Below are positions 1 through 64,000 of a stretch of 64,000 nt of DNA, piece by piece; position 1 is the stretch's first letter, and each line of letters opens with the position of its first letter. Source of the DNA: Lentisphaeraceae bacterium (lineage in GTDB: Bacteria > Verrucomicrobiota > Kiritimatiellia > RFP12 > DVOR01). The translations under genes were made by a program, and so were the position numbers. Under the pieces are notes generated by a model that did not search any database, was not told the DNA's origin, and was given only the letters and a program-made list of their open reading frames with translations. The stretch is from assembly GCA_004555175.1 (NCBI GenBank), contig SFJE01000003.1, positions 1,914 to 65,913 on the forward strand, read 5' to 3'.

Positions 1-654
<654 letters not shown>

Positions 655-660
655 CGCGCT

Positions 661-805
661 CGCCCCGCGATAGGCGATAGGCGATAGACGGGAACGCTGG
701 CGCGTGAAGTCTGCTCACGTTAGAACCGTCAGGCTTCACGGCTTCTGCCGCCAATAGACCTGTCGCGGTATCGCGCTTCACGCCTATCGCCTATCGCCTA
801 TCGAA
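661..805. repeat. Composite inverted-repeat element: GCGATAG x3 (667-687) and CTATCGC x3 (783-803) arms, an inner CGTGAAG.CTG inverted pair, and a core variant TGTCGCGGTATCGCG at 761-775
   Basis: Direct reading: the arms are reverse complements and the heptamer arrays are tandem. Confidence 0.7.
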
Positions 806-1458
806 TGGCTCCTCCAATGTCCTCCACTTCCACAGTCCCGCTGCGCTCTCGCCTCCTCTCCCTCGCCCTCACCTTCGGCAAGTTCGGGGGGATTACCTTT
901 GGCGGAGGCTACGCGATCATTGCGTTGCTCGAGGAGGAGCTCGTCCGGCGGCGGGGGTGGTTGAGCAGCGAGGAGCTGCTAGACATCATCACCGTGGGCG
1001 AGAGCACGCCCGGGGCCATCGCCGTCAACACCGCCACCTTCGTGGGCTACCGCCTGGCGGGGGTGTTGGGGGGCGTGGTGGCCACCTTTGCGCTAGTCTT
1101 TCCGGCGTGGGTGGTGATTGTGCTCCTCTCGGGGTGCTACCTGGTGCTGCGGGAGAATGTGTGGGTGGCCTCGGCGCTGGCGGGGATCCGCGTGGCGGCG
1201 GTGGTGCTCATCGTCCGCGCCTTCTTCCGAATGGCCAAGGGCGTCAAACGCACGCGCCTGAACTTCATCTGTATGGCGCTGGCCTTCGGGTTGGTGGCCT
1301 TTGCGGGGATGAACGCGGTCTGGGCCGTTATCGGCAGCCTCTGCTTCGGCGTAGCGTGGTATGGCCTGCGCCCCCGCTGGGTTAGTCAACAGTCGACAGT
1401 CGACAGTGAACAGGGCGCAGCAAGCTGCGACGGGCAGACGAGTGGGCAGAAACAATGA
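805..1458 (+). CDS. chrA: Chromate transporter ChrA, short-chain CHR family (first half-size paralog)
   Basis: The translation has the CHR family signature (FGGGYAIIALLEEELV.RRGWLS..E..D....GESTPG) and multiple TM helices. Third-position GC bias supports the frame. The C-terminal ~25 aa (QQSTVDSEQ...) are encoded by tandem heptamer repeats, so the true stop is uncertain. Confidence 0.75.
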   Translation: MAPPMSSTSTVPLRSRLLSLALTFGKFGGITFGGGYAIIALLEEELVRRRGWLSSEELLDIITVGESTPGAIAVNTATFVGYRLAGVLGGVVATFALVFPAWVVIVLLSGCYLVLRENVWVASALAGIRVAAVVLIVRAFFRMAKGVKRTRLNFICMALAFGLVAFAGMNAVWAVIGSLCFGVAWYGLRPRWVSQQSTVDSEQGAASCDGQTSGQKQ

Positions 1459-1535
1459 AGCAACACGGTTCTAACGCCTGCTCCTCCGTCGCGGAACGCG
1501 CCTGTCGACTGCCCACTGTCAACTGTCAACTTCTC
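1381..1535. repeat. Composite repeat: CAGTCGACAGTCGACAGTG (1391-1409), core CCGTCGCGGAACGCG (1486-1500), inverted heptamers CTGTCGAC/CTGTCAAC (1502-1530)
   Basis: Direct reading. The heptamer arrays are in inverted orientation around a spacer. The element overlaps the chrA1 3' end and the chrA1-chrA2 intergenic region. Confidence 0.7.
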
Positions 1536-1552
1536 ACCCCCGGAGCCCGCCT

Positions 1553-2122
1553 ATGATCTACTTGCTGCTTCTGTGGACCTTTATCAAGGTGGGGCTCTTC
1601 ACCATCGGTGGCGGCTACGCGATGATCCCGCTCATCCAGCAGGAGGTCATCGAGCGCCACAACTGGATGACGGCCGACCAGTTTACCGAGTTTGTCGGCA
1701 TTGCCGAGAGCACCCCCGGTCCCTTTGCCATCAACATCGCCACCTTCACCGGCGTGCATGTGGCCCAGGATGCCGGCGGCAGCGGCCTGCTCGGTAGCCT
1801 CTGCACCACCGGCGGCGTCGTCCTCCCCTCGCTCGTCATCATCCTCCTCATTGCCGGGCTCTTCCACTACGCCATGCGCCACTGGGTGGCCCGCGCCGCG
1901 CTCCAAGGCGCCAAGCCCGTCGTCGTTGGCCTCATCGGCGCGGCCGGCTACACCCTCCTGCGCCACACCCTCTGCGAAGGCGGCTTCAAACTCCTTTCCA
2001 CCGGACTCGCCCTCGGCCTCTTGGGGCTCTCCTTCCTCACCAAGCTCGGCGCGGTCTGGCTCATCCTCCTCGGGGCCGCCCTCGGGGTGCTCTGCTTTGG
2101 CGTATTCGGGTTGCAGCCGTGA
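1553..2122 (+). CDS. chrA: Chromate transporter ChrA, short-chain CHR family (second half-size paralog)
   Basis: The translation (FTIGGGYAMIPLIQQEVIERHNWMTADQF..GIAESTPGPFAIN) is the CHR domain. Adjacency to the first chrA suggests a heterodimeric short-chain pair. Confidence 0.8.
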   Translation: MIYLLLLWTFIKVGLFTIGGGYAMIPLIQQEVIERHNWMTADQFTEFVGIAESTPGPFAINIATFTGVHVAQDAGGSGLLGSLCTTGGVVLPSLVIILLIAGLFHYAMRHWVARAALQGAKPVVVGLIGAAGYTLLRHTLCEGGFKLLSTGLALGLLGLSFLTKLGAVWLILLGAALGVLCFGVFGLQP

Positions 2123-2883
2123 CCCGAGCGCGCCGCCGTCTGCTCCGTTGGCGATGCCGCGTGCAGCGTCTGCTTGAGGCGGTGCTCGACCTGCTCTTTC
2201 CGCGCGATTGCGCCCTCTGTCAGGGCTATGTCCCCACCGGACACCTCTGCCCGGCCTGCCGCAAGCGCTTGCGCGAGGCGCCCCTCCATACGCGTTGCCC
2301 GCGCTGTGGCGAAGAGTTCCCCGGCCTCGATGCGCCCGCCACGCCCTGCGCGGCCTGCCGTGAGCACCCGCCCGCCTTCCGCCGCGCCCTCATCGCCCTG
2401 CGCTACGACGACAACGCCCGCGCCCTCATCCACGCCTTCAAGTATCACCGCGGCATCCACCTGACGGCCGACTTCGTCCGCATCCTGCGCGCCAAGCTCC
2501 GCCGCGAGCTGCCGGGGGTGACCTTCTCCGCCGTTGTCCCCGTCCCCATCACCCGTGCCAAACTGCGCACCCGCGGCTACAATCAGGCAGAACTGCTGGC
2601 GCGCGCCCTTGCCCGCCGCCTCGGCCTCCCCTGCCTCCACCGCCTGCTCATCCGCCACGAGACGGGAGTCTTCTCCCAGACCCGGCTCCACCGCGCCGAG
2701 CGCCTCGCCAACGCCCGCGAAGCCTACGCCCTCGCCCCTCGCGCCCCAAGCCTCGCCGGGCAGCGCCTCCTCCTCGTCGACGACGTGATGACCACCGGCG
2801 CCACCGCCCAAGCCTGCGCGGAGGCCCTCGCCTCCGCCGGCGCCGAAGTCTACCTCCTCGCCCTCGCCCGGCCATTGAGATAA
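2119..2883 (+). CDS. comF: ComF family protein (phosphoribosyltransferase-like competence protein ComFC)
   Basis: N-terminal CxxC...CxxC zinc motifs and a C-terminal PRTase motif (LLLVDDVMTTGAT). The start codon is uncertain; GTG 2119 and GTG 2161 are both possible. Confidence 0.7.
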   Translation: MTRARRRLLRWRCRVQRLLEAVLDLLFPRDCALCQGYVPTGHLCPACRKRLREAPLHTRCPRCGEEFPGLDAPATPCAACREHPPAFRRALIALRYDDNARALIHAFKYHRGIHLTADFVRILRAKLRRELPGVTFSAVVPVPITRAKLRTRGYNQAELLARALARRLGLPCLHRLLIRHETGVFSQTRLHRAERLANAREAYALAPRAPSLAGQRLLLVDDVMTTGATAQACAEALASAGAEVYLLALARPLR

Positions 2884-2928
2884 CCCCAAGCGCCCCCTCC
2901 CCTCTCTCCTCCGTCCGCTGTTTAAGTG

Positions 2929-2962
2929 CTTGCACCGCGCGTGGGGGTGTGCTATGCTACAA
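2929..2962 (+). promoter_or_regulatory. Sigma70-like promoter upstream of pilB: -35 CTTGCA, 18-bp spacer ending TGTGC, -10 TATGCT
   Basis: A near-identical motif (AGTGCTTGC..GGGGGT..GTGTGCTAYRCT) recurs at 62924-62957 upstream of the tRNA cluster. Confidence 0.5.
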
Positions 2963-3015
2963 GCACGATAGATAGAAGGACGCTTCCGCCAGGAGACTGG
3001 CTTGGACCCTTTGGA

Positions 3016-4716
3016 GACGAACGCGTGACAACGAATGACGAGTATGCGCTGCAAGTTTTGCAGGAGACCGGGCGGTTGACGACCGAGCAGGTTGCTTCGG
3101 CCCTGTCGGCCAAGCGCAAGGATGGGCAGACGCCGTTGGATTGGTTGGTGGCCGAGGGGGCCGTCACGGAAGAGGATGTGCTAGGGACGCTGGCCGAGCA
3201 GTTTGGTCTGCCCTTCGCCTCGGTGGATGGGGACGATGTGGATCCCGAGACGGCGAAGTTGCTCGATGCCGAGACGGCGCGTAAGTATAACGCCGTGCCG
3301 TTGCAGGACGACGGCGACTCGGTGATGATTGCGATTTGCGACCCGGCGAACTATGACGCGCAGGACGCCATTCGCTATCGTCTCAACGGGCGCAATGCGG
3401 ACTTTGTGGTGGTCACCTCCGGGGATGTCCACCGGCTGATGGAGAAGCTCTATCCGCTGACCTTCGATCCGAATGCCAAGGATACCGGCGAGGACCTGGT
3501 CTCGCAGCGCAAGGAGATGGAGGTTGAGGGTGGCGACGAGGAGGGCGACGCGCCGGTTATCCGCCTGGTGAGCTTGATTTTGATGGATGCCTGCAAGATG
3601 AAGGCCTCCGATATTCACCTTGAGCCGATGGAGAAGCGCTTCCGCGTGCGCTACCGCATCGACGGCGCGCTGCGGGAGATGGATGAGCCGCCCAAACGCC
3701 TGCAGGGGGCCATTCTCTCGCGCGTGAAGTTGATGGCGAATATGGACCTCTCCGAGCGGCGCATCCCGCAGGATGGCCGCATTCAGATCAAGATGGGCGA
3801 GCGCGAGCTGGACCTGCGTGTGAGCACGGTGCCGACGAACTTCGGCGAGTCCATCGTGATGCGTATTTTGGATAAGCAGAACCTGGCGCTGGGTCTGCCG
3901 CAGCTGGGCTTCCTCTCCGATGACCAGGCGAAGTTTGAGCGCTTGATTGGCCTGCCCGATGGCGTGATCCTGGTCACCGGCCCGACGGGCTCGGGTAAGA
4001 CGACGACGCTCTACGCCTGCTTGGGCCAGATTAACCGCCCGGATAAGAAGCTCATCACCGTGGAAGATCCGGTGGAATACCAGATGAGCGGCATCAACCA
4101 GGTGCAGGTGAACCGCGCCGTGGGGCTCGACTTCTCCGCCGCCCTGCGCTCCATCCTCCGCCAGGCGCCGAATATCGTGATGATCGGTGAAATCCGTGAC
4201 CACGAGACCGCCGAAATCGCGATGGAAGCGGCCTTGACCGGTCACTTGGTCTTCTCCACCCTGCACACCAACGACGCGCCCAGCGCCGTGACGCGTTTGA
4301 CGGATATTGGCATCAAGCCCTTCTTGGTGGCTTCGGCCCTGCGCGCGGCCATGGCCCAGCGCCTCTGCCGCGCGATCTGCGAGAAGTGCAAGACCGAGCA
4401 TATCCCCACCGACCGCGAGCGCAAGATGCTCGGCACCCTCGCCAAGAATGCCGACGCGATGAAGATGTTCAAGGGCGCCGGGTGCGCGGTCTGCAACAAG
4501 ACCGGTTACAAGGGCCGTAAGGGTCTCTTTGAGATCTTCACGGTCGATGACACGGTCCAGCGAATGATTTTCGATAAGGTGCCCACCACGCAGCTGCGTG
4601 CCCGCGTCCGCGAAATGGGTATGCGCACGTTGCGCGAAGACGGAATGCTTAAGGTCGCCGCCGGCATGACCACCCTCGAGGAGGTCCTCCGCGCCACGAT
4701 GGGAGACGAAGACTGA
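3016..4716 (+). CDS. pilB: Type IV pilus assembly / type II secretion ATPase (PilB/GspE family)
   Basis: N-terminal GSPII_E_N-like domain, Walker A VTGPTGSGKTTT, and a C-terminal tetracysteine motif (CRAICEKC...CAVCNKTGYKGR). The ORF opens at 2926. GTG 3016 with an upstream GGAGA is the preferred start. Confidence 0.8.
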   Translation, partial: DERVTTNDEYALQVLQETGRLTTEQVASALSAKRKDGQTPLDWLVAEGAVTEEDVLGTLAEQFGLPFASVDGDDVDPETAKLLDAETARKYNAVPLQDDGDSVMIAICDPANYDAQDAIRYRLNGRNADFVVVTSGDVHRLMEKLYPLTFDPNAKDTGEDLVSQRKEMEVEGGDEEGDAPVIRLVSLILMDACKMKASDIHLEPMEKRFRVRYRIDGALREMDEPPKRLQGAILSRVKLMANMDLSERRIPQDGRIQIKMGERELDLRVSTVPTNFGESIVMRILDKQNLALGLPQLGFLSDDQAKFERLIGLPDGVILVTGPTGSGKTTTLYACLGQINRPDKKLITVEDPVEYQMSGINQVQVNRAVGLDFSAALRSILRQAPNIVMIGEIRDHETAEIAMEAALTGHLVFSTLHTNDAPSAVTRLTDIGIKPFLVASALRAAMAQRLCRAICEKCKTEHIPTDRERKMLGTLAKNADAMKMFKGAGCAVCNKTGYKGRKGLFEIFTVDDTVQRMIFDKVPTTQLRARVREMGMRTLREDGMLKVAAGMTTLEEVLRATMGDED

Positions 4717-5834
4717 TGAAAACCAACATCCACGAATTGGCCGCAACCGCCACCACCGAAATCACGATGGCCGACTTGATGCAGGCGGCGATCGACGAAG
4801 GCTCCTCCGACTTGCACATCCGCGTGGGCCGGCCCCCGATCCTGCGCTGCTCGGGCGCCCTCGAGCCGCTCGATTGCCCCGACCTGACACCCGGCGACAC
4901 CGCCAAGCTCGTCCTCGAGATCGCCACCGAAGAGCAGATTGACGAAGTGGAGCGTAACGGCGGTGCGGACTTTGGTCTGGCCTTCTCCGAGGCCGCCCGC
5001 TTCCGTGTCTCGGTCTTCAAGGAGCGCCACAACTACGCGCTCGTGCTCCGCCAGATTCCCTCGGCTATCCTGACGCTTGAGCAGCTGGGCCTGCCCGAGG
5101 CGGTCTATGAGCTGCTCACCAAGCCTCGCGGCCTCATCCTCGTGACCGGCCCGACAGGTTCGGGTAAGTCGACCACCCTCGCTTCGATGATTAACATTAT
5201 CAACAGCGAGTTCGACCGCCACATCATCACCATCGAAGACCCCATCGAGTTCTACCACTACTCTAAGAAGTCCTTGGTCACCCAGCGCGAAGTCGGCGCC
5301 GATGTGCCCAGCTTCGCCGAGGCTATCCGTCGCGCCCTGCGCCAGGACCCGGATGTGATTCTCGTGGGCGAAATGCGCGACCTCGAGACCATCTCCGCGG
5401 CCATCTCCGCCGCTGAAACCGGTCACCTCGTCTTCGGCACCCTGCACACCACCGGCGCGGCCGCGACCGTCGATCGTATCATCGACTCCTTCCCGACCAA
5501 CCAGCAGGAGCAGGTCCGCACCCAGCTCTCGATGAGCCTGGTGGCCGTCATCTCCCAGGTGCTGCTCCCGCGCGCGGATAAGGGCGGCAAGGGCCGTTGT
5601 GCCGCCTTCGAGATTATGATGAGCACCCCCTCCATCCGCTCGCGCATCCGCGATAACAAGACCTTCCAGATCAACTCCGACATCCAGACCGGCGCCAAGT
5701 TCGGCATGGTCTCGCTCGATACCTCGCTCCTGAACCTCTACGTTGCCGGCAAGATCTCCTACGAAGACCTCGTCACCAAGGCGCAGGACCCCGAGACCAC
5801 CGTCCAGAAACTGCGCGAAATGACCGGAGAATAA
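4716..5834 (+). CDS. pilT: Twitching motility ATPase PilT
   Basis: 372 aa. Walker A LVTGPTGSGKSTT, PilT-type sequence, no zinc motif. The ATG overlaps the pilB stop (ATGA). Confidence 0.85.
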   Translation: MKTNIHELAATATTEITMADLMQAAIDEGSSDLHIRVGRPPILRCSGALEPLDCPDLTPGDTAKLVLEIATEEQIDEVERNGGADFGLAFSEAARFRVSVFKERHNYALVLRQIPSAILTLEQLGLPEAVYELLTKPRGLILVTGPTGSGKSTTLASMINIINSEFDRHIITIEDPIEFYHYSKKSLVTQREVGADVPSFAEAIRRALRQDPDVILVGEMRDLETISAAISAAETGHLVFGTLHTTGAAATVDRIIDSFPTNQQEQVRTQLSMSLVAVISQVLLPRADKGGKGRCAAFEIMMSTPSIRSRIRDNKTFQINSDIQTGAKFGMVSLDTSLLNLYVAGKISYEDLVTKAQDPETTVQKLREMTGE

Positions 5835-5835
5835 G

Positions 5836-7521
5836 ATGGCTTCCTCCCTCGCCCTTCCCCCGCTTGTCGAACTCGTCCGCGACAACGGCTTTATTGACGA
5901 CGCCCAGGCCGAAGAGCTCGTCCGCGCGCACCTCCAGGATGGCAAGCCCTACAAGGAGCTCATCCTGGCGCTCGACGTGCTCTCCGAAGAGGACCTCCTC
6001 TCCCTGATGGCCGGTAGCCAAGGGACCGACGTCATCGACCTCTCCACTGTCGCCTTCGACGACACGCTCAAAAATCTCATCCCGGTGGCCAGCATTCGCC
6101 TGCACACCATCGTCCCCGTTGAGGTTGAGCGCGACCACGCCACCTTCGCCACCGCCGACCTCATCGAGGCCGATGTCATCGACGAGCTCACCTTCCTCCT
6201 CTCGCGCGAAATCCGCTTCGTCTTCGCCCCCGAGGAGGCTATCAAGAAGGCGATTGACGACAACTTCTCCGCCGGCGAAGCCTCCGACGCGCTTATTGAG
6301 GACCTCTCGGACTTCGATGGCGTTGATGGTGCCACCGACGAGAAGGGCATCGAGAGCGCTGCCGCCTCGGCTCCAGTCATCCGCTTCGTCAACCTCGTCC
6401 TCTATCAGGCCATTACCGACCGCGCCTCCGATATTCACATCGAGCCCTTCGAGAAGGACTTTAAGATTCGCTACCGCGTCGACGGCGCGCTCTACGAAAT
6501 GAATCCGCCGCCGCTCTCGATGGCCCTGCCGATTATCTCGCGCATCAAGGTGCTCTCGGGGTTGAACATCGCCGAGCGCCGCGTGCCACAGGATGGCCGT
6601 ATTGCCCTCACCGTCGCCGGGCGCCAGGTCGACCTCCGTGTCTCCTGCCTGCCCACCGTCCACGGCGAATCTGTCGTGCTCCGCGTCCTCGACCGCTCGG
6701 CCGTCTCCCTCGATCTGGAGAATATCGGCCTGCCCGAGGACATCTACGACGGCATCACGATGGACATCGAGAAGCCCAACGGCATCTTCATCGTCACCGG
6801 CCCGACCGGCTCCGGTAAGACCACCACCCTCTACTCTTGCCTGCGCGCCATCAATAAGCCCGACACCAAGATCCTCACCGCCGAAGAGCCGGTGGAATAC
6901 GACATCGAGGGCCTGGTGCAGGTGCCCATCAATCCGCAGCAGGGCAACACCTTCGCCAAGGTGCTCCGCGCCTTCCTCCGTCAGGACCCCGATGTCATTA
7001 TGGTCGGCGAAATCCGCGACTTGGAGACCGCCGAAATCGCCGTCCAGGCCGCCCTCACCGGTCACTTCGTCTTCTCCACTCTGCACACCAACGACGCCGC
7101 CGGCGCCGTCACCCGCTTGGTGGATATGAATGTGGCCCCCTACCTCATCTCCTCCACCCTCCAGGCCGTCCTCGCCCAGCGCCTCGTCCGCACCTGCTGC
7201 GCCAACTGCAAGACCTTCTACGACCCCGATGACGAGGCCATCCACCGCCTCGGCCTCGTCCGCTCGGACATCGGCAACCGCCAGTTCGCCTACGGTAAGG
7301 GCTGCAAGATCTGCAACGCCACCGGCTACAAGGGTCGTAAGGGCGTCTTCGAGTTCCTGCGGATGAGCAACCCCATCCGCGAGATGATCAACGCCCGCGA
7401 GCCCACCCTCGTCATCCGCGAGAAGGCCCGCGAACTCGGTATGCGCACGATGCGCGAAGATGCCATCCGCAACGTCCTCGACGGCTACACCACCGTCGAC
7501 GAAGTCCTCCGCTACACCTAA
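5836..7521 (+). CDS. Second PilB/GspE-family secretion ATPase
   Basis: 561 aa. Walker A VTGPTGSGKTTTLY and a tetracysteine motif (CANCKTF...CKICNATGYKGRKG). It follows pilT directly. Confidence 0.8.
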   Translation: MASSLALPPLVELVRDNGFIDDAQAEELVRAHLQDGKPYKELILALDVLSEEDLLSLMAGSQGTDVIDLSTVAFDDTLKNLIPVASIRLHTIVPVEVERDHATFATADLIEADVIDELTFLLSREIRFVFAPEEAIKKAIDDNFSAGEASDALIEDLSDFDGVDGATDEKGIESAAASAPVIRFVNLVLYQAITDRASDIHIEPFEKDFKIRYRVDGALYEMNPPPLSMALPIISRIKVLSGLNIAERRVPQDGRIALTVAGRQVDLRVSCLPTVHGESVVLRVLDRSAVSLDLENIGLPEDIYDGITMDIEKPNGIFIVTGPTGSGKTTTLYSCLRAINKPDTKILTAEEPVEYDIEGLVQVPINPQQGNTFAKVLRAFLRQDPDVIMVGEIRDLETAEIAVQAALTGHFVFSTLHTNDAAGAVTRLVDMNVAPYLISSTLQAVLAQRLVRTCCANCKTFYDPDDEAIHRLGLVRSDIGNRQFAYGKGCKICNATGYKGRKGVFEFLRMSNPIREMINAREPTLVIREKARELGMRTMREDAIRNVLDGYTTVDEVLRYT

Positions 7522-7548
7522 GGCGCCCCGCAAGCCCTTTTCTTCACC

Positions 7549-7578
7549 GCAGGCCCTCCCAGGCCTGCGTGTTTTTTA
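7549..7578 (+). terminator. Rho-independent terminator after the pil ATPase operon
   Basis: GC hairpin GCAGGCCCTCCCAGGCCTGC followed by TTTTTT. Confidence 0.7.
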
Positions 7579-7685
7579 GGCGCCCCGGCGCTCAAAAACA
7601 CCACATCTGCCTCCTGCTCGTAATGCTCCATATCCCACACGATAACCTTTTGGAATACAAGTAGATTTCGTTCGAGCTCGAACTT

Positions 7686-7739
7686 ATCTCACGAAAATCC
7701 AAGGATGTTTTTGGCCTCATCTCACGAAAATCCAAGGAT
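7686..7739. repeat. 21-bp direct repeat ATCTCACGAAAATCCAAGGAT x2 (7686-7706, 7719-7739) in a lower-GC spacer
   Basis: Direct reading. Confidence 0.7.
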
Positions 7740-7800
7740 AAGCGTCCCGAAAACGCAGACAACGCTTCGCCCATTCTTGCCGAGGCCGTTGAAGCCGTTA

Positions 7801-7818
7801 CGCCTGAGACCGGGGTTA
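7801..7818. repeat. Left copy of the 18-bp direct repeat CGCCTGAGACCGGGGTTA (right copy at 9177-9194, overlapping the ileS stop)
   Basis: Identical 18-mers flank the AAA ATPase cassette. Confidence 0.75.
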
Positions 7819-7855
7819 GCGGCTTCGGAGGCTAAACCACTGTCGCCAGTCTTGC

Positions 7856-7918
7856 GAAGTTTACGGTGTACTGCAAACTTTCGCGGTTACGCGCAGAAGT
7901 TTGTGGTATACTGCAAAC
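7856..7918 (+). promoter_or_regulatory. Tandemly duplicated 23-bp promoter-like unit (GAAGTTTRYGGTRTACTGCAAAC x2) with extended -10 TGGTATACT upstream of the AAA ATPase gene
   Basis: Two near-identical units at 7856-7878 and 7896-7918. The second sits ~20 nt upstream of the RBS AAAGGAGGAG. Confidence 0.45.
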
Positions 7919-7937
7919 AAATTGAAAGGAGGAGCCT

Positions 7938-9131
7938 ATGGTTGAGCGTCCAGATGCGTTGCAACGGTTGCTTTCGTGGAAAGATAAGGACCTGATTAAG
8001 GTTGTCACCGGCATTCGGCGGTGCGGGAAATCGACCTTGTTCTCGTTGTTGCAGGGGCGGTTGCGGGAGATGGGGGTGGCGGATGATCAACTCCATGCTA
8101 TCAACTTTGAGGATCCTGACTGGGCGGAGTTGGACTCTTGGAAGCAGGTCTGGGACGCTCTTAAGCCGCAGATTGAGGATGGCCGTAGGCACTATGTCTT
8201 TCTGGACGAGGTTCAGCAGCTGCCGAACTTTGAGCGGCTCGTCAATGGGTTGTATACGCGCAAGCAAGTCGACCTCTACGTGACGGGCTCGAATGCCTTT
8301 CTGCTCTCGAGCGAGTTGGCGACCTATCTCTCTGGGCGCTATGTTGAACTGCACTTGACGCCGCTCTCGTTTAAGGAGTTTGCTTCCGTTGCGCCAGCGC
8401 AGGAGCCGAGGAGTCAGACTTATCGCCGTTATCTGGTGCAGAGCGGCTTCCCGTATGCGTTGCAACTGCGTGAACCCCAGCACCTTGATGACTACCTCCG
8501 TGGGCTGTTTAATACCATCTTGCTTAAGGATGTGGTGGCGCGTAATGGTTTCAAGGATGTGGCGCTGTTGGGGCGGGTGGTGCGTTTCCTCTTCGATAAC
8601 ATCGGCAACCTCACGACGATCAACAAGATTTGTACGGCCTTCGAGGAGGCGAAGTCGCGCCCCAATGCCCAGACCATTGAGAATTACATTCAGGCGCTGT
8701 GCGATGTCTACATCCTTCATCAGGTCCGCCGTTACGATATTAAGGGCAAGGCGTGGCTGAAGACGAACGCGAAGTATTACCTGGAAGATGTGGGACTTCG
8801 GCGCATCCTCCTAGGAACGCGCGGCGGTGACCTCGGGCGGTTGCTGGAGAATGTGGTTTACCTGGAGCTCTGCCGCCGCCATCGGGAGGTCTATGTGGGC
8901 ATTCTCGACCGCGAGGAGGTCGACTTCGTGGCCATCGATGGGGCGGAGTACACCTACTATCAGGTGGCCCTAACGGTCCGCGATGAGCAGACGCTACGTC
9001 GCGAACTCCGGCCGCTCCAGAAGCTCCCCGGCTCGTATCCTAAGTTCCTGCTTACGCTTGATGATGACCCGGAGCTCTCGCACGAGGGCATTCGCCAAGT
9101 GAATGCCCTCGACTTCCTCTTGCAAGCATAA
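7938..9131 (+). CDS. AAA+ ATPase (AAA_14 + DUF4143 family ATP-binding protein)
   Basis: Walker A GIRRCGKSTL, Walker B VFLDEVQ, and DUF4143-like C-terminal half. Strong RBS. The gene lies in a lower-GC segment. Confidence 0.75.
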   Translation: MVERPDALQRLLSWKDKDLIKVVTGIRRCGKSTLFSLLQGRLREMGVADDQLHAINFEDPDWAELDSWKQVWDALKPQIEDGRRHYVFLDEVQQLPNFERLVNGLYTRKQVDLYVTGSNAFLLSSELATYLSGRYVELHLTPLSFKEFASVAPAQEPRSQTYRRYLVQSGFPYALQLREPQHLDDYLRGLFNTILLKDVVARNGFKDVALLGRVVRFLFDNIGNLTTINKICTAFEEAKSRPNAQTIENYIQALCDVYILHQVRRYDIKGKAWLKTNAKYYLEDVGLRRILLGTRGGDLGRLLENVVYLELCRRHREVYVGILDREEVDFVAIDGAEYTYYQVALTVRDEQTLRRELRPLQKLPGSYPKFLLTLDDDPELSHEGIRQVNALDFLLQA

Positions 9132-9136
9132 CGAAC

Positions 9137-9172
9137 AAATCCGGCGCGGAGGATTATCCGCGCCGGATTTGT
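9137..9172. terminator. Bidirectional terminator hairpin (AAATCCGGCGCGGA..TCCGCGCCGGATTT) between the ATPase gene and ileS
   Basis: Perfect 14-bp stem flanked by A/T runs. Confidence 0.6.
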
Positions 9173-9176
9173 CTTC

Positions 9177-9194
9177 CGCCTGAGACCGGGGTTA
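9177..9194. repeat. Right copy of the 18-bp direct repeat CGCCTGAGACCGGGGTTA; its last three nt are the ileS stop codon (TAA on the minus strand)
   Basis: Direct reading. Confidence 0.75.
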
Positions 9195-12100
9195 CTTGGC
9201 CTCGATGAGGAGGCGGAGTTCGTGGCCGTTGAGGTCGATGGGGTCGGTTGTGAGTTCGCCGGGGAGGAGGGCGTCGCCTTGGACTTCCTCAAGGATGGTG
9301 TCTTGCCAGGCATCGAGGGCGGCGGCGACTTCGTCGTCGGCTTGGAAGGTGACTTCGATGCGCTGGGTGACTTCGAGGTCGGCTTCCTTGCGCAGGGCTT
9401 GGACGCGGGAGACGAACTCGCGCATCAGGCCTTCGGCGAGGAGGGCGGCGGTGAGGGCGGTTTCGAGGGCGACGACGATGTTGCCTTCGGCGGCGACGAC
9501 GAGGCCTTCGCGCGGTTCGCGGCGGATGACGACTTCGTCGGGGGCGAGGGTGGTTTCGGTGCCCTGGATGGTGAGGGGGACGGTTTCGCCGCGGGCAAGG
9601 GCGGCGGCGAGGGGGGCCGGGAGGGCGGCGATGGCGGCGGCGGCGGCCTTCATTTGGGCGCCGAAGCGGGGGCCAAGGCGCTTGAAGTCGGCCTTGAGGG
9701 AGAGGTTGGCGAGGGCGGTTTCGTCGTCGCCGAAGGAGATGTCCTTGACGTTGAGTTCTTCGCGGATGATGTCGGTGTAGGCGGCGAGGGCGGCGCGGGC
9801 AGCGGCATCGGCGGAGACGACGTGGAGGCGGGCGAGGGGCTGGCGGACCTTGAGGTCCTTATCGGTGCGCAGCTGGCGGCCGAGGCGGACAACGCGCTGG
9901 ACGAGCTCCATATCGGCTTCGAGGCGGAGGTCACGGGCGGCAGCATCGGCGGTGGGGAAGGCGCAGAGGTGAACGCTTTCGGGGTCGTTCGGGCCGCGGA
10001 GGTTGCGGTAGATTTGCTCGCTGACGAAGGGGCAGAAGGGGGCGGCAACCTTTGAGAGTTGGACGAGGACGTAGCGGAGGGTGCGGTAGGCGTGGCGCTT
10101 GTCGGCATCGTCTTCGCTCTTCCAGAAGCGGCGGCGGGAGCGGCGGATGTACCAGTTGGTGAGCGCGTCGATGAAGTCGACGAAGGGGCGGACGGCCTTC
10201 TGGAGGTCGTAGGCGTCCATAGCGGTGGAGACATCGGCGATGAGGGTTTCCATCGAGGAGACGATCCAGCGGTCGAGGACGTGGGGGGAGGTGGGGCGGG
10301 CGACATCGGGCTCGTCGAAGCCGTCGGCATTGGCGTAGGTGACGAAGAAGCTGTAGGCGTTCCACCAGGGGATGAGGAGGTCGCGCAAGAGTTGTTTGAC
10401 GCCGGCTTCGGAGAAGCGGAGGTTTTCGGCGCGGACAACGGGAGAGTTGATGAGGTAGAGGCGAAGGGCGTCGGCGCCGTAGGTGTCGATGACGTGCTTG
10501 GGGTCGGGGTAGTTTTTGAGGCGCTTGGACATCTTCTTGCCATCTTCGGCGAGGACGAGGCCGTTGACGACCACGTTCTTGTAGGGGGCCTTACCGAAGA
10601 GGAGGGTGCCGAGGACGAGGAGCGTGTAGAACCAGCCGCGGGTCTGGTCGAGGCCTTCGGCGATGAAGTCGGCGGGGAAGAAGGTGTCGAGCTCTTTGCC
10701 GGAGAAGGGGAAGTGTTGCTGGGCGTAGGGCATGGAGCCAGATTCGAACCAGCAGTCGAGGACCTCGGGGGTGCGGTGATAGGTGTGGCCGTCCTTACGG
10801 ATGACGACCTTGTCGATGATGTGCTTGTGGAGGTCGGTAATCTTCTGCCCGCTGAGGGCTTCGAGCTCGGCGACGGAGCCGACGCAGATGCGGTCTTCGG
10901 GATCGTCGTCGTTGATCCAGATGGGCAGGCACGAGCCCCAGAAGCGGTTGCGGGAGATGTTCCAGTCCTTCGCGTCGCGCAGCCAGTTGCCGAAGCGGTT
11001 GGCGCCGACGGCTTCGGGCTGCCAGTGGACGGTGGCGTTGTTGGCGGTGAGGCGCTCGTGGAGGTCTTCAACGCGGACGTACCAGGCGTCGATGGCGCGG
11101 TAGATGAGGGGCGTGTCGGTGCGGTCGCAGAAGGGATAGGCGTGGACGATGGTGCCTTGGTGGACGAGCTTGCCGTTTTGCTTGAGCTCGCGAATGATGT
11201 CCTTGTCGCAATCCTTGCAGAAGCGGCCGCGCCAGGCTTCGGGGGCGGGGGCGGTGAAGGCGCAGCCTTCGTCCATCGGGTCTTCGAGGGTGATGCCGGC
11301 GGCCGAGCAGACGCGGAAGTCGTCTTCACCGTAGGCCGGGGCATTGTGGACCAGGCCGGTGCCGTCGGTGGTGGTGACGTAGCTATCGGTGAGGACGACG
11401 AAGGCGTTGGGCTTGTCCTTGTAGTAGGGGAAGATGGGCTCGTAGTGGAGGCCCTTGAGCTCGGTGCCCTTGAGCTTTTCGAGGATCTCGACCTTGGGGT
11501 TCTTGCCGAAGACGGCGGTCAGGCGGCTCTCGGCGAGGATGTAGACGGCCCCATCGGCGTCCTTGACGGCGAGGTAGTCAATCTCCGGGCCGGCGCAGAT
11601 GGCGAAGTTGGTGAGCAGCGTCCAGGGGGTGGTGGTCCAAACGAGGAGGTAGGCCTCTTCGCCCCAAACGGGATGGGCGCCCTGGGTGATGCGGCAGCGG
11701 ACGGTGACGGCGGGGTCCTGCACGTCCTTGTAGTTGCTGCCGGCCTCGAAGTTGGAGAGGGGCGTGGAGAGCTTCCACGAATAGGGCATAATGCGGTGGC
11801 TCTTATAGATGCGCCCCTGGTCCCACAGCTGCTTGAAGACCCACCAGACCGACTCCATAAAGCTCGGCTGCATGGTCTTGTAGTCATTATCAAAGTCTAC
11901 CCAGCGGCCCATACGGGTGACCGTCTCGCGCCACTGCGAGACGTAGCGCAGCACCATTGCGCGGCACTGCTCGTTGAAGGCCTCCACCCCGTGCTGGCGG
12001 ATCTCGTAGGCGCCATTGACGCCCAGCGCTTCCTGCGCCAGGGCCTCGATGGGCAGCCCGTGGCAGTCCCACCCAAAGCGCCGCTCCACGTAGTGCCCGC

Positions 12101-12323
12101 GCATGGTCTGGTAGCGCGGCACAATGTCCTTAATCGTTCCGGCCAGGAGGTGCCCATAGTGCGGCAGACCGGTGGCGAAGGGCGGCCCATCGTAGAACCG
12201 GAAGACCGGCGCGCCGCGCCGCTGCTCGAGGCTCTTGGCAAAGGTGCCTTCGCTCTCCCAGAGCTTCAGCACGGCTTCTTCATTCTTGGCAAAGTCGGGA
12301 CGATTGGAAACGGGCTTAAACAT
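9192..12323 (-). CDS. ileS: Isoleucyl-tRNA synthetase (type 2, eukaryote/archaeal-like)
   Basis: 1043 aa. HYGH class I motif (GLPHYGHLL), KMSKR motif, and an IleS-type editing domain. Confidence 0.95.
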   Translation of the reverse strand: MFKPVSNRPDFAKNEEAVLKLWESEGTFAKSLEQRRGAPVFRFYDGPPFATGLPHYGHLLAGTIKDIVPRYQTMRGHYVERRFGWDCHGLPIEALAQEALGVNGAYEIRQHGVEAFNEQCRAMVLRYVSQWRETVTRMGRWVDFDNDYKTMQPSFMESVWWVFKQLWDQGRIYKSHRIMPYSWKLSTPLSNFEAGSNYKDVQDPAVTVRCRITQGAHPVWGEEAYLLVWTTTPWTLLTNFAICAGPEIDYLAVKDADGAVYILAESRLTAVFGKNPKVEILEKLKGTELKGLHYEPIFPYYKDKPNAFVVLTDSYVTTTDGTGLVHNAPAYGEDDFRVCSAAGITLEDPMDEGCAFTAPAPEAWRGRFCKDCDKDIIRELKQNGKLVHQGTIVHAYPFCDRTDTPLIYRAIDAWYVRVEDLHERLTANNATVHWQPEAVGANRFGNWLRDAKDWNISRNRFWGSCLPIWINDDDPEDRICVGSVAELEALSGQKITDLHKHIIDKVVIRKDGHTYHRTPEVLDCWFESGSMPYAQQHFPFSGKELDTFFPADFIAEGLDQTRGWFYTLLVLGTLLFGKAPYKNVVVNGLVLAEDGKKMSKRLKNYPDPKHVIDTYGADALRLYLINSPVVRAENLRFSEAGVKQLLRDLLIPWWNAYSFFVTYANADGFDEPDVARPTSPHVLDRWIVSSMETLIADVSTAMDAYDLQKAVRPFVDFIDALTNWYIRRSRRRFWKSEDDADKRHAYRTLRYVLVQLSKVAAPFCPFVSEQIYRNLRGPNDPESVHLCAFPTADAAARDLRLEADMELVQRVVRLGRQLRTDKDLKVRQPLARLHVVSADAAARAALAAYTDIIREELNVKDISFGDDETALANLSLKADFKRLGPRFGAQMKAAAAAIAALPAPLAAALARGETVPLTIQGTETTLAPDEVVIRREPREGLVVAAEGNIVVALETALTAALLAEGLMREFVSRVQALRKEADLEVTQRIEVTFQADDEVAAALDAWQDTILEEVQGDALLPGELTTDPIDLNGHELRLLIEAK

Positions 12324-12325
12324 AG

Positions 12326-12386
12326 GTGGATTAGCTGTTAGCGGTTAGCGGCTAGCTGTTAGCGCGCGTTCCGCGACGGATGGGGT
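12326..12386. repeat. Repeat arm: heptamer array TTAGCTGTTAGCGGTTAGCGGCTAGCTGTTAGCG plus reverse core CGCGTTCCGCGACGG (12365-12379)
   Basis: It is the inverted partner of 12797-12860 across the four-helix-bundle gene. Confidence 0.75.
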
Positions 12387-12752
12387 TTAAGGTTGGGAGT
12401 GGTCTATCTGTGCCTCGAATGCGTGTAGCATCTTGGCGACTTCTTCTGAAAGGGTAAGTACGGGTGCAATATCCGCCTTCGCCAGCAGTTGCACACGCTC
12501 GCAAATATAGAGATGAGTCTGGAGTTCGGCCAAAGAGCCCTGGGCAATCTTTAAGAAGTGCTTCAACTCGTTGTCACGCCGCCGGCCATAGCCTTCTGCA
12601 ATGTTTGCTGGCACCGACACGGCCGCACGGCGCATTTGATCGGCCAGCGCAAAGCGCTCCTCTCCCGGCATCTCCGGGAGGAGACGATAGACCGTCACCA
12701 CCAGGTCCATCGCCTTCTGCCACACCGTCAAATCTTGATAGCTCTTAATCAT
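12387..12752 (-). CDS. Four-helix-bundle protein (23S rRNA intervening-sequence protein family, TIGR02436-like)
   Basis: The translation MIKSYQDLTVWQKAMDL...IAEGYGR is the family hallmark. The ORF extends to 12785, but ATG 12752 is the family-typical start. Confidence 0.7.
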   Translation of the reverse strand: MIKSYQDLTVWQKAMDLVVTVYRLLPEMPGEERFALADQMRRAAVSVPANIAEGYGRRRDNELKHFLKIAQGSLAELQTHLYICERVQLLAKADIAPVLTLSEEVAKMLHAFEAQIDHSQP

Positions 12753-12796
12753 CGTTGCTTGGGCTCGCCGTTGCACGCGCTCCACGTGCTCGATCG

Positions 12797-12860
12797 AAAG
12801 CTTCTCCGTCGCGGAACGCGTGCTAATGGCTAACAGCTAACCGCTAACTGCTGTCGCAAC
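12797..12860. repeat. Repeat arm: core CCGTCGCGGAACGCG (12806-12820) plus heptamer array GCTAATGGCTAACAGCTAACCGCTAACTGCTGTCGC
   Basis: Direct reading. Confidence 0.75.
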
Positions 12861-12865
12861 GCGGC

Positions 12866-13321
12866 TCAGCCGCGGAGGGCGGCAAGGACGCCATCGCGGT
12901 CGGGGGCGGAGATGATGGCTTCGCGGGTGGTCGGATCCATCAGCTTGCGGCTGATGCTACCGAGGAAGACCATATAGCCTGAGCCGGCGGAGGGCGGAAC
13001 GAGCATCAAGATAACGACCTTGGTCGGCTCGCCATCGGGGGCATCGGCCGCGAAGCCATCCTTGTGCACGCCGATGGCGCAGACGAGCTCCTCGACCACA
13101 TCGGTGCGGCCGTGGGGGAGGGCGATTTCGTCGGTCATCACGGTTGAGGCGGACATCTCGCGGCGGACGATGGCCTGCTTGGCTTCGTCCTTCTTGGCCT
13201 CGGGGAGGGCACCGCTAGCGACGAGCGCGTCCATCAGCTCGGCGATGACGCCAAAGATGTCTTCGCTACGCAGCGAGGTGACGACCACGGCCTTTTCCAA
13301 CATCGTGTCATAGGTGTTCAT
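12866..13321 (-). CDS. ptsN: PTS EIIA(Ntr)-like nitrogen regulatory protein (PTS_EIIA_2 domain)
   Basis: 151 aa. The EIIA fructose/mannitol-type fold signature includes an active-site His context (IALPHGR). Confidence 0.7.
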   Translation of the reverse strand: MNTYDTMLEKAVVVTSLRSEDIFGVIAELMDALVASGALPEAKKDEAKQAIVRREMSASTVMTDEIALPHGRTDVVEELVCAIGVHKDGFAADAPDGEPTKVVILMLVPPSAGSGYMVFLGSISRKLMDPTTREAIISAPDRDGVLAALRG

Positions 13322-13345
13322 AGTGCAACCTTTCGTTCAGAGTGT

Positions 13346-14314
13346 TCACATATAGGCGATACGCAACGCTTCGTTCTCCAACGTATCGCGTTCGATTAGC
13401 GCGTCAAGGGCCCGGCCGATGGGCCCGGGCTTGCCGTCGCCGACCTTGCGGCCATTGTATTCCACCACGGAGGCGACATTGAGGGTGGTGCCAACAGCGA
13501 GGATTTCGTGCGCTTCGTAGAGCTCTTCCTCGCGAATCGGGCGGAAGACCACGCCCTTGAGCGACCCTTCGCTCTCCAGCTTCTGGGCCAGTTCCGAGAC
13601 GCGCAACATCGTCGTGCCGGCCAGGACGGTATCTAGCGGCGGGAAGACGAGGCGGCCCTTCTTGGAGACGATGCCGATATTCTCGGTGGCGCTTTCGGTG
13701 ATGTGGCCATGGGGGTCCACGCCCACCATAAAGTCCACGTGCCAAATCTCGGCTTCACCCTTCATCAGCACATTGGGAATGTAGTTACAGGTCTTGGCAG
13801 TGGCGAAGACCGGCGGCTTGATGGGCACGCGGCTCTTACGCAGTTTAGCGCCCTCGGGGTGGCGCTTCATAAAGGGTTCGCCCCCGCCATAGACCAAGAT
13901 GTAGAGGGCCGAACCCTCGCTTTCGGTGGGCGAGACACCCATCCCGCCCGGACCGCGACTGAGCACCACGCGCACTGCGCAATTCGGCTGTGCGGCCACC
14001 TCCAGTGCCTCGAGCACCTTGGCCCGCAACGCTTCGGGCCCGCGCCGAAACGCGAGCCCGACCTGGTAGGCACTCCGCTGCAACCGCTGCAAATGCGCAT
14101 CGAGATTGTAAACCGCGCCATTGAGGCACTTCATCGTCTCGAAGACGCCATCACCGCGGTGCGTCAGGTGGTCATCAAAGGGGATGACCATCAGCGCCGG
14201 ATCGCGCACATAGCCATCCCACAGGCTCGAATAGAACAGGTGGTAAGGCGTACGCTTCGAGCCCGTCGCCGCTCGCAACGTCTCGACAAAGTCCTGGGGA
14301 CCAATCTCTCTCAT
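13346..14314 (-). CDS. Class IV PLP-dependent aminotransferase (branched-chain amino acid aminotransferase / ADC lyase family)
   Basis: Fold-type IV motifs (EAF..GT...V...G). The ORF opens at a GTG at 14332. ATG 14314 (MREIG..) is preferred. Confidence 0.75.
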   Translation of the reverse strand: MREIGPQDFVETLRAATGSKRTPYHLFYSSLWDGYVRDPALMVIPFDDHLTHRGDGVFETMKCLNGAVYNLDAHLQRLQRSAYQVGLAFRRGPEALRAKVLEALEVAAQPNCAVRVVLSRGPGGMGVSPTESEGSALYILVYGGGEPFMKRHPEGAKLRKSRVPIKPPVFATAKTCNYIPNVLMKGEAEIWHVDFMVGVDPHGHITESATENIGIVSKKGRLVFPPLDTVLAGTTMLRVSELAQKLESEGSLKGVVFRPIREEELYEAHEILAVGTTLNVASVVEYNGRKVGDGKPGPIGRALDALIERDTLENEALRIAYM

Positions 14315-14369
14315 ACCTATAAGATAACACACCCGCGCGGCCGCCGCAAGCGCACCGCCGGAGCCTCCT

Positions 14370-15839
14370 TTACGCGGAGGCCCCGCCGCCCTCCTTCATC
14401 TGCGGGAAGAGGAGCACATCGCGAATGGCCTCGGTGCCAGTGAGGAACATCACCAAACGGTCGATGCCCATCCCGAGCCCCCCGGTGGGCGGCATGCCAT
14501 ATTCCAACGCCTCAACGAAGTCCTGGTCGAGCGGCTCGGCATCGGCCTCCACCTGGCGGGCAAAGGCTTCGCGCTGCGCATCGGGGTTGTTCTGCTCGGT
14601 GTACCCGGGGCAGAGCTCGCGCCCGGCCACCACGAACTCGAAGACATCCACCAGCGCCGGATCATCCGAACACGCCTTGGCCAGGGGCACATACTGCTTG
14701 GGAATGCGCGTGACGAAGGTCGGCTGCATCAGGGTGCGCTCGATAAGCTTATCGTAGACCTCGTGCGAGAGGGTGAGCATATCGACAATCTCGGGGGTGA
14801 GCGTGAGTCCCTGCGCGACGGCGCGGGCCTTGGCGGTCTCGTAGTCGAGCGTGAACCAATCCTCGCCCATCCGCTCTTTGATAAGGTCCTGCTGGGCCAC
14901 CTCGCGGTAAGGCGGCTCGAAGTTGATAACGGTCTTCTCCTCGCCCGAGCCGTAGGCCACCTGGCGCGTGCCCAGGACCGTGTCGCAGAGATAAGGCAAC
15001 AGCCCCTCCACGAGGTTCTTCATCGAGGTGCGGTCGCCATAGGCCTCGTAGACCTCCAGCACGGTGAACTCGGGGTTGTGCGTGCGGTCGATCCCCTCGT
15101 TGCGGAAATCCTTGCCCAGCTCGAAGATCTTGTCGAAGCCGCCGACGAGCAGGCGCTTGAGGTAGAGCTCCGGAGCGATACGCAGGACCATCTCGCGGTC
15201 GAGCGCGTTGTGATGCGTCACGAAGGGCTTGGCCGCGGCACCGCCGGCCTGCGGCTGCATAATCGGCGTCTCCACCTCCACGAAGCCGCGCGAGGAGAGG
15301 AAGTTGCGAATGCCGAGCAAAATCTTGTGGCGGGCATCAAAGCGCTTGCGGCTCTCGGGGTTGGACATCAAATCCAGGTAACGCTTGCGGTAGCGGTCCT
15401 CGGTGTTCTGCAGACCGTGCCACTTCTCGGGCGGTTGGCGAATGGCCTTGGAGAGCAGCTCCCACTCGGCCACGGCCACGGTCTGCTCGCCGGCCTGGGT
15501 GGTAAAGAGCGTGCCCTTGGCGCCAATAATGTCACCCAAATCCAAGAGCTTGGCCGCGTTGTAGGCCTCCTCGCCCACCTCATCGCGCTTGAGCAAAATC
15601 TGGAAGGCATCCGAGCCATCATTCAGGTGGATGAACATCAGCTTGCCCATCCGCCGCTTGGTCTGAATACGCCCGGCCACGGCCACAGCCTTGCCCTCGG
15701 CAAAGTCCGCGCGCGTCTCCTGCAGCGTGCCGGTCCGCGCAAAAGCGTGACCATAGGGCGCGTAGCCCGCGGCCTCCAACTTCGCGCGGTTCTCAATCCG
15801 CTGCGCCCGATACTGATCTTCGCTCAATGCCTGCGCCAT
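14370..15839 (-). CDS. lysS: Lysyl-tRNA synthetase, class II
   Basis: 489 aa. OB-fold N-terminal domain and class II motifs 1-3 (e.g. FRNEG, GGLGMGIDRL). Confidence 0.95.
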   Translation of the reverse strand: MAQALSEDQYRAQRIENRAKLEAAGYAPYGHAFARTGTLQETRADFAEGKAVAVAGRIQTKRRMGKLMFIHLNDGSDAFQILLKRDEVGEEAYNAAKLLDLGDIIGAKGTLFTTQAGEQTVAVAEWELLSKAIRQPPEKWHGLQNTEDRYRKRYLDLMSNPESRKRFDARHKILLGIRNFLSSRGFVEVETPIMQPQAGGAAAKPFVTHHNALDREMVLRIAPELYLKRLLVGGFDKIFELGKDFRNEGIDRTHNPEFTVLEVYEAYGDRTSMKNLVEGLLPYLCDTVLGTRQVAYGSGEEKTVINFEPPYREVAQQDLIKERMGEDWFTLDYETAKARAVAQGLTLTPEIVDMLTLSHEVYDKLIERTLMQPTFVTRIPKQYVPLAKACSDDPALVDVFEFVVAGRELCPGYTEQNNPDAQREAFARQVEADAEPLDQDFVEALEYGMPPTGGLGMGIDRLVMFLTGTEAIRDVLLFPQMKEGGGASA

Positions 15840-15852
15840 CGCTGCGCCTCCC

Positions 15853-17850
15853 TTACGCCAAATAGTTGTTGACCAGTTCAGTCAGGTGTTCAACCGTGAA
15901 GCCAAAGTGCTTGGCCAACACGCCAGCCGGACCCGACGCGCCAAAGCCCTTCATTGTCAGCGAGATGCCTTCGCAGCCCAGATAGCGCTCCCAGCCGAAG
16001 GGCGAAGCCGCCTCCACCGCGATGCGCTTGGTGACCGCCTTGGGCAACACCGCCTCGCGGTACTCCGCGCTCTGCGCCTCGAAGAGATCCCAGCTCGGCA
16101 TCGAAACCACGCGCAGGTTGCGCGTATCGGCCTGTGCCACCTCCAGCGCCAAGGCAACCTCCGAGCCCGAGGCCATCAAAATCGCCTCCGGTTGCTGCTC
16201 GGGGTCCCGTTGCCAGAGGACGTAGGCGCCCTTGGCCACATTCGCCGCCGCCGGATAGTCGCTGCGGTCCAGCACCGGCAAGTTCTGGCGCGAGAGCAAA
16301 AGCGCCGTCGGCCCCGTCGTCCGCCGCAACGCCACCTCCCACGCCGCCGCCGTCTCCGTGGCATCGGCCGGACGCAGCACGCAGACGTTCGGCATCGCAC
16401 GCATCGCCGGCAACTGCTCAATCGGCTCGTGCGTGGGGCCATCTTCGCCCACATAGAAGCTATCGTGCGTGAGCACGTAAATCACCGGCAGCCCCATCAA
16501 CGCCGCCACACGGATGACCGGGCGGCAGTAGTCGCAGAAGACAAAGAAGGTGCCGCCAAAGCAACGCAAACCGCCGTGACTGGTCAGGCCATTCATCACC
16601 GCCGCCATCCCCAGCTCGCGCACGCCAAAGTGGAAGTTCCGCCCGCCGAAACGCTTGGGCCCCACATCGCCGAGCCCATGCAGATAGGTCATATTCGAGG
16701 GCGCCAAGTCCGCCGAGCCACCCACCAACCACGGCAAGGACGGGGCAAGCGCATTCAGCACCTTCCCCGAAGCCACGCGCGTAGAAATCGGCTTATCCTC
16801 CCACGCCGGCAACAACTTTGCAAAGTTCTTCGGCAACTCCTGCGCGTGCATCGCCTCCCAGACGCGCTTCACCCGCGGATGCGCCTCGAAGTGCTTACGC
16901 ACCTGACGCTCCCAGCGCCGCCGCATACGCCCCATCTGCGCCTGGCGCGCGGCGAACTTCTCGCGCACCGCATCGCTCACCGCAAAGGTCTCATCCGGGT
17001 TGAAGCCGAGGGCCTCCTTCATCAAGCGCACCTCCTCTTCGCCGAGCGGCGCACCGTGACAGGAGGCGCTATCGGCCTTATTCGGCGAGCCCTTTCCAAT
17101 CACCGTGTTGCAAATCACCAACACCGGCTTAGACTGCGAACGCATCGCGCGGTGGAGCGCGCGCGCAATACTGTCAAAGTTGTGCCCATCGCAGGTACAA
17201 ACCTGCCAACCGTAGGCGCGGAAGCGGTTGGCCGTGTCATCTGCCATCGCATCGGCCACATCGCCCTCAATCGAGATCCGGTTCGAGTCGTAAATCGCCA
17301 CCAACTTATTCAGCCCCAACGTGCCGGCCAGCGAAGCGGCCTCGTGCGAAATCCCCTCCTCCATATCCCCGTCCCCGCAGGTCACCCACGTGCGGTGATC
17401 GACCAGCTTCATCTCCGGCGTATTGAAGCGCTCGGCCATCATCCGCTCGGCAATCGCCATTCCCACCGCCGCGCCAAGCCCCTGCCCCAGCGGGCCGGTC
17501 GTCGTCTCCACCCCAGGCACCACGCCATACTCCGGGTGCCCCGGCGTCTTGCTCCCCAGCTGACGAAAATGCTTCAAATCCTCCAGCGACAGGTCATACC
17601 CCGCCAAGTGCTCCAAGGCATAGAGGAGCGACGACCCGTGCCCGCCGGACATGACAAAGCGATCCCGATCCGCCCACGTCGGTGCCGCCCCATCCACCTT
17701 CAGAAAGTAAAGCCAAAGCACCGCCATTACATCCGCCAGGCTCAACGCCACACCCGGATGCCCGGACTTCGCCGCCTGCACCTCGTCTGCCGCCAGACAA
17801 CGCAACGTATTCGCAACCAACTGCAAGGCCTTCTGCCGCTTCTGTTCCAT
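15853..17850 (-). CDS. tkt: Transketolase
   Basis: TPP-binding motif (SGHPG, GDGDMEEG) and the transketolase central and C-terminal domains. ATG 17850 (MEQKRQ..) is the preferred start within the ORF that opens at 17901. Confidence 0.95.
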   Translation of the reverse strand: MEQKRQKALQLVANTLRCLAADEVQAAKSGHPGVALSLADVMAVLWLYFLKVDGAAPTWADRDRFVMSGGHGSSLLYALEHLAGYDLSLEDLKHFRQLGSKTPGHPEYGVVPGVETTTGPLGQGLGAAVGMAIAERMMAERFNTPEMKLVDHRTWVTCGDGDMEEGISHEAASLAGTLGLNKLVAIYDSNRISIEGDVADAMADDTANRFRAYGWQVCTCDGHNFDSIARALHRAMRSQSKPVLVICNTVIGKGSPNKADSASCHGAPLGEEEVRLMKEALGFNPDETFAVSDAVREKFAARQAQMGRMRRRWERQVRKHFEAHPRVKRVWEAMHAQELPKNFAKLLPAWEDKPISTRVASGKVLNALAPSLPWLVGGSADLAPSNMTYLHGLGDVGPKRFGGRNFHFGVRELGMAAVMNGLTSHGGLRCFGGTFFVFCDYCRPVIRVAALMGLPVIYVLTHDSFYVGEDGPTHEPIEQLPAMRAMPNVCVLRPADATETAAAWEVALRRTTGPTALLLSRQNLPVLDRSDYPAAANVAKGAYVLWQRDPEQQPEAILMASGSEVALALEVAQADTRNLRVVSMPSWDLFEAQSAEYREAVLPKAVTKRIAVEAASPFGWERYLGCEGISLTMKGFGASGPAGVLAKHFGFTVEHLTELVNNYLA

Positions 17851-17924
17851 CGCCGTGATAACCTCTTCTAAGGGGCTCAAAAGAAAATAAAAGGATAGCA
17901 CATCCCCCTAAACCCCGCAACTCG

Positions 17925-18110
17925 CGTTCGGCCATTCGCGCGCTGGGCCGGATAATCCGGATAATCCGGAAATTCCGGATCATCTGGAGATTCCGGAGGC
18001 GGCCCGCCAATGGGGGGCAGGGGGCAAGGCCCCCCGCGTGAGCGCGCGAGCGAGGGCGCCGAGCGAAGCGAAGGCGCTATGCCAACACGATGGCGGTTCC
18101 GCCGCCGTAA
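17925..18110. repeat. Composite repeat: nonamer array (CCGGATAAT/CCGGAGATT), conserved block GGAGGCGGCCCGCCAATGGGGGRCAGGG, and module GAGCGAAGCGAAGGCGCTATGCCAA
   Basis: Closely matches 34680-34940 (the same modules rearranged). Confidence 0.7.
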
Positions 18111-18142
18111 GGTGTACCTCCGGCGCGTGAGGAGGCCCCTCG

Positions 18143-18188
18143 GGGATGTTATAGAGAAACAGAAGGCCCCCGAAGATCATCGGGGGCC
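18143..18188 (-). terminator. Rho-independent terminator of the large exported protein gene
   Basis: Hairpin GGCCCCCGAAGATCATCGGGGGCC followed on the minus strand by a U-rich run (TTCTGTTTCTCT). Confidence 0.7.
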
Positions 18189-18224
18189 GATCCGTCGCGC
18201 GCTAATCGCTAACCGCTACCAACG

Positions 18225-21200
18225 CTACTCCTCGCAGACCAAGCGAATGCCCACATTGGCCACGCGCTGCCAGCGCGGATAGTGAACGCGCAGGGAGACG
18301 CGCGAGAAGCGCGGCAAGAGGTCCCACGCGCCGCCACGGCAGACGACCTCGTCGGTGCCCTCGTAGGTGGAGGCGGTCCACTCGGCGGCATTGCCGATCA
18401 TATCCTTGAGACCGAAGGCGTTGGGCTTGTACTTGCCCACGATGCCCAGGACCTGCTGGCCGTCGTTGTAGCGCATGTCGCGGTGGTAGTAGTTGAGGGT
18501 TTGGCGCTGGTTGGGGATGCCATCGAGGGACTTATCGGCGAGGTTGGCGTAGGGGCCGAAGTTATCCTCCACGCCGCCCCAGTAGAAGGGGGTGTCGGTG
18601 CCGGCGCGGGCGGCCCACTCCCACTCCTCTTCGGTGGGCAGGCGGAACTTCTTGCCGGTCTTCTCGGAGAGCCACTTGCAGTAGGCGTTGGCCTCTTCCC
18701 AGGAAACGCGGACGGCGGGGAACCAGGGGTTGTTCATCACGTCGCAACCGGGGGTGGTGTGATCCTTGCCGAGCTGATCGATGTAGCCATTGTAGTGGGC
18801 GGGCTTCCAGCGCAGGAAGTTGCGCAGGGGCACCTCAATATCGGACATCAAGAAGGGCTTTTTGATGGTGACCGCGCGGGGGGTCTCATCGTGGTAGCCA
18901 TTGGGGTCGCCCATTACGAAGGTACCGGCGGGGATACGCAGGAAGGTGAGCGAGCCGCCGGGCATGTCCACCTGAACCGGCTGGGCCTTGATGCCCGTCA
19001 TCGGCCACCCCTCAACCTTGGGCGGCTCGGGCTTTTCGTGACGCTTCTTGGCGCGCTCCTTGGGCTGGATCTTGGCAATATCGGCGGCACACTTGGCGAA
19101 GTCGTAGGCTTCGGCCTCGATGGCGGAGTCGATATTGGAGACCTGATAGAGGGCGTTCCACTTTTCGCGGCGGGCGCGCGATTCGTTCATCCGCTCGAGC
19201 TGCTGCTGGGCGCCGTGAATGCCAATCCAGTTGCGGTGGAACTCGTTGGCCCAGTTGAGGGCGAAGTCGGTCCAGGTGCCCCAGAAGGGCGCATTGAGGT
19301 CAATCCAGGTGTAGAGCAAGCGCCACTCTTCGTCGGTGAGCTGCACGCCCTTGTGTCCGCGCTTGAGCATCTGAATGAGCACGGAGGTGTTGGCGGCATA
19401 TTCACCGGGGTTGAAGATGTGGTTATCGCTCTCGGGGCCGGGACGGCGGACGTAGGGGTTGAGGTCGTGATAGGAGCGGGTGAAGGCACCGGCGCCACCG
19501 GGGCGCAACCCATCACGATAGGGCAGGATGACCGGCTTGATGCTCGCCAGGTTCGGGCGGCGGCCGGTGAGCGACTGCTTGCCGTAGGGGCCATCCATCG
19601 TCATGTCGGTGTCGGTGGTCTCGTCGTTATGGCACTGAGCGCAGTTGCGCGTGAGGATGGGCTGAATATCGCGCATGAAGCTCCAGGTGAGCCCGCCACA
19701 GATCGAGGGCTCGAGCGCATCGGGCTTCGTCAGCAGCGGCGGCACATTGTAGATGGAGTTGGCCGACTCGTGGCAGCCGGTACAAGCCACCTTTTCGCCG
19801 GGCATCCCCACGAACCACGAGCGCATCAGCTGGATGGCCTGACCGTTGGCGTCCAGCGGCTGCAGGGCAATAGGCGTATGGGCCGGGGCCACAAAGTAGA
19901 CCGAGCCATCCTCGCGCACCGGCGCGGTGCCCAGGACATACTTCATATCCCAGCTCGACTCGGTGCCCACGCCTTCGTGCGAGCCTGCCTTATTATAGGC
20001 GTAGTGATAGGCAAAGACGCGCACCTGCTTGACCGTCCCGCGCGGCACGCCACGCAGCCCCGGGCCGTTGTAGATGTCGGCCACGTGCACGGTGCAGGTC
20101 TTCTCGCCGGGGACGATGCTGTCGGGGTAGACCGGCGGCGGGGTGGACTGCTCAAAGCGGATCGGCTCGGTGAGCGAGGAGCCCTCGATTTCGCACAGGA
20201 GCGTGAGGTTGTCGAAGACGTCCACCAGGTAGATGCCCCAGAGGTCCTCGCCACTGGCACGCATGGCGGTGAGGAAGTACTTGCCGGCGCCATCCTTGCG
20301 CGGGTTGTGGCCGAGCGGGAAGGGGGTGAGGAACTTGGGCCAGTCGCCCGCGTAGAGGTAGTCCTCAATGCGCTCGGGGATGGGCTTCTTCCAACCGGGG
20401 ATCATCTGCTCGCAACCGGCGGCCTCGGCACGGCCCTTGGAGACGTCGAAGAGCGCCAAGCGCCCGGCCTTGGAGGCGTGGTGACCGGTGGCCACGCAGA
20501 TAAACTTACCGTTCGCGCCGGGGATGGGCTTGGGGTCGCCATAGTGGTTGGGCCAGAAGCCGTTGGAGCCGAAGTAGGCCAGCTGACGGGTGCCGTCCGG
20601 GCGCATCGTCATCAGGATGCGGCTGAAGAAGTGGGTCTGATCGCAATACTCCCAGCGGACGAACATCACGCGTCCGTCATCGAGCATGGTGGGCGACCAG
20701 TTGGAGTCCTGGTCAAAGGTCAGGCGCTCCATCTTGTCGGTGGCCGGGTCGTAGCGATAGGTGTTGGTCATCGCCATGCGACCCGATTCGCAGGGCAGCC
20801 CCTGCTCGGAGGCGGTGGCCGTCACGATAAACTTGCCATCGGGCAGATAGCAGCCATCGCCAATGTCGTAATCCACGCCCTTGGGGGTGATTGGCTTGGC
20901 CTCGCCCTCGCCAAAGCGGTACTCCCAGAGCTTGAGGCGGTTGCCGTCCGCGGGGTCCTTCTTCACAAAGCAGACCCGCTTGGCATCCCAATTAAGGTCC
21001 ACGCAAGTCACCGACGCGCGCGGGGAGTTATAGAGCACCTCCACCTTCGGCGTCTCGGCCGCGAGGTCGGTAATCTTCACCAACTGCGAATTGATGCCGT
21101 GGTTGGCCTCCACCACATTGTAGCAGGCCATACTCGGCTGCGCCGGCGCATTCTGCCGCCGCGCATTCGGCCCGAAGTCATACTTCATCGCCAGCACTTC

Positions 21201-21524
21201 CATCCCGGCAACCATCGGCTGAGCGAGCACCGCGCGCTTCACTTCCAGCGTCAACGCCTTCGCGAGCGCCTCGTCCCCTTGCTCACGCAAGGCCTTGAGC
21301 GCCGCAGTCTTCCGCGCCGGCACCTCGCCAATCAGCGCACGCAGCGCCTCAAGCTCCGCGCTCTTGCCGTAGGTGACCTCCCAATCCTCGGCCATGCGCC
21401 CCAACGCCTCGGGATTGATGCGCTCGACCGCGCGCGCCAAGCACTTCTGCTGAACCGTCAAATTCGCCGCCGACACCCATGCCGCCAGCCCAACAAAGAG
21501 TACACTCAAGCAAATCTTCATCAC
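18225..21524 (-). CDS. Exported 1099-aa multidomain protein: signal peptide, central di-haem cytochrome c segment (PSCyt1-like), and C-terminal formylglycine-generating-enzyme (SUMF1/FGE-sulfatase) domain
   Basis: Signal peptide MMKICLSVLFVGLAAWVSA. Two CxxCH motifs (CTGCH, CAQCH) with the Planctomycete-cytochrome pattern F..DIQPIL...C..CH. The C-terminal FGE-like motifs are GNAAEW and RGGAW. Confidence 0.7.
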   Translation of the reverse strand: MMKICLSVLFVGLAAWVSAANLTVQQKCLARAVERINPEALGRMAEDWEVTYGKSAELEALRALIGEVPARKTAALKALREQGDEALAKALTLEVKRAVLAQPMVAGMEVLAMKYDFGPNARRQNAPAQPSMACYNVVEANHGINSQLVKITDLAAETPKVEVLYNSPRASVTCVDLNWDAKRVCFVKKDPADGNRLKLWEYRFGEGEAKPITPKGVDYDIGDGCYLPDGKFIVTATASEQGLPCESGRMAMTNTYRYDPATDKMERLTFDQDSNWSPTMLDDGRVMFVRWEYCDQTHFFSRILMTMRPDGTRQLAYFGSNGFWPNHYGDPKPIPGANGKFICVATGHHASKAGRLALFDVSKGRAEAAGCEQMIPGWKKPIPERIEDYLYAGDWPKFLTPFPLGHNPRKDGAGKYFLTAMRASGEDLWGIYLVDVFDNLTLLCEIEGSSLTEPIRFEQSTPPPVYPDSIVPGEKTCTVHVADIYNGPGLRGVPRGTVKQVRVFAYHYAYNKAGSHEGVGTESSWDMKYVLGTAPVREDGSVYFVAPAHTPIALQPLDANGQAIQLMRSWFVGMPGEKVACTGCHESANSIYNVPPLLTKPDALEPSICGGLTWSFMRDIQPILTRNCAQCHNDETTDTDMTMDGPYGKQSLTGRRPNLASIKPVILPYRDGLRPGGAGAFTRSYHDLNPYVRRPGPESDNHIFNPGEYAANTSVLIQMLKRGHKGVQLTDEEWRLLYTWIDLNAPFWGTWTDFALNWANEFHRNWIGIHGAQQQLERMNESRARREKWNALYQVSNIDSAIEAEAYDFAKCAADIAKIQPKERAKKRHEKPEPPKVEGWPMTGIKAQPVQVDMPGGSLTFLRIPAGTFVMGDPNGYHDETPRAVTIKKPFLMSDIEVPLRNFLRWKPAHYNGYIDQLGKDHTTPGCDVMNNPWFPAVRVSWEEANAYCKWLSEKTGKKFRLPTEEEWEWAARAGTDTPFYWGGVEDNFGPYANLADKSLDGIPNQRQTLNYYHRDMRYNDGQQVLGIVGKYKPNAFGLKDMIGNAAEWTASTYEGTDEVVCRGGAWDLLPRFSRVSLRVHYPRWQRVANVGIRLVCEE

Positions 21525-21639
21525 GCATGCTCCTTCTGCTTACGTCATATAGTGTAGCACACCCACGCCCAAAAGCAAACGCCTTTGACAATTCTAGGGT
21601 TTGCAATTTCAATCGCACCACGATGGCATTGCCTCTCGC

Positions 21640-21800
21640 CCGGCCGTAAACTAATAAGACCCCGTCTTATTGGCAACAAGACCCCGTCTTATTGGCAACA
21701 AGACGGGGCCTTAATAATTCCCGCCGCCCCGGGGGGAAGTTTTCGCCCGGCGTGCGGGAAGTTACGCCAGCCCGAGGCACAGTTTTCCGGCGGGAGCGGT
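21640..21800. repeat. Partial copy of the promoter-proximal element with 22-mer hairpin units (AATAAGACCCCGTCTTATTGGCAAC x2 inverted, x1 direct) and a GAGCGGTTAGT module, upstream of tolB
   Basis: Shares the unit sequence with 42509-42606 and 59523-59619. TTTGCTACAAT sits at 21905. Confidence 0.6.
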
Positions 21801-21928
21801 TAGTGGTTTGCGCGGAGGTCTCCTCTCGGTCCCAAGGAGCCCCTCACGCGAGCGGTAGTGCGCACCTTGCGGCGACCTTCTTTCGGTGATTACAATTCTT
21901 TCTGCGCGCGCGGGAGGTTTTTGCTACA

Positions 21929-23152
21929 ATGGCGGGCATGAGAGTTTTTGTGTGCACTTTGGCGATGATGGTTGCGGCGTGGTTGGGCGCGGCTCCGGTG
22001 ATTGATGTGGATGTGACGGGCGTGGCGAAGCAATCGCTCTCGTTGAGTGGCGTGACGGCTTCGGGCGCGGGAGCGGAGACTTTTCTCAAGACTTTGCAGA
22101 ATGACCTGTTGCGCTGCGGGTGGTATCGTTTGGCGGCGAATGGGCAGGTGAAGGTGACCGGGCAGTTGACGGGCGCGGCTGGGGTGAATGAGCAGCTGAC
22201 GGTGGCTTGGCCGGGGAAGCGTTTTGCCTGGCCGCGGCAGGCGATGTCGGCCGCCGAGGGGCGCAAACACGCGCACGAATTGGCCGATACGATCGTCAAT
22301 GCCACCACGGGCGAAAAGGGGATTGCGCAGAGCCGGTTTGCGATGGTGGCCAAGACGGGCACTTCGCGCACCGGGCAGGCGATTGAGGACCTCTATGTCT
22401 GCGATTACGATGGCTATAACATTACGCGCCTGACGCGCGATGGCGCGCCGATTATTGGCCCGCGCTGGGCGCCGGGCGGCAAGCAGATCTACTTCACCAG
22501 CTATCGCCTCGGCTTCCCGGCGGTCTTCGTGGCCGATGTGGAAACCAAAAGCGTGACGCGTCTGGCGGAGTTTCGCGGGCTGAGCACGGGGGCGGTGCCG
22601 TCGCCGGCGGATCCCAACAAGTTGGCGATCATTCTGGCGCACCAGGGTAATCCCGAGCTCTATATTATGGATGCGCGCACGCGGCACCTCACGCGCCTGA
22701 CGGAGACGAAGTTAGCGGCGGAGGCGAGTCCGTGCTGGTCGCCCGATGGGCGGAAGATTTGCTATGTCTCGGATGTGGCCGGCTCGCCGCAGCTCTATAT
22801 TGTGGATGTGGCCACGAAGCAATCGCGGCGGCTGACCTTCAAGGGCGGGGAGTCGGTGCAGCCGGATTGGGGCAAGCGGGGGATTGTCTTTGCCACCAAG
22901 CGCGGGGCGCCCTATCGCGTGGCGGTGATTGACCCGGAGAAGGGCGAGCGCTCGCTGCGCTACCTCACGCCCCAGAACGAGATTTACGAATCGCCCTCTT
23001 GGGCACCGGATGGGCGGCACGTGGTGGCCGCGCGCACGCAGGGCCGTCAGCGCACGCTCTGGGTGTTGGATGCCGAAGAGAAGGGCGAGAAGCCCTATCA
23101 ACCCTTTTCAGGCGGGAGCACGCAGTGGCTCAATCCCGCTTGGTCCAAGTAA
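21929..23152 (+). CDS. tolB: Tol-Pal system beta-propeller protein TolB
   Basis: Signal peptide, N-terminal TolB domain, and repeated WD-like blades (SP.WSPDG). Confidence 0.85.
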   Translation: MAGMRVFVCTLAMMVAAWLGAAPVIDVDVTGVAKQSLSLSGVTASGAGAETFLKTLQNDLLRCGWYRLAANGQVKVTGQLTGAAGVNEQLTVAWPGKRFAWPRQAMSAAEGRKHAHELADTIVNATTGEKGIAQSRFAMVAKTGTSRTGQAIEDLYVCDYDGYNITRLTRDGAPIIGPRWAPGGKQIYFTSYRLGFPAVFVADVETKSVTRLAEFRGLSTGAVPSPADPNKLAIILAHQGNPELYIMDARTRHLTRLTETKLAAEASPCWSPDGRKICYVSDVAGSPQLYIVDVATKQSRRLTFKGGESVQPDWGKRGIVFATKRGAPYRVAVIDPEKGERSLRYLTPQNEIYESPSWAPDGRHVVAARTQGRQRTLWVLDAEEKGEKPYQPFSGGSTQWLNPAWSK

Positions 23153-23179
23153 ACTTGAGCCACAGAAGGAAGCAAGACG

Positions 23180-23749
23180 ATGCGGATGTCCTTGATGATT
23201 GCCCTGTTGGCCGCCACGGCGATGGTCTTTACGGGGTGCGAACTGAAGAATGGCGCGGCCGGGGATAACTCGGAGGCCATGGGCGCTGGCATGGGTGGCG
23301 ATGCCGGAGACGATGTGGCCATCGACCCCAATGGCGCCGGCTATGACCCCAACGACCCCAACGTGGGCGCCTTCGGCTCGGACCGCTTTGAAGATACCCG
23401 CGAGCGCGTGCTCGATGCCGACCTCGCCCCGCTCTACTTCACCTTCGATTCCTACACGCTGCCCACCGAGGAGATCTCCAAGGCCGAGGCGGCCGCCGAG
23501 TATCTCATTGAGAACCCCACCCATGTGATGATTGTGGAAGGCCACTGCGACGAGCGCGGCTCGAACGAGTATAACCTCTCCCTCTCCGAGAACCGCGCCG
23601 GCGGCGTGCGCGATTACCTCATCTCCTACGGCATCGACCCGGCCCGCCTGCAGACCCGCGCCTTTGGCGAGGAGAAGCCCGCGGTCCCCGGTCAGACCGA
23701 AGAGGCCTTCCGCAAGAACCGCCGCGCCGAGTTTGTTCCCTATAAGTAA
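23180..23749 (+). CDS. pal: Peptidoglycan-associated lipoprotein (OmpA-family, Pal)
   Basis: Lipobox VFTGC and an OmpA C-terminal domain (NEYNLSLSENRA..V..YL). Confidence 0.85.
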   Translation: MRMSLMIALLAATAMVFTGCELKNGAAGDNSEAMGAGMGGDAGDDVAIDPNGAGYDPNDPNVGAFGSDRFEDTRERVLDADLAPLYFTFDSYTLPTEEISKAEAAAEYLIENPTHVMIVEGHCDERGSNEYNLSLSENRAGGVRDYLISYGIDPARLQTRAFGEEKPAVPGQTEEAFRKNRRAEFVPYK

Positions 23750-23830
23750 GTGTTGCAGTTGACGCAACGGCCCCGGTGACTTTATGCGCCGGGGCTTGCG
23801 CGATGCGCACACAAGCCCAACGCACCGGCG

Positions 23831-24259
23831 ATGTCCTTCCTCGAAACACTCGTTATCCTGCTCGTGGCCGTAGTGGTCCTGGGTCCCAAACGTTTGCCCG
23901 AGGCCGCCCGCAAGGTGGGCCACTGGATGGGCGTGCTCCGCCGCGCCTCCGATGAGTTCAAACAGCAACTGATGACGATGGATCAGGCCCTCGAAAAGCA
24001 GGTGAACGCGGCGGTCAACACCTCCACCGGCGAGCTTGATCACCTCCTGCCCTCCGATGAGGAGCTGGCGCAGGCGATGGACTTCGGTCCGCCGCCGCTC
24101 TCGCCCGATGACGTTCTGGCCACTGCCCCCGTCCCTGGCGGTCTGGCGCCAACCCCGCCGCCGGCGGAGGAAAAGCCGGCCGAGGCCGCGCCCGTTGAAG
24201 CCGCGCCCGTTGAGGCGACAGCTGAGCCCGCCGAAGCGCAACCGAAAGAGGAGGCCTAA
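23831..24259 (+). CDS. tatB: Twin-arginine translocase subunit TatA/TatB family
   Basis: N-terminal TM helix plus amphipathic helix (MSFLETLVILLVAVVVLGPKRLPE) and an Ala/Pro-rich tail. Confidence 0.7.
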   Translation: MSFLETLVILLVAVVVLGPKRLPEAARKVGHWMGVLRRASDEFKQQLMTMDQALEKQVNAAVNTSTGELDHLLPSDEELAQAMDFGPPPLSPDDVLATAPVPGGLAPTPPPAEEKPAEAAPVEAAPVEATAEPAEAQPKEEA

Positions 24260-25095
24260 TGGCCAAGACCCAGCCGCCGAGCAAGCGCCTGCAAGCGCGT
24301 TTCCGCCGTCTCTTCGCCGAGACCGCCGAGGACCGCGCGCAGGAGGAGAAGCTGGATCCGCCGCGGCCCTTCATTGAGCACTTTATCGACCTGCGCAACT
24401 GCATTGTCCGCTGTGCGGTGGCGTGGGCCCTGGGGATGCTCCTCATCGCGCCCTTCTCCCCGTGGGTCATCGAGGCGCTCCAGTGGCCGCTGCGCACGTC
24501 GGGTCTGGCCGAGGCGGGGGTCCAGATGCAGGGGCTCGAGGTGGGCGTGGGCTTCTCGCTCTTTATGACGACGATGCTGTGGGGCGGGACCATTCTCGCG
24601 CTCCCGGCGATGCTCTACTTCATCTTCCAATTCGTCTTCCCCGGTCTGCGCCGCCACGAGCGCAACCTCATCCGCTTTACGCTCGGGGTGGGCGTCTTCC
24701 TCTTCTTGGGGGGGGTCTCGCTCTGCTTTGGTTTCACGCTCAAACTGGCCCTGCGCGCGCTGATGGCCATCAACGCGTGGATGAACGTGCCGGTGGAGTT
24801 CTTGCAGGCCGAGCCCTATATCGGCTTTGTGCTCAAGGTGCTACTGGCCTTTGGCCTGGCCTTCCAGTTCCCCTTGGTACTGCTGGCGCTGGGGTGGCTG
24901 GGACTGATTTCGGCCGAGAGCCTGCGCGCGCGGCGCGGCTTGGCCATTGTGGGCATCTTTGTCTTGGCAATGTTCCTGACGCCGCCGGACCCCCTTTCGC
25001 AAATTGTGATGGCAGTGCCGATGTGCCTGCTCTATGAGATGACGATCTGGCTCGTGCGCCTCCGCGAAAAGGTGGCCGCCGAGGCCGAGGAGTAA
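24259..25095 (+). CDS. tatC: Twin-arginine translocase subunit TatC
   Basis: Six-TM TatC signature (HFIDLRNCIV....PF). The start overlaps the tatB stop. Confidence 0.9.
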   Translation: MAKTQPPSKRLQARFRRLFAETAEDRAQEEKLDPPRPFIEHFIDLRNCIVRCAVAWALGMLLIAPFSPWVIEALQWPLRTSGLAEAGVQMQGLEVGVGFSLFMTTMLWGGTILALPAMLYFIFQFVFPGLRRHERNLIRFTLGVGVFLFLGGVSLCFGFTLKLALRALMAINAWMNVPVEFLQAEPYIGFVLKVLLAFGLAFQFPLVLLALGWLGLISAESLRARRGLAIVGIFVLAMFLTPPDPLSQIVMAVPMCLLYEMTIWLVRLREKVAAEAEE

Positions 25096-25098
25096 ACA

Positions 25099-26283
25099 AT
25101 GGGCTTTGAATCCGGTTCCTTTTCCTTCCACGCCTTCTACCTCTCGCGCGGCTTCGAGCCCACCGAGATGGAGGCCTTTGCCAAGCGCGCCCTGCCCCCC
25201 ATCAAGACCCTGACCGGCGATGCGCCCCTCCACGGTTGGGCCGGCCCCGCCCACGCCCTCGATCTCGACCTCACCGAGGAGCACTGCTGGCGCGGCGACT
25301 GGCTTTGGTTCTCGCACGTGACCGCCCAGAAGAAGGTCCCCCCGAGCCTCCTGCGCGCCACCATCCTCGCCGAACTCGAGATTGAGCGCAAGGCCCGCCA
25401 GGTGGAAGTCCTCCCGCGCGCGGCAAAAACCGAGGTCCGCGAGCGCGTTCAAGAGGCTCTTTTGGCCGACGCGCAACCCTCCTTCGGCTCGATGGAGTGT
25501 GCGATTGACCTGCGCAACCAGCGCCTGCTCGCCTCGGCCATGACCGATGCCGCCGCCCAGGTCCTCTGCCCCTTCTTCCGCGAGAGCACCGGCGTAATGC
25601 CCGTGATGCTCTGCCCCGAGAGTGCCGCCTACCGCCTCTGCGGCATCGATTGCAACAGCCTCGAGCTGGTCAACATGACCCCGAACGAGGAGATTGGCGT
25701 GCCACCGGAGATCACTCTGGGCACCGAGTTCCTCACCTGGCTCTTCTACCACTGGGAGAAGGAAGAGGCCACCTTCGACTTTAATGGCGAACAATGCGGC
25801 CTCATGTTCGAGGGCCCGCTCATGTTCTCTGGCGACAAGGCCCCCGGCTGCCACGAAACCGTCCTGCGCAACGGCACCCCCCTCGACACCCCCGAGTTCG
25901 GCATCGCCCTCTGGAATGGCAAGAAACTCCGCCGCGCACGCCTCACCCTCACCAAGGGCGACTGGATCTGCTCGGCCACCGTCGATGGCTACGACTTCGC
26001 CTTCCGCTCGATGAAGGTCGACCCGCCCAAGAAGGCCAAGTCCGCCACCCCCGACGCCGTCGACGAAATGCCCTCGCTCAACGCCCCCGGCGCCAAAAAT
26101 CCCGCCGCCGAGCGCCCCGGCAACGACAAGCTCGCCGTCGATGAGCGCCTCGACCGCGCCGCCTTCTATGTCGACGCCTTCCTCCACCTCTATAAGCACT
26201 TCCTGTCCCTGCGCGAAGACCCCATCGCCTGGAAGGGCGTCCTCGCCAAGATTGGCCCCTGGATTGAAGCGCGCGCCAAGTAA
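25099..26283 (+). CDS. rdgC: RdgC-like recombination-associated protein (N-terminal RdgC homology with an extended C-terminus)
   Basis: Resemblance to E. coli RdgC from memory (F..YRL; GW.GP; KK.PPSL.....LE....AR). The assignment is from recall and is moderately confident. Confidence 0.5.
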   Translation: MGFESGSFSFHAFYLSRGFEPTEMEAFAKRALPPIKTLTGDAPLHGWAGPAHALDLDLTEEHCWRGDWLWFSHVTAQKKVPPSLLRATILAELEIERKARQVEVLPRAAKTEVRERVQEALLADAQPSFGSMECAIDLRNQRLLASAMTDAAAQVLCPFFRESTGVMPVMLCPESAAYRLCGIDCNSLELVNMTPNEEIGVPPEITLGTEFLTWLFYHWEKEEATFDFNGEQCGLMFEGPLMFSGDKAPGCHETVLRNGTPLDTPEFGIALWNGKKLRRARLTLTKGDWICSATVDGYDFAFRSMKVDPPKKAKSATPDAVDEMPSLNAPGAKNPAAERPGNDKLAVDERLDRAAFYVDAFLHLYKHFLSLREDPIAWKGVLAKIGPWIEARAK

Positions 26284-26291
26284 GGCCGCCC

Positions 26292-26984
26292 ATGGCCTCT
26301 GGCGACTTCCCCTACGCCCTCGATGAGCCCGCCGCCTGGCGCGGGCTCGCCCCCGAGTCCCTGCGCGCGGTTCCCTGCCCCCACGCCCCCGCTGGCACCC
26401 ACGCCTGCCGCTTCGCTCCGGAAAGCAAGGTCGCCCTCTTCCGCCAAGTGGCCGCCCTCGGCGCGCGTAGCGAAGTCCGCTGCCTACTCCTCGCCGAACC
26501 CGAGCGCGCTCCCGCGGAAGGCGAAGTCGCCGTCATCGCCGAAGATCTCCGCCGCTGGCTCGCCGCCCATCCCGGCCCCTTCCCCCACCCCATCGGCCTC
26601 CTCTGCTCCGGCGCCCCCTATCCCTGCGGCCCCACCCCCCTCTGCGAAACCACCCCCGAAGGCCGCCGACAAGACGAAGCGGAGGCCCTGCAAACCCTCT
26701 TCACCCGCAGCGAAAGCCTCGCCGAAGCCATCGAAATGGCCTTTGGCACCCTGCCGCCGCAAGAGCGCGAGTTCGTCCACGCCTGGGCCCATCGGCCCGA
26801 CCCCAACCACCCCTCGCGCCCCATCGCGATTTACCTCCTCGCCGAACAATTCCACTTTTCCCGCCGCAAAGGCTTCAAGATCCTCGCCGCCGCCAAGTCC
26901 CTCAACCCCACCGTCTACGCCCGCCTCGACGCCCTACGCAAGCAACGCCTACGCAAAACCGGCGCCTGGCAAGTCCGCGGCTAA
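26292..26984 (+). CDS. Hypothetical protein
   Basis: Strong third-position GC bias in this frame. No recognisable domain. Confidence 0.45.
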   Translation: MASGDFPYALDEPAAWRGLAPESLRAVPCPHAPAGTHACRFAPESKVALFRQVAALGARSEVRCLLLAEPERAPAEGEVAVIAEDLRRWLAAHPGPFPHPIGLLCSGAPYPCGPTPLCETTPEGRRQDEAEALQTLFTRSESLAEAIEMAFGTLPPQEREFVHAWAHRPDPNHPSRPIAIYLLAEQFHFSRRKGFKILAAAKSLNPTVYARLDALRKQRLRKTGAWQVRG

Positions 26985-27136
26985 CCCCCACCCGAACCGA
27001 ATACTAAACCCACCGCGTTAAGAGTTGCGCCTCGGCCTGGTGCAACGCCCTGCACGCCGCGAGGGTTCCAGCCGCCTCCCGGACGATGTAGAATTGCGCG
27101 ACAAGCTCGGGCGCGGAGATATCTGCGCCGGGTATT

Positions 27137-28318
27137 TTATTGAGCGAGGCGTTGGGCGCGGTGGCGGTTGAGGTAATCGCTGAAGAGGGGAACGGAGAAG
27201 GCGAGGGTGCCGTGGCTGGGGCTATAAACCATGCCCTTCTTGATGAGGGAGCTGCGGCGCGGACCAAGCGAGCTCATATTGATATGGAGCCGCGCGGCAA
27301 TCTCCGAAACCTTGGGAGTTGGGCCGGGCACCTCGGCCATCGCGAAGACAAACTCCTTTTCGGCGTTGGTCATCCGCTCCATCCGGACGCGGAAGAAGCT
27401 TTCATCGAGACGCCGCAACACCTTTGGCGTAACGGCTTCGACGGCTTCGGCGAGGATTGGTGAAGCCTCAATGGCGTTCCAGAGTTGATAGCCCCATTCT
27501 TGCAAGAAGTAGGGATAGCCTTGGGTCTTGGCGTGGATACACGTGGCCGCTTCGTCGGTCAGCACCACATGCGCTTCAGCGAAGGGCTCGCGGATGGCCT
27601 TGGCGGAGTCTTCGGGAGAGAGCGCGCCGACAGTTTGGAAGTGAATTAACCGTTCAGCATAGGACTTTACATTGCCCGTGAGCCCAGGCAGAAAGGGCAA
27701 CCCGGCAGCAAACAGGGCCATCGGAAGCGAGTCCTGCTGCATACGATGCATTGCCATAATCAGCGCGTCGAGGTCCTTTTCGCCAAGATATTGGATTTCA
27801 TCCAGAATGAGAAGCACACCCTGCTGTTTCTCCTGGACGGCTTCGGCCACGGTTGCAAGCAGCTCGCCAAGGTCGAAGGCCAAGTCCCCGCTGTCGGCAA
27901 TCCCGTGCTGCGGCTCAATCTCCAACCCAAAGTCGCCCATCTCGACCTTCACAGTGCCGATAAAGTTGCGCAGAGCCATCAGACTCCGCTTGACCTTTTC
28001 CTTGGCTCCGCGCTGGCGATCCAACTCAAAGAGCGTTTTTTTGAGCGGTGCAACGAGCAATGCACTCAGGGACCGCTCCTCGGTCGCTTCGATATGAATA
28101 GGGATAACTTTAGTTTGTGCCGCCATCCGCCGCACTTCACCCAACAGGACTGTTTTCCCCACGCCGCGCAGGCCAGTCAAAATCACACTTTGCACCGGGA
28201 AACCCCGTTCCAAACGCTTGATAAGCACATTGGCGCTCGTCAAGATATCCTCGCGGCCGACCAACTCCGGCGGCGGGGCCCCGGCTCCGGGAGAGAAGGG
28301 ATTGATAATCGGATCCAT
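27137..28318 (-). CDS. ATP-binding protein, archaeal-type ATPase family (PF01637-like AAA domain plus C-terminal winged-helix / DUF234-like)
   Basis: Motif F.PGAGAPP.ELVGRE......L...........ILTGLRGVGKT, Walker B LLILDEIQ. The ORF opens at 28396. ATG 28318 has an AAAGGAG SD and a canonical TTGATA-18-TATACT promoter. Confidence 0.7.
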   Translation of the reverse strand: MDPIINPFSPGAGAPPPELVGREDILTSANVLIKRLERGFPVQSVILTGLRGVGKTVLLGEVRRMAAQTKVIPIHIEATEERSLSALLVAPLKKTLFELDRQRGAKEKVKRSLMALRNFIGTVKVEMGDFGLEIEPQHGIADSGDLAFDLGELLATVAEAVQEKQQGVLLILDEIQYLGEKDLDALIMAMHRMQQDSLPMALFAAGLPFLPGLTGNVKSYAERLIHFQTVGALSPEDSAKAIREPFAEAHVVLTDEAATCIHAKTQGYPYFLQEWGYQLWNAIEASPILAEAVEAVTPKVLRRLDESFFRVRMERMTNAEKEFVFAMAEVPGPTPKVSEIAARLHINMSSLGPRRSSLIKKGMVYSPSHGTLAFSVPLFSDYLNRHRAQRLAQ

Positions 28319-28344
28319 ACGCGCTCCTTTCCTGTCTTTGGCGG

Positions 28345-28374
28345 AAGTATAGCAAAGTCTAACGAACAATATCA
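28345..28374 (-). promoter_or_regulatory. Canonical sigma70 promoter (TTGATA, 18-bp spacer, TATACT) in an AT-rich stretch driving the PF01637 ATPase gene
   Basis: Read on the minus strand: TTGATATTGTTCGTTAGACTTTGCTATACT. Confidence 0.5.
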
Positions 28375-28530
28375 AGAAATAAGAAAAACGCGCCACTCAG
28401 CCACGATGTGCCGCCAATCGATCAAAGTGCTCGCTAAACACATAGACACGCTAGCACTTCACGAATCCCCTCCCGTGATTAAAACACCTTATGCCCCCTC
28501 GCCCCTTTTGGGCCGTGGCGGCTCCCTTTT

Positions 28531-28590
28531 GAGGTAGGGCCTAGGTGACCTCGAGGTAGGGCCTAGGTCGAGGCGAGGTAGGGCCTTTCG
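28531..28590. repeat. Tandem repeat (GAGGTAGGGCCTAGGT-like unit, ~3 copies)
   Basis: Direct reading. Confidence 0.6.
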
Positions 28591-28790
28591 CGCGCGCAAA
28601 TTATGGTAAGGGCGGGAGCGGGCTAATGGAGCTTGCGCTGCACAACGATTCCTCTCGCAACGTGCCGAAGGTGCCCCTCACGTGGGCACAGCTCGCACCG
28701 TACGCGAGCGCAGCGAGCCCCGCTATTTGACGCAGGGGCGGAAGTCCGCTATAATGCGCGCGTTTGTATCTCATTAGAAGGATAGTAGCT

Positions 28791-29354
28791 ATGTATACCG
28801 CTTCCGATCTGAAGAAGGGCCTCAAGATTATGTTTGAGGATCAGCCCTGGATTATTACGGATTTCGACTTCTCCAAGCCTGGTAAGGGCCAAGCCATCTA
28901 CAACTGCAAGTTGCGCAATATGCTCAACGGCTCGGGCAAGAGCTGCTCGTTCCGCTCGAACGACCGCTTTGAGAAGCCCGACCTGGCGCAGATGCCCTTG
29001 GTCTTCTCCTACGAAGACAACGGTACCTACATCTTCAATGACGAGGATTACAACGAGATCCGCGTCTCCAAGGAGGTCCTGGGCAACAAGACCTACTTCC
29101 TGACCGACGGTCTGGAAGTCGATGCCCTGCTCTACGAAGAGAATGTCATTGACGTGGAACTTCCCTCCTTCATCGAGCGCAAGGTCATCAAGTGCGACCC
29201 GGGCGTGCGTGGCAATACCGCCGCCGGCAAGGTCACCAAGCCCGGCACCGTCGAGGGTGGCTACGAACTCCCCGTGCCCCTCTTCATCAATGAGGGCGAC
29301 CTCATCCGCATCGACACGCGCACCGGCGAGTATGCCGACCGCGTCAAGGCCTAA
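28791..29354 (+). CDS. efp: Elongation factor P
   Basis: 188 aa. The translation MYTASDLKKGLKI..DFSKPGKGQA is the KOW-like N-terminal domain of EF-P with the modified-lysine loop (KPGKG). A TATAAT at ~28745 lies upstream. Confidence 0.95.
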   Translation: MYTASDLKKGLKIMFEDQPWIITDFDFSKPGKGQAIYNCKLRNMLNGSGKSCSFRSNDRFEKPDLAQMPLVFSYEDNGTYIFNDEDYNEIRVSKEVLGNKTYFLTDGLEVDALLYEENVIDVELPSFIERKVIKCDPGVRGNTAAGKVTKPGTVEGGYELPVPLFINEGDLIRIDTRTGEYADRVKA

Positions 29355-29380
29355 CCCCCCAGTCGCCCAAAGGAGCGCTA

Positions 29381-30132
29381 TGGCCAAGCAAGACCTCCCC
29401 AACCTCCAAGACGTCTCTCGCGTGCCCGAGGAACTGCTCCCCGTTTTGCACTGGTGGCAGGATAAGGGTCCCAAGACCCTCGCCTTCACCGCCGCCGGGC
29501 TCCTCGTCGCCGCCGCCATTTTCTACGGCGTGCGCCAGCGCGAAGCCAAGCAGGACGTCACTGTGCAGAATCTCGCCTTCGCCACTCAGGCCGAAGAGTT
29601 CAGCACCGTTGTCAATGCCGGAGGCCAGGCCGCCGATCTCGCGCGCCTCGATCAGGCCCGCGCGCTCTACGCCGCTGGGGACTACGAGGGCGCCCTCGCT
29701 GCCTATGAGGCCGCCTGCAAGCGCCTCGACGATCCGGCCCTCGTCGACATCGCCCGCCTTGGCCGCGCCCGCACCCTTGAAGCGCTCGACCGTCTGGACG
29801 AGGCCCTCGCCGCCGTCACCGAGCTTGAAGCCACCGTGGCTGCCAGCTCCGTGCCGCACTACCTGGCCGGCGAAGTGCCGATGGCCAAGGCCATCATCCT
29901 TTGCCGCCAGGGCGACAAGGCCGCCGCCAAGGCCGCCCTCGCGCCGATCCTCTCGGCCGTTGAGCCCTCGCCCCTGGCCAAGTACGCCCCTCAGGCCGAG
30001 CGCCTTGCAAAGATTATCGACGCCTACGCGCCCAAGAGCCTCTTTGATAAGGCCGCTGACGTGACCCCCGCCGCCCCGGCCCCCGCGCCTGAAGCGGCCC
30101 CGGCTGCGCCCGCTCCAACTCCGGCGCAGTAA
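29381..30132 (+). CDS. Membrane-anchored TPR-like protein (YfgM/UPF0070-like topology)
   Basis: Single TM helix followed by an Ala-rich TPR-like region and a Pro/Ala-rich tail. An ATG with upstream AAAGGAG lies inside the longer ORF that opens at 29122. Confidence 0.45.
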
Positions 30133-30154
30133 GCGCAGAACACGCGGAATAATC

Positions 30155-30195
30155 AATCGGGCAGACCCCTAGGGGCCTGCCCGATTTGTTTAGAT
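30155..30195. terminator. Bidirectional rho-independent terminator between the yfgM-like gene and mrdA
   Basis: Hairpin CGGGCAGACCCCTAGGGGCCTGCCCG flanked by ATTTGTTT on the plus strand and ATTGATTATT on the minus strand. Confidence 0.7.
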
Positions 30196-30263
30196 GCGAT
30201 GGCGGGGCCGAAGGCCCATCCGCCATCTCTCATCCATCCTCCGCTCGCTCCGCGAACACGGCT

Positions 30264-32168
30264 TTAATCTTGGAGCGTTTCGTCTTCCACCGAAAGTGTG
30301 GCGGAGGCCTGCGCACGAAAATGTTCGGCGAGGACGCGGCGGACAATTGGGCCGGCGTCGCGGCCGCCGCCAATGCCATTATCGAGCATTGCGCAGACGA
30401 CAATTTCGGGCGATTCCACCGGTGCAAAGGCCACCGACCAAACGTGCTTGCGCTTGACGCCGCGATCGATATACTCGGCGGTGCCCGTCTTGCCGGCCAC
30501 GCGCACGCCCTCAACTTGCATCGTCTGGCCTGTGCCGCGATCGACCACCATCTCCATCCCCTCGATGACCGCGCGCAAGGTCTCTGCGCCCCAAGGCAAG
30601 CGGCGCTGGAGTTCGCCCTCCGGCCCAAAGGCCACCAGGCGCGGCCGGTAGACTGCTCCGCCCGCGGCCAAAGCCGCCACGCCGTGGGCCACCTGCAGGG
30701 GCGTGGCCGTTACAAAGCCTTGACCGATAGCGCATTGTGCGGTGTCGGCCGGGGTCCAAATGCCCTCGCCCGGGCGGGAGAAGTGCGCGCGCTTCCACTC
30801 GGCACTGGGCATCAACCCGGCCGCCTCGCCTGCAAGGTCGATGCCCGTGCGCTCGCCAAAGCCGGCTTGGCGGGCGGTGGCGGCGATGGCCTCCATTCCG
30901 ATGCGCGTGCCCAAGGTGCAGAAGTAGGGATTGCACGACTTCATCAGCGCTTCGCGCAGGTTCAGTTCGCCGTGGCCGTACTTGTAATGGCAGCGGAGGC
31001 GGCAACCGAAGTCGGAGAAGAGGCCCGTGCACTCGAAGAGGGTCTCGGGGTCGAAGCGCTGCTCCTGGGCGGCGATGGCGACGAAGGGCTTAAAGACCGA
31101 GCCCGGGGAGTACTGGGCCTGAATGGCGCGGTTGAAGAGCGGCTTGTCGGGATTGTCGATGAGCTGCTGCCAGGCGGAGCGGGAGATGGATGGGATAAAG
31201 GCATTCAGGTCGTAGGTCGGGGCCGAGGCGAGAACCAAGACATCGCCATTACGCGGATCGAGGGCCACCACGGCGCCCGGGCGCCCGGCAAGGGCCGCCT
31301 CAGCCGCGCGCTGGAGGGGAAGGGAGAGGGTAAGGGTGAGGTCACGCCCCTGTTCGGCGTGGCGGCGGACCCAGCGCTCGCGGGTATAGACGCGCGAATC
31401 GACGCGGAGCATCACCTCGCCGCTATTGCCGGCGAGAAGGTAATCGTAGTGGCGCTCAAGGCCGGTACGCCCACGCGGATCAGGCAATCGGTAGTCCCAC
31501 AGTGTGCGCTCGACCGTCGCTTCGGTACGCTCGCCCACATAGCCCAGGGCGTGAGCGGCGAGGGCGCCATTAGGGTAAATGCGCCGGGGCATCGGGCGAA
31601 CCTCGACCCCTGGGAGCTCCTCGGCCCACTCGGAGAGGTAGGCCACCGTGCGAAAGTCCACATCGCGCCAAGCCACCAGGGGAATGGGGCGAGATTCGTT
31701 GACATGGCGGGCAACCGCTTCGCGCGAGACTTGGCGAACCAGGCCGAGGCGTTCGGCGAGTTGATCGATGAGCGAATCGACGGCGAGGATGGTGTTGCGC
31801 CAAGCGCCGGGCTGGCTGAGTTCCTCGCAGTAGATAATCACCTCGTAGGATGGACGGTTGTCGGCCAACACCTCGCCATGGCGGTCAAGGATGCGCCCTC
31901 GCAGGCCTGGCACCTCCACCCGGCGCAGACTCTGGCGCTCCTTCACGCCATCATAGCGCATATTCTCACGCACCTGCACCCGCCACAGACGCGCGGTCAA
32001 CACCCCAAAGCCTGCCAAAAAGCACACCAGCAGCAGCCAGAGCGTCCACCCGTGGACCACACTCGCCTGCGAGGCTTCAATTTGCATGGCCCAGACTCTC
32101 CTCCTGCTTGGGCTTGAGCACCCGGAAATCAGCCCGACGGGCCAGCGCAAAGGCCGCCGCGCCCCCAA
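30264..32168 (-). CDS. mrdA: Penicillin-binding protein 2 (peptidoglycan D,D-transpeptidase MrdA)
   Basis: 634 aa. PBP dimerisation domain plus transpeptidase motifs (S..K: SVFKPF; SGN; KTG). Confidence 0.9.
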   Translation of the reverse strand: MGARRPLRWPVGLISGCSSPSRRRVWAMQIEASQASVVHGWTLWLLLVCFLAGFGVLTARLWRVQVRENMRYDGVKERQSLRRVEVPGLRGRILDRHGEVLADNRPSYEVIIYCEELSQPGAWRNTILAVDSLIDQLAERLGLVRQVSREAVARHVNESRPIPLVAWRDVDFRTVAYLSEWAEELPGVEVRPMPRRIYPNGALAAHALGYVGERTEATVERTLWDYRLPDPRGRTGLERHYDYLLAGNSGEVMLRVDSRVYTRERWVRRHAEQGRDLTLTLSLPLQRAAEAALAGRPGAVVALDPRNGDVLVLASAPTYDLNAFIPSISRSAWQQLIDNPDKPLFNRAIQAQYSPGSVFKPFVAIAAQEQRFDPETLFECTGLFSDFGCRLRCHYKYGHGELNLREALMKSCNPYFCTLGTRIGMEAIAATARQAGFGERTGIDLAGEAAGLMPSAEWKRAHFSRPGEGIWTPADTAQCAIGQGFVTATPLQVAHGVAALAAGGAVYRPRLVAFGPEGELQRRLPWGAETLRAVIEGMEMVVDRGTGQTMQVEGVRVAGKTGTAEYIDRGVKRKHVWSVAFAPVESPEIVVCAMLDNGIGGGRDAGPIVRRVLAEHFRAQASATLSVEDETLQD

Positions 32169-32625
32169 ACGCCCCCGCGCAAGGCGTGGCCAAGAGTCCG
32201 GTCAAGTTCGGCGCGAGCACCTCGGCCGACACCCCCGGCCAGCACGCGCTCCACGCCCATACCCATAGCCGGAAGATCGGCACCAGCGCCACGCCCCAGA
32301 GCAACCCGTGTAGCGTGCCCACCGTCTCGGGAAAGTTATCGCGGAAGAGGCGAATGCCACCCCAGATCATCAAGAGAAAGAGAATACACGTGCCCGGCGG
32401 CAAACCCCAATCGCACTCCAACAGCGCGCCGCCCCAAATGGCCACCCACGCGCCCAAGCGCGGTCCGCGCGTGGCCATCCAATACCCCAACCACGCCGGC
32501 ACCACCGCCAGTTGAACCGCCGGCGTACTCGGCAACAGGCGATTGAGCGCCCCCACGAGCACCGCGGCAAAGAGCGTCAGCCAGACCGCGTCCCACGCCC
32601 GCTCACTCGTTCCCATCGTCCTCAC
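32077..32625 (-). CDS. mreD: Rod shape-determining protein MreD
   Basis: Small polytopic membrane protein immediately downstream of mreC. The assignment rests on position and hydrophobicity. Confidence 0.7.
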   Translation of the reverse strand: MRTMGTSERAWDAVWLTLFAAVLVGALNRLLPSTPAVQLAVVPAWLGYWMATRGPRLGAWVAIWGGALLECDWGLPPGTCILFLLMIWGGIRLFRDNFPETVGTLHGLLWGVALVPIFRLWVWAWSACWPGVSAEVLAPNLTGLLATPCAGAFGGAAAFALARRADFRVLKPKQEESLGHAN

Positions 32626-33460
32626 TCTCTAGGCGCTGCGGGGGCGTCACCATCACAAAGGCCGTTCGCAGAAGGATTGGATCCACCGCCGGGGCCACAA
32701 GCACCTCGTTGAGCAGTCCGGTCTCCTCGCGCTGCACCGTGACCACACGTCCAATCAATAACCCGGCCGGAAAGAGGCCGCCGCTCCCCTCCGTAAAGAC
32801 CTCCTGCCCCTCGCGCACCGCAGCGTGCTTGCCCACAAAGCGCATCACCAGCGGCCGAGCCACATAGAGCGCCTCCTCCGTGCTATCGCGCCCGAAGTCC
32901 AAGCCCTCGCTTCCCTGCACCACCCCCTTGATCCCCCCGGGAAGCTCCACCGCCACGCGGCAGAGCGGATCGGAGAGCAAAATCACTTCGCAGCGGTGGC
33001 GCGTGACACCTGCGGCCACACGGCCAACAAGTCCCTCGGGCACCACCACCGCATCCCCCGCCTTCACCCCCTGCGCCGACCCCACGGCCAAACTCAGCCG
33101 CGGCCACACGCCCAATCCGCCGCCATGCGCCCATACCGGCGCGGCAACTACCTTCGCTGGCTGCGCGCGTTGCCAAGCCAGGGACGCACGCAGCGCGCCA
33201 TTCTCCTCGGCCAAGCGCTCGGCCTGGGCGAGCATCACGCGCAGCCGCTCGATTTCGGCTGCCTGCGTTTCGCGCACCGGACCATCGCACAGTCCGCGCC
33301 AAGCAGCCCCCAGCCGGCCCGAGACCTGCTGGCCAACGGCCGCCATCGCACGCTGGAAGGGATAAAGGATTTCTGCACAAAAGCCCCGCACCTGCCGATT
33401 CGCCCCCACGAACAGCAGCACGCCAAGGGCAGCCAAAAACCAAGGCCAAGTGCGCTTCAT
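32603..33460 (-). CDS. mreC: Rod shape-determining protein MreC
   Basis: N-terminal TM helix, a coiled coil, and the MreC beta domain (G..VV...G.VG.V). Confidence 0.85.
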   Translation of the reverse strand: MKRTWPWFLAALGVLLFVGANRQVRGFCAEILYPFQRAMAAVGQQVSGRLGAAWRGLCDGPVRETQAAEIERLRVMLAQAERLAEENGALRASLAWQRAQPAKVVAAPVWAHGGGLGVWPRLSLAVGSAQGVKAGDAVVVPEGLVGRVAAGVTRHRCEVILLSDPLCRVAVELPGGIKGVVQGSEGLDFGRDSTEEALYVARPLVMRFVGKHAAVREGQEVFTEGSGGLFPAGLLIGRVVTVQREETGLLNEVLVAPAVDPILLRTAFVMVTPPQRLESEDDGNE

Positions 33461-33581
33461 ATCAGCTCGCTACGCCCGCGATGACAGAGGACGAAAAGAA
33501 GATGACAGAGGCCCCGGTCAATATCCGTCGCGGCACGCGTCCTGTCATCTGTTCTCTCCACTCGCCACACGCGAGCACACC
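33461..33581. repeat. Variant repeat element: GATGACAGAG x2, core variant CCGTCGCGGCACGCG, and CTGTCATCTG arm
   Basis: Direct reading. It lies in the mreB-mreC intergenic region. Confidence 0.55.
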
Positions 33582-34616
33582 TTAGTGGCGGCGGGCCAGA
33601 TGTTCTTTGTAGAAGTCGAGCTCTTCGAGCATACGCCCGGTGCCGTTGGCCACGCCCGAGAGGGGGTCGTCGGCCACAATCACGGGCAGGCCGGTCTGGG
33701 CGGCAATAAGGCGATCGAGCCCGCGCAGAAGCGAGGAGCCGCCGGAGAGGACGATCCCGCGGTCAACCAAGTCGCTCGAGAGTTCGGGCTTAGCCTCGGC
33801 CAAGAGGTTGCGCACGGCATCGACGATGGAGGTGACCGGGTCCTTAAGCGACTCGCGGATTTCTTCGGAGGTGACCAGGAGGGTCTTGGGCAGGCCGGCA
33901 ACCAAGTCGCGCCCGCGCACTTCCATCGTCATCTCCTCCGCCAACGGATAGGCCGAGCCGATGGAGACCTTGATATTCTCGGCCATCCGCTCGCCAATAA
34001 GCAGGTTGTAGACGCGGCGCATATACTGGATGATGCACTCATCCATCGTGTCGCCCCCCACGCGCACGCTCTTGGCCTGCACAATGCCCGAGAGCGAAAT
34101 CAACGCCACCTCGCAGGTGCCCCCGCCAATATCCACAATCAAATTACCCGCAGGCTCGGAGACCGGAAGCCCCACGCCAATGGCCGCAGCCATTGGCTCC
34201 TCGATTAGCGTAACATCGCGCGCGCCGGCGTGCTTGGCCGCCTCTTCCACCGCGCGCCACTCCACCTCGGTAATCTCCGAGGGCACCGCAATCACCACAC
34301 GCGGACGCAACACCTTGTGCCCGCGCGCCTTGGAAATAAAGTAACGAATCATGGCTTCGGTGATGTCAAAGTCCGCAATCACGCCCGACTTCATCGGCCG
34401 CGCAGCCTCAATCCCCGCCGGCGTGCGCCCGAGCATCCGCTTAGCCTCTTCCCCCACCGCCAGAATCTTCTTCGTGCCCTTCTGCATCGCGACCACCGAG
34501 GGCTCGCGAATGACCACGCCACGCCCCTTCATAAAGATCAAGGTATTGGCCGTCCCAAGGTCAATTCCAATGTCGCACGAAAGCAAGTCCCGAATATGCT
34601 TAAACAGCCCGGCCAT
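33582..34616 (-). CDS. mreB: Rod shape-determining actin-like protein MreB
   Basis: Motifs IGIDLGTANTLI and the actin-like ATPase fold. ATG 34616 (MAGLFKH..) is the preferred start. Confidence 0.95.
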   Translation of the reverse strand: MAGLFKHIRDLLSCDIGIDLGTANTLIFMKGRGVVIREPSVVAMQKGTKKILAVGEEAKRMLGRTPAGIEAARPMKSGVIADFDITEAMIRYFISKARGHKVLRPRVVIAVPSEITEVEWRAVEEAAKHAGARDVTLIEEPMAAAIGVGLPVSEPAGNLIVDIGGGTCEVALISLSGIVQAKSVRVGGDTMDECIIQYMRRVYNLLIGERMAENIKVSIGSAYPLAEEMTMEVRGRDLVAGLPKTLLVTSEEIRESLKDPVTSIVDAVRNLLAEAKPELSSDLVDRGIVLSGGSSLLRGLDRLIAAQTGLPVIVADDPLSGVANGTGRMLEELDFYKEHLARRH

Positions 34617-34679
34617 AGCAGCTCCTTCAATAAAGATGCCTTTACGATACCATAAACCTTTGTCCCACGGCAACTAGCC

Positions 34680-34940
34680 AGCGGTTGGCTGCTAGCCGCG
34701 CTAAGGTGCTCGCTATCGCTCGCGTGAAGGCCGAGCGAAGCGAAGGCGCTATGCCAAAACGGTGAAGGCTGAGGCGCGCTAGGCCGGATCATCCGGAGAT
34801 TCCGGAGATTCCGGAGATTCCGGAGGCGGCCCGCCAATGGGGGACAGGGCGCGTTGGCCGGGGTGGAGCGCCCTGCGCTCCCGGGGTACAGGGCGAGCAA
34901 GTCCGAGCGAAGCGAAGGAGCTATGTCATCGCCCTGCCTA
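34680..34940. repeat. Composite repeat: module GAGCGAAGCGAAGG[C/A]GCTATG x2 flanking nonamer array CCGGAGATT x3 and block GGAGGCGGCCCGCCAATGGGGGACAGGG
   Basis: Near-identical modules to 17925-18110. Confidence 0.7.
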
Positions 34941-36248
34941 GGGGTTCGGGGGCGAGGAGCCCCCGGGCGCCCCGGCGCTGTTACAGAAGATCCACTGCGT
35001 AGGGCAAGGGGTGGCAAGGGCATCGGTAAAGGGGGCCACTTGGCCAACGGTGATGCCGGGCTCGAGGTAGAAGAAGACGGCGTAGGTTTTGCCGTCATTG
35101 ACATCCACGCGGTCCATCACCTCACGAATGGTCTGGGGGGTGACGCCGGGGTAACACTGGCGGGTGAGGGCGGGATCGGGCCCATCGACTGTCCAATCCT
35201 CAAGAATCTGGCAGAGCGTGGCCCGAACACCACCGCCCTCAGCCGGCGCGAGCTCGACCTCCCAAGGCTGAAAGACGCGCTTTTCGCGCACATTCCACGC
35301 CGCATCGGGCAGGAGCGCGCGGAGGGGAATCTGCCCCGGTTCGGGCGCGTCAATGACAAAGGCGCCCTGCTGCTCCAAGGCCACCAAGAGCCGCGCCAGG
35401 GGGATGCAATCGCGCACCGAAAGTTCGGGGGCGAAGCGCACGCACAGGAAGACATCGCGCGGATCCTCGGCTAACGCCTTGAGTTGTGCAAGGAGACCAT
35501 CGAGCGACTTCAGCGTCTCGGCGGAGATCTCCACGCGCTGGCGGTAGACGCGTGGCGTGGCCAACTTCTCCCACTTCAGGCGCACGACCATGCTCTGGCC
35601 GGCCACCATCCCCGCCTTGGCGCGGAACATCCCATAGGCCTGGCTCTTGGGCGCGGCGAAGGGAAGCCCCAAGACGGCCCCGGCCTCGGTGTACGCCGCG
35701 GCGATGGCAGCAGGCATCACATCATCGGCCGCGCACTGCCCCACAAAGGGGAACCCGCGTGCCGAGACCTCCTGCCCGGGGTTGGACCACTGGTCGTTCA
35801 CAAAGTCCGAGAGCGGCTGGAAGGGGGCGGTGGGAGCGGCCGCCGGGCGCATCGCCACGGTGACGCGCTCACCCTGGGCCAACGGCAAGCCTCGCTGGAG
35901 TTCGGCGGGTTTACCTTCGCTCAGCCCCACGGCGCGGAGGGCACGAGCCACGGTGGCCGGGCCATCCCAGGCCATTGCGATGCCCTCGTAGGCGCGGTCG
36001 CTCAGGGCACCCAGCAGGAAGAACTCCACCTCATAGTGCTCGCCTAGGCCTGTCAGCTCGGCCAGGAGGTAGACCTCGCCCGCCTCAGGCACGGCCACGC
36101 AGGTGGGCGAGATGACCTGACGCGCCTCGGGCAGGCCCTGCTGCCAGGTTGCCTTGGCCTCGGGGTGGGCAAAGGTGTAGGCCTGCGGCCCCTCTAGGGC
36201 CAAGGCTGCGCGCGTAACCATCAACAACATCAACCAAAAACGCTTCAT
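34938..36248 (-). CDS. Exported hypothetical protein (signal peptide MKRFWLMLLMVTRAALA)
   Basis: Long ORF with GC3 bias. ATG 36248 gives a signal peptide. The C-terminal end runs into the repeat element, so the stop is uncertain. Confidence 0.5.
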   Translation of the reverse strand: MKRFWLMLLMVTRAALALEGPQAYTFAHPEAKATWQQGLPEARQVISPTCVAVPEAGEVYLLAELTGLGEHYEVEFFLLGALSDRAYEGIAMAWDGPATVARALRAVGLSEGKPAELQRGLPLAQGERVTVAMRPAAAPTAPFQPLSDFVNDQWSNPGQEVSARGFPFVGQCAADDVMPAAIAAAYTEAGAVLGLPFAAPKSQAYGMFRAKAGMVAGQSMVVRLKWEKLATPRVYRQRVEISAETLKSLDGLLAQLKALAEDPRDVFLCVRFAPELSVRDCIPLARLLVALEQQGAFVIDAPEPGQIPLRALLPDAAWNVREKRVFQPWEVELAPAEGGGVRATLCQILEDWTVDGPDPALTRQCYPGVTPQTIREVMDRVDVNDGKTYAVFFYLEPGITVGQVAPFTDALATPCPTQWIFCNSAGAPGGSSPPNP

Positions 36249-36550
36249 CGTTCGCCTCCAGCGGCCCGACGATAGGCCACCACCATCCGCAAGGCCTCGG
36301 CCTTCGCATCGCCCTGGATGACCATCCGCCGCCAGGCGGCCACATCCTGCGCATTCAACTGCACGCCCAAGCGCACCTGCACCTCGGCGGCCACCTCGGC
36401 CACCGGCGTCTCCAGTGAAAGGGTCGCTGCCGCCGCGCGGTAGGGCGCACTCGGGCGCAAGGCCACCCAACGCGCCACCAACACCCCCGCCACGAGGAGC
36501 GCCCCCCACCCCACTGCAACGGCCACCACGCGTGCCCAGCCCTTAAGCAT
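36245..36550 (-). CDS. Small membrane-anchored hypothetical protein
   Basis: An ATG start followed by a TM helix. It overlaps its neighbours by a few nt. Confidence 0.35.
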   Translation of the reverse strand: MLKGWARVVAVAVGWGALLVAGVLVARWVALRPSAPYRAAAATLSLETPVAEVAAEVQVRLGVQLNAQDVAAWRRMVIQGDAKAEALRMVVAYRRAAGGER

Positions 36551-37232
36551 CGCGCGCCTCTTCAAGCATCGCCAAAATAATCCGCGCCGATTGGTCCGCC
36601 GCACGCTCCAAGAGATTATCGTAGGTTTCGGCCGCCTCATCATCGGCGCAGTCACTCATCGAGCGGATGACGAGGCAGGGCTTGCCGGCGGCAAAGGCCA
36701 CATGGGCAATCGCCGCCCCCTCCATCTCCACGCAATCAGGCGAAAATTGGGAGACAATCGCATCGCGCGTGACCCGGTCCGCCACAAAGCGGTCGCCCGA
36801 GGCGATTCGCCCCACGCGCACTTGCCCCCCAACCACCCCCGGCCGCGCACACGCCGCCTGCGCCCACATAAGTAGCCGCGCATCGCCCGGGAAGAACTGC
36901 TGCGCGGGGAAGTACTTAAGCATAATCGGGTCCTGATCGTGGAAGCAGAGCTCGCGAGAGAGGACCACATCCAGCGTCCGCAACCCCGCACCCGTCGCCC
37001 CAGCGATGCCCACATTGACCACACAGTCGCAGCCCTGCGCGTAAAGCAACCAGGTGGCGCACGCAGCGGCATTTACCTTCCCGATCCCGCAGCAAGCCAC
37101 CACCACCCGGTGCCCGCGCAACTGCCCAAAGAGAAACTCCGTTCCCAACGCCGAGACGGCCTGGTCAACGGTCATCTGCTCGCGCAAGAGCGCCACCTCG
37201 CGATCCAACGCGCCCAATATGCCCCAAATCAT
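36543..37232 (-). CDS. mtnN: 5'-methylthioadenosine/S-adenosylhomocysteine nucleosidase
   Basis: PNP/UDP phosphorylase fold motifs (GIGKVNAA, EMEGAA). Confidence 0.8.
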   Translation of the reverse strand: MIWGILGALDREVALLREQMTVDQAVSALGTEFLFGQLRGHRVVVACCGIGKVNAAACATWLLYAQGCDCVVNVGIAGATGAGLRTLDVVLSRELCFHDQDPIMLKYFPAQQFFPGDARLLMWAQAACARPGVVGGQVRVGRIASGDRFVADRVTRDAIVSQFSPDCVEMEGAAIAHVAFAAGKPCLVIRSMSDCADDEAAETYDNLLERAADQSARIILAMLEEARDA

Positions 37233-37332
37233 CGCAATCTCCTTTCCAAGAACGTGAAACGCCGGCATTATAACACAGCCCTGCCCCCTGCGCAGGGCGC
37301 CGGGACGCTGCGCGCGTGAAACGGGTGAAGGG

Positions 37333-38454
37333 CTATGCGTCTAGTTCTGCGCGCCAAGCTTCGGTGCCGCAGAGTTTGGTCATCCACTCGGGGCGGGCTT
37401 GGGGATGGGCGAAGAGGCGCTCGGGACCGTAGCGGCGGTGGAGGGTGCGCAGGAGGGCGCAAGTGACGGCCCAGGGGCGGAAGGTGCGCGCGTTGGTGAC
37501 GTGCAGGCGGATGGCACCTTGGTCGGGGGCTTGGGTGAAGTCGTGGAAGGTGATGCCGGGGAGGGCGAGGGCGTTGAGTTCGGCGGCGAGGCGCTCGCCC
37601 TCGAACCAGGGGGCGGAGAGGACGCGGAAGGCGTAGGCGGTGGCGCGGGCGATGTCGAGCTGCGGGAGGGCCTCGGCGAAGACGGTGGCCGGGTAGATGC
37701 GCGCAGTCTCCCAGGAACGGATGGCGGGAGAGGGGGGGATGAACTCGGGCACGGGCGGCCGCTCAAAGGGCGGACAAGGGGCGGTCATTGGCGCGGCCAG
37801 GTGAGGGAGACCGGAGAAGGCGGCGATTTCGGTGGGGAGGCGGCCGTGGACAAGGGGCAAGGCGCAGGGGGCCACGAAGGAGAAGTGCTCCGGCTCGGCC
37901 ACGGGGCCGTCTTCGATGGTGTGCCAGGGGATGGGGCGGTCGCAGACCAGGCAGGGGAGCTTGGCTTCGGCGCAGGCTTCGAGGGTGAGGAGCAGGGTGG
38001 CGAGGTAGGTGTAGCAACGCACGCCGAGGTCTTGGAGGTCGACGATGAGCAGGTCGAGCCCCGCGAGCATCTCGGGGGTGGGCTTGCGGTGCTGGCCGTA
38101 GAGGGAGTGGACGGGGATGCCCCAGAGCGGATGGGTGGCCGAGGCAGTGCGCTCGCCGGCGGCCGCCACGCCGAAGTAGCCGTGCTCGGGGCCAAAGAGG
38201 GCGCGCAAGTTCGCCCCAAAGACTCGCCGGCAGGCCTGCGCGGCGGTTTCGCCCGTGCTCAGGAGCGCAGCCTGGTGGGAGAGCAACCCCACGCGTAGCC
38301 TTCGATCGGCCGTGGCGAGCCAGGCCTCGATGCCGGCGTAGTTGGCTACGCCGGCATCAGCGGACAGCGGACAGCCGTTAGCTGCTAGCACGCGTGCCGC
38401 GACGGGCCGGCTAGCGGCAGAAACATCAAGGGGAGCACTCTCGACCATAGGCAT
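37333..38454 (-). CDS. DUF1343 family protein (NamZ-like exo-acetylmuramidase family)
   Basis: Motif LLSHQAAL...ALFGPEHGYFG typical of DUF1343. The N-terminal ~35 codons of the ORF are translated from the repeat element at 38345-38405, so the real start is probably internal. Confidence 0.65.
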   Translation of the reverse strand: MPMVESAPLDVSAASRPVAARVLAANGCPLSADAGVANYAGIEAWLATADRRLRVGLLSHQAALLSTGETAAQACRRVFGANLRALFGPEHGYFGVAAAGERTASATHPLWGIPVHSLYGQHRKPTPEMLAGLDLLIVDLQDLGVRCYTYLATLLLTLEACAEAKLPCLVCDRPIPWHTIEDGPVAEPEHFSFVAPCALPLVHGRLPTEIAAFSGLPHLAAPMTAPCPPFERPPVPEFIPPSPAIRSWETARIYPATVFAEALPQLDIARATAYAFRVLSAPWFEGERLAAELNALALPGITFHDFTQAPDQGAIRLHVTNARTFRPWAVTCALLRTLHRRYGPERLFAHPQARPEWMTKLCGTEAWRAELDA

Positions 38455-38507
38455 CTCCGTCGCGGAACGCGCGCTAACCGCTAGCAGCTAACCGCTATTT
38501 TTGCGGC
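38345..38507. repeat. Complete empty composite element: heptamers CAGCGGACAGCGGACAGCC+GTTAGCTGCTAGC, reverse core variant ACGCGTGCCGCGACGG, ~70-bp spacer, core CCGTCGCGGAACGCG (38467-38481), heptamers GCTAACCGCTAGCAGCTAACCGCTA
   Basis: Direct reading. Confidence 0.7.
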
Positions 38508-39292
38508 GCTTGCGCCACGAGGATAAGGGTGGTGGGGATAGCCTCACACTCGTCGAGGGCGGCGAGCCAATCATCGGAGGCGTAGGCGGGGTTGGGAACG
38601 GCGGGGGGCTCTTCCAGGCGCAGAAGGGTAAGGCCGGCGGCGCGGAAGGCGTTGAACCAGGCGCTGACGGGATAGGCGCGCGAGGCGATGGGCGCGTTGG
38701 TGCCGTCGGGCTGCTCGCGGATGTCATCGAGGGGGTGGAAGTAGTTGACCAGGAGGCGGCCCCAGGTGGAGGTGCCGTCGTCGTTCTCGGCCTCCACCCA
38801 TTCGCCATTATAGACGGGGTGGACGGTGGAGAGGACGAAGGTGCCGCCGGGCTTGAGCCAGCGGGCCACGCGCTTGACGAGACCAAAGGGGTCGTCAACG
38901 AACTCGAACGCGTGCGAAGAGGTGATGAGGTCGTAACTCGCCTCGGGGGCGGAGAAGGCCTCGATGGCGCCCTGGCGGAAGTCGATGGAGAGTCCGGCCT
39001 GGGCGGCATCGGCACGGGCGTAGGCGAGCTGCGCTTCGGAGATATCCAGGGCGGTGCAGAGCAGGCCGCGGCGAGCGAGGTAGAGGGAGTTTTGGCCTTC
39101 ACCGCAGCCGAGCTCGAGGGCGGTCATGCCGGGCGAGAGGGGGGGCAAAAGACGGAGTTCGCGATCGCCGGGCAGGAGCGGACCGTAGTGGAAGTCCGAG
39201 CTATCGATGCGCGTGATGGCGCGGTAGTCGGCGGCGATGGCATTCCAGTAGCGGCGCTGGGGCTCGCTGTGCAGGTGGCTGTCATCGGCCAT
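38495..39292 (-). CDS. Class I SAM-dependent methyltransferase
   Basis: Motif I LELGCGEGQN with a post-I acidic residue. 265 aa. Confidence 0.75.
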   Translation of the reverse strand: MADDSHLHSEPQRRYWNAIAADYRAITRIDSSDFHYGPLLPGDRELRLLPPLSPGMTALELGCGEGQNSLYLARRGLLCTALDISEAQLAYARADAAQAGLSIDFRQGAIEAFSAPEASYDLITSSHAFEFVDDPFGLVKRVARWLKPGGTFVLSTVHPVYNGEWVEAENDDGTSTWGRLLVNYFHPLDDIREQPDGTNAPIASRAYPVSAWFNAFRAAGLTLLRLEEPPAVPNPAYASDDWLAALDECEAIPTTLILVAQAPQK

Positions 39293-39851
39293 CTGTCATC
39301 CCCTTTTTCCGCTGCCAGAGGCTCCAGAGGATGACGCTCTTCCCATCGTCGAGGGTGCCGGCGTCAATGGCGCGGTCAATCTCCTCGGCAGAGAGGAGGA
39401 CGGGCTTAAGATTCTCGTCGGTGTCGAGTTGCTGGGCGAGGGGGGTGGGCTTAAGCAGGGCGTGGAAGTGGTAGTGCACCTCATCGCAGTAGCCCGGGGA
39501 GGGGAGGGTCGAGCCGAGATAGGTGAGGCGGTCGACCTCATAGCCGCTCTCTTCGCGCGTTTCGCGCAGGGCGGCTTCCTCGGGCTTCTCGCCGGGCTCC
39601 ATACAACCGGCCACCACCTCCAGCAGGGTGCGCTCCACGGCCTTACGATATTGGTGGACGAGGAGATAGCGGCCATCGGGCAACTGGCAGAGGATGCAGA
39701 CCGCGCCGCGGTGGCGCATCACTTCGCGCGTGGTCCGGCGGCCGTCGGGCATCTCGATGTCCAGCACATCCACCACCACTGCGCGGCCCTCAAAGGCACG
39801 GCGCGTGGCGAGGGTCTTCTCCACAAAGTCTTGCGCTTCAATCGCTTCCAT
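39282..39851 (-). CDS. NUDIX hydrolase (ADP-ribose pyrophosphatase-like)
   Basis: Nudix box GCMEPGEKPEEAALRETREESG. Confidence 0.8.
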   Translation of the reverse strand: MEAIEAQDFVEKTLATRRAFEGRAVVVDVLDIEMPDGRRTTREVMRHRGAVCILCQLPDGRYLLVHQYRKAVERTLLEVVAGCMEPGEKPEEAALRETREESGYEVDRLTYLGSTLPSPGYCDEVHYHFHALLKPTPLAQQLDTDENLKPVLLSAEEIDRAIDAGTLDDGKSVILWSLWQRKKGMTDGR

Positions 39852-39855
39852 TGCT

Positions 39856-41397
39856 TTACTCCATCTCCAAGCGCTGCTCAAGGGCGAGTGAACGCTTGCC
39901 GCCGAGCTGAACGCTGCGCGCGTAGTACTTGGCCGCTAGGTCGCGCTTGGGGTCAATCGCCGGCAGACGCGTCATGGTAACGGCCATATTAAAGCAGGCA
40001 TCGGGGTCACGCGGGTCCTCGCGCATCAGCGCTTCGAGCACCTTCATCGCCTCCATCGGCAAGTTCTTGGTGAGGTAGACGCCAGCGGCGACCATTCGCG
40101 CCTTGCGCCCAACAGCCCCGGAAGCAGGAATGGCCTCGACCAACTCCAGCGCATCATCACTGCGCCCCTGCAACAGTCGCAAGCGCGCCAGCAGCAACAG
40201 CAATTCGGGCTCATCCGGCCACTGCCCCAGCGCCTCGGTCAAGCGCGCCTCCAGCCGATCGATGAGCTTGTTGTTCCAAAACTCGTTGCACATCGCCACG
40301 GCATGGGCGCGCGCCTGAGCATCGGCCTCGGCCGCAGCTTTGGCCTTCGCATCGGCTTCGGCTTTAACCTTTGCCTGCGCCTTACGCATCCGGGCAATTT
40401 CCTCGGCCTGCGCCTGCTTACGCGCCAGCGCCTCGGCCTCCAGACGCTCCTTTTCGGCCTTGGCACGCGCCTCGGCCTCCGCCTGTTCGCGCGCAATCGC
40501 CTGCTCAATCACCGCTACGCCTTGGCGGGCATCCTTAAGCGCCCCCTCGGCGGCTTGAAGGCGATTGGCCGCCACCTGCTTACGCGTGGCCACCTGCTCG
40601 CGGGCCGCCTTCGCTTCCGCCAGTGCGGCCTTGGCAGCCTCGCGGGCGGCCTTGGCTTCGGACTCAGCGGCCGCAGCTTGAGCAACTTGAGCAGAATCTC
40701 CGCCCTTGGCAGCGGCCGTCTTGGCCTGGAAGGTGGCCTGGGAAGCCAGAAAAGCGGCGGCATCGGCGGCGGCGTGGGCCTTGGCAGCTTCGGTAAAGGC
40801 GGCAGCCTTCTGGTCAAACTCGCGCTCAAGGGCGGCGAGGGCCTCGCGTTCGCGGGCAATGTCGGCCTCGGCGGCCATCACGCGCTGCTGCGCATCGCGC
40901 AACTGATCGGCCAAGGTGGGGGGACGGGCGAGGGCGGCGACCTTCTCGGCCTCGGCAGCCTTGTCGGCAATCGCCTTGCGCTCTTCGGCGAGGCGAGCCT
41001 CGAGGTCGGAGGTGTCGGTAACGGCCTGGCGGTTATCCTGAACCTCGGCACGCTTGAGGGCCAGCGCATCGAGGCTGGAGATGCAGTGAAACTTTTTGAG
41101 GCGCAGGGAGGCAAAGGCCGCAGAGGAGGTATCCTCCTCCATCTCAATCTCCTCCAGACGCGTCTGAGCCTGCCGGAAGAGGCGGATGGCCTCCTCGGTG
41201 TCGCCCGCTTCAGCAACGGTCTGCGCCTGGGCAATGAGGCGATTAGGTTCGCGCAAGAGGTCGGCCACATGCTTGGCCACCTTGGCCTCCTTCTCAGCCT
41301 CGCTCTCGCCAAAGAGTCCGGCCTGCAACGGGGTGGGAGCGCCCACGGCCAATATTAGCGCCAAGAACCCGGGAATAACAGCGGCAAACGGTTTCAT
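39856..41397 (-). CDS. Exported Ala-rich coiled-coil protein with C-terminal TPR-like region
   Basis: Signal peptide, long A/E/K-rich heptad region, and a C-terminal TPR-like segment. Confidence 0.5.
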   Translation of the reverse strand: MKPFAAVIPGFLALILAVGAPTPLQAGLFGESEAEKEAKVAKHVADLLREPNRLIAQAQTVAEAGDTEEAIRLFRQAQTRLEEIEMEEDTSSAAFASLRLKKFHCISSLDALALKRAEVQDNRQAVTDTSDLEARLAEERKAIADKAAEAEKVAALARPPTLADQLRDAQQRVMAAEADIAREREALAALEREFDQKAAAFTEAAKAHAAADAAAFLASQATFQAKTAAAKGGDSAQVAQAAAAESEAKAAREAAKAALAEAKAAREQVATRKQVAANRLQAAEGALKDARQGVAVIEQAIAREQAEAEARAKAEKERLEAEALARKQAQAEEIARMRKAQAKVKAEADAKAKAAAEADAQARAHAVAMCNEFWNNKLIDRLEARLTEALGQWPDEPELLLLLARLRLLQGRSDDALELVEAIPASGAVGRKARMVAAGVYLTKNLPMEAMKVLEALMREDPRDPDACFNMAVTMTRLPAIDPKRDLAAKYYARSVQLGGKRSLALEQRLEME

Positions 41398-41417
41398 AAC
41401 GTCCTTTCAGCAACGCG

Positions 41418-42359
41418 TTAGAATGAGCAGACGCCAAAGTCACCCTTCAGCGGCTCCACGTGAATCGTGATGATGGCATCATGCCCAAAGGCATCCTCCA
41501 GCAGGTGCTCAGCGTGCGAAGCGAGCTCGTGGCTCTCGCGCACGGTCATCTCGGGATCAACCCGGAAGTGCACTTCAATAACCGCCACGGTGCCCACCCG
41601 CCGCGAACGTAGGTGGTGCGGCTCAAAGAGACCGGGGATGGAGTGAATAAGCTCGAGGATGTGGGCGTTCTCCGCCTCGCTCATTCCATGCTCCATCAGC
41701 TTATCAAGCGAATCGCGCACAATCTCCCAGGCAATCTTCAGCAGAATAATCCCCACCGCAATCGCCGCAATGGGATCGAGCAGTACCCACTTGCCCCCAA
41801 AGAGCGCCGCCGCGCCCGCGCCGGCCGAGGTGGCAATTGAAGAAAAGGCATCGCTGCGGTGGTGCCAAGCGTTGGCCAAGAGCGCATCATTCTCCGTTTG
41901 CCGCGCCACCCGCACCGTCAGCTGATAGAGCACCTCTTTGGCGGCAATTGAGACAAGGCCGGCCCAGAGCGCCATCAACTCCGGCCGCTGCGGGTAGCGC
42001 CCGTGCACCGCCGCCGCCCAAAGCGCCTCGCCCGCATGGAAGGAGATCATCAGCCCCACCCCACAGAGCGCCACCCCCACAATCACCGCCGCCAAGGTTT
42101 CGTACTTGCCATGTCCATAGGGATGATCGGCATCCTGCGGGCGACCGGCCAAACGCATCCCCACCATCACCGCAAAGTCCGTCACGAAGTCCGAAGCCGA
42201 ATGCACCGCGTCGGCCACCATCGCCGCCGAGTGGCCGAGCACGCCCACCACGAACTTCCCGACCATTAGCACCACATTTACCCCCACCGACAGCCATGTT
42301 ACCCGTGTGGCCCGCCGCACCCGCTCGTCCATCATTATTGTTGTTGCACGCTGCTCCAT
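41418..42359 (-). CDS. Cation diffusion facilitator family transporter (CzcD/FieF-like)
   Basis: Six TM helices with CDF signature HxxxD motifs (HSASD, HHRSD) and a cytoplasmic C-terminal domain. Confidence 0.85.
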   Translation of the reverse strand: MEQRATTIMMDERVRRATRVTWLSVGVNVVLMVGKFVVGVLGHSAAMVADAVHSASDFVTDFAVMVGMRLAGRPQDADHPYGHGKYETLAAVIVGVALCGVGLMISFHAGEALWAAAVHGRYPQRPELMALWAGLVSIAAKEVLYQLTVRVARQTENDALLANAWHHRSDAFSSIATSAGAGAAALFGGKWVLLDPIAAIAVGIILLKIAWEIVRDSLDKLMEHGMSEAENAHILELIHSIPGLFEPHHLRSRRVGTVAVIEVHFRVDPEMTVRESHELASHAEHLLEDAFGHDAIITIHVEPLKGDFGVCSF

Positions 42360-42410
42360 AACAAGCCCATTATAGCACACCCACCCTGCACTATGCTATA
42401 TCGTGCGCAT

Positions 42411-42660
42411 GGTGCTCATTGTCATACTCCTTTCACATTAGACAGTTTCAACCGTTCAAGCACCGCCATCATATCCCACTTCCGCGCTGGGTTAACTCGC
42501 TTCCCGAGCGACTTGAATGAATAAGGCCCCGTCTTGTTGCAAATAAGACGGGGCCTTGTTGCGAATAAGACGGGGCCTTATTACCAATAAGACGGGGCCT
42601 TATTAGTTGCGCTCCGCCGAGCGGTTAGTTCTCTCCGCGCCGCGTGATAATCCGCGCCGC
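42411..42660. repeat. ~250-bp promoter-proximal element, copy 1 (about 90% identical to 59417-59670) with a 22-mer array at 42509-42606 (one inverted plus three direct AATAAGACGGGGCCTTRTTRNN units)
   Basis: Direct alignment of the two loci. TTTGCTACAAT at ~42706 sits upstream of aroK/B. Confidence 0.75.
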
Positions 42661-42742
42661 CGAGGCACTCTAAGCACGGTCAGCGCACAGGGTACGCGGG
42701 GGTTTGCTACAATTTGGGCGAAGAAGGAGCTTGAAAGACGGT

Positions 42743-44326
42743 ATGCAGTACGCCTCGGAGACATTCTTTTTGTATGGTCCGCCAGCGACAGGGAAGTCCA
42801 CCTGTGCAAAAAATCTGGCGGCGGCGTTGGGAAAGCGCGCAGTGGATTTGGATTCACTGATCGAAGCGCGCGTGGGAATGAGTATTCCAGCTTATGTGGC
42901 GCAGGCTGGGCGCGAGGCCTTTCGCGATGCCGAGACGGCCACCCTAGAGGCTCTCTGCGCCGAGGCGCCGAACGCAGTGGTCGCGCTGGGGGGCGGGGCG
43001 TTACTGCGCGCGCAAAATCGTGCAATGGTCGAAGCCTGTGGACCGGTGGTCTGCATCCAAACCCCGCCGGCGGAGTTGGCGCGTCGGGTCGAGCGTAAGG
43101 CGGGGAGTCGGCCCTTCTCAGCGGATGCCGCGGCATTACTCAAAACGCTTGAAGAGCGCAAGGAGCACTACGCCTCCTTTCGGCTACAGGTGGCGGTCGA
43201 TGGCATCGCCCCGCCGCAAGAGGTGTGGCCGCGCGTGCTGGCGGCCTTTGGGATCTATCTGGTTTCGGGGATGGGCGCGCCCTATACAGTGCGCGTGGCG
43301 CCGGGGGCAATTGAGTTGCTGGGCGGGGTGATTGCGCGGCTGGAGCCGCGGCCACGCCATCTGCTCTTGGTGGGCGATAGCAACACCCTGCCGCTCTATC
43401 GCGCGCGCGTGGAGGCGGCCTTGGGCGAAGCAGTGGCCTGCCACGAGATTCCTGCCGGCGAAGAGCATAAAACCTTAGCGACGGTGGAGGGCATCTGGGG
43501 CGCAATGTTGCGCGCGGGGATTGAGCGCGGCGACTTGGTCCTGGCCTTGGGCGGCGGCGTGGTGGGTGACCTCACGGGCTTTGCTGCGGCCACCTGGTTG
43601 CGCGGGGTGCGCTGGCTGAATATGCCCACGAGCCTGCTGGCAATGGTCGATGCCGGCGTGGGGGGCAAGACGGGGGCGGACCTAAAGGCCGGGAAAAACT
43701 TGATTGGTGCCTTCCATCCACCGTGCGCGGTGCTCTCGGATACCAACGTGCTCTCCACGCTGCCCGAGCGCGAGCTGCGATGCGGTTTGGCCGAAACTTA
43801 TAAGCACGCGATGATTGGCGACCCGGGCTTGGCCGAGCTGCTCGCGCGCTTTGACCAGGCGCGCGGCTCGGTGGACTACCTGACCGAGCTCGTGGTGCGC
43901 TCGGTGGGGGTCAAGGTGCGGACCATTCTGGCCGATCCCTTTGAGCGGACCGGTCTGCGCGCGGCGTTGAACTTGGGTCACACCGTTGGCCACGCGGTTG
44001 AGGCGGCCAGCGGCTTTGCCGTGGCACACGGCGAGGCGGTGGCCATCGGGACGGTGGCGGCCGCGCGGTTGGCCGAGGGGATGGACTTGGCGCGCGAGGC
44101 AGGGCTCTCGGCGCGGGTCAAGGCCGGGCTTGAGGCGCTGGGGTTGCCCACGGAGATCCCCGCCGGCTACGATGCCGCCACGCTCAAGGATTACCTTTCC
44201 CACGATAAGAAGAAGGCCGCGGGCGTGGTTCGGTTTGCCCTGCCTGTGGCCTTTGGCGAAGTGCGGACCGGCTGCACGGTGCGCGAGGAGGTGCTTGATG
44301 AAGTTCTTGCAGGACAACGGCTTTGA
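42743..44326 (+). CDS. aroKB: Bifunctional shikimate kinase / 3-dehydroquinate synthase (AroK-AroB fusion)
   Basis: N-terminal P-loop LYGPPATGKST (shikimate kinase fold). C-terminal DHQS motifs (GGGVVGDLTGFAAA, NLGHTVGHAVE). An RBS AAGAAGGAG sits upstream of ATG 42743. Confidence 0.85.
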   Translation: MQYASETFFLYGPPATGKSTCAKNLAAALGKRAVDLDSLIEARVGMSIPAYVAQAGREAFRDAETATLEALCAEAPNAVVALGGGALLRAQNRAMVEACGPVVCIQTPPAELARRVERKAGSRPFSADAAALLKTLEERKEHYASFRLQVAVDGIAPPQEVWPRVLAAFGIYLVSGMGAPYTVRVAPGAIELLGGVIARLEPRPRHLLLVGDSNTLPLYRARVEAALGEAVACHEIPAGEEHKTLATVEGIWGAMLRAGIERGDLVLALGGGVVGDLTGFAAATWLRGVRWLNMPTSLLAMVDAGVGGKTGADLKAGKNLIGAFHPPCAVLSDTNVLSTLPERELRCGLAETYKHAMIGDPGLAELLARFDQARGSVDYLTELVVRSVGVKVRTILADPFERTGLRAALNLGHTVGHAVEAASGFAVAHGEAVAIGTVAAARLAEGMDLAREAGLSARVKAGLEALGLPTEIPAGYDAATLKDYLSHDKKKAAGVVRFALPVAFGEVRTGCTVREEVLDEVLAGQRL

Positions 44327-45551
44327 TGCCCAAGTGGGCAACGCCGAGGAGATTCTCCAGGCCTTTCGTGCCGAGATGGCGCGCGGGCTCTTGGGCGAAG
44401 GAAAGTTACCGATGCTGCCAGCCGGCTTCACGCTGAGTGAGCAAATGCCGCGCAATTGCGAGATGCCAGCCTTTGATGTGGGCGGCACAAACACACGCTC
44501 AGCCCGCGTCCACTTCGATGAACACGGCGTGCCGGTGGTCGGACCGCAACTCAAGGGCTTTATGCCCGGCTCGCGTGGGCCGGTCAGTCACGAGGAGTTC
44601 TACCGCCTACTCTGCGATGTGCTCGCGCCGAACCTCCGCACCGGCGAGCGCTTCGGCTTCTGCTTCTCCTACCCCGTCACCGCCGAAGGCGTGCTGCTCT
44701 ATTGGACCAAACACATTCAAGCCTCCTCCATCGTTGGCACCAATGTGGCCCAGGGCCTCTGCGCGGCCCTCACCGCCAGCGGTATCGGTCAAACCCGCCC
44801 CGTGGTGCTTAACGACACGGTTGCAGCCCTCTTGGCCGCCTATGCCCACCACGCCGAAGAGCAGCGCGCAGCCTATGTGGGCTTCATCCTCGGCACCGGC
44901 ACCAACACCGCTTACGCCGAAGCCGCCGGGCGCATCCTCAAGGCCCCGGGCCTCCCCGCCGGCACCTTCATGCCCATCAACTGTGAATCGGGCAATTTCG
45001 CCGACTTCCCCCGCTCGCGCTTCGATGAACGCCACGAGGCCTCCTCCGGCAATGGCAAGGCCCTCTGGGAGCGCTGCATCTCCGGCGTGCACCTAGGCGA
45101 CCTGGGCACCGAAATCCTCCGCACCGCCGCCGAAGCCGGGCTCTTCTCCGCCGGGCTACGCGATGACGTCCTCTCGCGCTCGCTCTCCAACATTGAGCTC
45201 GACGACTTCTGTGCCGGCCGCCGGCCCGATCTCTTCGCCTGTTCGGCCAATGAAGCCCAGATTATCCGCTCGCTCCTCTGCCCAATGTACGAGCGCGCTG
45301 CCCGCTTCGCCGCCATCAACATCGCAGCCGCCGCCCTCCAATCCGCAGAGGCCCGCGGCTGCCACGCCGGCCTCTGCCGCATCAATGCCGATGGCTCCAC
45401 CTTCTGGAAGACCGCCTGCGTCCCCTTCCGAGAGATCGTTGAACAACAACTCGACGCCCTCCTTCGCCCCCGCGGCTTCTCCTTCGAAATCGTCCGTATC
45501 GACGATGCCCCCCTCCTCGGCGCCGCCATCGCAGCAGCCTCCCAGGCCTAA
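44298..45551 (+). CDS. Eukaryotic-type hexokinase family protein (PF00349/PF03727)
   Basis: Hexokinase motifs (FDVGGTNTR, FGFCFSYPV, LNDTVAAL, ILGTGTNTAY, ADGSTF). The start overlaps the aroKB 3' end by 29 nt. Confidence 0.8.
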   Translation: MKFLQDNGFDAQVGNAEEILQAFRAEMARGLLGEGKLPMLPAGFTLSEQMPRNCEMPAFDVGGTNTRSARVHFDEHGVPVVGPQLKGFMPGSRGPVSHEEFYRLLCDVLAPNLRTGERFGFCFSYPVTAEGVLLYWTKHIQASSIVGTNVAQGLCAALTASGIGQTRPVVLNDTVAALLAAYAHHAEEQRAAYVGFILGTGTNTAYAEAAGRILKAPGLPAGTFMPINCESGNFADFPRSRFDERHEASSGNGKALWERCISGVHLGDLGTEILRTAAEAGLFSAGLRDDVLSRSLSNIELDDFCAGRRPDLFACSANEAQIIRSLLCPMYERAARFAAINIAAAALQSAEARGCHAGLCRINADGSTFWKTACVPFREIVEQQLDALLRPRGFSFEIVRIDDAPLLGAAIAAASQA

Positions 45552-45700
45552 CGCGTCCTCCCCTCCCCCCAAAAAAGCCCCGCGAGCGCCCCGTCTTCAG
45601 CCGCGAAGCGGTAACCGCTTGCGCCGAGAGCGTGTTGCGTGCTATAGTATAGGCATTGCTTGGGGCAAGTCCGCCTTGGGCATCAATGGAGAGAGAAACC

Positions 45701-45871
45701 ATGGCTTACAAAATCACTGAGAAGTGTGTTGCTTGCGGGACCTGCGCCGGGGAATGCCCGGTCGAGGCGATTTCCGCCGGCGATCCCATCTACACGATCG
45801 ATCCCGAGAAGTGCGTCAGCTGCGGCACTTGCGCCGGCGCCTGCCCGATGGAAGCGATCGTCGCGGAGTAA
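45701..45871 (+). CDS. fdx: 2x[4Fe-4S] ferredoxin
   Basis: 56 aa with two CxxCxxCxxxCP motifs. Confidence 0.85.
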   Translation: MAYKITEKCVACGTCAGECPVEAISAGDPIYTIDPEKCVSCGTCAGACPMEAIVAE

Positions 45872-45892
45872 CACCTGCGTACGTCCGTGGAT

Positions 45893-45935
45893 GGAGGTTT
45901 GGATGCCCGTTGGGCCCAAGCCTCCATTTTTATTT
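45893..45935 (+). terminator. Rho-independent terminator after the ferredoxin gene
   Basis: Hairpin GGAGGTTTGGATGCCCGTTGGGCCCAAGCCTCC followed by ATTTTTATTT. Confidence 0.75.
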
Positions 45936-45936
45936 A

Positions 45937-46092
45937 AGCAGACAGCCCGCGTTCCGCGACGGGCAGATGTTTCCTCCCAATTATGTGCTTCTCACGGCTC
46001 AGACGGGCCTTCCACCTTAAGCGCCAGCACGATGGCATAGCTCCTTCGCTAACGCTACGGACTTGTCAGCTGTCGGCTGTCAGCTGTTGGCT
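45937..46092. repeat. Composite repeat: reverse core CGCGTTCCGCGACGG (45948-45962), spacer, module CGATGGCATAGCTCCTTCGCTAACGCTACGGACTTG (inverted copy of 51965-52000), and heptamers TCAGCTGTCGGCTGTCAGCTGTTGGCT
   Basis: Direct reading. It overlaps the first 15 codons of the annotated decarboxylase ORF. Confidence 0.7.
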
Positions 46093-46107
46093 ATCATCTC
46101 CTCCCCT

Positions 46108-48300
46108 ATGGACTGCCAGACGATCTTCTACCTGACTGATGCGCCGGAGGCGACGCGTGAGGTGTTGCAGGATTTGGAGTATGGGCTTTCGGATGCCTTT
46201 CAGGCCTTTTGCCGGGAGCACTTTACCTTCGAGGATCCGCTCGACTACCCAGAGTTGCGGCTGATTGCCGTGCGCACGCCCGCGGAGTTGGATGCCGCGC
46301 TCTTCCACGCGCCCGATGAGCGGCACTTTCTCTCGGCCGAAGGGGCGGGGTGCTGTCTCTTTTTGCTGGATGACGAGCTGGGCGGCCGGCCGGTCTTTGA
46401 CTATCAGCTCGATGGCTTGCCACTGCCGAAGTGGTTCCTGACATACTTTCCGGCCATTCCCAAGGTGCTGGTGACGCGGCCCGGGCACGCGAAGCTGCAC
46501 TTGCCTTCACGGCGGTGGGCGCAGAAGCCCTTCTCGGTGCTGACGAACCCGAAGGCGAATCGCGAGCGGCTGGACCATCTCTTTGCCTCCTTTTGGCTGC
46601 CGCGCTTCTGGGACGCGCTTCGGCAGTATGTGCGCCGGCGCGCGGGGACGAGTTGGCACACCCCCGGCCACAACAACGGCAACGCCTTCGAGCGCTCGCC
46701 CTTCCTGCACGGCTTTCACGACGCCTTCTCTTCGATGATCTTCCGCTCGGATCTCTCGGTGTCGGTGGAGTCTCTGGGCGACCTCTCCGACCCGGAGGGC
46801 CACACGCCGCTCTCCGAGTCGCAGCGGCTCACTTCGGAGATCTTCGGTACGGCGCAGAGCTGCTACGTCACCAACGGCACGAGCACCTCCAACAAGGCGA
46901 TGTTGATGACGCTCCTGCGCCCGGGCGAAGTGGTGCTGCTCGACCGCAACTGCCACAAGTCGGTCCACCATGCGGTGGTGATGGCCGGGGCGGTGCCGCG
47001 GTATTTGCCGGCGCACTACAACGAGCGGCTGGGGGTGTGGGGGCCGATTGCGCTGGCGGATTTGCGCGCGGAGTTGGCTGCGGCGGCAGCGTTACCCGAG
47101 GCGCAGAAGCCCAAGATGCTCGTCATCACCACCTGCACCTATGAGGGCATTCTCTATCCGGTCTGGGAGATTGGCCGCTTGTGCGAGGAGGCCGGACTCC
47201 TCTTCTATGCCGACGAAGCCTGGGCGCCCTACCTGACCTTCCACCCCTACTACACGCGCACGCTCGAGGACGGCCGCCAGGTGCGCTTCAACGCGGTCTC
47301 GGAGGTGGGCGGGGCGCACTTTGCCGTGCAGTCCACCCACAAGGCGCTTTCGGCCTTCTCGCAGGCCTCGATGATCCACGTCTCCAATCGCTTCAAGGCG
47401 CTCTTGGAGAGCGACGCGGGCAAGCCCTTCCGTTGGCTGCGCCGCCGCTTCCACCTCCACGGTCACGGTTCCTACGAAAAGTTCTCGCACGACCTCCACG
47501 AGGTTCTGCGCTACTGGCACTCCACTTCGCCCCACTATCCCACCCTCGCCACGCTCGATATGGCCGGCATTCAGATGCGCCTCGAGGGGCTGGCCCTCAT
47601 CGAGCAGCGCCTGCACTGGGTGGCCGCCTTCCAAAAGCGCGTCTCGGACCTGGTGGGCCGCCCCATTCACGAGTGTTTCGCCGGCGTGCGCGCCATTGCG
47701 GGCGACGACCCGAGCTGGAAGCGCGAGGGCTACTTCCACGACCCGCTCAAGATGGTCCTCTGCTTCCGAACCGCGCGCGACTGCGAGGCCTTCCGCAAGC
47801 TCCTCCACCAGAGCCACATTCAGTGGGAGAAGGCCTCGCCCGTCACCATCCTCTTCCTCGTGACCGTCGGGACCGTGCGCGAGCACTTTGAGTACCTCTT
47901 CCGCTGCATTCGCCAGATGCAGAGCGCCATCGGCCTGAGCGAGGAGGCGCCGGACCCCGCGCAGCACCTGCGCCAGGCCATCGCCGGCCAGCCGGTCGTC
48001 CTCCCGCGCGATGCCGCGCTCTGCGATGGCGAGCTGCTGCCGTTGGAATCCTGCGAGGGGCGCATCTGCTCGCAGTTGCTGGTCCCCTATCCGCCCGGCA
48101 TCCCCGTCTTTATCCCCGGATTGCGCATCACCCGGCCAATGATTGACCTCATCTTGGAGGTTATCCGCCGCGAGGGCCCCGATGCCGTTCACGGCCTCTT
48201 CATCCGCGGCAAGAAGCCCTTCGTCGAAGTGCTGAACCGGGATGAGGAGGCGCGCGTGACCCGCTGCGCGGGCGACAGCTTTCCAAAGGAGAACCCATGA
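46108..48300 (+). CDS. Orn/Lys/Arg decarboxylase family (fold-type I PLP, major domain OKR_DC_1)
   Basis: PLP-lysine motif VQSTHKALSAFS and a wing-like N-terminal domain. ATG 46108 lies downstream of the repeat-derived 5' extension. Confidence 0.8.
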   Translation: MDCQTIFYLTDAPEATREVLQDLEYGLSDAFQAFCREHFTFEDPLDYPELRLIAVRTPAELDAALFHAPDERHFLSAEGAGCCLFLLDDELGGRPVFDYQLDGLPLPKWFLTYFPAIPKVLVTRPGHAKLHLPSRRWAQKPFSVLTNPKANRERLDHLFASFWLPRFWDALRQYVRRRAGTSWHTPGHNNGNAFERSPFLHGFHDAFSSMIFRSDLSVSVESLGDLSDPEGHTPLSESQRLTSEIFGTAQSCYVTNGTSTSNKAMLMTLLRPGEVVLLDRNCHKSVHHAVVMAGAVPRYLPAHYNERLGVWGPIALADLRAELAAAAALPEAQKPKMLVITTCTYEGILYPVWEIGRLCEEAGLLFYADEAWAPYLTFHPYYTRTLEDGRQVRFNAVSEVGGAHFAVQSTHKALSAFSQASMIHVSNRFKALLESDAGKPFRWLRRRFHLHGHGSYEKFSHDLHEVLRYWHSTSPHYPTLATLDMAGIQMRLEGLALIEQRLHWVAAFQKRVSDLVGRPIHECFAGVRAIAGDDPSWKREGYFHDPLKMVLCFRTARDCEAFRKLLHQSHIQWEKASPVTILFLVTVGTVREHFEYLFRCIRQMQSAIGLSEEAPDPAQHLRQAIAGQPVVLPRDAALCDGELLPLESCEGRICSQLLVPYPPGIPVFIPGLRITRPMIDLILEVIRREGPDAVHGLFIRGKKPFVEVLNRDEEARVTRCAGDSFPKENP

Positions 48301-49001
48301 CCTCAACTTCTGCCCCAGGCTCCACCCCCCTCTCCACCACGCTCAACCGCGAATACGCCCTGCGGCTGCTCGGCGTGGCCGTGCTCTTCATCGGCCTGAG
48401 CGGCTGGTTCCTCTATGATGGTGCGCGCGGCTACCCCGCCGAAAATGCCGCCGTCGCCCCCATCGCCGCCGAGCTCGCCCAGCAGCCCAAGACCCCGCGC
48501 GATTGGGTCAACACCGCCAAGACCGGCACCGTACCGCTCATCGATGCCTTCCAGGCGCGCGGCGTCAAGGCCCCCGGCAAGTTCGTCGACGGCTTCACCT
48601 CCTGGGTCCGCGCCGACGACCCGAAGGCCGACGACCCGAAGGCCGCCGCCGCCCTCCTCGCCCAGCCGGTCCATAGCGAGGACGACATCCGCACGCAGTT
48701 CATCTCCGCCGGGATTGGCCTCCTGGCCGCGGCCGGGCTTCTGGCGCTGCTGGCGCTACGTTGGGCCACGACCCTGCGGCTGGAGGGCGAAACCCTGGTT
48801 CAGCGGGTGGCCGGGCGCGAGCGCCGTTTCGCCTTGGCCGACCTGCACGCGCTCGATGACCGCGAGTGGGCCAAGCGCGGCATCGCCCGTGCCCGCTTCG
48901 CTGCCGGCACCGTCACACTCGATGCCTGGCACCACGCCGGCATCCGCGAAATCCACGCCCGCTTGGTCGAACTCCCCACTGCCGCCGGAGGTCAGCAATG
49001 A
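48297..49001 (+). CDS. Hypothetical membrane protein (two predicted TM helices)
   Basis: The start overlaps the decarboxylase stop (ATGA), implying translational coupling. GC3 bias is present. Confidence 0.5.
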   Translation: MTSTSAPGSTPLSTTLNREYALRLLGVAVLFIGLSGWFLYDGARGYPAENAAVAPIAAELAQQPKTPRDWVNTAKTGTVPLIDAFQARGVKAPGKFVDGFTSWVRADDPKADDPKAAAALLAQPVHSEDDIRTQFISAGIGLLAAAGLLALLALRWATTLRLEGETLVQRVAGRERRFALADLHALDDREWAKRGIARARFAAGTVTLDAWHHAGIREIHARLVELPTAAGGQQ

Positions 49002-50200
49002 AGCCTTCCACCCTGCCGCCCGAACTCTGCGAGGAGATCCGCACGCGCGTCTTCGCCCCGGGCTTTATCCGTCTGACCCAGTCGCTCGTGCGCGAGGGCA
49101 AGTCCTTCCGTATTTCCCTGCGCCCGGTGCGCCTGAAGGGCGAAACCTTTCTCCAGGCCGAGATGGTCGATGACGGCCGCACCCAGGTTCGCAACCTCAC
49201 CGAGGCCGCCGCCCGCAAGGGGCTCGACGAAATCCTCGCCCAGAGCGGCAAGCGCGACCTGCACCTCGTCTCCCGCGAGGGCGACCTCCATATCCGCGTT
49301 ACCAAGAAGGAGCGCGCGCTCGTCGCCCGCGGCAAGGCCAAGACCGCCCCCGAGGCACCCGAAGCCGCCCCCGAGCCCGAGGCGAACCACGACCGTATCA
49401 AGAAGCAGCCACTGAATAGCTTTGACTCGGCCGCGCTCCTGCGCGTGTTGGGTCTGGCCGATGAGCGTGGCGCCCTCAAGCCCTCGATGCGCGGAAAGTA
49501 CGACCAGGTCAACGCCTTGCTGCGCGCCGTCGAGCCCCTGTTGCCCCCCGAAGCGCCCGCGCGCTTCACCATTGTCGATTGCGGTTGCAGCAAGGCCTAC
49601 CTCACCCTCGCCCTCCACGCCTACCTCACCCAGGGCAAGGGCTGGCCGTGCGTCAGCACCCTGGGCATCGACCGCAATGCCGGCGTCATTGCCTCCGCCC
49701 AGAAGATGGCCACCACCCTCGGCCTGGCCCAGGAGGTTGAGTTCCGCGCCTGTGCCATTGCCGAGGCCGACTTCCCTGAGGCCCCCAACCTAGTGATGAG
49801 CTTACACGCCTGCGACACGGCTACCGACGACGCCCTCATCGCCGCCGTTCGCGCCAAGGCCCAGAGCCTCCTCTGCGTTCCCTGCTGCCAGCACGAGCTC
49901 CACCACGCCCTCGACAATGGCGGCGGAGCCATGCGCGCGCTCCTGCGCCACGGCATCCTCCGCGAGCGCCTGGCCGACCTGCTCACCGACACCTTCCGCG
50001 CCCAGGTCCTGCGCATCTGCGGCTACCGCGCCCGCGTGATGGAGTTTGTCTCGCAAGAGGCCACCGGGCGCAACATCCTCATCCGCGCCGAGCGCGGCCT
50101 GCGCCCGGGCCTAGGCGAGGCCGAAGCCGAATACCGCGCCCTATGCGACCTTTGGCAGGTGGAGCCGTATATTGGGCGAGCATTACTCGCGAGCGAGTAA
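48998..50200 (+). CDS. SAM-dependent methyltransferase (Methyltransf_32/METTL25-like)
   Basis: Motif I IVDCGCSKAYLTLAL, motif LHACDTATD, and a CC.HEL cysteine cluster. The start overlaps the upstream stop (ATGA). Confidence 0.7.
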   Translation: MKPSTLPPELCEEIRTRVFAPGFIRLTQSLVREGKSFRISLRPVRLKGETFLQAEMVDDGRTQVRNLTEAAARKGLDEILAQSGKRDLHLVSREGDLHIRVTKKERALVARGKAKTAPEAPEAAPEPEANHDRIKKQPLNSFDSAALLRVLGLADERGALKPSMRGKYDQVNALLRAVEPLLPPEAPARFTIVDCGCSKAYLTLALHAYLTQGKGWPCVSTLGIDRNAGVIASAQKMATTLGLAQEVEFRACAIAEADFPEAPNLVMSLHACDTATDDALIAAVRAKAQSLLCVPCCQHELHHALDNGGGAMRALLRHGILRERLADLLTDTFRAQVLRICGYRARVMEFVSQEATGRNILIRAERGLRPGLGEAEAEYRALCDLWQVEPYIGRALLASE

Positions 50201-50212
50201 TGCTCGCCCAAT
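50171..50212 (+). terminator. Perfect 19-bp inverted repeat hairpin (ATTGGGCGAGCATTACTCGC/GCGAGTAATGCTCGCCCAAT) containing the methyltransferase stop codon
   Basis: Direct reading. No obvious U-run follows, so it may act as a structure rather than a classical terminator. Confidence 0.5.
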
Positions 50213-50340
50213 AGCTGTTAGCTGTTAGCGGCTAGCTGTTAGCGCGCGTTCCGCGACGGATAGGCTGGAGGCGGCCCCTCACACGCCCCTTACCCGAGTT
50301 TGCCCGTCGCGGAACGCGGCTGTCCGCTGTCGGCTTGAAG
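50205..50340. repeat. Complete empty composite element: heptamers AGCTGTTAGCTGTTAGCGGCTAGCTGTTAGCG, reverse core (50245-50259), 44-bp spacer, core (50304-50318), heptamers GCTGTCCGCTGTCGGCT
   Basis: Direct reading. Confidence 0.75.
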
Positions 50341-50356
50341 CGGCGCTAGCCGCTTC

Positions 50357-51928
50357 TCACGCCAGGCGCAGGAAGATGACCTTGTGGACGGCGCGGGAGA
50401 TGGCGGTGTAGAGGGCCGGGCCGTTCCAGGCGGGGTCGTTTTCGGTAACGTCAAGCAAGATGAGGATGGGCGCCTCGAGGCCCTTAAACTTGCGGTAGGT
50501 GAAGTAGCGCAGACCGGGGAAGGCGGCGAGGAGGGGGTCGAGGTCCATCTTGGGGAGGACATGGGCGCCGAGGAGGAGGATGTCGCGCACCGGGATGGCT
50601 TGGACCTCGGTGAGCTGGCACAGGAGCGCGGCGAGGTGCTCGCGGAGCTTGGCGCGGGTGGGGAAGCGATAGTGCTCGCAGGGTTCGCCAGGTGGGGCGC
50701 TGGGGAGGATGCGCGTGGCTTCGCCGGCGTAGGGCTTGAGGAGGTCGAAGACGGTGCGGGTGTTGCGGCAGTTGGTGGTGAGCTTCGCCTCGGGCCAAGG
50801 GAAGGCAGGGATGGCCTCGAGGTTGCGCTGGAAGATGTTCTGCGCCGGGTCGTAGAAGACGATGAAGCCGCTGCGCTCGGGCACCAGGGCGGAGACGACT
50901 TGACAAAGCGCCGGGGAGAAGTCCTGCCCCTCGTCAACAATGACGCAATCGTAGGGCGAGCGCTCGGCGAAGGCCTTGGCCACGGGCACGGCATCGCGCG
51001 CGAGGGTGTGCCAGAATTCGCGCGAGCCATCATCCTGACGCCCGAGCAACTCGCAAAGCAAATCGTAGATGGCCACGGCACGGATGCGTGGCTCGGGGGC
51101 CGTGACATTGCGCAGGTGCTCGGCGAGGAGCAGATTGAAGCAGAGCAGAAGGACGCGCTTGCCCTCGGCGGCCAACTGGGCGGCGCGGCGCAGGGCCAGG
51201 AGCGTCTTGCCCGAGCCGGCGCAGCCGCGCACGCGCAGGCGGGGGAACTGCGAGAAGGCATCGAAGGCGACCGCTTGGTCCTGCGTCAGCCGAGCGAGAC
51301 TGGCATCGCTCAGGAGCCGGCGCTGACTCCAGCCCGGGCGGTAGGCCACGCGCGGGGCGAAGAGGGTGCGCAGGCGCACGCGCAGCGCTTCGCCGGCCTC
51401 GATGGAGAGTGGGGCGGGGGGCTGGAAGATGGTGGCGCGTGGGGAGGCGAAGAGGCGGCAGAAGGCCGCCTCGGGGTGCGGCAGGTCCTCAGCATAGAGG
51501 GTGATGCCCTGAAGGTCAATCGGCTCGTGCGCCGGCCGCAGGGAGAAGGGGAGCCAGACGGCGTGGCAAAGGGGCAGCGGGAAGGGGGCCACCGCGAGTT
51601 CCCGGCAGAGAATGCGCAGCAGGGCGTGGGCGTTGCGCGTGGCCTGTTCGGCGGGGGAAGCGCGCATCTTGCGGCCATTTTGGAACCACCCTTCGCGGGT
51701 GCAGAGCACCTCGCCGCCCTTCACCTCCAGCACCAAGAGTCCGTGTTGCGGGTGGAAGCAGAGGAAGTCCACTTCGCCCTCGCCCGCCGGCAGCCCCTCC
51801 TCGAGGTCCGAGTACGCCAGCGACCACCAGACGCTCCACCCCTCGGGCAAGTTCAGCTCCAGCGCCCGGAAGACGTAGCGCTCGGCCTGCGGCCCGCTAC
51901 CGAAGAAGTTAGGGATGAGTTCTGCCAT
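50357..51928 (-). CDS. NERD-domain nuclease fused to a UvrD/PcrA-like SF1 helicase ATPase
   Basis: NERD motif GEVDFLCF..GLLVLEVKGG, Walker A GCAGSGKT, motif II VIVDEGQDF, and a UvrD_C-like tail. 523 aa. Confidence 0.75.
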   Translation of the reverse strand: MAELIPNFFGSGPQAERYVFRALELNLPEGWSVWWSLAYSDLEEGLPAGEGEVDFLCFHPQHGLLVLEVKGGEVLCTREGWFQNGRKMRASPAEQATRNAHALLRILCRELAVAPFPLPLCHAVWLPFSLRPAHEPIDLQGITLYAEDLPHPEAAFCRLFASPRATIFQPPAPLSIEAGEALRVRLRTLFAPRVAYRPGWSQRRLLSDASLARLTQDQAVAFDAFSQFPRLRVRGCAGSGKTLLALRRAAQLAAEGKRVLLLCFNLLLAEHLRNVTAPEPRIRAVAIYDLLCELLGRQDDGSREFWHTLARDAVPVAKAFAERSPYDCVIVDEGQDFSPALCQVVSALVPERSGFIVFYDPAQNIFQRNLEAIPAFPWPEAKLTTNCRNTRTVFDLLKPYAGEATRILPSAPPGEPCEHYRFPTRAKLREHLAALLCQLTEVQAIPVRDILLLGAHVLPKMDLDPLLAAFPGLRYFTYRKFKGLEAPILILLDVTENDPAWNGPALYTAISRAVHKVIFLRLA

Positions 51929-51929
51929 A

Positions 51930-52112
51930 GCGTTATAGCCGACAGCGGACAGCCGACAGCGGACAAGTCCGTAGCGTTAGCGAAGGAGCTATGCCATCGA
52001 GCTGGCGCTCGATGTGGAAGGCCCGTCTGAGCCGTGAAGGGCACTCTTGCCAAGCCAACAGCCCCTCCGTCGCGGAACGCGGCTGTCCGCTGTCCGCTGT
52101 CGGCTGTCCGCT
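51930..52112. repeat. Composite repeat: heptamers GCCGACAGCGGACAGCCGACAGCGGACAAG, module GTAGCGTTAGCGAAGGAGCTATGCCATCG, spacer, core (52067-52081), heptamers GCTGTCCGCTGTCCGCTGTCGGCTGTCCGC
   Basis: Direct reading. It lies immediately upstream (5') of the NERD-helicase gene. Confidence 0.75.
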
Positions 52113-52166
52113 TGCCAGGTTATCGCACCTCATCTGCCATCGCTCCTCGGGGCTTTCGCCGGCGAA

Positions 52167-53078
52167 CTACACCTTCAGCGTGCCGCGGAAGTCGTTGATG
52201 TCGGCAATGCCGTGTGCGTCGAGCCAGGCCTCCATCCCTTCCAGGACGTGGAGGGGGGCGAGGGGGTCGATGAAGGTGGCGGTGCCGACGGCGACGGCCG
52301 TTGCGCCTACCAGGATGAAGTCGAGCGCGTCCTTGGCCGTGAAGATGCCGCCCATCGCTAGGAGGGGCACCTCGGCCACCTGCGCGGCCTCCCACACATG
52401 CTTGAGGGCGATGGGGTGGATGCCCGCGCCCGAGAGGCCGCCAACGCGGTTGGCGAGCACCGGGCGGCGCGTCTCTAGGTCCACGGCCATCGCCGGCAGG
52501 GTGTTAATGAGGGAGATTGCATTAGCCCCGGCCTCCTGGGCGGCCTTGACGAAGGGGCGCACGTCGGGCACATTGGGCGCGAGCTTGGGGAGGATGGGGA
52601 GCGTGGTGGCTTCGCGCACGGCCTTGACCACCTCGGTAAAGGTCTCCACGCGCGTGCCGAAGCTTGCCCCGCCCTCCTTGACATTGGGGCAGGAGACATT
52701 GAGCTCCAGACCGACCACGCCCGGCACACCGGTCAGCCGCGCGGCCACCTGGGCGTATTCCTCCACGCTGGTGCCCCAGATATTGACAATGGTCGGTACC
52801 TGGCGCTCGACGAGGAAGGGCATATCCTCGGCGATAAAGGCCTCGACGCCCGGCCCCTGCAGCCCGATGGCGTTCATCATCCCGCCGGGCACCTCGGTGT
52901 GGCGCGGCAAGGGGTTCCCCGGCCACGGGCACGCGCGGATTCCCTTGACCGTCACCGCGCCCAGACGCGAGATGTCGAAGAGCCCGGCATATTCCTGCCC
53001 ATACCCAAAGGTCCCCGAGGCCACGGTGACGGGATTCTTCATTTCAATCCCGCCGAGATTGACTGCCATCTTTGCCAT
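52167..53078 (-). CDS. pyrD: Dihydroorotate dehydrogenase (class 1-type catalytic subunit)
   Basis: Motifs NPV..ASGTFGYG and an FMN-binding TIM-barrel signature. The start is 53078 or 53069. Confidence 0.9.
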   Translation of the reverse strand: MAKMAVNLGGIEMKNPVTVASGTFGYGQEYAGLFDISRLGAVTVKGIRACPWPGNPLPRHTEVPGGMMNAIGLQGPGVEAFIAEDMPFLVERQVPTIVNIWGTSVEEYAQVAARLTGVPGVVGLELNVSCPNVKEGGASFGTRVETFTEVVKAVREATTLPILPKLAPNVPDVRPFVKAAQEAGANAISLINTLPAMAVDLETRRPVLANRVGGLSGAGIHPIALKHVWEAAQVAEVPLLAMGGIFTAKDALDFILVGATAVAVGTATFIDPLAPLHVLEGMEAWLDAHGIADINDFRGTLKV

Positions 53079-53097
53079 TGCTGCGCCTCCTGCTTAA

Positions 53098-53589
53098 TTA
53101 GCCGCGCGCGAAGCGGTCGAGGACGCCGTTGACGAAGGCTCCGGCCTCTTCGTTGGAGAAGTACTTGGCCAACTCGATGGCCTCGTTGATGACCACCGGG
53201 GCGGGGGTCTTCAGCGTGCGAATCTCATAGGCGGCCAGGCGCAACACGCAGCGCTCGATCACGCCCAGGCGGTCGAAGCTCCAGTGCTCGCAGAAGGGGA
53301 CCAGCTGCGCGTCGAGCGCATCGAGCTGGGCGAGGGTGCCGCGGACGAGCTGCTCGGTGAACTCACGCACGCCGGTGGAAGCCAGGCGCTCGCCCGGCTG
53401 GAGGGCGCGCTCCATCTCGTCAAGGTCGTCATCCTCCTTGCCGGCGGCCTCCTGGCGGCAGCTCCACTGCTGTTCCCAAAAGTGGGCGAGGATCATCTCG
53501 GGCTTGGCAAAGGGGTTCAGGTCGGCCTGGACAATCATCTGCAAGGCCCACTCGCGGGCTTTGTGGCGGCGGTTTGTCGGCGGCTTCAT
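53098..53589 (-). CDS. nusB: Transcription antitermination factor NusB
   Basis: ATG 53589 (MKPPTNRRHKAREWALQ..) within the longer ORF. NusB helical signature. Located immediately downstream of ribH as usual. Confidence 0.85.
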   Translation of the reverse strand: MKPPTNRRHKAREWALQMIVQADLNPFAKPEMILAHFWEQQWSCRQEAAGKEDDDLDEMERALQPGERLASTGVREFTEQLVRGTLAQLDALDAQLVPFCEHWSFDRLGVIERCVLRLAAYEIRTLKTPAPVVINEAIELAKYFSNEEAGAFVNGVLDRFARG

Positions 53590-53590
53590 C

Positions 53591-54085
53591 TCACTTCTCC
53601 TCTTGGGGCAGGCTCTTGCCGAGCAAGTTAGCCATCTCGATAGCGGCGCAGGTGGTGTCGTAGCCCTTATTGCCGGCCTTGGAGCCCGAGCGCTCGAGCG
53701 CCTGGTCGAGCGAGTGGGCGCAGACGATGCCATTGAGCACCGGGATGCCGCTCTCGAGCCCCAGCTGCGCCAGCGCGCGCGCCACGGAGGTGTTAATCAG
53801 CATCGCGTGGTCGGTGGCGCCATCAATCACCGCGCCCAAGGCCACCACCGCGTCCGGCCGCCCGGCAAAAATCGGCCGCGCGAGGAGCGCCTTGACGGCC
53901 AGGGGGATTTCATTGGCGCCGGGCACGCGCACCACGGCCAGGTCCTTCTCCACATCCAGCCCGTGCCGCCGGGCCGCATCCAATGCCCCCTGCAGCAACT
54001 GCTCGGTAAAGACCGAATTAAAGCGGCTGACCACCACTGCCAAGCGCAGACCCTGCGCCGAGAGGTTGCCCGAATACTCTTTCAT
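53591..54085 (-). CDS. ribH: 6,7-dimethyl-8-ribityllumazine synthase
   Basis: Motif LAVVVSRFN, 164 aa. Confidence 0.9.
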   Translation of the reverse strand: MKEYSGNLSAQGLRLAVVVSRFNSVFTEQLLQGALDAARRHGLDVEKDLAVVRVPGANEIPLAVKALLARPIFAGRPDAVVALGAVIDGATDHAMLINTSVARALAQLGLESGIPVLNGIVCAHSLDQALERSGSKAGNKGYDTTCAAIEMANLLGKSLPQEEK

Positions 54086-54121
54086 TGCTCTTCGTCCTTT
54101 CTGCTAAATCCGTGACCCTGC

Positions 54122-55342
54122 TTAGAGCAGGTGGCCCATCTTGGTCTTCTTGGTTTCCAGGTAGTGCGCGTTGAAGGGGCCGGCGTGGGCCACAATCGGC
54201 ACGCGCTCGACGATCTCCAGCCCGTGACCGGCCAGGCCAACGACCTTCTGCGGGTTGTTGGTGAGCAGGCGCAGCCGCCGCAGCCCCAGCGCGCTCAAAA
54301 TCTGCGCCCCGATGCCGTAGTCGCGCAGGTCCGGGGCAAAGCCCAGGCGGACATTCGCCTCCACCGTGTCGCACCCCTGCTCCTGCAGGCGGTAGGCGTG
54401 GAGCTTATTGGCCAGACCAATCCCCCGCCCCTCCTGGCGCATATAGAGCAAACACCCGCGCCCCTCGTCGGCAATCTGCTGCATCGCCGCGTGCAGCTGC
54501 CAACCGCAGTCGCACCGCGCGCTCCCAAAGACATCCCCCGTCAAACACTCGCTGTGAACGCGCACCAGCGGTGCGGGACCCTCGGTGCCGGTCAGGTCGC
54601 CCATCGTCAGGGCCAAGTGTTCGAGCCCATCGAGCGCGCTGCGGAACATCGTCAGGCGGAAGTGGCCAAAGGCCGTCGGCAAATCCACGCTCTCCACCCG
54701 CTCGACCAGCTGCTCGTGCGCCTTGCGGTAAGCAATCAGCTGCTCCACCGAACAGAGTTTCAGCCCGTGCTTACGGGCAAAGGGCACCAGGTCCGGCAGC
54801 CGCGCCATCGTGCCATCTTCCTTGGTGATCTCGCAGCAAATACCCGCCGGCTTGAAGCCCGCCAAGCGCGCCAGATCCACCGTCGCCTCCGTATGGCCCG
54901 CGCGCACCAGCACGCCCCCCTCCCGTGCGCGGAGCGGGAAGGTGTGGCCCGGCGAGACCCAGTCCGCCGCCGTGCTCTGCCCATCAACAAGCAGCCGCAC
55001 CGCCTTGGCGCGATCCTCCGCGGAAATTCCCGTCGTCACCCCCAAATGCGCCGCCCCATCAATACTCAGCGTAAAGGCCGTGGCAAAGGCATCGCCCCGG
55101 TTCACGCTCGGGGCCAAGGCAATCCCCAGCCGGTCCAACAACTCCCCCGCGCACGGCGCGCACAACAGCCCGCGCGCCTCGCGAATGCAAAAGTTCACCG
55201 CTTCGGCCGTCACGCACTCAGCGGGCATCACCAGGTCGCCCTCGTTCTCCCGGTTCGCGTCGTCAGTAATCACCACAAAGCGCCCGGCCTTCAATTCCGC
55301 CAGACACGCCTCAATGCTGTCGAAGACAATCTCCTCAGCCAT
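54122..55342 (-). CDS. ribBA: Bifunctional DHBP synthase / GTP cyclohydrolase II
   Basis: RibB motifs (VITDDANRENEGDLV) and RibA motifs (CxCxxxxC zinc site CDCGWQ, RLLTNNP). ATG 55342 (MAEEIV..) is preferred inside the ORF that opens at 55402, because the riboswitch lies upstream of it. Confidence 0.9.
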   Translation of the reverse strand: MAEEIVFDSIEACLAELKAGRFVVITDDANRENEGDLVMPAECVTAEAVNFCIREARGLLCAPCAGELLDRLGIALAPSVNRGDAFATAFTLSIDGAAHLGVTTGISAEDRAKAVRLLVDGQSTAADWVSPGHTFPLRAREGGVLVRAGHTEATVDLARLAGFKPAGICCEITKEDGTMARLPDLVPFARKHGLKLCSVEQLIAYRKAHEQLVERVESVDLPTAFGHFRLTMFRSALDGLEHLALTMGDLTGTEGPAPLVRVHSECLTGDVFGSARCDCGWQLHAAMQQIADEGRGCLLYMRQEGRGIGLANKLHAYRLQEQGCDTVEANVRLGFAPDLRDYGIGAQILSALGLRRLRLLTNNPQKVVGLAGHGLEIVERVPIVAHAGPFNAHYLETKKTKMGHLL

Positions 55343-55375
55343 CGCTCGCTTCCTCTCCCTCGCTGCCGAGGGTGG

Positions 55376-55500
55376 CCTTTCGCACTTCCATCCGGACTTC
55401 ACCGTCGGCCGCGGACTTCCACCGCGTCAAGCGCACCACCCGGCGCGCGTCGTGGGCTATACCACCGGTAGGGCCAAGGCCCTCCCTGCACGAAAGCGCG
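55376..55500 (-). ncRNA. FMN riboswitch (RFN element) leader of ribBA-ribH-nusB
   Basis: The minus-strand sequence matches RFN conserved blocks: AGGGCCTTGGCCCTACCGGTGGTATAGCCCACGA...GGTGGAAGTCCGCGGCCGACGGTGAAGTCCGGATGGAAG. It ends ~30 nt before the ribBA SD. Confidence 0.75.
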
Positions 55501-55502
55501 CG

Positions 55503-55540
55503 CATTATAGCATAAACCCTTGCGCTGCGTAAGGTGCGCC
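55503..55540 (-). promoter_or_regulatory. Candidate rib operon promoter (-10 TATAAT, weak -35 TTACGC) just upstream of the riboswitch
   Basis: Minus-strand reading: CTTACGCAGCGCAAGGGTTTATGCTATAATGCG. Confidence 0.4.
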
Positions 55541-55769
55541 GAGACACCCTTATCCCGGATTTCCTCAGGGATCGAAGGATGAGGGGGTTAGGCCTTCGAT
55601 TTAGAAGGAGAAGTTGGGAATAGATGACGCCCAGTGCTCACCGTCGTGCACATAAGGGCCGCCGTAGCGTACCGAAATGGCCGCGTCTGGTTGCCGAAAA
55701 CATCATCCTGCAAGGGCTTAACCGTGCAAAGCATGATTGCCATATTCGTGCCCATAGGGAGCTCCTTTC

Positions 55770-55912
55770 GTTTGGTGTCAACCGCTATTGTAGAGGAAAG
55801 TGAAAAGTCTCCCTATTTTTCCCCTTCCCGAGATTTATTTTTCCCTACTGCTCATTGGCCTCGTTCACTATTGGGGATAATTTATCCCAGAAATTTCCGG
55901 GATAAGGTGCCG
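55770..55912. repeat. Left terminal inverted repeat of the McrBC cassette. Its inner end carries a 24-bp palindrome TTATCCCAGAAATTTCCGGGATAA (55882-55905)
   Basis: Direct reading. Confidence 0.7.
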
Positions 55913-55945
55913 CGTTACTTACCTAATTGTTCTATGCTATAATTC
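55910..55945 (+). promoter_or_regulatory. mcrB promoter (-10 TATAAT at 55937-55942) with SD AGGAGG 8 nt before the ATG
   Basis: AT-rich canonical signals that contrast with the host regions. Confidence 0.5.
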
Positions 55946-56051
55946 GTCCATCAAGCAGAAAGTACTTGTCAGCACTGTTCCAACTGCACTTGTTGCACTG
56001 GAAATTGGCTAGCGGGGCCGAAAAGAAGACCGCAAGAGGAGGCATCTAATT

Positions 56052-57761
56052 ATGAACGCATACGTAGTAGCTCCGAGCTGTGATGCGGCAGGAACGCAGG
56101 ATGACTGGCTCCCGAAAATCGAAAAATTTCAGATTGCAATCAACGGGTATTCAGCAGACGAAGAAGATGGGAAGAAGCAGATTGGCCATCGTTTTGCAGC
56201 AATAAAAGATGGTGATCTCGTTATCATTGCCAACGGGAAGAATTCTTCTAAGGCGTGTTACTTTGCTGGTTTTGCTGAGCCCAAGGGTGATGCGGCCCTT
56301 GCTAAGCAGATTGGAGCTACTCAGGTTAGACGATTGCGTTCGTTCACGTCATTGAAGGGTGAGAAAATCCCGTTCTCTCTGGAGTGTAAACATGGTAACA
56401 CCCCCGGCCCGTGGATAGATGCATGTTACATGTTGGACGATAAGAAGCCGGCGGATAGGAACGTTATTGATACGGTGCTTTCGATTATTGCAAAATCCCA
56501 AGGAGGTCGTATGATCGATGAAATGATTAAGCTGCTGGAGAAGGCAAAGCAGGTAGTATTTACTGGTGCGCCTGGAACTGGCAAGACTTATCTTGCACGA
56601 CAGATTGCCCAGAAGATGATCTTAGGGAAGATAGTCGATGACGAGAGTAAATTGACTCTGGAAGAAAAGACGATGCTTGAGGAGCAGATGGGCTTTGTAC
56701 AGTTTCATCCGTCTTACGACTATACCGATTTCGTCGAGGGGTTACGGCCAAACAAATCGCCTAACGGCGATACGCTTGGTTTTGAACGGCGAGATGGTGC
56801 GTTTAAGAAATTCTGTAGCCGTGCAGCACAGAAGGCCGACAGTAATTTTGATAGGGTTTACGAACGGTTCATTTCTGATATTGATGAGCAGTACAGCGAG
56901 GACAACCCGCTGGAACTTAAAACGGACGGTCACAACGTTTCATTTTACGTATACCCTAACTCCAATGAAAGTTTAAATCTTCTAACCGGACCGAGCAAGA
57001 AGAAGCAGGGAAGTCTAACGCCGGACAAGATCAAGACCTTCTTGACAGATACGCCCTATAAGTGGTGGTCAGGTTATTATCGCGGCGTGTTAAATTATCT
57101 CAAGCGTAAATATGGTTTGTCGTCTAGCGCGCGGAAGACTGAGAAGCCGTATGTATTCATAATTGACGAAATCAACCGGGGTGATATTTCCAAGATATTC
57201 GGAGAGCTGTTCTTCGCGATGGATAAAGGCTACCGTGGCAAGGAAGCTTCGCGAGTGAAGACGCAATACGACAACCTGATCGAGAAGGGCGATGTTTTCT
57301 ATGGAGGGTTCTACGTGCCAGATAACGTGTACATCATCGGCACGATGAATGATATCGACCGCAATGTCGAATCGATGGACTTCGCGATTCGCCGTCGTTT
57401 TACCTGGAAGGAGATTGAGCCCTCGGCTCGTTTTGATGCCATGTGGTCTGACCTAGACGAAATTGCCGGAACAGTCAAAGAAGAGGCACGGCGACGGATG
57501 AACACCATGAATACAGTTATTGCGGAGACGAAAAACGGGCTGGGGCCTGCTTATCAGATTGGACCGTCGTATTTCCGAGAGTTGGCGACTTATCATGATG
57601 ACTCCGATGGAGGCTTTGCATCTTTGTGGGAGAATCACCTCAAACCGCTGATCAAGGAGTACCTGCGCGGATTTCCGAATGCCGACGGTATCATCGACAA
57701 GATTCACGGGGCATATAAAAATCCGCTGCAGGCGGAAGGAGATGCCAAAGAGGCGGAATGA
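56052..57761 (+). CDS. mcrB: McrB-like GTP-specific AAA+ restriction subunit with an uncharacterised ~170-aa N-terminal (putative modified-DNA-reading) domain
   Basis: Walker A GAPGTGKTY, motifs FHPSYDYTDFVEG, IIDEINRGDISKIFGELF and IIGTMNDIDR..DFAIRRRF. A ~150-aa insertion lies between the McrB signature and Walker B. Confidence 0.85.
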   Translation: MNAYVVAPSCDAAGTQDDWLPKIEKFQIAINGYSADEEDGKKQIGHRFAAIKDGDLVIIANGKNSSKACYFAGFAEPKGDAALAKQIGATQVRRLRSFTSLKGEKIPFSLECKHGNTPGPWIDACYMLDDKKPADRNVIDTVLSIIAKSQGGRMIDEMIKLLEKAKQVVFTGAPGTGKTYLARQIAQKMILGKIVDDESKLTLEEKTMLEEQMGFVQFHPSYDYTDFVEGLRPNKSPNGDTLGFERRDGAFKKFCSRAAQKADSNFDRVYERFISDIDEQYSEDNPLELKTDGHNVSFYVYPNSNESLNLLTGPSKKKQGSLTPDKIKTFLTDTPYKWWSGYYRGVLNYLKRKYGLSSSARKTEKPYVFIIDEINRGDISKIFGELFFAMDKGYRGKEASRVKTQYDNLIEKGDVFYGGFYVPDNVYIIGTMNDIDRNVESMDFAIRRRFTWKEIEPSARFDAMWSDLDEIAGTVKEEARRRMNTMNTVIAETKNGLGPAYQIGPSYFRELATYHDDSDGGFASLWENHLKPLIKEYLRGFPNADGIIDKIHGAYKNPLQAEGDAKEAE

Positions 57762-59083
57762 AATCGTCGCTGATAAAGCTCAAGGATAACGGAGACGTGA
57801 AAATCTCCGATGACGTCGCGATGAAATTGCGTCGTTATGCTGGGCTTCGTCTTGACGTATTGTGTGGCGAGAATCCTTCGTTGTTGATTTTCCCTAATTG
57901 CCTTGGGGATAATGGAGATAGGATCAATGAAGGACGGTTGTTCTCTTTGAATGGCGACTGTCTGTCGGTTGGCAACATCGTAGGGTTCTGGGGTGTTGAT
58001 GACGTGAATGTTCGCGTCCATTCCCGTTTCGACATGGATGATCGCCAGTATTTCTTCCACTACATGCTTCAGCGCATCTGCAAGGTGAATGTCATCGATA
58101 TGCAGACGCTGCCGGATGAAGAGGATTTGTGGGACTTCCTTATCTATTTGTTCCCGATGGCGCTTAAGGGCGCGATGCGTCAGGGCATCTTCCGGGCTTA
58201 TCGAGTGTTTAGATACGATGATGATCAGGTGAGGGGGGCGATTGACGTTGCCCGGTACATTCGGCATGATATTCCCTTTTCAGGACGTGTTTCGTATTCA
58301 ACGCGTGAGCATACTGCAGACAATCATGTGATTCAGCTTGTTCGTCATGCGGTAGAATTTATCCGTCGCCGCGCACCGGGTATTCTGTCTGTTGACGGAG
58401 AAATGCGTCAGGCTGTGGACACCATTGTGCAGCTGACGCCAGATTATTCGGAAAAGTCGCGGCAAAGGATTATGGCGGCGAATTTGCGGCCTGTGCGCCA
58501 TCCATATTACTCAGCCTATACAGGACTGCAGCGCATTTGCCTTCAGATACTTCGCCATGAAAAGATTGCGTTTGGGGAGAACGACGGACGCATTTGCGGC
58601 ATAGTGTTTGACGCCGCTTGGCTTTGGGAGGAATACCTGAATTCATTATTTGAGGGCGACAAGGGCTTTACTGGTGTGGTGCACCCGATGAATAAGACCT
58701 GCCAGAATCCGGTCTACTTCTTTGAGCCGAAAAGGGGGCCACATTATCCTGATTTCTATGATGAGAAGCGCCGCGTGGTTATGGATGCCAAGTATAAGAG
58801 TCTTGACAACGGCATTCCTCGTGAGGATTTATTTCAGTTGATTTCCTATATTCATGTAATGGCATACCGATCAGGCGTGTTATTATATCCGTCGCACGCT
58901 ACAGGATTTCATGATGAGGGGCGGCTGAAAGGATTAGGAGGTCGCATTGGCTGGGCTTCGCTCATGGTGCCAAAGGCGGCGGATTGCGTGGAGTTCAGGA
59001 ATTTCGAGGCTGCCATCCGCAATAATGAGGGGGAATTTTTAAGATTGCTAGGGGAGCATGATTACGATGACAACCATTCTTGA
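57758..59083 (+). CDS. mcrC: McrC-like PD-(D/E)xK nuclease subunit
   Basis: Overlaps the mcrB stop by 4 nt. C-terminal PD-(D/E)xK core (..D...VMDAKYK). 441 aa. Confidence 0.8.
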   Translation: MKSSLIKLKDNGDVKISDDVAMKLRRYAGLRLDVLCGENPSLLIFPNCLGDNGDRINEGRLFSLNGDCLSVGNIVGFWGVDDVNVRVHSRFDMDDRQYFFHYMLQRICKVNVIDMQTLPDEEDLWDFLIYLFPMALKGAMRQGIFRAYRVFRYDDDQVRGAIDVARYIRHDIPFSGRVSYSTREHTADNHVIQLVRHAVEFIRRRAPGILSVDGEMRQAVDTIVQLTPDYSEKSRQRIMAANLRPVRHPYYSAYTGLQRICLQILRHEKIAFGENDGRICGIVFDAAWLWEEYLNSLFEGDKGFTGVVHPMNKTCQNPVYFFEPKRGPHYPDFYDEKRRVVMDAKYKSLDNGIPREDLFQLISYIHVMAYRSGVLLYPSHATGFHDEGRLKGLGGRIGWASLMVPKAADCVEFRNFEAAIRNNEGEFLRLLGEHDYDDNHS

Positions 59084-59285
59084 GAGACTTATTGCAGCGA
59101 TCCGCAAGGCGGCGGGATACAATTCCGCAGTCGAAGTTGCGCCGTCCTGCATTCTCTGAACAGACAAGGAGAAGCAGTTCGAGGGCGCGGTCTCGGCACT
59201 GCAGAAGAACATGCCGGAACTGCTCGTGTGGGGCAAGTACGACGCCGCACGTCGGCGCGGTCCGACTGTCAAGCCCCCGGCTTAA

Positions 59286-59430
59286 GGCACCCTTATCTCG
59301 GAAATTTCTGGGATAAATTATTCCCGATAGTGAACGAGGCCAATGAGCAGTAGGGGAAAATAAATCTCGGGAAGTGAAAAAAGAATAGGGAGACTTTTCA
59401 GTTTCCGCTACAATAGCGGTTGACCACATA
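59286..59430. repeat. Right terminal inverted repeat of the McrBC cassette, with a palindrome TTATCTCGGAAATTTCTGGGATAA at its inner end
   Basis: Direct reading. Confidence 0.7.
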
Positions 59431-59670
59431 CTCCTTTCACGTTAGACAGTTTCAACCGCTCAAGCGCTGCCATTGTATCACACCTCCGCGCTGGGTTAAC
59501 TCGCTTCCCGGGCGACTTGAATGAATAAGGCCCCGTCTTGTTGCCAATAAGACGGGGTCTTGTTGCGAATAAGACGGGGTCTTGTTGCCAATAAGACGGG
59601 GTCTTATTAGTTGCGCTCCGCCGAGCGGTTAGTTCTCTCCGCGGGGCGTGATAATCCGCGCCGCCCTTTC
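59417..59670. repeat. ~250-bp promoter-proximal element, copy 2, with a 22-mer array at 59523-59619 (AATAAGACGGGGTCTTGTTGCC units)
   Basis: Aligns with 42411-42660. The McrBC cassette abuts its 5' end. Confidence 0.75.
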
Positions 59671-59785
59671 ATGGCCCACAGGCCCCCGGGAAATCTGGAA
59701 ACGCCCCGCGTCATCTGTCACCTCTCATCTCTCATCTGTCATCTGTCATCTTACATTATGATATACTTGCGCGCACAGTTTTTCC

Positions 59786-60586
59786 ATGCAGAAAGGACAA
59801 GCCGTGAGTACAGTAATGGAAGAGACGATTTCCAGCGCGATTGTGCGCTCGTTTTTCAAGAAGTTTGAGAGTCACCTGGCCGTGGATGTGGGCATCGTGG
59901 GGGCGGGTCCCTCGGGGTTGGTGGCGGCGAAGTATCTGGCGGATATGGGGCTGAAGGTGGCGATGTTCGAGAGCAAGCTTGCGCCCGGCGGCGGCACCTG
60001 GGGCGGCGGCATGCTCTTTAATGAGGTGGTGGTGCAGGATGATGCCGCGCCGATCCTCCACGACTTCAATATTACAACCGTGAACCTGGGCAACGGCTAT
60101 CACACCCTCGACTCGGTGGAGATGGCCTCGGGCCTCATCTTCGGCGCGCGCAAGGCCGGCGCCACCATCTTCAACACCATGTGCGTGGAGGACATCTGCG
60201 TGCGCGAAGGGAAGGTCTGCGGCCTGGTGGTGAATTGGAACCCGGTCCGCCGGCTGGAGATGCACGTCGACCCGGTGGTCGTGACGGCGCGCGCGGTGCT
60301 CGATGGCACCGGCCACCCCTCGGAGATTGTCCACAAGGCGGTCGACAAGGCCGGCATCAAGGTCGATTCGCCCACCGGTGGAATTATGGGCGAGAAGCCG
60401 ATGTGGATGGAAGATGGCGAGCGCACCACCGTCATCAACACCAAGCGCCTCTATCCCGGGCTCTACGCCTCGGGCATGGCCGCGAACAATGTCCAGGGCG
60501 GCTTCCGGATGGGGCCCATCTTCGGCGGCATGCTCAAGTCCGGCAAGAAGGTGGCCGAGCTCATCGCTGCCGACCTGCGGGCGTAA
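59786..60586 (+). CDS. thi4: Thiazole synthase Thi4 family (thiamine thiazole synthase / ribose-1,5-bisphosphate isomerase-like)
   Basis: FAD-binding motif [11 protein letters not shown] and the Thi4 family sequence. 266 aa. Confidence 0.85.
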
Positions 60587-60592
60587 GGCGCG

Positions 60593-61216
60593 ATGGACGC
60601 CTTCGGCCTCTACCTGGTCATCACCAACCCGGTCACCTCCTACGAGGCGGTGGCCGAGGCGGCGGTGAAGGCCCGCTTGCGCTACATCCAGTTGCGCATG
60701 AAGCACGCCGCGCGCGAGGTCCTCGTGGACACCGGGCGCAACCTGCGCGCGATTACCGCCGGCACCGAGACGCGCTTTATCGTCAATGACGACCCGGCGC
60801 TCGCCGTTGAGGTCGGGGCCGATGGCGTGCACCTGGGGCAGGGCGATATGCCGCTGCCCGAGGCGCGTGCGCGCTTCCCCGAACTCAACATCTTTGGCCT
60901 CTCCACCCACTCCTATGCGCAGATGGAGGCCGCCAAGGCTGTGAAGCCCGACTACGCCGGCGTGGGGCCGGTCTACGCCACCCCCACCAAGGAGATCCCC
61001 GATCCGACCCTCGGCCCTGCCGAGGCTGGGCGCATCGTCCAGGCCTCCCCGTGGCCGACGGTGGCCATTGGCGGGATCGACGAGGCGCGATTGCCGGAGG
61101 TTCTCCGCGCTGGGGCCATCAACTTCTCGGTGGTGCGCGCGGTCTGCCAAGCGCAGGACCCATACGCCGCCATCTGCCGGCTGCAGGCGATTTGGCGCGC
61201 CGAGCGAGGGTGCTAG
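60593..61216 (+). CDS. thiE: Thiamine-phosphate synthase
   Basis: Motifs LYLVT, a TIM barrel, and GADGVHLGQ.D. Confidence 0.85.
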   Translation: MDAFGLYLVITNPVTSYEAVAEAAVKARLRYIQLRMKHAAREVLVDTGRNLRAITAGTETRFIVNDDPALAVEVGADGVHLGQGDMPLPEARARFPELNIFGLSTHSYAQMEAAKAVKPDYAGVGPVYATPTKEIPDPTLGPAEAGRIVQASPWPTVAIGGIDEARLPEVLRAGAINFSVVRAVCQAQDPYAAICRLQAIWRAERGC

Positions 61217-61219
61217 GCT

Positions 61220-62878
61220 ATGTTGACGCGTCTGGTCGTGCGGAACTTGGCGGTGGTCGAGGCGGCAGAGGTCGCCTTCGGCCCCGGACTGAATGTCATC
61301 AGCGGCGAGACCGGCGCCGGCAAGTCGGTCCTGATGGGGGCGCTGCATCTGCTCTTGGGCTCGCGGGCTGACCGAAGCGTGGTGCGCACGGGGACCGAGG
61401 AGGCGCGGGTGAGTGCCGAATGGTCACTCACGCCAGAGACGCAGCAAGCCATCGACGCGCTTCTCTCCGAGGCGGACATCGACCCGTGCGAGGGCGGGCT
61501 ATTGCTCATTCAGCGCACGCTCTCGGCCGCCGGCACGGGGCGCATCCGCGTGAATAACTGCCCAGCCACCGCGGGACTCCTCCGCCAGCTTGCCCCCCGC
61601 TTGGCCGACATCCACGGCCCCAACGATAACCTCTCCTTGCTCGACGAGGCCTTTCAGCTCCACCTTCTGACCGCCTTCGCCGATGCGCCGGACGAGGTCG
61701 CCGCCTACGCCCTGGCTTGGCAGCGCTTCACCGCCGCCGAGGCTCGCCTGGCCGCGCTTCAGGGCGATCCCGCCGAGCGCGAGGCCGAGGCCGAGCGTCT
61801 AGCCGAAGCCCTCGCCGACTTTCGGGCCATCAACCCCACCGAGGCCGACGGCGAGGAACTCATCGAGCGCCACGCCCAGGCCGCCAATGCCGGCGAAATC
61901 CTCGCCCTGGGCAACGCCCTCACCGATGCCCTCACCGATGGCGAAGCCCCCGCCTCCGAGCAGCTTCAAGCCATTCAGCGCGAACTGCGCAACCTCGCCC
62001 GCCTCCTCCCCGAAGCCGGCGATTGGGCCAATGAACTTGCCGGCATCCAAGCGCAACTTCAGGAGCTCTCGCGCGCGATGGCCGAGCGCCTCTCGCGCGT
62101 CGATGCCGATCCCGATGCCCTTGCGCAGCTGGAAGCGCGCTTGGGGCAAATCCAGCGCCTGCGCCGACGTTATGGGCCCACCCTCGCCGATGTGCTGGCC
62201 TACCGCGTGCAGGCCGAGGCGCGCTTGGCCGAACTCCAGGGCGCCGAGGGGGCCATCGCCCAGGCCCAGGCCGATCGCGATGCCGCGCGCGAAGGGGTCG
62301 ACCGCGCAGGTCAAGCCCTCACCGCCAAGCGCCGTGCCGCAGCCGACCGCCTCTCGCAGGCGATTACCGCCGAACTGCGCGCCCTTGGCTTCGCCCAGAG
62401 CGACTTCCCGATTGCCCTTGAGCGCCTGCCGCAGCCCGGACCTTCCGGTGCAGACCGCGTCTGCTTCTGCTTTGCGCCCAACCCCGGTGAGGCGCCGCGT
62501 CCGCTTGCCGCCATCGCCTCCAGCGGCGAAATCGCCCGCGTGATGCTCGCCGTCAAGCTCCTCCTCGCCCGTCACGACCGCGTGCCGACGCTGGTCTTTG
62601 ACGAGATTGATGCCAATATCGGCGGCGAGACCGCCCGCAAGGTCGGTGAAAAGCTCCACGCGCTCGCCGCCAACGTCCAGGTGCTTTGCATCACCCATCA
62701 GGCGCAGTGCGCCCTCTTTGCCGATGTCCACCACCGGGTGGTCAAGTGCGTTGAGGATGAGCGCACCGTCACGCGCATCCTCCCGCTTGATGAAGCTGGG
62801 CGCCTCGCAGAATTGGCGCGAATGCTCGGTGGTGGCCCCGCCGCCCTAGCGCACGCCCAGGCCATGCTTGCTCGCTAA
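61220..62878 (+). CDS. recN: DNA repair protein RecN
   Basis: N-terminal SMC-like Walker A ISGETGAGKS, a long coiled coil, and a C-terminal signature/Walker B segment. Confidence 0.9.
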   Translation: MLTRLVVRNLAVVEAAEVAFGPGLNVISGETGAGKSVLMGALHLLLGSRADRSVVRTGTEEARVSAEWSLTPETQQAIDALLSEADIDPCEGGLLLIQRTLSAAGTGRIRVNNCPATAGLLRQLAPRLADIHGPNDNLSLLDEAFQLHLLTAFADAPDEVAAYALAWQRFTAAEARLAALQGDPAEREAEAERLAEALADFRAINPTEADGEELIERHAQAANAGEILALGNALTDALTDGEAPASEQLQAIQRELRNLARLLPEAGDWANELAGIQAQLQELSRAMAERLSRVDADPDALAQLEARLGQIQRLRRRYGPTLADVLAYRVQAEARLAELQGAEGAIAQAQADRDAAREGVDRAGQALTAKRRAAADRLSQAITAELRALGFAQSDFPIALERLPQPGPSGADRVCFCFAPNPGEAPRPLAAIASSGEIARVMLAVKLLLARHDRVPTLVFDEIDANIGGETARKVGEKLHALAANVQVLCITHQAQCALFADVHHRVVKCVEDERTVTRILPLDEAGRLAELARMLGGGPAALAHAQAMLAR

Positions 62879-62923
62879 CCGCGCCGCAGAGCCCCGCCCC
62901 AGCACGAAAAAAGTGCTTGCTTT

Positions 62924-62957
62924 GGGGGTAGGAGTGTGCTACACTGTGCGCACTTTA
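62924..62957 (+). promoter_or_regulatory. Sigma70-like promoter of the tRNA cluster: -35 CTTGCT, 18-bp spacer ending TGTGC, -10 TACACT
   Basis: Same motif architecture as the pilB promoter at 2929-2962. Confidence 0.5.
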
Positions 62958-62962
62958 TTTGA

Positions 62963-63039
62963 CGGAGCGTAGCGCAGCCTGGTAGCGCGTTTGGTTCGGG
63001 ACCAAAAGGTCGTGGGTTCAAATCCCACCGCTCCGACCA
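62963..63039 (+). tRNA. tRNA-Pro (anticodon CGG)
   Basis: Manual cloverleaf: acceptor CGGAGCG/CGCTCCG, anticodon loop TTCGGGA, T-loop TTCAAAT, encoded CCA. Confidence 0.9.
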
Positions 63040-63053
63040 TCTAAAGCCCAATG

Positions 63054-63137
63054 CACCCGTGGTGGAATTGGCAGACACGTAAGATTCAGGTTCTTATGCT
63101 GCGAGGCGTGTGGGTTCGAGTCCCACCGGGTGCACCA
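63054..63137 (+). tRNA. tRNA-Leu (anticodon CAG), long variable arm
   Basis: Manual cloverleaf: acceptor GCACCCG/CGGGTGC, anticodon stem TAAGA/TCTTA with loop TTCAGGT, T-loop TTCGAGT, CCA. Confidence 0.9.
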
Positions 63138-63147
63138 TACTTCCTAG

Positions 63148-63222
63148 GCCCCCATCGTCTATCGGCTAGGACACAAGGTTCTCATCCTTGGAAGAGCGGT
63201 CCGACTCCGCTTGGGGGTGCCA
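63148..63222 (+). tRNA. tRNA-Glu (anticodon CTC), copy 1
   Basis: Acceptor GCCCCCA/TGGGGGT, anticodon loop TTCTCAT, encoded CCA. Confidence 0.85.
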
Positions 63223-63238
63223 ACTGGGGAGGTCCTAC

Positions 63239-63313
63239 GCCCCCATCGTCTATCGGCTAGGACACAAGGTTCTCATCCTTGGAAGAGCGGTCCGACTCCG
63301 CTTGGGGGTGCCA
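63239..63313 (+). tRNA. tRNA-Glu (anticodon CTC), copy 2
   Basis: Identical 75-nt sequence to copy 1, after a 16-nt spacer. Confidence 0.85.
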
Positions 63314-63315
63314 TC

Positions 63316-63405
63316 GGAGAGGTGGCAGAGCCTGGTTGAATGCACATGACTCGAAATCATGCGTGCCGCAAGGTACCGGGGGTTCGAATCCCTCCCTCTC
63401 CGCCA
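63316..63405 (+). tRNA. tRNA-Ser (anticodon CGA), long variable arm
   Basis: Acceptor GGAGAGG/CCTCTCC, anticodon stem CATGA/TCATG with loop CTCGAAA, T-loop TTCGAAT, CCA. Confidence 0.85.
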
Positions 63406-63416
63406 CTTTTCAGATC

Positions 63417-63447
63417 GGCCACCTCCATTGAGGCGGCCTTTGTTTTC
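63417..63447 (+). terminator. Rho-independent terminator after the tRNA cluster
   Basis: Hairpin GGCCACCTCCATTGAGGCGGCC followed by TTTGTTTTC. Confidence 0.75.
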
Positions 63448-63457
63448 GGAGAAAGCA

Positions 63458-64000
63458 ATGGCTAGACGCAGCAAGCACGAGGACGACAAAGTTCAGTGTT
63501 CGTTTTGTGGACAAATGGTTGACCCGGCAGGATGCGTCCGTAGCGGGCAGAGCGACGCAGTGATTTGCGAGCAATGCATGCTAAAGATTGCTCAATGGAA
63601 AGCTGGGGAGTTGCCGGAAGTTCAGCAGATGATGGCCATGCTTCAGGAGGCGGGGATGGTGGAGGGCGCGCCTAAGGCCAAGGCCGCCGCAGAGCAGAAA
63701 CTCGCGCCCATCGAGGTGCCCCCACCCCCGCAGATCAAGGCCTTCTTGGATCAGTATATTGTGGGTCATGACCAGGTGAAGAAGTTGCTTGCCGTGGCCG
63801 TCCACAACCACTATCGCCGTCTGAACCAGAAACCGGCGAAGAACGCCAAGCACGATCCCTTTGCCGATGTGGAGATTGAGAAGAGCAATGTGCTCCTCAT
63901 TGGCCCCACCGGTTGCGGCAAGACCCTCTTTGCCAAAACCCTTGCGCGAATGCTCAAGGTCCCCTTCGCGATTGCCGATGCCACCACTGTCACCGAGGCG
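63458..64000 (+). CDS. clpX: ATP-dependent Clp protease ATP-binding subunit ClpX (5' part; continues past the window)
   Basis: N-terminal C4 zinc finger (CSFCG...CEQC) and Walker [12 protein letters not shown]. No stop codon within the window. Confidence 0.85.

Follow-up and report, generated by a model that had tools for sequence, protein, structure and literature searches.

What kind of repeat recurs between the genes of this window (the whole 64-kb stretch of DNA analysed here), how has it spread, and what allows it to persist? A reading made from the sequence only had proposed a family of modular repeats built around a 15-nt core, and this family is genuine: in a motif scan of the window the core, CCGTCGCGGAACGCG, is matched 10 times with at most one mismatch, compared with 0.04 matches expected by chance, and modules align across loci. 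The matches lie at 8 loci, and one degenerate and one truncated copy come in addition. Within the core, conserved bases precede a mini-palindrome, CGCG-N3-CGCG. The core matches (position and strand) and the features discussed below are:

Core matches: 1486+, 12365-, 12806+, 33525+, 38391-, 38457+, 45948-, 50245-, 50304+, 52067+
667-803: E1, inverted GCGATAG x3 and CTATCGC x3 arrays with a degenerate core, CTGTCGCGGTATCGCG, at 760-775; fills the gap from the malic-enzyme gene to chrA1
1384-1531: E2, AGTCRAC array, variant inner motif GCGCAGCAAGCTGCGACGG, spacer, core 1486-1500, CTGTCRA array
12331-12852: E3, gene-bearing; GTTAGCN array 12331-12364, reverse core 12365-12379, IVP gene, core 12806-12820, GCTAACN array 12821-12852
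12387-12752, minus strand: IVP gene (S23p; Avd-related), 121 aa, four-helix bundle of the 23S rRNA intervening-sequence protein (IVP) family
17925-18110: core-less locus of a separate repeat family, CCGGAKAWT nonamer arrays and 24-nt module 2
18183-18225, plus strand: half element, truncated core CCGTCGCG (mini-palindrome collapsed) followed by a CGCTAAT/CGCTAAC array
33479-33556: E5, (A)GATGAC-type units, core CCGTCGCGGCACGCG at 33525-33539, complementary CTGTCATC arm; fills the 121 nt that separate mreB and mreC
34727-34928: core-less locus, second copy of the nonamer/module-2 family, module 2 at 34733 and 34905
38354-38497: E7, double-core; mixed arrays, reverse core 38391-38405, 51-nt spacer, core 38457-38471, GCTAACN array
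45937-46096: E8, asymmetric; truncated array, reverse core 45948-45962, conserved interior with short module 2, GTCAGCT/GTCGGCT array
50212-50335: E9, double-core; GTTAGCN array, reverse core 50245-50259, 44-nt spacer, core 50304-50318, GCTGTCS array; between two convergent genes
51937-52112: E10, asymmetric; AGCSGAC array, short module 2, interior, core 52067-52081, GCTGTCS array; between the DHO-dehydrogenase and NERD-helicase genes
59710-59751, plus strand: solitary array, GTCATCT x6 (AGATGAC on the other strand), without core or inverted partner

The membership of the family had to be revised. Eleven loci had been listed as sharing the core; eight do so with at most one mismatch and 661-805 contains the degenerate copy, whereas 17925-18110 and 34680-34940 lack the core and were rejected as members, as they belong to the nonamer/module-2 family (17957-18022 and 34784-34849 are 89% identical). 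The truncated core, which runs directly into CGCTAAT, lies just outside 17925-18110. Module 2 had been described as co-occurring with the core, but in a search of the window its full 24-nt form is confined to the two core-less loci (18061, 34733 and 34905); a shorter relative, GTTAGCGAAGGAGCTATGCCAT, does stand beside the core in E8 and E10. Finally, 12326-12386 and 12797-12860, listed as two loci, are a single element that encloses a gene.

Outward of every core in the window runs a tandem heptamer array, and an array always follows the core in related loci from all four Candidatus Spyradenecus genomes compared as well. The anchor of the heptamers is AG on the 5' side of an element and CT on its 3' side. 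Complete units of array, reverse core, spacer, core and array are found, as described earlier, at E7 and E9. The assertion that each locus has a different 7- to 9-mer did not hold, since the same heptamer types recur: GCTAACN arrays lie at 12.3, 12.8, 18.2, 38.4 and 50.2 kb, and GCTGTCS arrays at 38.36, 46.07, 50.32, 51.94 and 52.09 kb. Entire modules of array and core are shared by several loci at identities of up to 98% (over 50 nt between 12332-12381 and 50212-50261), and E8 and E10 are 93% identical over 103 nt. Modules of array and core have been copied between loci.

Two such modules standing head to head amount to a hairpin of 30-50 bp. Upon folding, five of the seven complete units have z between -3.5 and -7.1 on each strand, among them E1 (arms of 27 nt, 93% complementary; z = -6.6 and -7.1), and weak hairpins (z = -1.0 to -2.0) form at 33461-33581 and 45930-46100. 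The arms of E3 are 48 nt long, 88% complementary and 424 nt apart. Arms are not always complementary, as E9 combines a GTTAGCN-type left with a GCTGTCS-type right arm. Mismatches within the hairpins show no excess of G-U on either strand (80 G-U versus 81 A-C on the sense strand), and there is thus no sign of selection on pairing at the RNA level.

The central clue, which had been missed, is that one copy bears an IVP gene, and that genes of this family generally sit within heptamer-array hairpins. E3 sits between a PTS-EIIA gene and ileS, all three genes being on the minus strand, and its gene matches PF05635 (E = 1e-37), TIGR02436 (E = 5e-35) and the pentameric structure XCC0516 (PDB 2GSC; E = 9e-20). 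We take the IVP to be an Avd-like pentamer; by analogy with DGR Avd, it would be expected to bind nucleic acids. No other protein is consistently linked to the elements. A single IVP copy was seen; the ends of E3 match those of gene-less copies at 98%, 95% and 91% identity, and in a reading of the sequences the gene-less spacers resemble neither the IVP gene nor its untranslated regions.

Inverted arms, ends common to gene-less and gene-bearing copies, and an element content that varies between genomes at one site (see below) might also be explained if the elements were ordinary MITEs, derived by deletion from a DNA transposon and mobilised by a classical transposase acting on terminal inverted repeats. 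However, no target-site duplication is visible by eye at any element boundary, no transposase was called nearby, the enclosed gene encodes a four-helix bundle without a known catalytic fold, and arm length changes in 7-nt steps, all of which make this explanation highly improbable.

In many phyla, and in genuine 23S rRNA intervening sequences (IVSs) too, IVP genes are flanked by inverted heptamer arrays. Our sample comprised about 80 distant IVP homologs from metagenomic loci, 58 of them usable for inverted-repeat scoring; flanking inverted repeats are present at about 53 of these 58 (scores of 13-49 versus shuffle maxima of about 9-13), and in 24 of the 25 top-scoring loci, read by eye, the arms are heptamer arrays. 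These arms are inverted, and the heptamer varies from locus to locus. Among the possible periods, 7 alone scores best in 52 of the 73 upstream and 46 of the 70 downstream IVP flanks, compared with 1 of 54 and 1 of 45, respectively, in controls about 1 kb away, and 50 of 55 heptamer units contain AG (35.7 +/- 3.1 expected from shuffled units). The sample includes two genuine 23S rRNA IVSs, and their stems are likewise heptamer arrays. In Azospirillum lipoferum (locus L262) the IVP lies within the LSU rRNA gene and the heptamers are GACAGAG/GACGGAT; other named examples are Nostoc punctiforme pNPUN01 and Picosynechococcus (cmr2-IVP-cmr3). At the other IVP loci with arms that were read, nothing corresponds to the 15-nt core.

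These findings also bear on a REPIN-like origin, in which a REP-associated tyrosine transposase (RAYT) from another part of the genome would recognise the core as a REP, with the inverted double-core unit as the replicating entity. The inverted 15-mer doublets, 44-51 nt apart and able to form hairpins, together with single or decayed copies, fit the description of REPINs as hairpins of inverted, conserved 15-16-mer doublets with a short spacer, with single copies as remnants and a gene flanked by inverted copies (PMC3116915), and a small palindrome with conserved bases ahead of it is present in the core. Yet the stem of this palindrome measures only 4 bp, REPs do not have tandem heptamer arms, and arms built in the same way surround IVP genes of many phyla without this core. 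The gene between the inverted cores encodes an IVP instead of a RAYT, and no RAYT (or Y1-transposase domain), transposase or reverse transcriptase was called between 2.4 and 62 kb of the window or in related loci (about 90 kb of non-redundant sequence). The claim that the repeats are more structured than ordinary REPs is borne out, as they are more elaborate, and we consider a REPIN-like origin improbable.

Slippage-driven change of the arrays had been suggested, and the comparison of the four genomes agrees with it: at orthologous loci array lengths differ by exactly 7, 14 or 21 nt, which are slippage-sized steps. In strain B, E7 is 7 nt longer (one extra heptamer) and the array of the half element exactly 21 nt (three heptamers); the array of E8 is 21 nt longer in strains B, C and D. 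E2 is present in strain B, with differences concentrated at the variable heptamer positions. Elements at a single site have also been replaced or recombined. The E1 site of strain B holds a different element with AGATGAC-type arrays; the E9 site has two element types as alleles among the four genomes, as well as a chimera joined at the core; and at the E10 site strains B and D carry an AGTCGAC-type element instead, with both arms changed together, and strain C a chimera. Chimeric alleles mix the two types, and the join is at the core in the clearest case. Swapped elements differ in heptamer type and interior while their flanks stay 97-99% identical, and the site upstream of ileS has three structurally different alleles, one with a single array only.

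Three sites were compared in four genomes, and each was always occupied by an element, never empty, so that a host function is possible. The elements might then be regulatory rather than selfish, serving as transcript-processing sites, cistron insulators or regulator-binding arrays for the downstream gene. Their intergenic positions are common to all four genomes compared, in six elements the array ends 1-21 nt ahead of the downstream start codon, and 27 of 54 upstream arrays contain stops in all three frames, compared with 11.9 in shuffles. TAACTGA heptamer repeats of Beggiatoaceae are similarly placed (PMC4679880) and inverted heptamer-array pairs of Xanthomonas hold their position between species (PMC4692102). 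However, the exchange of whole elements between nearly unchanged flanks and the divergent ileS alleles argue against a sequence-specific function, the neighbouring genes are functionally unrelated, and the link to the IVP is left unexplained, the Coxiella IVS paper placing the IVP gene in a selfish element (PMC4990558). We thus regard a host regulatory role as unlikely.

Of the eight complete elements with a core, seven are flanked by genes of one and the same orientation; they are thus probably co-transcribed with their neighbours, and several fill short spacers. Of the three genes for which co-option into coding sequence had been proposed, two do run into an element. The chrA1 ORF ends within E2 (stop codon 1456-1458; seen in two genomes), and the NamZ/DUF1343 gene has its called in-frame start codons within E7, the called start lying in the spacer; no other in-frame ATG, GTG or TTG was seen ahead of the conserved N-terminal segment. 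The 5' extension of the decarboxylase gene over E8 is an artefact of ORF listing, as this gene is called at 730 aa from ATG 46108, 13 nt downstream of the element.

Taken together, we think it somewhat probable that the repeats are a genus-level (Candidatus Spyradenecus, Lentisphaerota), mostly ORF-less expansion of IVS-type heptamer-hairpin palindromic intergenic elements outside rRNA. Their basic module is the core with its mini-palindrome and an outward heptamer array; a head-to-head pair of modules, or a single module with a module-2 end, encloses a spacer of 44-130 nt or, at one locus, the IVP gene. The gene-less copies may relate to the IVP-bearing element as MITEs do to an autonomous element. 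Arrays probably change by slipped-strand mispairing, and RNase III probably cleaves the long double-stranded RNA stems, by analogy with rRNA IVSs, in which case the elements could persist without harm to their neighbours. The architecture that these repeats share with the surroundings of IVP genes connects two long-unexplained features of bacterial genomes.

Among known systems, DGR Avd has the same pentameric four-helix-bundle fold as the IVP. The IVP shows weak similarity to Avd (PF22296, E = 6e-7; NF033474, E = 9e-7; both below curated cut-offs), but no reverse transcriptase gene was called beside it in the window, nor was any DGR template repeat or variable repeat noticed. REPINs and RAYTs differ in the points given above: the flanked gene, the tandem heptamer arms, the minimal palindrome and the lack of a RAYT in the sequence covered. 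The heptanucleotide repeats of Calothrix PCC 7601 are known as STRR. Three tandemly repeated heptanucleotides have been reported for this strain, and other intergenic heptamer repeats are Xanthomonas GGGAATC, Nostoc GGGGA(C/T)T and Beggiatoaceae TAACTGA (PMC4692102, PMC4679880). They resemble the window elements in being tandem 7-mers in intergenic DNA, which keep their positions between species and vary in length, some directly upstream of start codons, and 70-75 Xanthomonas repeats form inverted pairs like the arms described here (PMC4692102). In contrast to our elements, those reports describe no conserved core, deal with the repeats alone, in the passages covered without a link to IVP genes or IVSs, and follow one chosen motif per study, whereas several heptamer types coexist in the window.

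The closest relatives are the rRNA IVSs with an S23p/IVP ORF of Coxiella, Leptospira, Brucella, Xanthomonas and Azospirillum lipoferum, which likewise have a long stem around a PF05635 four-helix-bundle ORF, the stem consisting of tandem heptamers in strain-variable number (GACAGAT x2-3 in Coxiella). They are inserted in rRNA helices, whereas the window elements lie in spacers between protein-coding genes, are without an ORF in seven of the eight complete core-bearing copies, and add a genus-specific 15-nt core; RNase III excision has been shown for rRNA IVSs, and for the window elements cleavage would follow by analogy. In Coxiella, two to three GACAGAT repeats precede the S23p ORF, and the first of them is where RNase III cuts; this IVS is described as a selfish element, with the origin and mobility of IVSs treated as unresolved (PMC4990558). 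Its GACAGAT heptamer is a rotation of the AGATGAC units found at 33.5 and 59.7 kb in the window.

The repeats of the window form a genuine family, whose modules recombine and have been copied between loci. The window matches the 159-kb metagenome contig k141_160762 (ENA ERZ27309572), and proteins that cluster with its own at 90% identity carry the names Candidatus Spyradenecus sp. or Lentisphaeraceae, an assignment to the Lentisphaerota within the PVC group. In a scan of the window, which has a GC content of about 64% and whose gene calls are housekeeping genes plus a low-GC McrBC island, the 15-nt core CCGTCGCGGAACGCG was observed ten times with at most one mismatch, compared to an expectation of 0.04, and a tandem heptamer array lies directly outward of each of these ten cores. 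The core is extragenic and abundant, and its palindrome is confined to CGCG-N3-CGCG. Inverted doublets with two cores are present at 38391/38457, at 50245/50304 and, around the gene of a four-helix-bundle protein (S23p, here termed IVP), at 12365/12806. The complete unit proposed from the sequence alone, consisting of an array, a reverse core, a spacer, a core and a second array, was recovered at two loci, with spacers of 51 and 44 nt. Element arms are 23-48 nt long and 83-100% complementary and form an extended stem, with hairpin z-scores down to -7; for five out of seven complete units the hairpin z-score lies between -3.5 and -7.1 on both strands, and the units at 33461-33581 and 45930-46100 fold weakly (z = -1.0 to -2.0). 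No Rfam family matched any element at gathering thresholds, and a scan for sigma-70 promoters and intrinsic terminators between 45.5 and 52.5 kb detected none inside the elements, with counts at the level of shuffled sequence.

Some details of the family depart from the sequence-only reading. The assignment of the core to its loci stands with the restriction that 661-805 carries only the degenerate form CTGTCGCGGTATCGCG, and 17925-18110 and 34680-34940 have no core and belong to a separate family with CCGGAKAWT nonamers and a 24-nt second motif (module 2). This composite repeat (17925-18110 and 34727-34928) combines the nonamer arrays, which contain a TCCGGA palindrome, with a common 66-nt segment and the 24-nt module GAGCGAAGCGAAGGMGCTATGCCA, and has neither a core nor an Rfam match. 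A truncated core followed by an array is found at about 18183-18225. The heptamer arrays, supposed to be specific for each locus, are of a few types common to several loci (AGCNGTT, AGCSGAC, AGTCRAC, AGGCGAT, AGATGAC), and all heptamer types of the window have AG as the anchor of the 5' arm and CT as that of the 3' arm. An array-plus-core module is common to 12332-12381 and 50212-50261 (98% identity over 50 nt), and 45992-46094 matches 52037-51935 at 93% identity over 103 nt. The arms of element E9 (50212-50335) are non-complementary, so that a core with its adjoining array is the basic unit. At 50170-50213, a perfect inverted repeat of 21 bp (TATTGGGCGAGCATTACTCGC, GC, complement) adjoins E9 at the 3' end of a methyltransferase gene.

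Two loci that had been counted separately, 12326-12386 and 12797-12860, are actually a single element (E3), in which a minus-strand ORF of 121 aa lies between arms of 48 nt.

12387-12752, minus strand: IVP gene, 121 aa, between two cores; match to PF05635 with E = 1e-37

The protein matches both PF05635 (128.9 bits, cut-off 33.8) and the four helix bundle protein family TIGR02436 (119.9, cut-off 24) over the full length; it also matches the solved pentameric structure XCC0516 clearly and the families of Avd, the accessory protein of DGRs, weakly. The ends of E3 share 91-98% identity with the ends of the gene-less copies, and the core-bearing copies other than E3 are all without an ORF. We infer that the gene-less copies are related to the IVP-bearing element and non-autonomous. 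Neither alignment nor reading of the sequences found any similarity between their spacers and the IVP gene, which gives no support to an origin of these spacers by deletion of the gene.

The architecture of the window family is that of IVP gene settings generally, including true intervening sequences (IVSs) of rRNA. We analyzed a metagenomic sample of 80 loci with IVP homologs 42-55% identical to the window protein, from samples of 40-64% GC, about 70 of which are long enough on each side of the gene. An inverted repeat that clearly exceeds shuffled controls flanks the gene in about 53 of the 58 loci that have 200 nt of flanking sequence on each side. Inspection by eye of the 25 metagenomic loci with the highest scores showed, in 24, arms of tandem heptamer arrays whose unit varies from locus to locus (e.g. 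AGGGACT, AGTGGGC, AGGTAAC, GAGTTGT, AGGCATT). A period of 7 stands alone as the best lag upstream of these genes in 52 of 73 flanks and downstream in 46 of 70, compared to 1 of 54 and 1 of 45 control regions about 1 kb away; IVP loci of a viral collection likewise show period 7 (26/39 upstream, 19/39 downstream). With 40% G and 13% C, the 5' arm is rich in G, and the 3' arm complements it; AG occurs in 50 of 55 heptamer units (35.7 +/- 3.1 expected from shuffled units), and the AG positions are the most conserved ones of the unit. Inverted heptamer arrays thus form a hairpin around the IVP gene in about two thirds to nine tenths of the sampled loci, according to the criterion applied. Individual loci illustrate the range of settings:

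Nostoc punctiforme plasmid pNPUN01: IVP locus with GGGTGTG arrays
Picosynechococcus: IVP element lying between cmr2 and cmr3
Azospirillum lipoferum: IVP located within an LSU rRNA gene; stems of GACAGAG/GACGGAT

A location in LSU (23S) rRNA was found for 2 of the 135 IVP loci sampled outside the window. In Nostoc sp. PCC 7120 plasmid gamma, the IVP coding sequence (607-957 of the locus) has an AAACTTC array upstream and a CTGCCYT array downstream; the arms are non-complementary, as in E9, because the two array types are unrelated. We regard the association of IVP with heptamer arrays across phyla as a more important result than the window family itself.

Parts of an IVS-type interpretation are weakened by four results: mismatches in the hairpins, 80 G-U and 81 A-C, show no G-U bias as a sign of selection on RNA pairing; the IVP ORF holds no excess of the heptamer of its own locus as a possible internal template (13 occurrences, 11.0 expected); gene-less spacers and IVP gene are dissimilar; and the occupancy of element sites is stable. 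A search with the bare 15-mer in a genome collection of 596 Gb gave 120 single matches in unrelated high-GC genomes, none with a heptamer array; the pattern is too short for such an amount of sequence. The paired-core pattern had no match in the metagenome collection, from which the lineage thus seems to be missing.

The dynamics of the elements were followed by comparing the window (A) with three related genomes, B (GCA_051884755.1), C (GCA_051884775.1) and D (GCA_022778925.1); a full alignment was made for the pair A-B, and flanks are about 97-99% identical by reading of the alignment. The core is conserved, with an array following it, in related loci from all four genomes. Heptamer arrays change in 7-nt steps: the length polymorphism that had been anticipated amounts to 7 nt at E7 (38354-38497), 14 nt at E9 (C versus A) and 21 nt both at E8 (45937-46096) and at the half element at 18.2 kb, and substitutions in E2 (1384-1531) are concentrated at the variable heptamer positions. 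At the sites of E1 (667-803), E9 and E10 (51937-52112), B and D carry a different element, in which the heptamer type has switched on both arms together and the interior differs as well. In addition, E9 of D is a chimera in which the left half of B and the right array of A are fused at the core, and E10 of C starts with B-type outer units and continues with an A-type remainder. Three alleles exist in the PTS-EIIA/ileS spacer, namely the full IVP element in A, the right array only in B, and in C the left array plus half a core.

12324-12865 of the window: PTS-EIIA/ileS spacer allele
12972-13061 of locus L125 of a related genome: PTS-EIIA/ileS spacer allele
12975-13027 of locus L127 of a related genome: PTS-EIIA/ileS spacer allele

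Simple excision does not account for this site, as the IVP-less alleles are not derivable from the window allele by one clean deletion. Among the four genomes no empty site was found for E8, E9 or E10, and this stable occupancy leaves room for a host function. Genes for AAA_14/DUF4143 and AAA-ATPase_like/PDDEXK_9 proteins also vary in presence and position among the related genomes, beside syntenic housekeeping genes.

7938-9131 of the window; 16282-19116 of L125; 19061-20416 of L127; 13193-14788 of related locus L209: AAA_14/DUF4143 and AAA-ATPase_like/PDDEXK_9 genes

Seven out of eight complete core-bearing elements are located between same-strand genes, and in six the array ends 1-21 nt ahead of the next start codon; most elements are thus probably co-transcribed. 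RNase III probably cuts the long double-stranded RNA stems, by analogy with rRNA IVSs. Of three genes suggested to have taken up element sequence, two do so: the chrA1 ORF stops within E2 in both A and B, so that about 25 C-terminal codons are element-encoded, and the called start of NamZ (DUF1343) lies within the E7 spacer in A and B, where reading of the sequence found no other in-frame ATG, GTG or TTG ahead of the conserved N-terminal segment. The supposed 5' extension of the decarboxylase is an artefact, because the gene starts at the ATG at 46108. The ORF 51991-53097 is likewise spurious, the true gene being a DHO dehydrogenase on the minus strand. In practice, the elements produce spurious ORF extensions and changed gene ends in annotation.

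The window holds further repeats and features. Tandem 22-nt units AATAAGACGGGGCCTTATTNNN of alternating orientation, which form GC-rich hairpins, constitute a second repeat family (21649-21720, 42515-42608, 59519-59612), at two sites within a 239-nt repeat (42423-42661 and 59427-59665, 93% identical). The low-GC island (55777-59424, 48-52% GC) encodes McrB (56052-57761) and McrC (57758-59083) and is bracketed by inverted repeats of 131-134 nt (55777-55907 and 59291-59424, 92% identical); it looks strain-specific, since another gene occupies the position upstream of the riboflavin operon in strain B. An FMN riboswitch (55376-55497, minus strand, 79 bits) is located upstream of ribBA / ribH / nusB, and a cluster of five tRNA genes (62963-63405) contains a tandem tRNA-Glu(CTC) pair in a direct repeat of 91 nt (98% identical).

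Taken together, the window family belongs to the IVS-type heptamer-hairpin elements, as a new variant that bears a core and mostly lacks an ORF. IVP genes are associated with heptamer arrays; a causal role of the protein is put forward here as a hypothesis. It is conceivable, if rather unlikely, that IVP and inverted AG-anchored heptamer arrays constitute one widespread, unrecognised class of selfish elements, of which 23S rRNA IVSs are a small subset and whose arms are produced or maintained in an IVP-dependent manner. For such upkeep, the pentamer might bind one heptamer per subunit, or IVP might assist, as a cofactor similar to Avd, a polymerase or reverse transcriptase that is provided in trans. 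If true, this would explain a large part of the heptamer-repeat excess known from bacterial genomes, including the heptanucleotides of Calothrix/Nostoc and the GGGAATC pairs of Xanthomonas. Heptamer excess, cyanobacterial repeats, Xanthomonas inverted pairs, sporadic 23S rRNA IVSs and the "four helix bundle / S23 ribosomal" genes, a very large family with no assigned function, are possibly one entity.

In the accessible parts of the literature, heptamer excess, cyanobacterial repeats, Xanthomonas pairs, IVSs and S23 genes are treated separately, the Coxiella paper noting the heptamers of its own IVS. No accessible paper was found to state that IVP genes and inverted heptamer arrays are generally linked; the Coxiella IVS paper alone draws such a connection, for that species only, and the accessible text of the heptamer-repeat papers on Xanthomonas and Beggiatoaceae does not mention IVP. 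Our study adds that most IVP genes of a metagenomic sample lie within a heptamer hairpin, and that a Lentisphaerota genus (Candidatus Spyradenecus) has amplified a gene-less version with an added core. IVP genes have been reported within CRISPR-Cas operons (PMC3936711). In the intergenic DNA of Xanthomonas, GGGAATC arrays make up 70-75 inverted pairs, conserved in position and variable in length (PMC4692102), and in Beggiatoaceae TAACTGA repeats are located just upstream of start codons (PMC4679880).

Among known systems, the elements resemble REPINs in forming hairpins from inverted doublets; no RAYT (REP-associated tyrosine transposase), other transposase or reverse transcriptase was called in the window between 2.4 and 62 kb, and no RAYT (Y1 transposase) in about 90 kb of non-redundant related loci. 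MITEs have inverted arms as well and share their ends with an autonomous transposase element, whereas the window copies share theirs with the IVP-bearing copy, with no transposase, and reading of the sequence found no direct (target-site) duplication at any copy. Classical IVSs are located in rRNA, whereas all window copies lie between protein-coding genes, in a window without rRNA. The elements are IVS-like in the extended stem built from a long terminal inverted repeat, in the optional S23p/IVP ORF in the loop (E3 only) and in stem heptamers of strain-variable copy number, a feature reported for Coxiella and generalised here that is not formally a defining one. In the IVS of Coxiella burnetii, GACAGAT is repeated in tandem two or three times, depending on the strain, upstream of the S23p ORF, and RNase III cuts at the first of these repeats (PMC4990558). 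Solitary arrays at 59710-59751 (GTCATCT x6) and 39279-39300 (CTGTCAT x3), which have neither a core nor an inverted partner, consist of the unit of this Coxiella stem. Within the window family itself, the AGATGAC units are a rotation of the Coxiella GACAGAT.

What the first reader, a model, noticed from the sequence alone, without database searches (positions are those of the whole stretch)
7579..9196. Lower-GC AAA+ ATPase (DUF4143) cassette inserted at the ileS 3' end with an 18-bp direct duplication that includes the ileS stop codon
- The 18-mer CGCCTGAGACCGGGGTTA occurs at 7801-7818 and 9177-9194. The right copy ends in the ileS stop codon.
- The interval between them contains a duplicated extended -10 promoter unit, a strong SD, the ATPase gene and a perfect bidirectional terminator hairpin.
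- The interval is visibly AT-richer than the flanks and contains two 21-bp direct repeats.
- An 18-bp duplication at the end of an essential gene is what site-specific (att-type) integration produces, yet no integrase is present.
Basis: seen in the sequence. Interest (0 to 1): 0.55.

Follow-up and report, generated by a model that had tools for sequence, protein, structure and literature searches.

The report
Defence-gene cassette in a variable hotspot
The lower-GC ATPase next to ileS is a candidate anti-phage gene (PADLOC family PDC-S01) in a short intergenic stretch that differs between strains of one gut bacterium, and the 18-base repeat is most likely the leftover of a duplicated ileS terminator region rather than the footprint of an integrase-driven element.

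Summary
The exact 18-mer occurs only at 7801-7818 and 9177-9194. The ATPase (AAA_14+DUF4143), promoter repeats, hairpin and GC dip are all present.

The organism is a gut Kiritimatiellae, Candidatus Spyradenecus. The ATPase matches PADLOC candidate defence family PDC-S01 over its full length (E 3e-147).

Strains with 100% identical PilB protein carry at least seven versions of the PilB-ileS gap:
- empty
- this ATPase
- an internally deleted copy of this ATPase plus a GmrSD restriction gene
- this ATPase intact plus a GmrSD gene
- a second PDC-S01 ATPase
- both ATPases
- relics of a PEP-CTERM gene and an AAA_16 gene.

The empty allele keeps the hairpin and the right 18-mer. It lacks exactly the left 18-mer through the ATPase stop codon. 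That does not fit excision between the repeats.

In a sister lineage the cassette is flanked by two diverged copies of a roughly 70-nt hairpin-plus-18-mer unit. In the window the left copy is cut down to the 18-mer by a microhomology junction (TTACGCC) with the AAA_16 relic.

No integrase is seen in any allele or within about 10 kb.

Verdict: an ordinary, well-documented strain-variable defence hotspot and a new member of a known kind. How the terminator unit first became duplicated is unresolved.

The parts
5836..7521 (+). PilB-type T2SSE ATPase gene, the conserved left anchor of the hotspot
   Evidence: Pfam T2SSE E 4.8e-135. The identical 561-aa protein is followed by at least seven different downstream arrangements in public contigs.
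7548..7579 (+). PilB intrinsic terminator: hairpin followed by a T run
   Evidence: Terminator scan. Conserved in all alleles.
7596..7769 (.). Segment L. It is shared by most alleles and is the upstream region of a second, minus-strand PDC-S01 ATPase (ATP2). ATP2 is present in L101 and L112 but absent here. L contains the 33-nt tandem repeats at 7683-7748.
   Evidence: ATP2 is inserted at window position 7595 in L101 and L112, with L immediately upstream of its start codon. Repeat copy number is 2 here and 3 in L087, L095, L101 and L112.
7752..7808 (+). 19-codon relic of an AAA_16 ATPase gene (NADNASPILAEAVEAVTPE). It spans the end of L, all of the 31-nt segment X (7770-7800) and the first 8 nt of the left 18-mer.
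   Evidence: 16 of 19 residues match residues 307-325 of the gene at 27137-28396(-). The DNA match is 24 of 26 over 27426-27451.
7801..7818 (+). Left 18-mer (R'). It copies the ileS stop codon plus the 15 nt after it. It is interpreted as the remnant of a duplicated terminator unit.
   Evidence: Exact repeat. Present in L087, L095 and L116 with 1-2 differences; absent from L112 and from the empty alleles. Its counterpart in L114 is part of a full hairpin unit.
7819..7855 (+). 37-nt spacer of unknown origin between R' and the promoter units
   Evidence: Found only in alleles that carry R'. Its similarity to the ileS 3' coding end is not significant (p 0.3-0.8).
7856..7937 (+). Cassette promoter region: two 23-nt imperfectly palindromic units (7856-7878, 7896-7918), extended -10 TGgTATACT (7904-7912) and Shine-Dalgarno AGGAGG (7927-7932)
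   Evidence: The proximal unit is conserved upstream of 70%-identical homologues in low-GC genomes and in L112, L114 and L115. Operator-like palindromes are enriched upstream of 77 distant homologues. The generic sigma-70 scan found no -35/-10 pair here.
7938..9131 (+). ATP1: PDC-S01-type P-loop ATPase (AAA_14 + DUF4143), 397 aa
   Evidence: Pfam. PADLOC PDLC04787 E 3e-147, profile positions 10-408 of 412. AlphaFold2 model with mean pLDDT 89.5. Best solved-structure fold matches are 2qen, Orc1/Cdc6 and STAND NTPases. dN/dS 0.06-0.09 in three comparisons and 0.31 against L116.
9135..9172 (.). Hairpin H, a bidirectional terminator shared by ATP1 and ileS. It is native to the ileS 3' region because the empty alleles have it too.
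   Evidence: Perfect 16-bp stem. Terminator scan. Present in the empty alleles L086, L096, L101 and L102.
9177..9194 (+). Right 18-mer (R): the native 15 nt downstream of ileS plus the stop codon (9192-9194)
   Evidence: Present in the empty alleles in variant forms (CGCCTGTTGGCCGGGGTTA, CGCCTGAGGCCGGGGTTA).
9192..12323 (-). ileS (isoleucyl-tRNA synthetase with DUF5915 C-terminal domain), the conserved right anchor
   Evidence: Pfam tRNA-synt_1 E 2.1e-152 and DUF5915 E 2.7e-50.

Best explanation
The gap between the convergent core genes pilB and ileS in Candidatus Spyradenecus is a strain-variable hotspot where small defence-type genes are gained, swapped and eroded.

**The cassette.** The window carries one allele. 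It is a self-contained unit made of its own operator-bearing promoter, a Shine-Dalgarno site and a PDC-S01 ATPase. It uses the ileS hairpin as its terminator.

**The protein.** It is an Orc1/Cdc6- or STAND-like P-loop NTPase fused to a PD-(D/E)XK-like C-terminal domain. It is listed as a candidate single-gene anti-phage system, but that activity is untested.

**The 18-mer (inferred).** The left copy is what remains of a second copy of the ileS terminator unit (hairpin, T-tract, 15 nt and stop codon). That duplication arose when the cassette was placed between an older terminator unit and the ileS stop codon. In the window's lineage the left hairpin, and whatever lay before it, were later removed by short-homology deletions. 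That left the 18-mer fused to a relic of an AAA_16 gene.

**Turnover (inferred).** Alleles then move between strains by homologous recombination in the conserved flanks. Deletions create the empty and truncated forms.

**What is shown and what is inferred.** Shown: the allele series, the junction sequences, the family assignment and the discordant divergence. Inferred: the order of events, the way the unit was first duplicated, and the defence function.
For: **Allele series, all with identical PilB protein**
- Empty: L086/L097, L096, L102.
- ATP1: window, L116, L087.
- Internally deleted ATP1 plus GmrSD: L095.
- ATP2 only: L101.
- ATP2 plus ATP1: L112.
- PEP-CTERM gene, ATP1 and GmrSD-DUF4268: L114/L115.

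**Defence content**
- ATP1 and ATP2 match PDC-S01 at E 3e-147 and 1.6e-128. The GmrSD genes match type IV restriction models.
- PDC-S01 is described as an untested candidate with an ATPase fused to a PD-(D/E)XK domain, and as very common (PMC12988326, PMC13356809, bioRxiv 10.1101/2024.01.29.577857).

**Junctions**
- L087 differs from the empty L086 by a 1331-bp segment that runs from the first base of R' to 1 nt past the ATPase stop. Hairpin and R are common to both.
- The X|R' junction overlaps the AAA_16 relic by TTACGCC.
- F_L is a PEP-CTERM gene relic ending VPEPTALARLALRRKHAA*.

**Duplicated unit**
- In L114 the cassette is flanked by the T3 unit and the H2-R unit. These align over 68 nt with score 36 against a shuffle mean of 14.2 (sd 2.3; none of 2000 shuffles reached it).

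**Divergence**
- Window against L112: dS is 0.63 for ATP1 but 0.19 for PilB and 0.14 for ileS.
- Window against L087 and L116: ATP1 is less diverged than the flanks (1.0-1.1% against 2.2-2.6%; Fisher p 0.03 and 0.001).
- dN/dS is 0.06-0.09 in three comparisons and 0.31 against L116, so the gene is under purifying selection while moving independently of its flanks.

**Other**
- The promoter/operator is conserved with the gene in unrelated genomes.
- GC3 is 0.72 against 0.87-0.88.
Against: - An intermediate with an intact left hairpin was found only in the 96% sister lineage (L114), not among the 98% strains.
- Two different left junctions (F_L|R' in L087, X|R' in the window) end at the same base of R'. 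The right edge of the duplication coincides with the ileS stop codon. These coincidences would come more naturally from a site-specific process.
- In the window both copies carry the same private variant (AGA), whereas other strains have AGG or TTGG. This implies some sequence exchange between copies only 18-21 nt long, which ordinary homologous recombination does poorly.
- Whether the empty allele is ancestral or a deletion product is not settled.
- The defence function of PDC-S01 has never been tested. ATP1's clade has Q-V-A where the nuclease motif (D/E)-x-K is expected.
- All sequences are metagenome contigs or MAGs.
Confidence: 0.6

Rival explanations
1. The cassette is an integrase-less integrative element, comparable to a cis-mobilisable element (CIME). 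On this reading a circle (18-mer, spacer, promoter, ATPase, hairpin) integrates at the 18-mer core at the ileS stop codon. A recombinase encoded elsewhere in the genome, or since lost, does the work, and the two 18-mers are attL and attR.
For: - An exact 18-bp direct repeat that includes the stop codon of an essential gene.
- The structure L-X-R'-cassette-H-R is formally what a circle integrating at R would give.
- Both copies share a private variant in the window, which suggests interaction between them.
- Two independent left contexts abut R' at the same base.
- GmrSD modules are also found directly against the ileS stop codon.
- ATP1 is younger than its flanks among the 98% strains.
Against: - No integrase in any of the allele types, nor among the genes called about 8 kb left and 13 kb right.
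- The observed empty alleles retain the hairpin and are not the product expected from recombination between the 18-mers. No such product was seen.
- The left edge of R' in the window is a microhomology junction with a gene relic, not an element end.
- L112 has the cassette at the same site without R'.
- L114 shows that the duplicated unit is about 70 nt and old.
- The 18-mer has no other copy in the sequence held.
- Homologous cassettes elsewhere lack flanking repeats.
Confidence: 0.15
2. The ATPase is an old resident gene of this locus, not an insertion. On this reading the empty alleles are simple deletions, and the 18-mer identity reflects a functional constraint or gene conversion between two related terminator flanks.
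For: - The same order (promoter, ATP1, hairpin, R-like sequence, ileS) occurs in the 96% sister lineage with an 87%-identical gene and diverged repeat units.
- The PEP-CTERM then ATP1 order is shared by L087 (as a relic) and L114/L115.
Against: - None of 80 other Kiritimatiellae-type genomes has the ATPase next to ileS. In L003 and L014 pilB and ileS are co-directional, so the junction itself is lineage-specific.
- dS of ATP1 between lineages is 3-4.5 times that of the flanks, and within the 98% strains it is lower than the flanks. The gene's history therefore differs from that of its neighbours.
- GC3 and the promoter type match foreign low-GC homologues.
Confidence: 0.15
3. The PDC-S01 protein moves its own gene. 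On this reading it acts like a homing endonuclease, which would explain insertions cut tightly to the gene and the family's very high copy number.
For: - ATP2 is present or absent with boundaries at its start and stop codons.
- ATP1's right boundary lies 1 nt after its stop codon.
- The family carries a PD-(D/E)XK-type domain (PMC3424549).
- The family is among the most abundant 'defence' loci.
Against: - ATP1's clade lacks the canonical catalytic lysine.
- No target-site logic is evident.
- The GmrSD modules show the same kind of turnover without this protein being responsible.
- Boundaries tight to flanking essential genes are expected from selection alone.
Confidence: 0.05

Closest known systems
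PDC-S01, a PADLOC single-gene 'phage defence candidate' (AAA_14 + DUF4143; COG1373-type ATPases)
   Same: - Full-length match to model PDLC04787 (E 3e-147).
- Same two Pfam domains.
- Solitary gene with its own promoter.
- Neighbours at the same locus include GmrSD restriction genes and a second PDC-S01 gene.
   Different: - The family's anti-phage activity is untested.
- ATP1's subclade has Q-V-A in place of the (D/E)-x-K nuclease motif, whereas ATP2 has the canonical E-V-K.
Defence hotspots or islets flanked by conserved core genes (established concept from pan-genome studies; stated from my own knowledge)
   Same: - Conserved flanks (PilB 100% identical in protein, ileS about 98% in DNA).
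- Different defence-type cargo in different strains, together with empty alleles and gene relics.
- Cargo divergence decoupled from flank divergence.
   Different: - Very small: 0.5-3.7 kb in the alleles measured in full, holding one or two genes.
- Lies between two convergent genes that share a terminator.
- No mobile-element genes at all.
Integrase-less att-flanked elements at the 3' end of housekeeping genes, such as CIMEs at fda in Streptococcus thermophilus (from my own knowledge)
   Same: - A short direct repeat that includes the 3' end of an essential gene.
- No recombinase inside the interval.
   Different: - The empty site does not equal one repeat with the flanks joined.
- The left repeat is a truncated remnant.
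- No cognate integrative element or integrase was found.
Tn7-like homing just downstream of an essential gene (attTn7 at glmS) (from my own knowledge)
   Same: Cargo is placed immediately after the stop codon of a conserved essential gene without disrupting it.
   Different: - No transposase genes and no terminal inverted repeats.
- The duplication is 18 to about 70 nt, not 5 bp.
Orc1/Cdc6 and STAND NTPases, including Avs-type antiviral STAND proteins and the archaeal ATPase 2qen
   Same: Predicted fold of residues about 1-295: P-loop domain, helical domain and winged-helix-like region. Foldseek E-values are 1e-7 to 2e-4 with probability 1.0.
   Different: - TM-scores are only 0.3-0.5 and sequence identity 10-15%.
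- No sequence-level match to any solved structure.
- ATP1 is a much shorter protein than Avs or NLR proteins and has no sensor repeats.

Membership tests
PDC-S01 (PADLOC candidate defence system) | Protein matches a PDC-S01 profile HMM over its full length | tested here: met
   PDLC04787 E 3e-147, 488.8 bits, residues 1-396 on profile positions 10-408 of 412.
PDC-S01 (PADLOC candidate defence system) | Domain architecture: N-terminal AAA_14 P-loop ATPase followed by DUF4143 | tested here: met
   PF13173 at residues 19-148 (E 5.7e-32) and PF13635 at residues 197-343 (E 9.7e-16). Walker A GIRRCGKS and Walker B FLDE are invariant in 40 homologues.
PDC-S01 (PADLOC candidate defence system) | Protects against phage | not testable with these tools
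   The literature lists it as an untested candidate.
PD-(D/E)XK nuclease superfamily (C-terminal domain) | Catalytic signature: D, then (D/E)-x-K | tested here: inconclusive
   E327-V-D329-F is conserved, but the expected (D/E)-x-K position reads Q342-V-A344, with Q342 invariant in the clade. ATP2 in L101 has E-V-D and E-V-K. DUF4143 is assigned to the superfamily in PMC3424549.
Core-gene-flanked defence hotspot | Same conserved flanking genes with different gene content between them in closely related strains, including empty sites | tested here: met
   At least seven arrangements behind an identical PilB protein. Flanks are 96-98% identical in DNA.
Core-gene-flanked defence hotspot | Cargo is enriched in defence genes | tested here: met
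   Two PDC-S01 clades and two GmrSD variants. Non-defence relics (PEP-CTERM, AAA_16) are also present.
Site-specific integrative element (att-type) | Encodes or is accompanied by an integrase or recombinase | tested here: not met
   None in the interval in any allele, and none among the genes called about 8 kb left and 13 kb right of it. The rest of the genome was not examined.
Site-specific integrative element (att-type) | Direct repeats (attL, attR) at both ends of the element | tested here: inconclusive
   The 18-mer repeat exists. However, the presence/absence boundaries against the empty allele are R' on the left and the ATPase stop on the right, not R. L112 lacks the left copy.
Site-specific integrative element (att-type) | Empty site equals the flanks joined through a single copy of the repeat | tested here: not met
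   Empty alleles read F_L - hairpin - R - ileS. No allele of the form X (or F_L) - R - ileS without a hairpin was found.
Site-specific integrative element (att-type) | Circular excised form | not testable with these tools
   Raw reads are not available here. The short contigs L083 and L084 are linear pieces of the integrated form.
Transposon or insertion sequence | Transposase, terminal inverted repeats and a short fixed-length target duplication | tested here: not met
   The only ORF with support is the ATPase. No inverted repeats lie at the boundaries.

The most novel reading that the evidence does not exclude
The stop codon and terminator of ileS may act as a dedicated capture site. On this reading, defence cassettes are stacked one after another, each arriving with its own copy of the terminator unit. 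The process would be integrase-independent or supplied in trans, and would act on the hairpin-plus-18-mer unit. That would explain four things: two different left junctions ending at the same base of the 18-mer; a duplication ending exactly at the stop codon; the shared private variant in both copies in the window; and the GmrSD modules lying directly against ileS.
Probability: 0.12. Interest if true: 0.6.

Novelty: new member of a known kind. Interest (0 to 1): 0.3.

Why it matters
PDC-S01 is reported as one of the most abundant candidate defence loci in prokaryotes, yet nobody has tested it, and how such single genes spread is unclear.

This locus gives a clean natural series in one gut species. 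It holds empty, filled, truncated and stacked alleles, with junctions resolved to the base. The series suggests that the unit that moves is a promoter with its operator plus the gene. It also shows that the gene's history is decoupled from that of its flanks, and that short-homology deletions and borrowed terminators shape the site.

That is useful material for people studying defence-gene turnover. It does not reveal a new kind of system.

Tried and rejected
- **Chance repeat.** Rejected.
- **Genome-wide motif or att site used elsewhere.** No other copy in the window or in any of the 116 loci then held.
- **Dispersed palindrome family.** The hairpin core GGCGCGGA..TCCGCGCC occurs once in the window, so it is not a REP-like family.
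- **Relic of the ileS coding end after R'.** The sequence after the left 18-mer is not significantly similar to the ileS 3' end (p 0.3-0.8).
- **Fused ileS relic at the end of L114 GmrSD.** The similarity looked suggestive (p 0.005). It was rejected because Pfam DUF4268 runs to residue 851 of 855, so the tail is native.
- **Known RNA or tRNA target.** No Rfam family above threshold and no tRNA near the site.
- **Solved homologue by sequence.** None.
- **Flanking repeats as a general property of PDC-S01 cassettes.** Not seen in L088 or L090.
- **JGI metagenome scan for the ileS 3' end.** Zero hits, so no extra alleles from that source.
- **Look-up from the ileS side with the PTS-EIIA protein.** It returned only contigs too short to reach the junction.
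- **Cluster member P0126.** It proved to be an unrelated ABC-transporter fragment.
- **dif/Xer-type site.** Considered from memory only. The 18-mer has weak dyad symmetry and no resemblance to dif. Not pursued.

Full report
**1. The observation**

The 18-mer CGCCTGAGACCGGGGTTA occurs exactly twice in the window, at 7801-7818 and 9177-9194. No other match appears even with three mismatches allowed, against 0.07 expected. With one mismatch the repeat is 21 nt long. The right copy ends in the complement of the ileS stop codon; ileS runs 9192-12323 on the minus strand.

- Two 23-nt promoter-like units lie at 7856-7878 and 7896-7918. The second carries TGgTATACT.
- AGGAGG lies 5 nt before the ATG.
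- A 397-aa protein with AAA_14 and DUF4143 is encoded at 7938-9131.
- A perfect 16-bp hairpin lies at 9135-9172.

GC falls to 0.51-0.57 against 0.62-0.72 in the flanks. GC3 of the ATPase is 0.72 against 0.87-0.88 for PilB and ileS.

**2. Organism and wider context**

The closest ileS genes among 185,579 species genomes are from gut Kiritimatiellae MAGs, at 84% protein identity or less. None of 80 relatives has the ATPase next to ileS. NCBI names members of the ATPase's 90% cluster as Candidatus Spyradenecus sp..

In relatives L003 and L014, pilB and ileS point the same way. In this lineage they converge, so the junction is itself a rearrangement point. More distant strains have other genes after pilB.

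**3. The allele series**

Exact-protein look-ups returned contigs that are 96-98% identical in the flanks but differ between pilB and ileS.

Notation, on the window's plus strand:
- L: the shared left segment, up to 7769.
- X: 7770-7800.
- F_L: a segment of about 190 bp.
- R' and R: the two 18-mer copies.
- P: the promoter units.
- H: the hairpin.

The alleles:

| Allele | Loci | Arrangement |
|---|---|---|
| A | L086/L097, L096, L102 | L - F_L - H - R - ileS (no ATPase) |
| B | L087 | L - F_L - R' - spacer - P - ATP1 - H - R |
| C | window, L116 | L - X - R' - spacer - P - ATP1 - H - R |
| D | L095 | as C, but ATP1 has an internal deletion and a 712-aa GmrSD gene lies against ileS |
| E | L101 | a second ATPase (ATP2) on the minus strand, inserted at 7595, then as A |
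| F | L112 | ATP2, L, the first ~25 nt of F_L, P, ATP1 (87% identical in DNA), a related hairpin H2 and a diverged R. No R' |
| G | L114/L115 | intact PEP-CTERM gene, hairpin T3, spacer, P, ATP1 (87%), H2, R-like sequence, 855-aa GmrSD-DUF4268, another terminator, ileS |

Sample ERZ27309524 holds both an A contig and a short C contig, so the two states coexist.

**4. What the boundaries say**

Compared with A, the insert in B is 1331 bp. It starts at the first base of R' and ends one base after the ATPase stop codon. H and R are present in both alleles. Relatives L002-L004 also have their own hairpin about 20 nt after ileS. H and R are therefore the native ileS 3' region. Recombination between R' and R would leave no hairpin, and no such allele was found.

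In the window, 7752-7808 encodes NADNASPILAEAVEAVTPE. Sixteen of these 19 residues match residues 307-325 of the AAA_16 ATPase gene at 27137-28396. That relic runs across the L|X boundary and overlaps R' by TTACGCC. The left edge of R' in the window is therefore a short-homology junction with an unrelated gene fragment.

F_L ends in VPEPTALARLALRRKHAA*, a decayed PEP-CTERM signal. The intact gene is in L115.

**5. The duplication is larger and older than 18 bp**

In G, the unit after the PEP-CTERM gene (T3 and its right flank) and the unit after ATP1 (H2 and the R-like sequence) align over 68 nt. The score is 36 against a shuffle mean of 14.2 (sd 2.3), and none of 2000 shuffles reached it. Against random 79-mers of the same locus, p is 0.004. 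The T3 unit also aligns colinearly with the H-R unit of the empty allele.

The cassette is therefore bracketed by two copies of a hairpin-plus-R unit. In B and C only the R' part of the left copy survives, and F has none.

The copies are not always identical. In L087, R' reads ..AGG.. and R reads ..TTGG... In L116 they differ at about five positions. The empty alleles L096 and L102 carry the ..AGG.. form as R. The window alone has ..AGA.. in both copies. This points to some exchange between the two copies in the window's lineage. I cannot explain it mechanistically.

**6. History of the gene against its flanks**

| Comparison | ATP1 | Flanks |
|---|---|---|
| Window vs L112 (dS) | 0.63 | PilB 0.19, ileS 0.14 |
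| Window vs L087 (DNA difference) | 1.1% | 2.2% (Fisher p 0.03) |
| Window vs L116 (DNA difference) | 1.0% | 2.6% (Fisher p 0.001) |

dN/dS for ATP1 is 0.06-0.09 in three of the four comparisons and 0.31 against L116. The gene is functional and has moved independently of its neighbours. It coalesces more deeply than they do between lineages and more recently within the 98% group.

**7. What the gene is**

- ATP1 matches PADLOC PDC-S01 over its whole length (E 3e-147). ATP2 matches another PDC-S01 model (E 1.6e-128). The GmrSD genes match type IV restriction models.
- PDC systems were proposed by 'guilt by embedding' and are untested (bioRxiv 10.1101/2024.01.29.577857).
- PDC-S01 is reported as the fourth most common defence locus and as an ATPase fused to a PD-(D/E)XK domain (PMC12988326). 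It is the most frequent single locus in rumen genomes (PMC13356809). DUF4143 is listed in the PD-(D/E)XK survey (PMC3424549).
- An AlphaFold2 model has mean pLDDT 89.5. It resembles the archaeal ATPase 2qen, Orc1/Cdc6 and STAND NTPases. No solved structure matches by sequence.
- Walker A and B motifs are invariant. The expected (D/E)-x-K of the C-terminal domain reads Q-V-A in this clade, whereas ATP2 has E-V-K.

**8. The promoter travels with the gene**

The proximal unit AAGTTTGTGGTATACTGCAAAC is an imperfect palindrome over an extended -10. It recurs as AATTTATGATATACTGTAAA and AATTTATGATATACTATAAA upstream of 70%-identical homologues in low-GC genomes.

Among 77 homologues at 40-51% identity, operator-like matches occur in 19% of upstream regions against 1.7% of background windows. 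Many show other palindromes at the same place. This suggests autoregulation, which is an inference.

**9. Interpretation**

The best-supported reading is a small strain-variable defence hotspot between two convergent core genes. The window's allele is a PDC-S01 cassette that borrows the ileS terminator.

The 18-mer is a truncated remnant of a second terminator unit. That unit was duplicated when the cassette came to lie between an older terminator unit and the ileS stop codon. Later short-homology deletions removed the left hairpin and neighbouring genes. I give this 0.6.

The att-type reading keeps about 0.15, for three reasons:
- Two left junctions end at the same base.
- The duplication ends at the stop codon.
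- The two copies share a private variant.

It fails three defining tests here: no integrase, the wrong empty site, and a left repeat that is a deletion junction.

An old resident gene with simple deletions gets 0.15. Self-homing by the ATPase gets 0.05.

**10. Limits**

- All sequences are metagenome contigs or MAGs.
- Only part of the genome was seen, so a recombinase acting from elsewhere cannot be excluded.
- The order of events is inferred from eight or so alleles.
- The defence function is untested.

Noticed in passing
window 12387-12752 (-): A 121-aa 23S_rRNA_IVP / bAvd-like four-helix-bundle gene lies between the PTS-EIIA gene and ileS. It is present in some strains and absent in others (L086, L104, L105, L110, L111). 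L108 carries a 119-aa variant. This is a second small presence/absence site 3 kb from the first.
   Followed up: partly
window 7683-7748: A 33-nt tandem unit (CTTATCTCACGAAAATCCAAGGAT plus 9 nt) has 2 copies here and 3 in L087, L095, L101 and L112. Where the second ATPase (ATP2) exists, the unit lies 100-190 nt upstream of it, so here it may be an orphaned regulatory region.
   Followed up: partly
window 7752-7808 (+) and 27137-28396 (-): A 19-codon relic is 16 of 19 residues identical to residues 307-325 of an intact 419-aa AAA_16 ATPase gene 20 kb away. A paralogue of that gene probably once occupied the hotspot.
   Followed up: partly
window ~7595; L101 6496-7810, L112 4357-5682: A second, distantly related PDC-S01 ATPase (canonical E-V-K motif) is present or absent with boundaries at its own start and stop codons. 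The stop codon overlaps native sequence (GCGCTCAA).
   Followed up: partly
L095 7489-9627 and L114 1547-4114: Two different GmrSD type IV restriction genes (712 aa, and 855 aa with a DUF4268 tail) lie directly against the ileS stop codon in other strains. Each comes with a different terminator for ileS. In L095 the neighbouring ATP1 carries a 931-bp internal deletion.
   Followed up: partly
window 7938-9131 (residues 327-344): In this ATPase clade the position of the PD-(D/E)XK (D/E)-x-K motif reads Q-V-A, with Q342 invariant in 40 homologues. The C-terminal domain may not be a conventional nuclease.
   Followed up: partly
L117-L196, 120 nt upstream of the ATPase genes: Distant PDC-S01 homologues carry palindromes of varied sequence at or just before their promoters (TTTTGCA-N5-TGCAAAA, TTGGAA..TTCCAA, TAGGA..TCCTA). 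This would fit gene-specific operators and autoregulation.
   Followed up: partly
window 51937-52112 (-), 45937-46095 (+), ~1378-1520; L095/L096/L102 ~490-690: A dispersed MITE-like repeat of about 180 bp. Its arms are runs of GACAGC[CG] heptads around a conserved core. The copy between the two chromate-transporter genes differs between strains.
   Followed up: no
window 7522 (PilB 3' end); L003, L014, L094, L098-L100: The 3' end of pilB is a synteny breakpoint. Relatives have pilB and ileS co-directional, or FGE-sulfatase or IMPDH genes after pilB. Relative to L094, the block from ileS to the FGE-sulfatase gene (9192-21579) looks inverted.
   Followed up: partly
window 55376-55497 (-) and 62963-63405 (+): An FMN riboswitch, and a cluster of five tRNA genes (Pro, Leu, Glu, Glu, Ser). 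Both are ordinary and unrelated to the finding.
   Followed up: no

Follow-up and report, generated by a model that had tools for sequence, protein, structure and literature searches.

A NERD-helicase gene behind pyrD and the palindromic heptamer elements that flank it in a Lentisphaeraceae bacterium

When a gene for a nuclease-helicase fusion lies between two repeat units, as it does in the stretch of DNA analysed here (64,000 nucleotides from a Lentisphaeraceae bacterium, hereafter the window), the question is whether the repeats are the ends of a mobile cassette or whether gene and repeats came together in another way. An earlier note on this sequence had proposed a mobile or recombination-prone defence locus. 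The gene, here called NERDhel, occupies positions 50357-51928 on the minus strand, begins with ATG and encodes 523 aa. On that strand its product is predicted to comprise an N-terminal nuclease module (aa 1 to about 200, nt 51329-51928) and a compact two-RecA ATPase core (aa about 205-523, nt 50360-51316). Pfam recognised a NERD domain of the PD-(D/E)xK type (PF08378, E 4e-11, 43.8 bits against a cutoff of 22.1) at aa 12-107 (51608-51895, minus strand), which carries D54, E68 and K70, and AAA_19 at aa 226-365 (30 bits against a cutoff of 25.1). The UvrD-helicase family PF00580 matched with 25.7 bits over profile positions 209-254 of 271 only, UvrD_C_2 stayed under its cutoff (25.9 against 27.4 bits), and no NCBIfam equivalog came near its own. 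Read off the sequence, again on the minus strand, Walker A is GCAGSGKT (aa 235-242, 51203-51226) and Walker B, or motif II, is DEGQDF (aa 332-337, 50918-50935); ATPase motifs I, II, III, IV, V and VI are all present. Among 27 homologues, D54, E68 and K70 of the nuclease were invariant, as were G235, A237, G238, G240, K241 and T242 of Walker A (S239 nearly so) and D332, E333, Q335, D336 and F337 of DEGQDF (G334 nearly so). C236 is not among the conserved residues, being V in homologue P0016 and G or A in two others. The invariant motif cores are GCAGSGKT, DEGQDF, FYDPxQN, NCRN, YxKxKGxE and SRA, with exceptions that include C236, S239, G334 and Y359.

The AF2 model of NERDhel had a pLDDT of 91, and its best structural matches were SLFN11 and SLFN14 (E 2e-18), followed by the Upf1, UvrD and PcrA cores. 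Profile matches in the PDB were HelD (8e-14) and PcrA (1e-7), as well as the P-loop region of SLFN5/SLFN11. When the N-terminal 206 aa were modelled alone (pLDDT 93), the fold search gave no match at E<0.01 and returned scattered PD-(D/E)xK nucleases, the weak matches being NucS/EndoMS, Card1 and McrC nucleases, all with E >= 0.015. The SF1A enzymes UvrD, PcrA, Rep and HelD share the SF1 motifs with NERDhel and their RecA cores superpose on it, but UvrD, PcrA and Rep contain PF00580 plus UvrD_C, 1B/2B insertions and about 650-750 aa, whereas the ATPase of NERDhel is about 320 aa long and devoid of 1B/2B. The group III Schlafens SLFN11 and SLFN14 likewise carry their nuclease at the N-terminus, ahead of a compact SF1 helicase (TM 0.5), but their nuclease is the Schlafen core while that of NERDhel is a NERD PD-(D/E)xK domain, and the folds differ; the Pfam profile SLFN-g3_helicase scored 16.5 bits, under its cutoff of 24, and the resemblance is architectural. 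By motifs and domain profiles, NERDhel is a single-polypeptide nuclease-helicase in which a predicted NERD PD-(D/E)xK endonuclease is joined to a minimal SF1 ATPase core that lacks the 1B/2B insertions of UvrD and PcrA. The 523-aa fusion and its motifs, as first described, are confirmed, but the ATPase can be called UvrD-like in the broad SF1 sense only.

A repeat unit was also confirmed on each side of the gene, within a few bases of where it had been placed. The upstream element (51935-52112) lies in the pyrD-NERDhel spacer and consists of inverted heptamer arms of the GACAGCN type, a core of about 100 nt and a 15-mer (52067-52081). Its arms (51937-51965 and 52084-52112) are 29 nt each and 90% complementary, and it stops 8 nt short of the NERDhel ATG. 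Folded as RNA on the mRNA strand, it reached -110 kcal/mol (z -7.0 versus shuffles). The downstream element (50212-50335), about 20 nt from the NERDhel stop codon in the convergent spacer between NERDhel and a methyltransferase gene, reads array, 15-mer, 44-nt core, 15-mer, array. TTAGC-type heptamers form its left array (50212-50243) and GCTGTCN its right one (50317-50335); between them lies a perfect 15-nt inverted repeat, CGCGTTCCGCGACGG at 50245-50259 and CCGTCGCGGAACGCG at 50304-50318. This element folds at -81 kcal/mol (z about -5.3 versus shuffles). An 8-bp GC hairpin without a T-run (GAAGCGGC-nnnn-GCCGCTTC, 50337-50356, minus strand) directly follows the NERDhel stop and is kept in the related loci L003 and L005, and a perfect 21-nt palindrome (50170-50213, inverted repeat I8, 100% complementary) spans the methyltransferase stop codon. 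A scan for sigma-70 and terminator consensus sequences found nothing in either NERDhel spacer. A direct repeat of 32 nt (50304-50335 and 52067-52098, 97% identical) extends across NERDhel, and a 28-mer of it gave 2 matches against 0 expected from 100 shuffles. Such a repeat could in principle support rare deletion.

The bracketing of NERDhel by this direct repeat, and the position of the elements so near its start and stop codons, would fit two cassette ends carrying the nuclease-helicase between them. The downstream element fits as well: it is chimeric, with arms that differ in type. The left-hand 50 nt match, at 98% identity, the terminus (12332-12381) of an ORF-carrying element elsewhere in the window, and in the comparison with L003 and L004 the junction falls at the 15-mer; recombination between elements therefore does occur. 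However, the 15-mer was found 10 times in the 64-kb window against 0.76 expected, and the repeats are thus not specific to NERDhel. Elements of one plan (inverted heptamer arrays, usually the conserved 15-mer, and a variable core) occupy about 11 intergenic sites of about 50 spacers, roughly one in five; all are in spacers of protein genes, beside many unrelated genes, and there is no rRNA in the window. Other segments are bracketed alike on both sides (805-1458, 38495-39292 and 46063-50200), and at 11 of 50 spacers roughly two genes with elements on both sides are expected by chance.

Individual copies show how the family is built. An inverted sister copy (45940-46096) ahead of an Orn/Lys/Arg decarboxylase gene shares 103 nt with the upstream core at 93% identity. 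A full-size member (12331-12852), with 48-nt arms made of heptamers and the 15-mer, 88% complementary, contains a 121-aa 23S_rRNA_IVP/four-helix-bundle gene on the minus strand (12387-12752; PF05635, 1e-37). This PF05635 gene is present in that copy only and is missing from both NERDhel-side elements; no remnants of its ORF were seen in the small cores, and the termini alone are shared. The arm pairs measured range from 27 nt (93% complementary) through 29 nt (90%) and 40 nt (80%) to 48 nt (88%), and the local units in the window are GACAGCN arrays, ATCTGTC (59715-59751), NGCTAAC and TAACNGC. At gathering thresholds, Rfam reported the FMN riboswitch and five tRNAs in the whole window and no repeat element, and an exact 15-mer scan of viral contigs returned single matches per contig, with no paired element structure. 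Among related loci, L009-L018 carry NERDhel with zero 15-mers and at most scattered heptamer arrays, and in L003, L004 and L005 the two spacers are the same but the cores or arms within them differ; none of the four sister genomes is without an element in either spacer, although the type changes. The repeats beside NERDhel are each a copy of a palindromic intergenic family that is lineage-specific and turns over at fixed spots between sister species, the gene staying in place. NERDhel as the enzyme that mobilises these repeats was considered and ruled out, because its orthologues sit in genomes without them.

We then looked at the gene neighbourhood. NERDhel is the last gene of a same-strand cluster composed of ribBA (54122-55342), ribH (53591-54085), nusB (53098-53589), pyrD (52167-53078) and NERDhel itself, the first four identified by gene call and Pfam on the minus strand. 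In the window an FMN riboswitch (55376-55497, minus strand; Rfam RF00050, 79 bits) heads the cluster, whose part upstream of NERDhel spans 52167-55497; the direct neighbours of NERDhel are pyrD and the convergent Methyltransf_32 gene. This order, on one strand, was found in 19 of 19 genome loci from related PVC-group gut genomes (L003-L021), a count in which ribBA itself is unmatched in L017 and L018 and L016 starts inside pyrD. NERDhel also lies behind pyrD on two further metagenome contigs (loci L084 and L106; L085 is the same contig as L009), and a truncated copy holds the same position in L063. The records of this clade are labelled Ca. Spyradenecus, Kiritimatiellae or Lentisphaeraceae, and the 80 NERDhel loci kept include no record of cultured Kiritimatiella or Pontiella. 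Identity across L003-L021 is 51-95% for NERDhel and 80-99% for pyrD. In L017, L018, L020 and L021 the stop codon of pyrD and the start codon of NERDhel overlap (TGATG), and the two genes are 1-17 nt apart in seven other loci.

The dN/dS of NERDhel is 0.10-0.16 (about 0.13), with a dS similar to that of the adjoining genes, and its GC (0.67-0.69) and GC3 (0.89) are host-like, compared with 0.54-0.55 for a nearby McrBC island, which lies 4 kb from NERDhel in the window and is not found in L004 and L005. NERDhel is under purifying selection and has a host-like composition. Judged by synteny and divergence, it is resident in the chromosome of a PVC-group animal-gut clade and has been inherited vertically. 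Its position is fixed in every clade locus that carries it, most of them without repeats, and neither a transposase nor an integrase or recombinase was found among the called genes within +/-10 kb. One related locus, L083 (pyrD 86% identical), has no NERDhel; there the operon closes with an intrinsic terminator and the site bears no repeat scar. Mobile elements offered no close relatives: phage proteins gave one weak match (27% identity; in PHROGs, a generic helicase family only) and plasmid-borne matches were at most 31% identical. The gene being long resident and the repeats being scattered hairpin copies, NERDhel is not part of a mobile defence cassette; the cassette reading is one to which we give very little credence. 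The proposal of a mobile or recombination-prone locus is not supported, given the fixed place behind pyrD in relatives and the presence of the same kind of element at about 11 sites of the window. Syntenic orthologues without repeat flanks, a finding that the earlier note had named as speaking against its own proposal, are largely what the clade displays, given the pyrD synteny and the mostly repeat-free loci, but the gene is not universal, as L083 illustrates, and housekeeping repair is a candidate role for it. A fusion that looks like defence and has repeats on both sides is therefore insufficient for calling a mobile defence locus: when the neighbourhood is compared across relatives, the gene turns out to be long resident, and the repeats belong to a genome-wide background.

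What the resident gene does was approached through its relatives. Collinear full-length homologues are abundant, with 5447 proteins at E<=1e-5 in a word-indexed search and 4111 clusters at 50% identity at E<=1e-30 in an exhaustive profile search; they cover 97-100% of the query, and profile positions 1-513 were matched in most of the top 150. The motifs are common to the annotated family 'NERD domain-containing protein' (PF08378 plus SF1 P-loop helicase, about 520-570 aa). NERDhel belongs to this very large, uncharacterised NERD-helicase family, for which we found no experimentally characterised member and which is patchy over many phyla. What sets its lineage apart from the rest of the family is the fixed place behind pyrD, an arrangement that resembles an operon. 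Synteny around homologues is kept in several other lineages as well. Since the family is so large and is chromosomally stable in several lineages, a single study by biochemistry and genetics would provide an annotation for thousands of genes, and would reveal if NERD-helicases of this kind serve repair, immunity or the two together.

Taking gene and repeats together, we favour as the probable reading a long-resident nuclease-helicase behind a housekeeping operon, beside which repeats were inserted later, with a probable role in maintenance or surveillance. NERDhel would most likely load on single-stranded or branched nucleic acid, translocate with ATP and cut at the NERD site; it is probably constitutive in genome maintenance or surveillance, for example degrading aberrant or foreign replication intermediates in a RecBCD-like or Nhi-like manner. 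It is possible, although we find it doubtful, that NERDhel is instead a one-gene system of the Nhi or Hna type, dedicated to defence against phages or plasmids, stably kept at one site and degrading phage replication intermediates. The search of defence profiles that had been called for was run with PADLOC, and its best match was RTasNERD-Hel (E 3.3e-33, 113.6 bits, aa 1-407, profile positions 1-379 of 519), a profile that carries no curated cutoff, followed by 'NERD+UvrD' C3a187 (8e-23) and weak Nhi, AbiO and GajB matches. The best matches are thus candidate defence families and not Nhi, whose profile (PDLC02372) aligned with aa 232-369 only (24.5 bits, E 2.4e-6) and not over the full length; the defence-type architecture claimed at first is backed by these candidate profiles, but the Nhi match is weak and limited to the helicase core. 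The UG34 RT-associated NERD-helicase (Mestre et al. 2022, PMC9226505) has the domain order of NERDhel, an N-terminal NERD domain followed by a C-terminal helicase, but no reverse transcriptase (UG/Abi) adjoins NERDhel here or in any related locus (80 loci).

NERD domains have been linked in the literature to defence islands and to tested systems, and Nhi (nuclease-helicase immunity) of Staphylococcus, like NERDhel, combines a nuclease and an SF1 helicase in one polypeptide, the activities of NERDhel being predicted. Nhi degrades phage replication intermediates, and Nhi and Hna are nuclease-helicases triggered via phage SSB or replication complexes. Nhi genes are accessory, whereas NERDhel is syntenic across a clade. 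When neighbours were clustered over 80 loci, no conserved partner gene emerged beyond lineage-local synteny, and homologues with 31-39% identity in other phyla had mostly housekeeping neighbours (GH127, EPSP synthase, Rnf, rhomboid, acetate kinase). PADLOC applied to 130 neighbours from 60 loci gave no defence enrichment, the listed matches all being single-neighbour; the 25 families listed collapse to about 7 distinct systems, and the top Pfam families are metabolic. The conserved synteny in several other lineages also argues against dedicated immunity, as does the pyrD stop/start overlap, which is unusual among immune genes. Several observations count against the maintenance role and fit dedicated immunity: the absence from L083, a faster divergence than that of the neighbours (51-64% versus 80-90% identity), the patchy spread over phyla, the PADLOC matches, and a distant homologue on an Azospirillum plasmid, in a defence-like context next to DarT and a DUF1998-associated helicase. 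In our assessment NERDhel is probably not a shufflable defence-island gene.

In the favoured reading of a resident gene with later insertions, the elements would have entered pre-existing spacers once NERDhel was in place, without mobilising it. The upstream element is probably transcribed together with pyrD, and its stem of about 29 bp, by analogy with rRNA intervening sequences, probably acts as an insulator or as a site of RNase III-type processing, which would uncouple NERDhel expression from pyrD. A stronger version, in which both flanking elements are functional regulation, the upstream one an insulator or RNase III site that sets NERDhel expression and the downstream one serving the convergent genes as terminator or stabiliser, appears unlikely to us. 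The great stability of both stems is in its favour, as is the place of the upstream element, which stops 8 nt short of the ATG, at a point where relatives couple stop and start codons; so is the retention of some element in both spacers of the four sister genomes despite the change of type. Intergenic TAACTGA heptamer direct repeats are found in Beggiatoaceae, Cyanobacteria and Bacteroidetes (MacGregor 2015, PMC4679880), and the Beggiatoaceae arrays that end a few nt before start codons have been proposed as post-transcriptional signals (PMC4679880), which also points towards regulation. Yet the same elements stand beside many unrelated genes, most NERDhel orthologues are without them, and no Rfam family matches them.

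The TAACTGA arrays and those of the window are alike in being confined to spacers and in often stopping just a few nt ahead of a start codon, and the window units NGCTAAC and TAACNGC resemble TAACTGA. They differ in that TAACTGA forms single direct arrays of one heptamer, whereas the window has inverted pairs, several heptamer types, a core and the 15-mer. A second likeness is with the intervening sequences (IVS) of 23S rRNA in Coxiella and Leptospira, with their S23p/four-helix-bundle ORF, which, like the window elements, form a long stem from their terminal repeats and carry heptamers in tandem within the arms. In Coxiella the 23S IVS is closed by a 28-bp terminal stem, contains tandem heptamers (GACAGAT) and an S23p ORF, and undergoes RNase III cleavage (PMC4990558); to its unit GACAGAT correspond, in the window, the GACAGCN arrays and ATCTGTC, which is the reverse complement of GACAGAT. 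However, an IVS sits in 23S rRNA (helix 25 or 45), possesses an ORF and is excised by RNase III, whereas the window elements lie in protein-gene spacers, most copies have no ORF, and their stems are predicted. By this analogy, the elements look like rRNA intervening sequences that have come to lie in mRNA spacers.

We put forward, tentatively, that the NERDhel-side repeats may be ORF-less members of an undescribed, phylum-spanning class of cassettes and, separately, that NERDhel could be an immune enzyme wired into a riboswitch-headed operon. A literature search found no description of four-helix-bundle cassettes with dispersed ORF-less derivatives, which is no proof of novelty. Through these elements, heptamer arrays dispersed between genes are linked to the four-helix-bundle genes of IVS, which gives a testable origin for both. 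If this is general, rRNA intervening sequences would be the rRNA-resident minority of a mobile 'heptamer-armed hairpin' family, which would also seed mRNA spacers with RNase III-type processing sites and of which cyanobacterial-type heptamer repeats could be footprints. As for the PF05635 (23S_rRNA_IVP) genes, inverted arrays of 7-8-nt tandem repeats bracket six of the seven sampled, in this PVC bacterium, a Rhizobiales MAG, a cyanobacterium, a planctomycete and two metagenome/genome contigs, with a unit that differs per genome; the seventh, from Acidobacteriota, is weakly bracketed.

NERDhel, the gene for a NERD-SF1 helicase, is an ORF of 523 aa with an ATG start (50357-51928, minus strand). 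The ORF itself, Pfam and a reading of the motifs confirmed the fusion of a NERD domain to an SF1 ATPase described in the earlier note, with the motifs GCAGSGKT (aa 235-242) and DEGQDF (aa 332-337). The NERD domain (aa 12-107, E 4e-11) lay above its curated Pfam cutoff, as did AAA_19, the P-loop/SF1 signature; the UvrD-helicase match was a 46-position fragment only and UvrD_C_2 fell slightly under its cutoff. The PD-(D/E)xK triad (D54, E68, K70) was kept in 27 homologues, likewise all SF1 motifs. The AlphaFold model (pLDDT 91) runs from an N-terminal alpha/beta nuclease module (aa 1 to ~200) through a long linker helix to two RecA-like domains that fit in ~320 aa and, unlike UvrD and PcrA, are without any 1B/2B insertions. 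Its top Foldseek matches were human SLFN11 and SLFN14 (E 2e-18), which combine a nuclease with a compact SF1 helicase; next came the cores of Upf1, Ighmbp2, UvrD and PcrA, and in a PDB sequence profile search the hits, to HelD and PcrA, were confined to the ATPase part. When the N-terminal module was searched alone, no significant structural neighbour was found, and the weak matches were to NucS/EndoMS, Card1 and McrC nucleases. The protein belongs to a very large family (4111 50%-identity clusters at E<=1e-30), in which most proteins have 520-570 aa and those that are named carry only the label 'NERD domain-containing protein'. NERDhel adds a new member to this known but uncharacterised family, and its operonic setting is unusually stable.

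The window comes from a 159-kb metagenome contig, and the genomes nearest to it are MAGs from the gut that bear the labels Ca. Spyradenecus, Kiritimatiellae or Lentisphaeraceae; NCBI places the genus under Lentisphaerota. The one-strand order ribBA-ribH-nusB-pyrD-NERDhel was found in 19 of the 19 related genome loci (L003-L021), except that ribBA was unmatched in L017 and L018 and that L016 begins within pyrD; NERDhel identity among them was 51-95%. Two more metagenome contigs, L084 and L106, show the same order (L085 and L009 are one contig), and the clade member L063 has a shortened copy (337 aa, P0041) in the same place (3899-4900). The pyrD stop overlaps the NERDhel start (TGATG) in four genomes, and in seven further ones the two lie 1-17 nt apart; spacers of 124-238 nt, filled by repeat elements, occur in the window's immediate relatives only. 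The dN/dS of NERDhel (0.10-0.16) was comparable to that of nusB and the methyltransferase gene, its dS was similar to that of neighbouring genes, and its GC was 0.67-0.69 with a GC3 of 0.89, compared with a GC3 of 0.54-0.55 in the nearby McrBC island; these evolutionary signals fit long residence. The position behind pyrD is thus conserved in relatives carrying NERDhel, but the gene itself is not universal: in L083 (4912-5072; pyrD 86% identical) a canonical intrinsic terminator follows pyrD and NERDhel is absent. This absence, together with the shortened copy of L063, means that the gene is dispensable in at least some lineages.

Repeats fill both spacers flanking NERDhel, and the repeat units first noticed there were confirmed as heptamer arrays and copies of a conserved 15-nt sequence (15-mer). 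The downstream element has arrays at 50212-50243 and 50317-50335 and, around a core of 44 nt, a perfect 15-nt inverted repeat (CGCGTTCCGCGACGG at 50245-50259, CCGTCGCGGAACGCG at 50304-50318). In the upstream element a core of ~100 nt is enclosed by 29-nt inverted arms, 90% complementary (arrays at 51937-51965 and 52084-52112), with the same 15-mer at 52067-52081; a sister copy at 45940-46096 is 93% identical over 103 nt. Both elements folded far better than shuffled controls (upstream, -110 kcal/mol, z -7.0 on the mRNA strand; downstream, about -81 kcal/mol, z -5.3). A direct repeat of 32 nt spans NERDhel with a copy on each side, and a 28-mer within it gave 2 matches against 0 expected.

The repeats are not particular to NERDhel. 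Tandem Repeats Finder and a period-7 scan placed heptamer arrays in ~11 spacers of the 64-kb window (667/781, 1384/1513, 12331/12829, 18200, ~33470-33560, 38358/38472, 39279, 46064, 50212/50317, 51935/52080 and 59715), and the 15-mer occurred 10 times (<=2 mismatches) against 0.76 expected. With roughly 11 of about 50 spacers occupied, ~2 genes would have elements on both flanks by chance; also bracketed are 805-1458, 38495-39292 and the block 46063-50200. The common order is heptamer array, 15-mer, variable core, reverse-complemented 15-mer and inverted heptamer array, with arms of 27-48 nt that are 77-93% complementary. The unit varies among elements (GACAGCN, GTTAGCN, CTATCGC, ATCTGTC), and the two arms of one element usually pair. 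ORF 805-1458 extends ~75 nt into the element at 1384-1531, which may have replaced or extended its 3' end.

The window and L003-L005 alone had frequent 15-mers and heptamer arrays; L009-L018 carry NERDhel with zero 15-mers and at most scattered arrays. Among L003, L004 and L005, the elements in these two spacers differ in core or arm type. The downstream element (50212-50335) is itself chimeric: its left part (gene-proximal arm and 15-mer) is L003-like, its right part (core and distal arm) L004-like, and the two meet at the conserved 15-mer, which points to recombination between elements at that site. Turnover and recombination of elements thus affect these two spacers, and NERDhel remains in place. 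NERDhel does not move, and the proposal of a mobile or recombination-prone locus was not borne out, given the same position in all 19 related loci, many without 15-mers, and elements spread over ~11 window spacers.

The earlier interpretation was partly supported: what stands of the defence-type module is the fusion of the two domains and the kinship with defence-like proteins. In PADLOC the protein matched best a UG34 RT-associated NERD-helicase (3e-33), followed by a 'NERD+UvrD' candidate (8e-23), which favours a dedicated immunity role, whereas the Nhi profile matched marginally and locally, and the loci compared had no reverse transcriptase or other conserved partner by NERDhel. NERD domains do recur in defence systems, Nhi and Hna are single-protein nuclease-helicases established as immune enzymes, the family has a patchy spread, the protein has diverged more quickly than those of neighbouring genes, and a distant plasmid homologue adjoins DarT and a DUF1998-associated helicase. 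Against this, homologues in other phyla have mostly metabolic or housekeeping neighbours, with synteny holding within several of those lineages; the PADLOC matches listed among 130 homologue neighbours were all single-neighbour and collapse to ~7 distinct systems; and in the clade the stop/start overlap of four genomes points to probable translational coupling to pyrD. On this evidence against a typical defence gene, we favour a resident nuclease-helicase that acts constitutively in maintaining or surveying the genome, and the main rival reading is dedicated immunity; the enzyme would translocate on nucleic acid with ATP and cut it using the NERD site. A WYL-WCX regulator gene lies upstream of the homologue in two Victivallales/Lentisphaeria loci (L029, L042) and a DUF2779 protein downstream in three Dehalococcoidia loci (L053, L066, L075); these may be lineage-specific functional partners.

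No Rfam family matched the repeat elements. A full-size copy (12331-12852) has 48-nt arms around a 121-aa ORF, a clear 23S_rRNA_IVP/four-helix-bundle protein (PF05635, 1e-37), and over its terminal 50 nt it shares 98% identity with the beginning of the element downstream of NERDhel. The nearest described objects are 23S rRNA intervening sequences (IVSs). In that of Coxiella the terminal stem measures 28 bp, the tandem heptamers are GACAGAT, an S23p ORF is present and RNase III carries out the excision (PMC4990558); the unit ATCTGTC of array 59715-59751 is the reverse complement of this C. burnetii IVS heptamer. IVSs sit in rRNA, whereas the window elements sit in protein-gene spacers and most are without an ORF; we therefore read them as IVS-like hairpin elements and their miniature derivatives, forming a genome-wide family. 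The intergenic heptamer arrays of Beggiatoaceae and Cyanobacteria, which end right before start codons (PMC4679880), are single direct arrays, unlike these inverted pairs.

In a small, uncontrolled sample of seven, inverted 7-8-nt tandem arrays clearly flanked the four-helix-bundle gene in six, the window copy included (12331-12852; L124 413-932; L126 363-815; L129 311-832; L130 252-826; L117 432-888), and weakly in an Acidobacteriota MAG. Units were GGCAGCN in a Rhizobiales MAG, 8-mers of GTGAGATG type in a cyanobacterium, AGGGTAT type in a planctomycete, and AGGGGYT and TATAGTT types in two other contigs; the unit is peculiar to each genome, and the genomes are from different phyla. The pattern suggests that heptamer-armed hairpins generally go with the four-helix-bundle gene family, rRNA IVSs being the known case. 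We found no literature description of array-bracketed four-helix-bundle genes outside IVSs, and the element family is a more novel lead than the NERDhel finding as posed.

An FMN riboswitch (55376-55497, minus strand; RF00050, 79 bits) heads ribBA-ribH-nusB-pyrD-NERDhel, and flavin control of NERDhel would follow if no internal promoter exists. Directly upstream of it, 4 kb from NERDhel, lies an McrB (569 aa) and McrC (441 aa) pair (56052-59083) in an island of low GC (0.47-0.50; GC3 0.54-0.55 versus ~0.85 elsewhere) that is missing in the sister genomes L004 and L005 and so seems to have been inserted recently. Another family of dispersed repeats has tandem 22-nt units (AAGACCCCGTCTTATTGGCAAC and variants), each with a small hairpin, at 21656-21704, 42520-42605 and 59535-59605; tandem 9-nt arrays lie at 17948-17997 (CCGGATAAT x5.6) and 34792-34825 (TCCGGAGAT x3.8). 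Finally, a five-tRNA cluster (Pro, Leu, Glu, Glu, Ser; 62963-63405) contains a tandem duplicate tRNA-Glu(CTC), seen as a 91-nt repeat by Tandem Repeats Finder.
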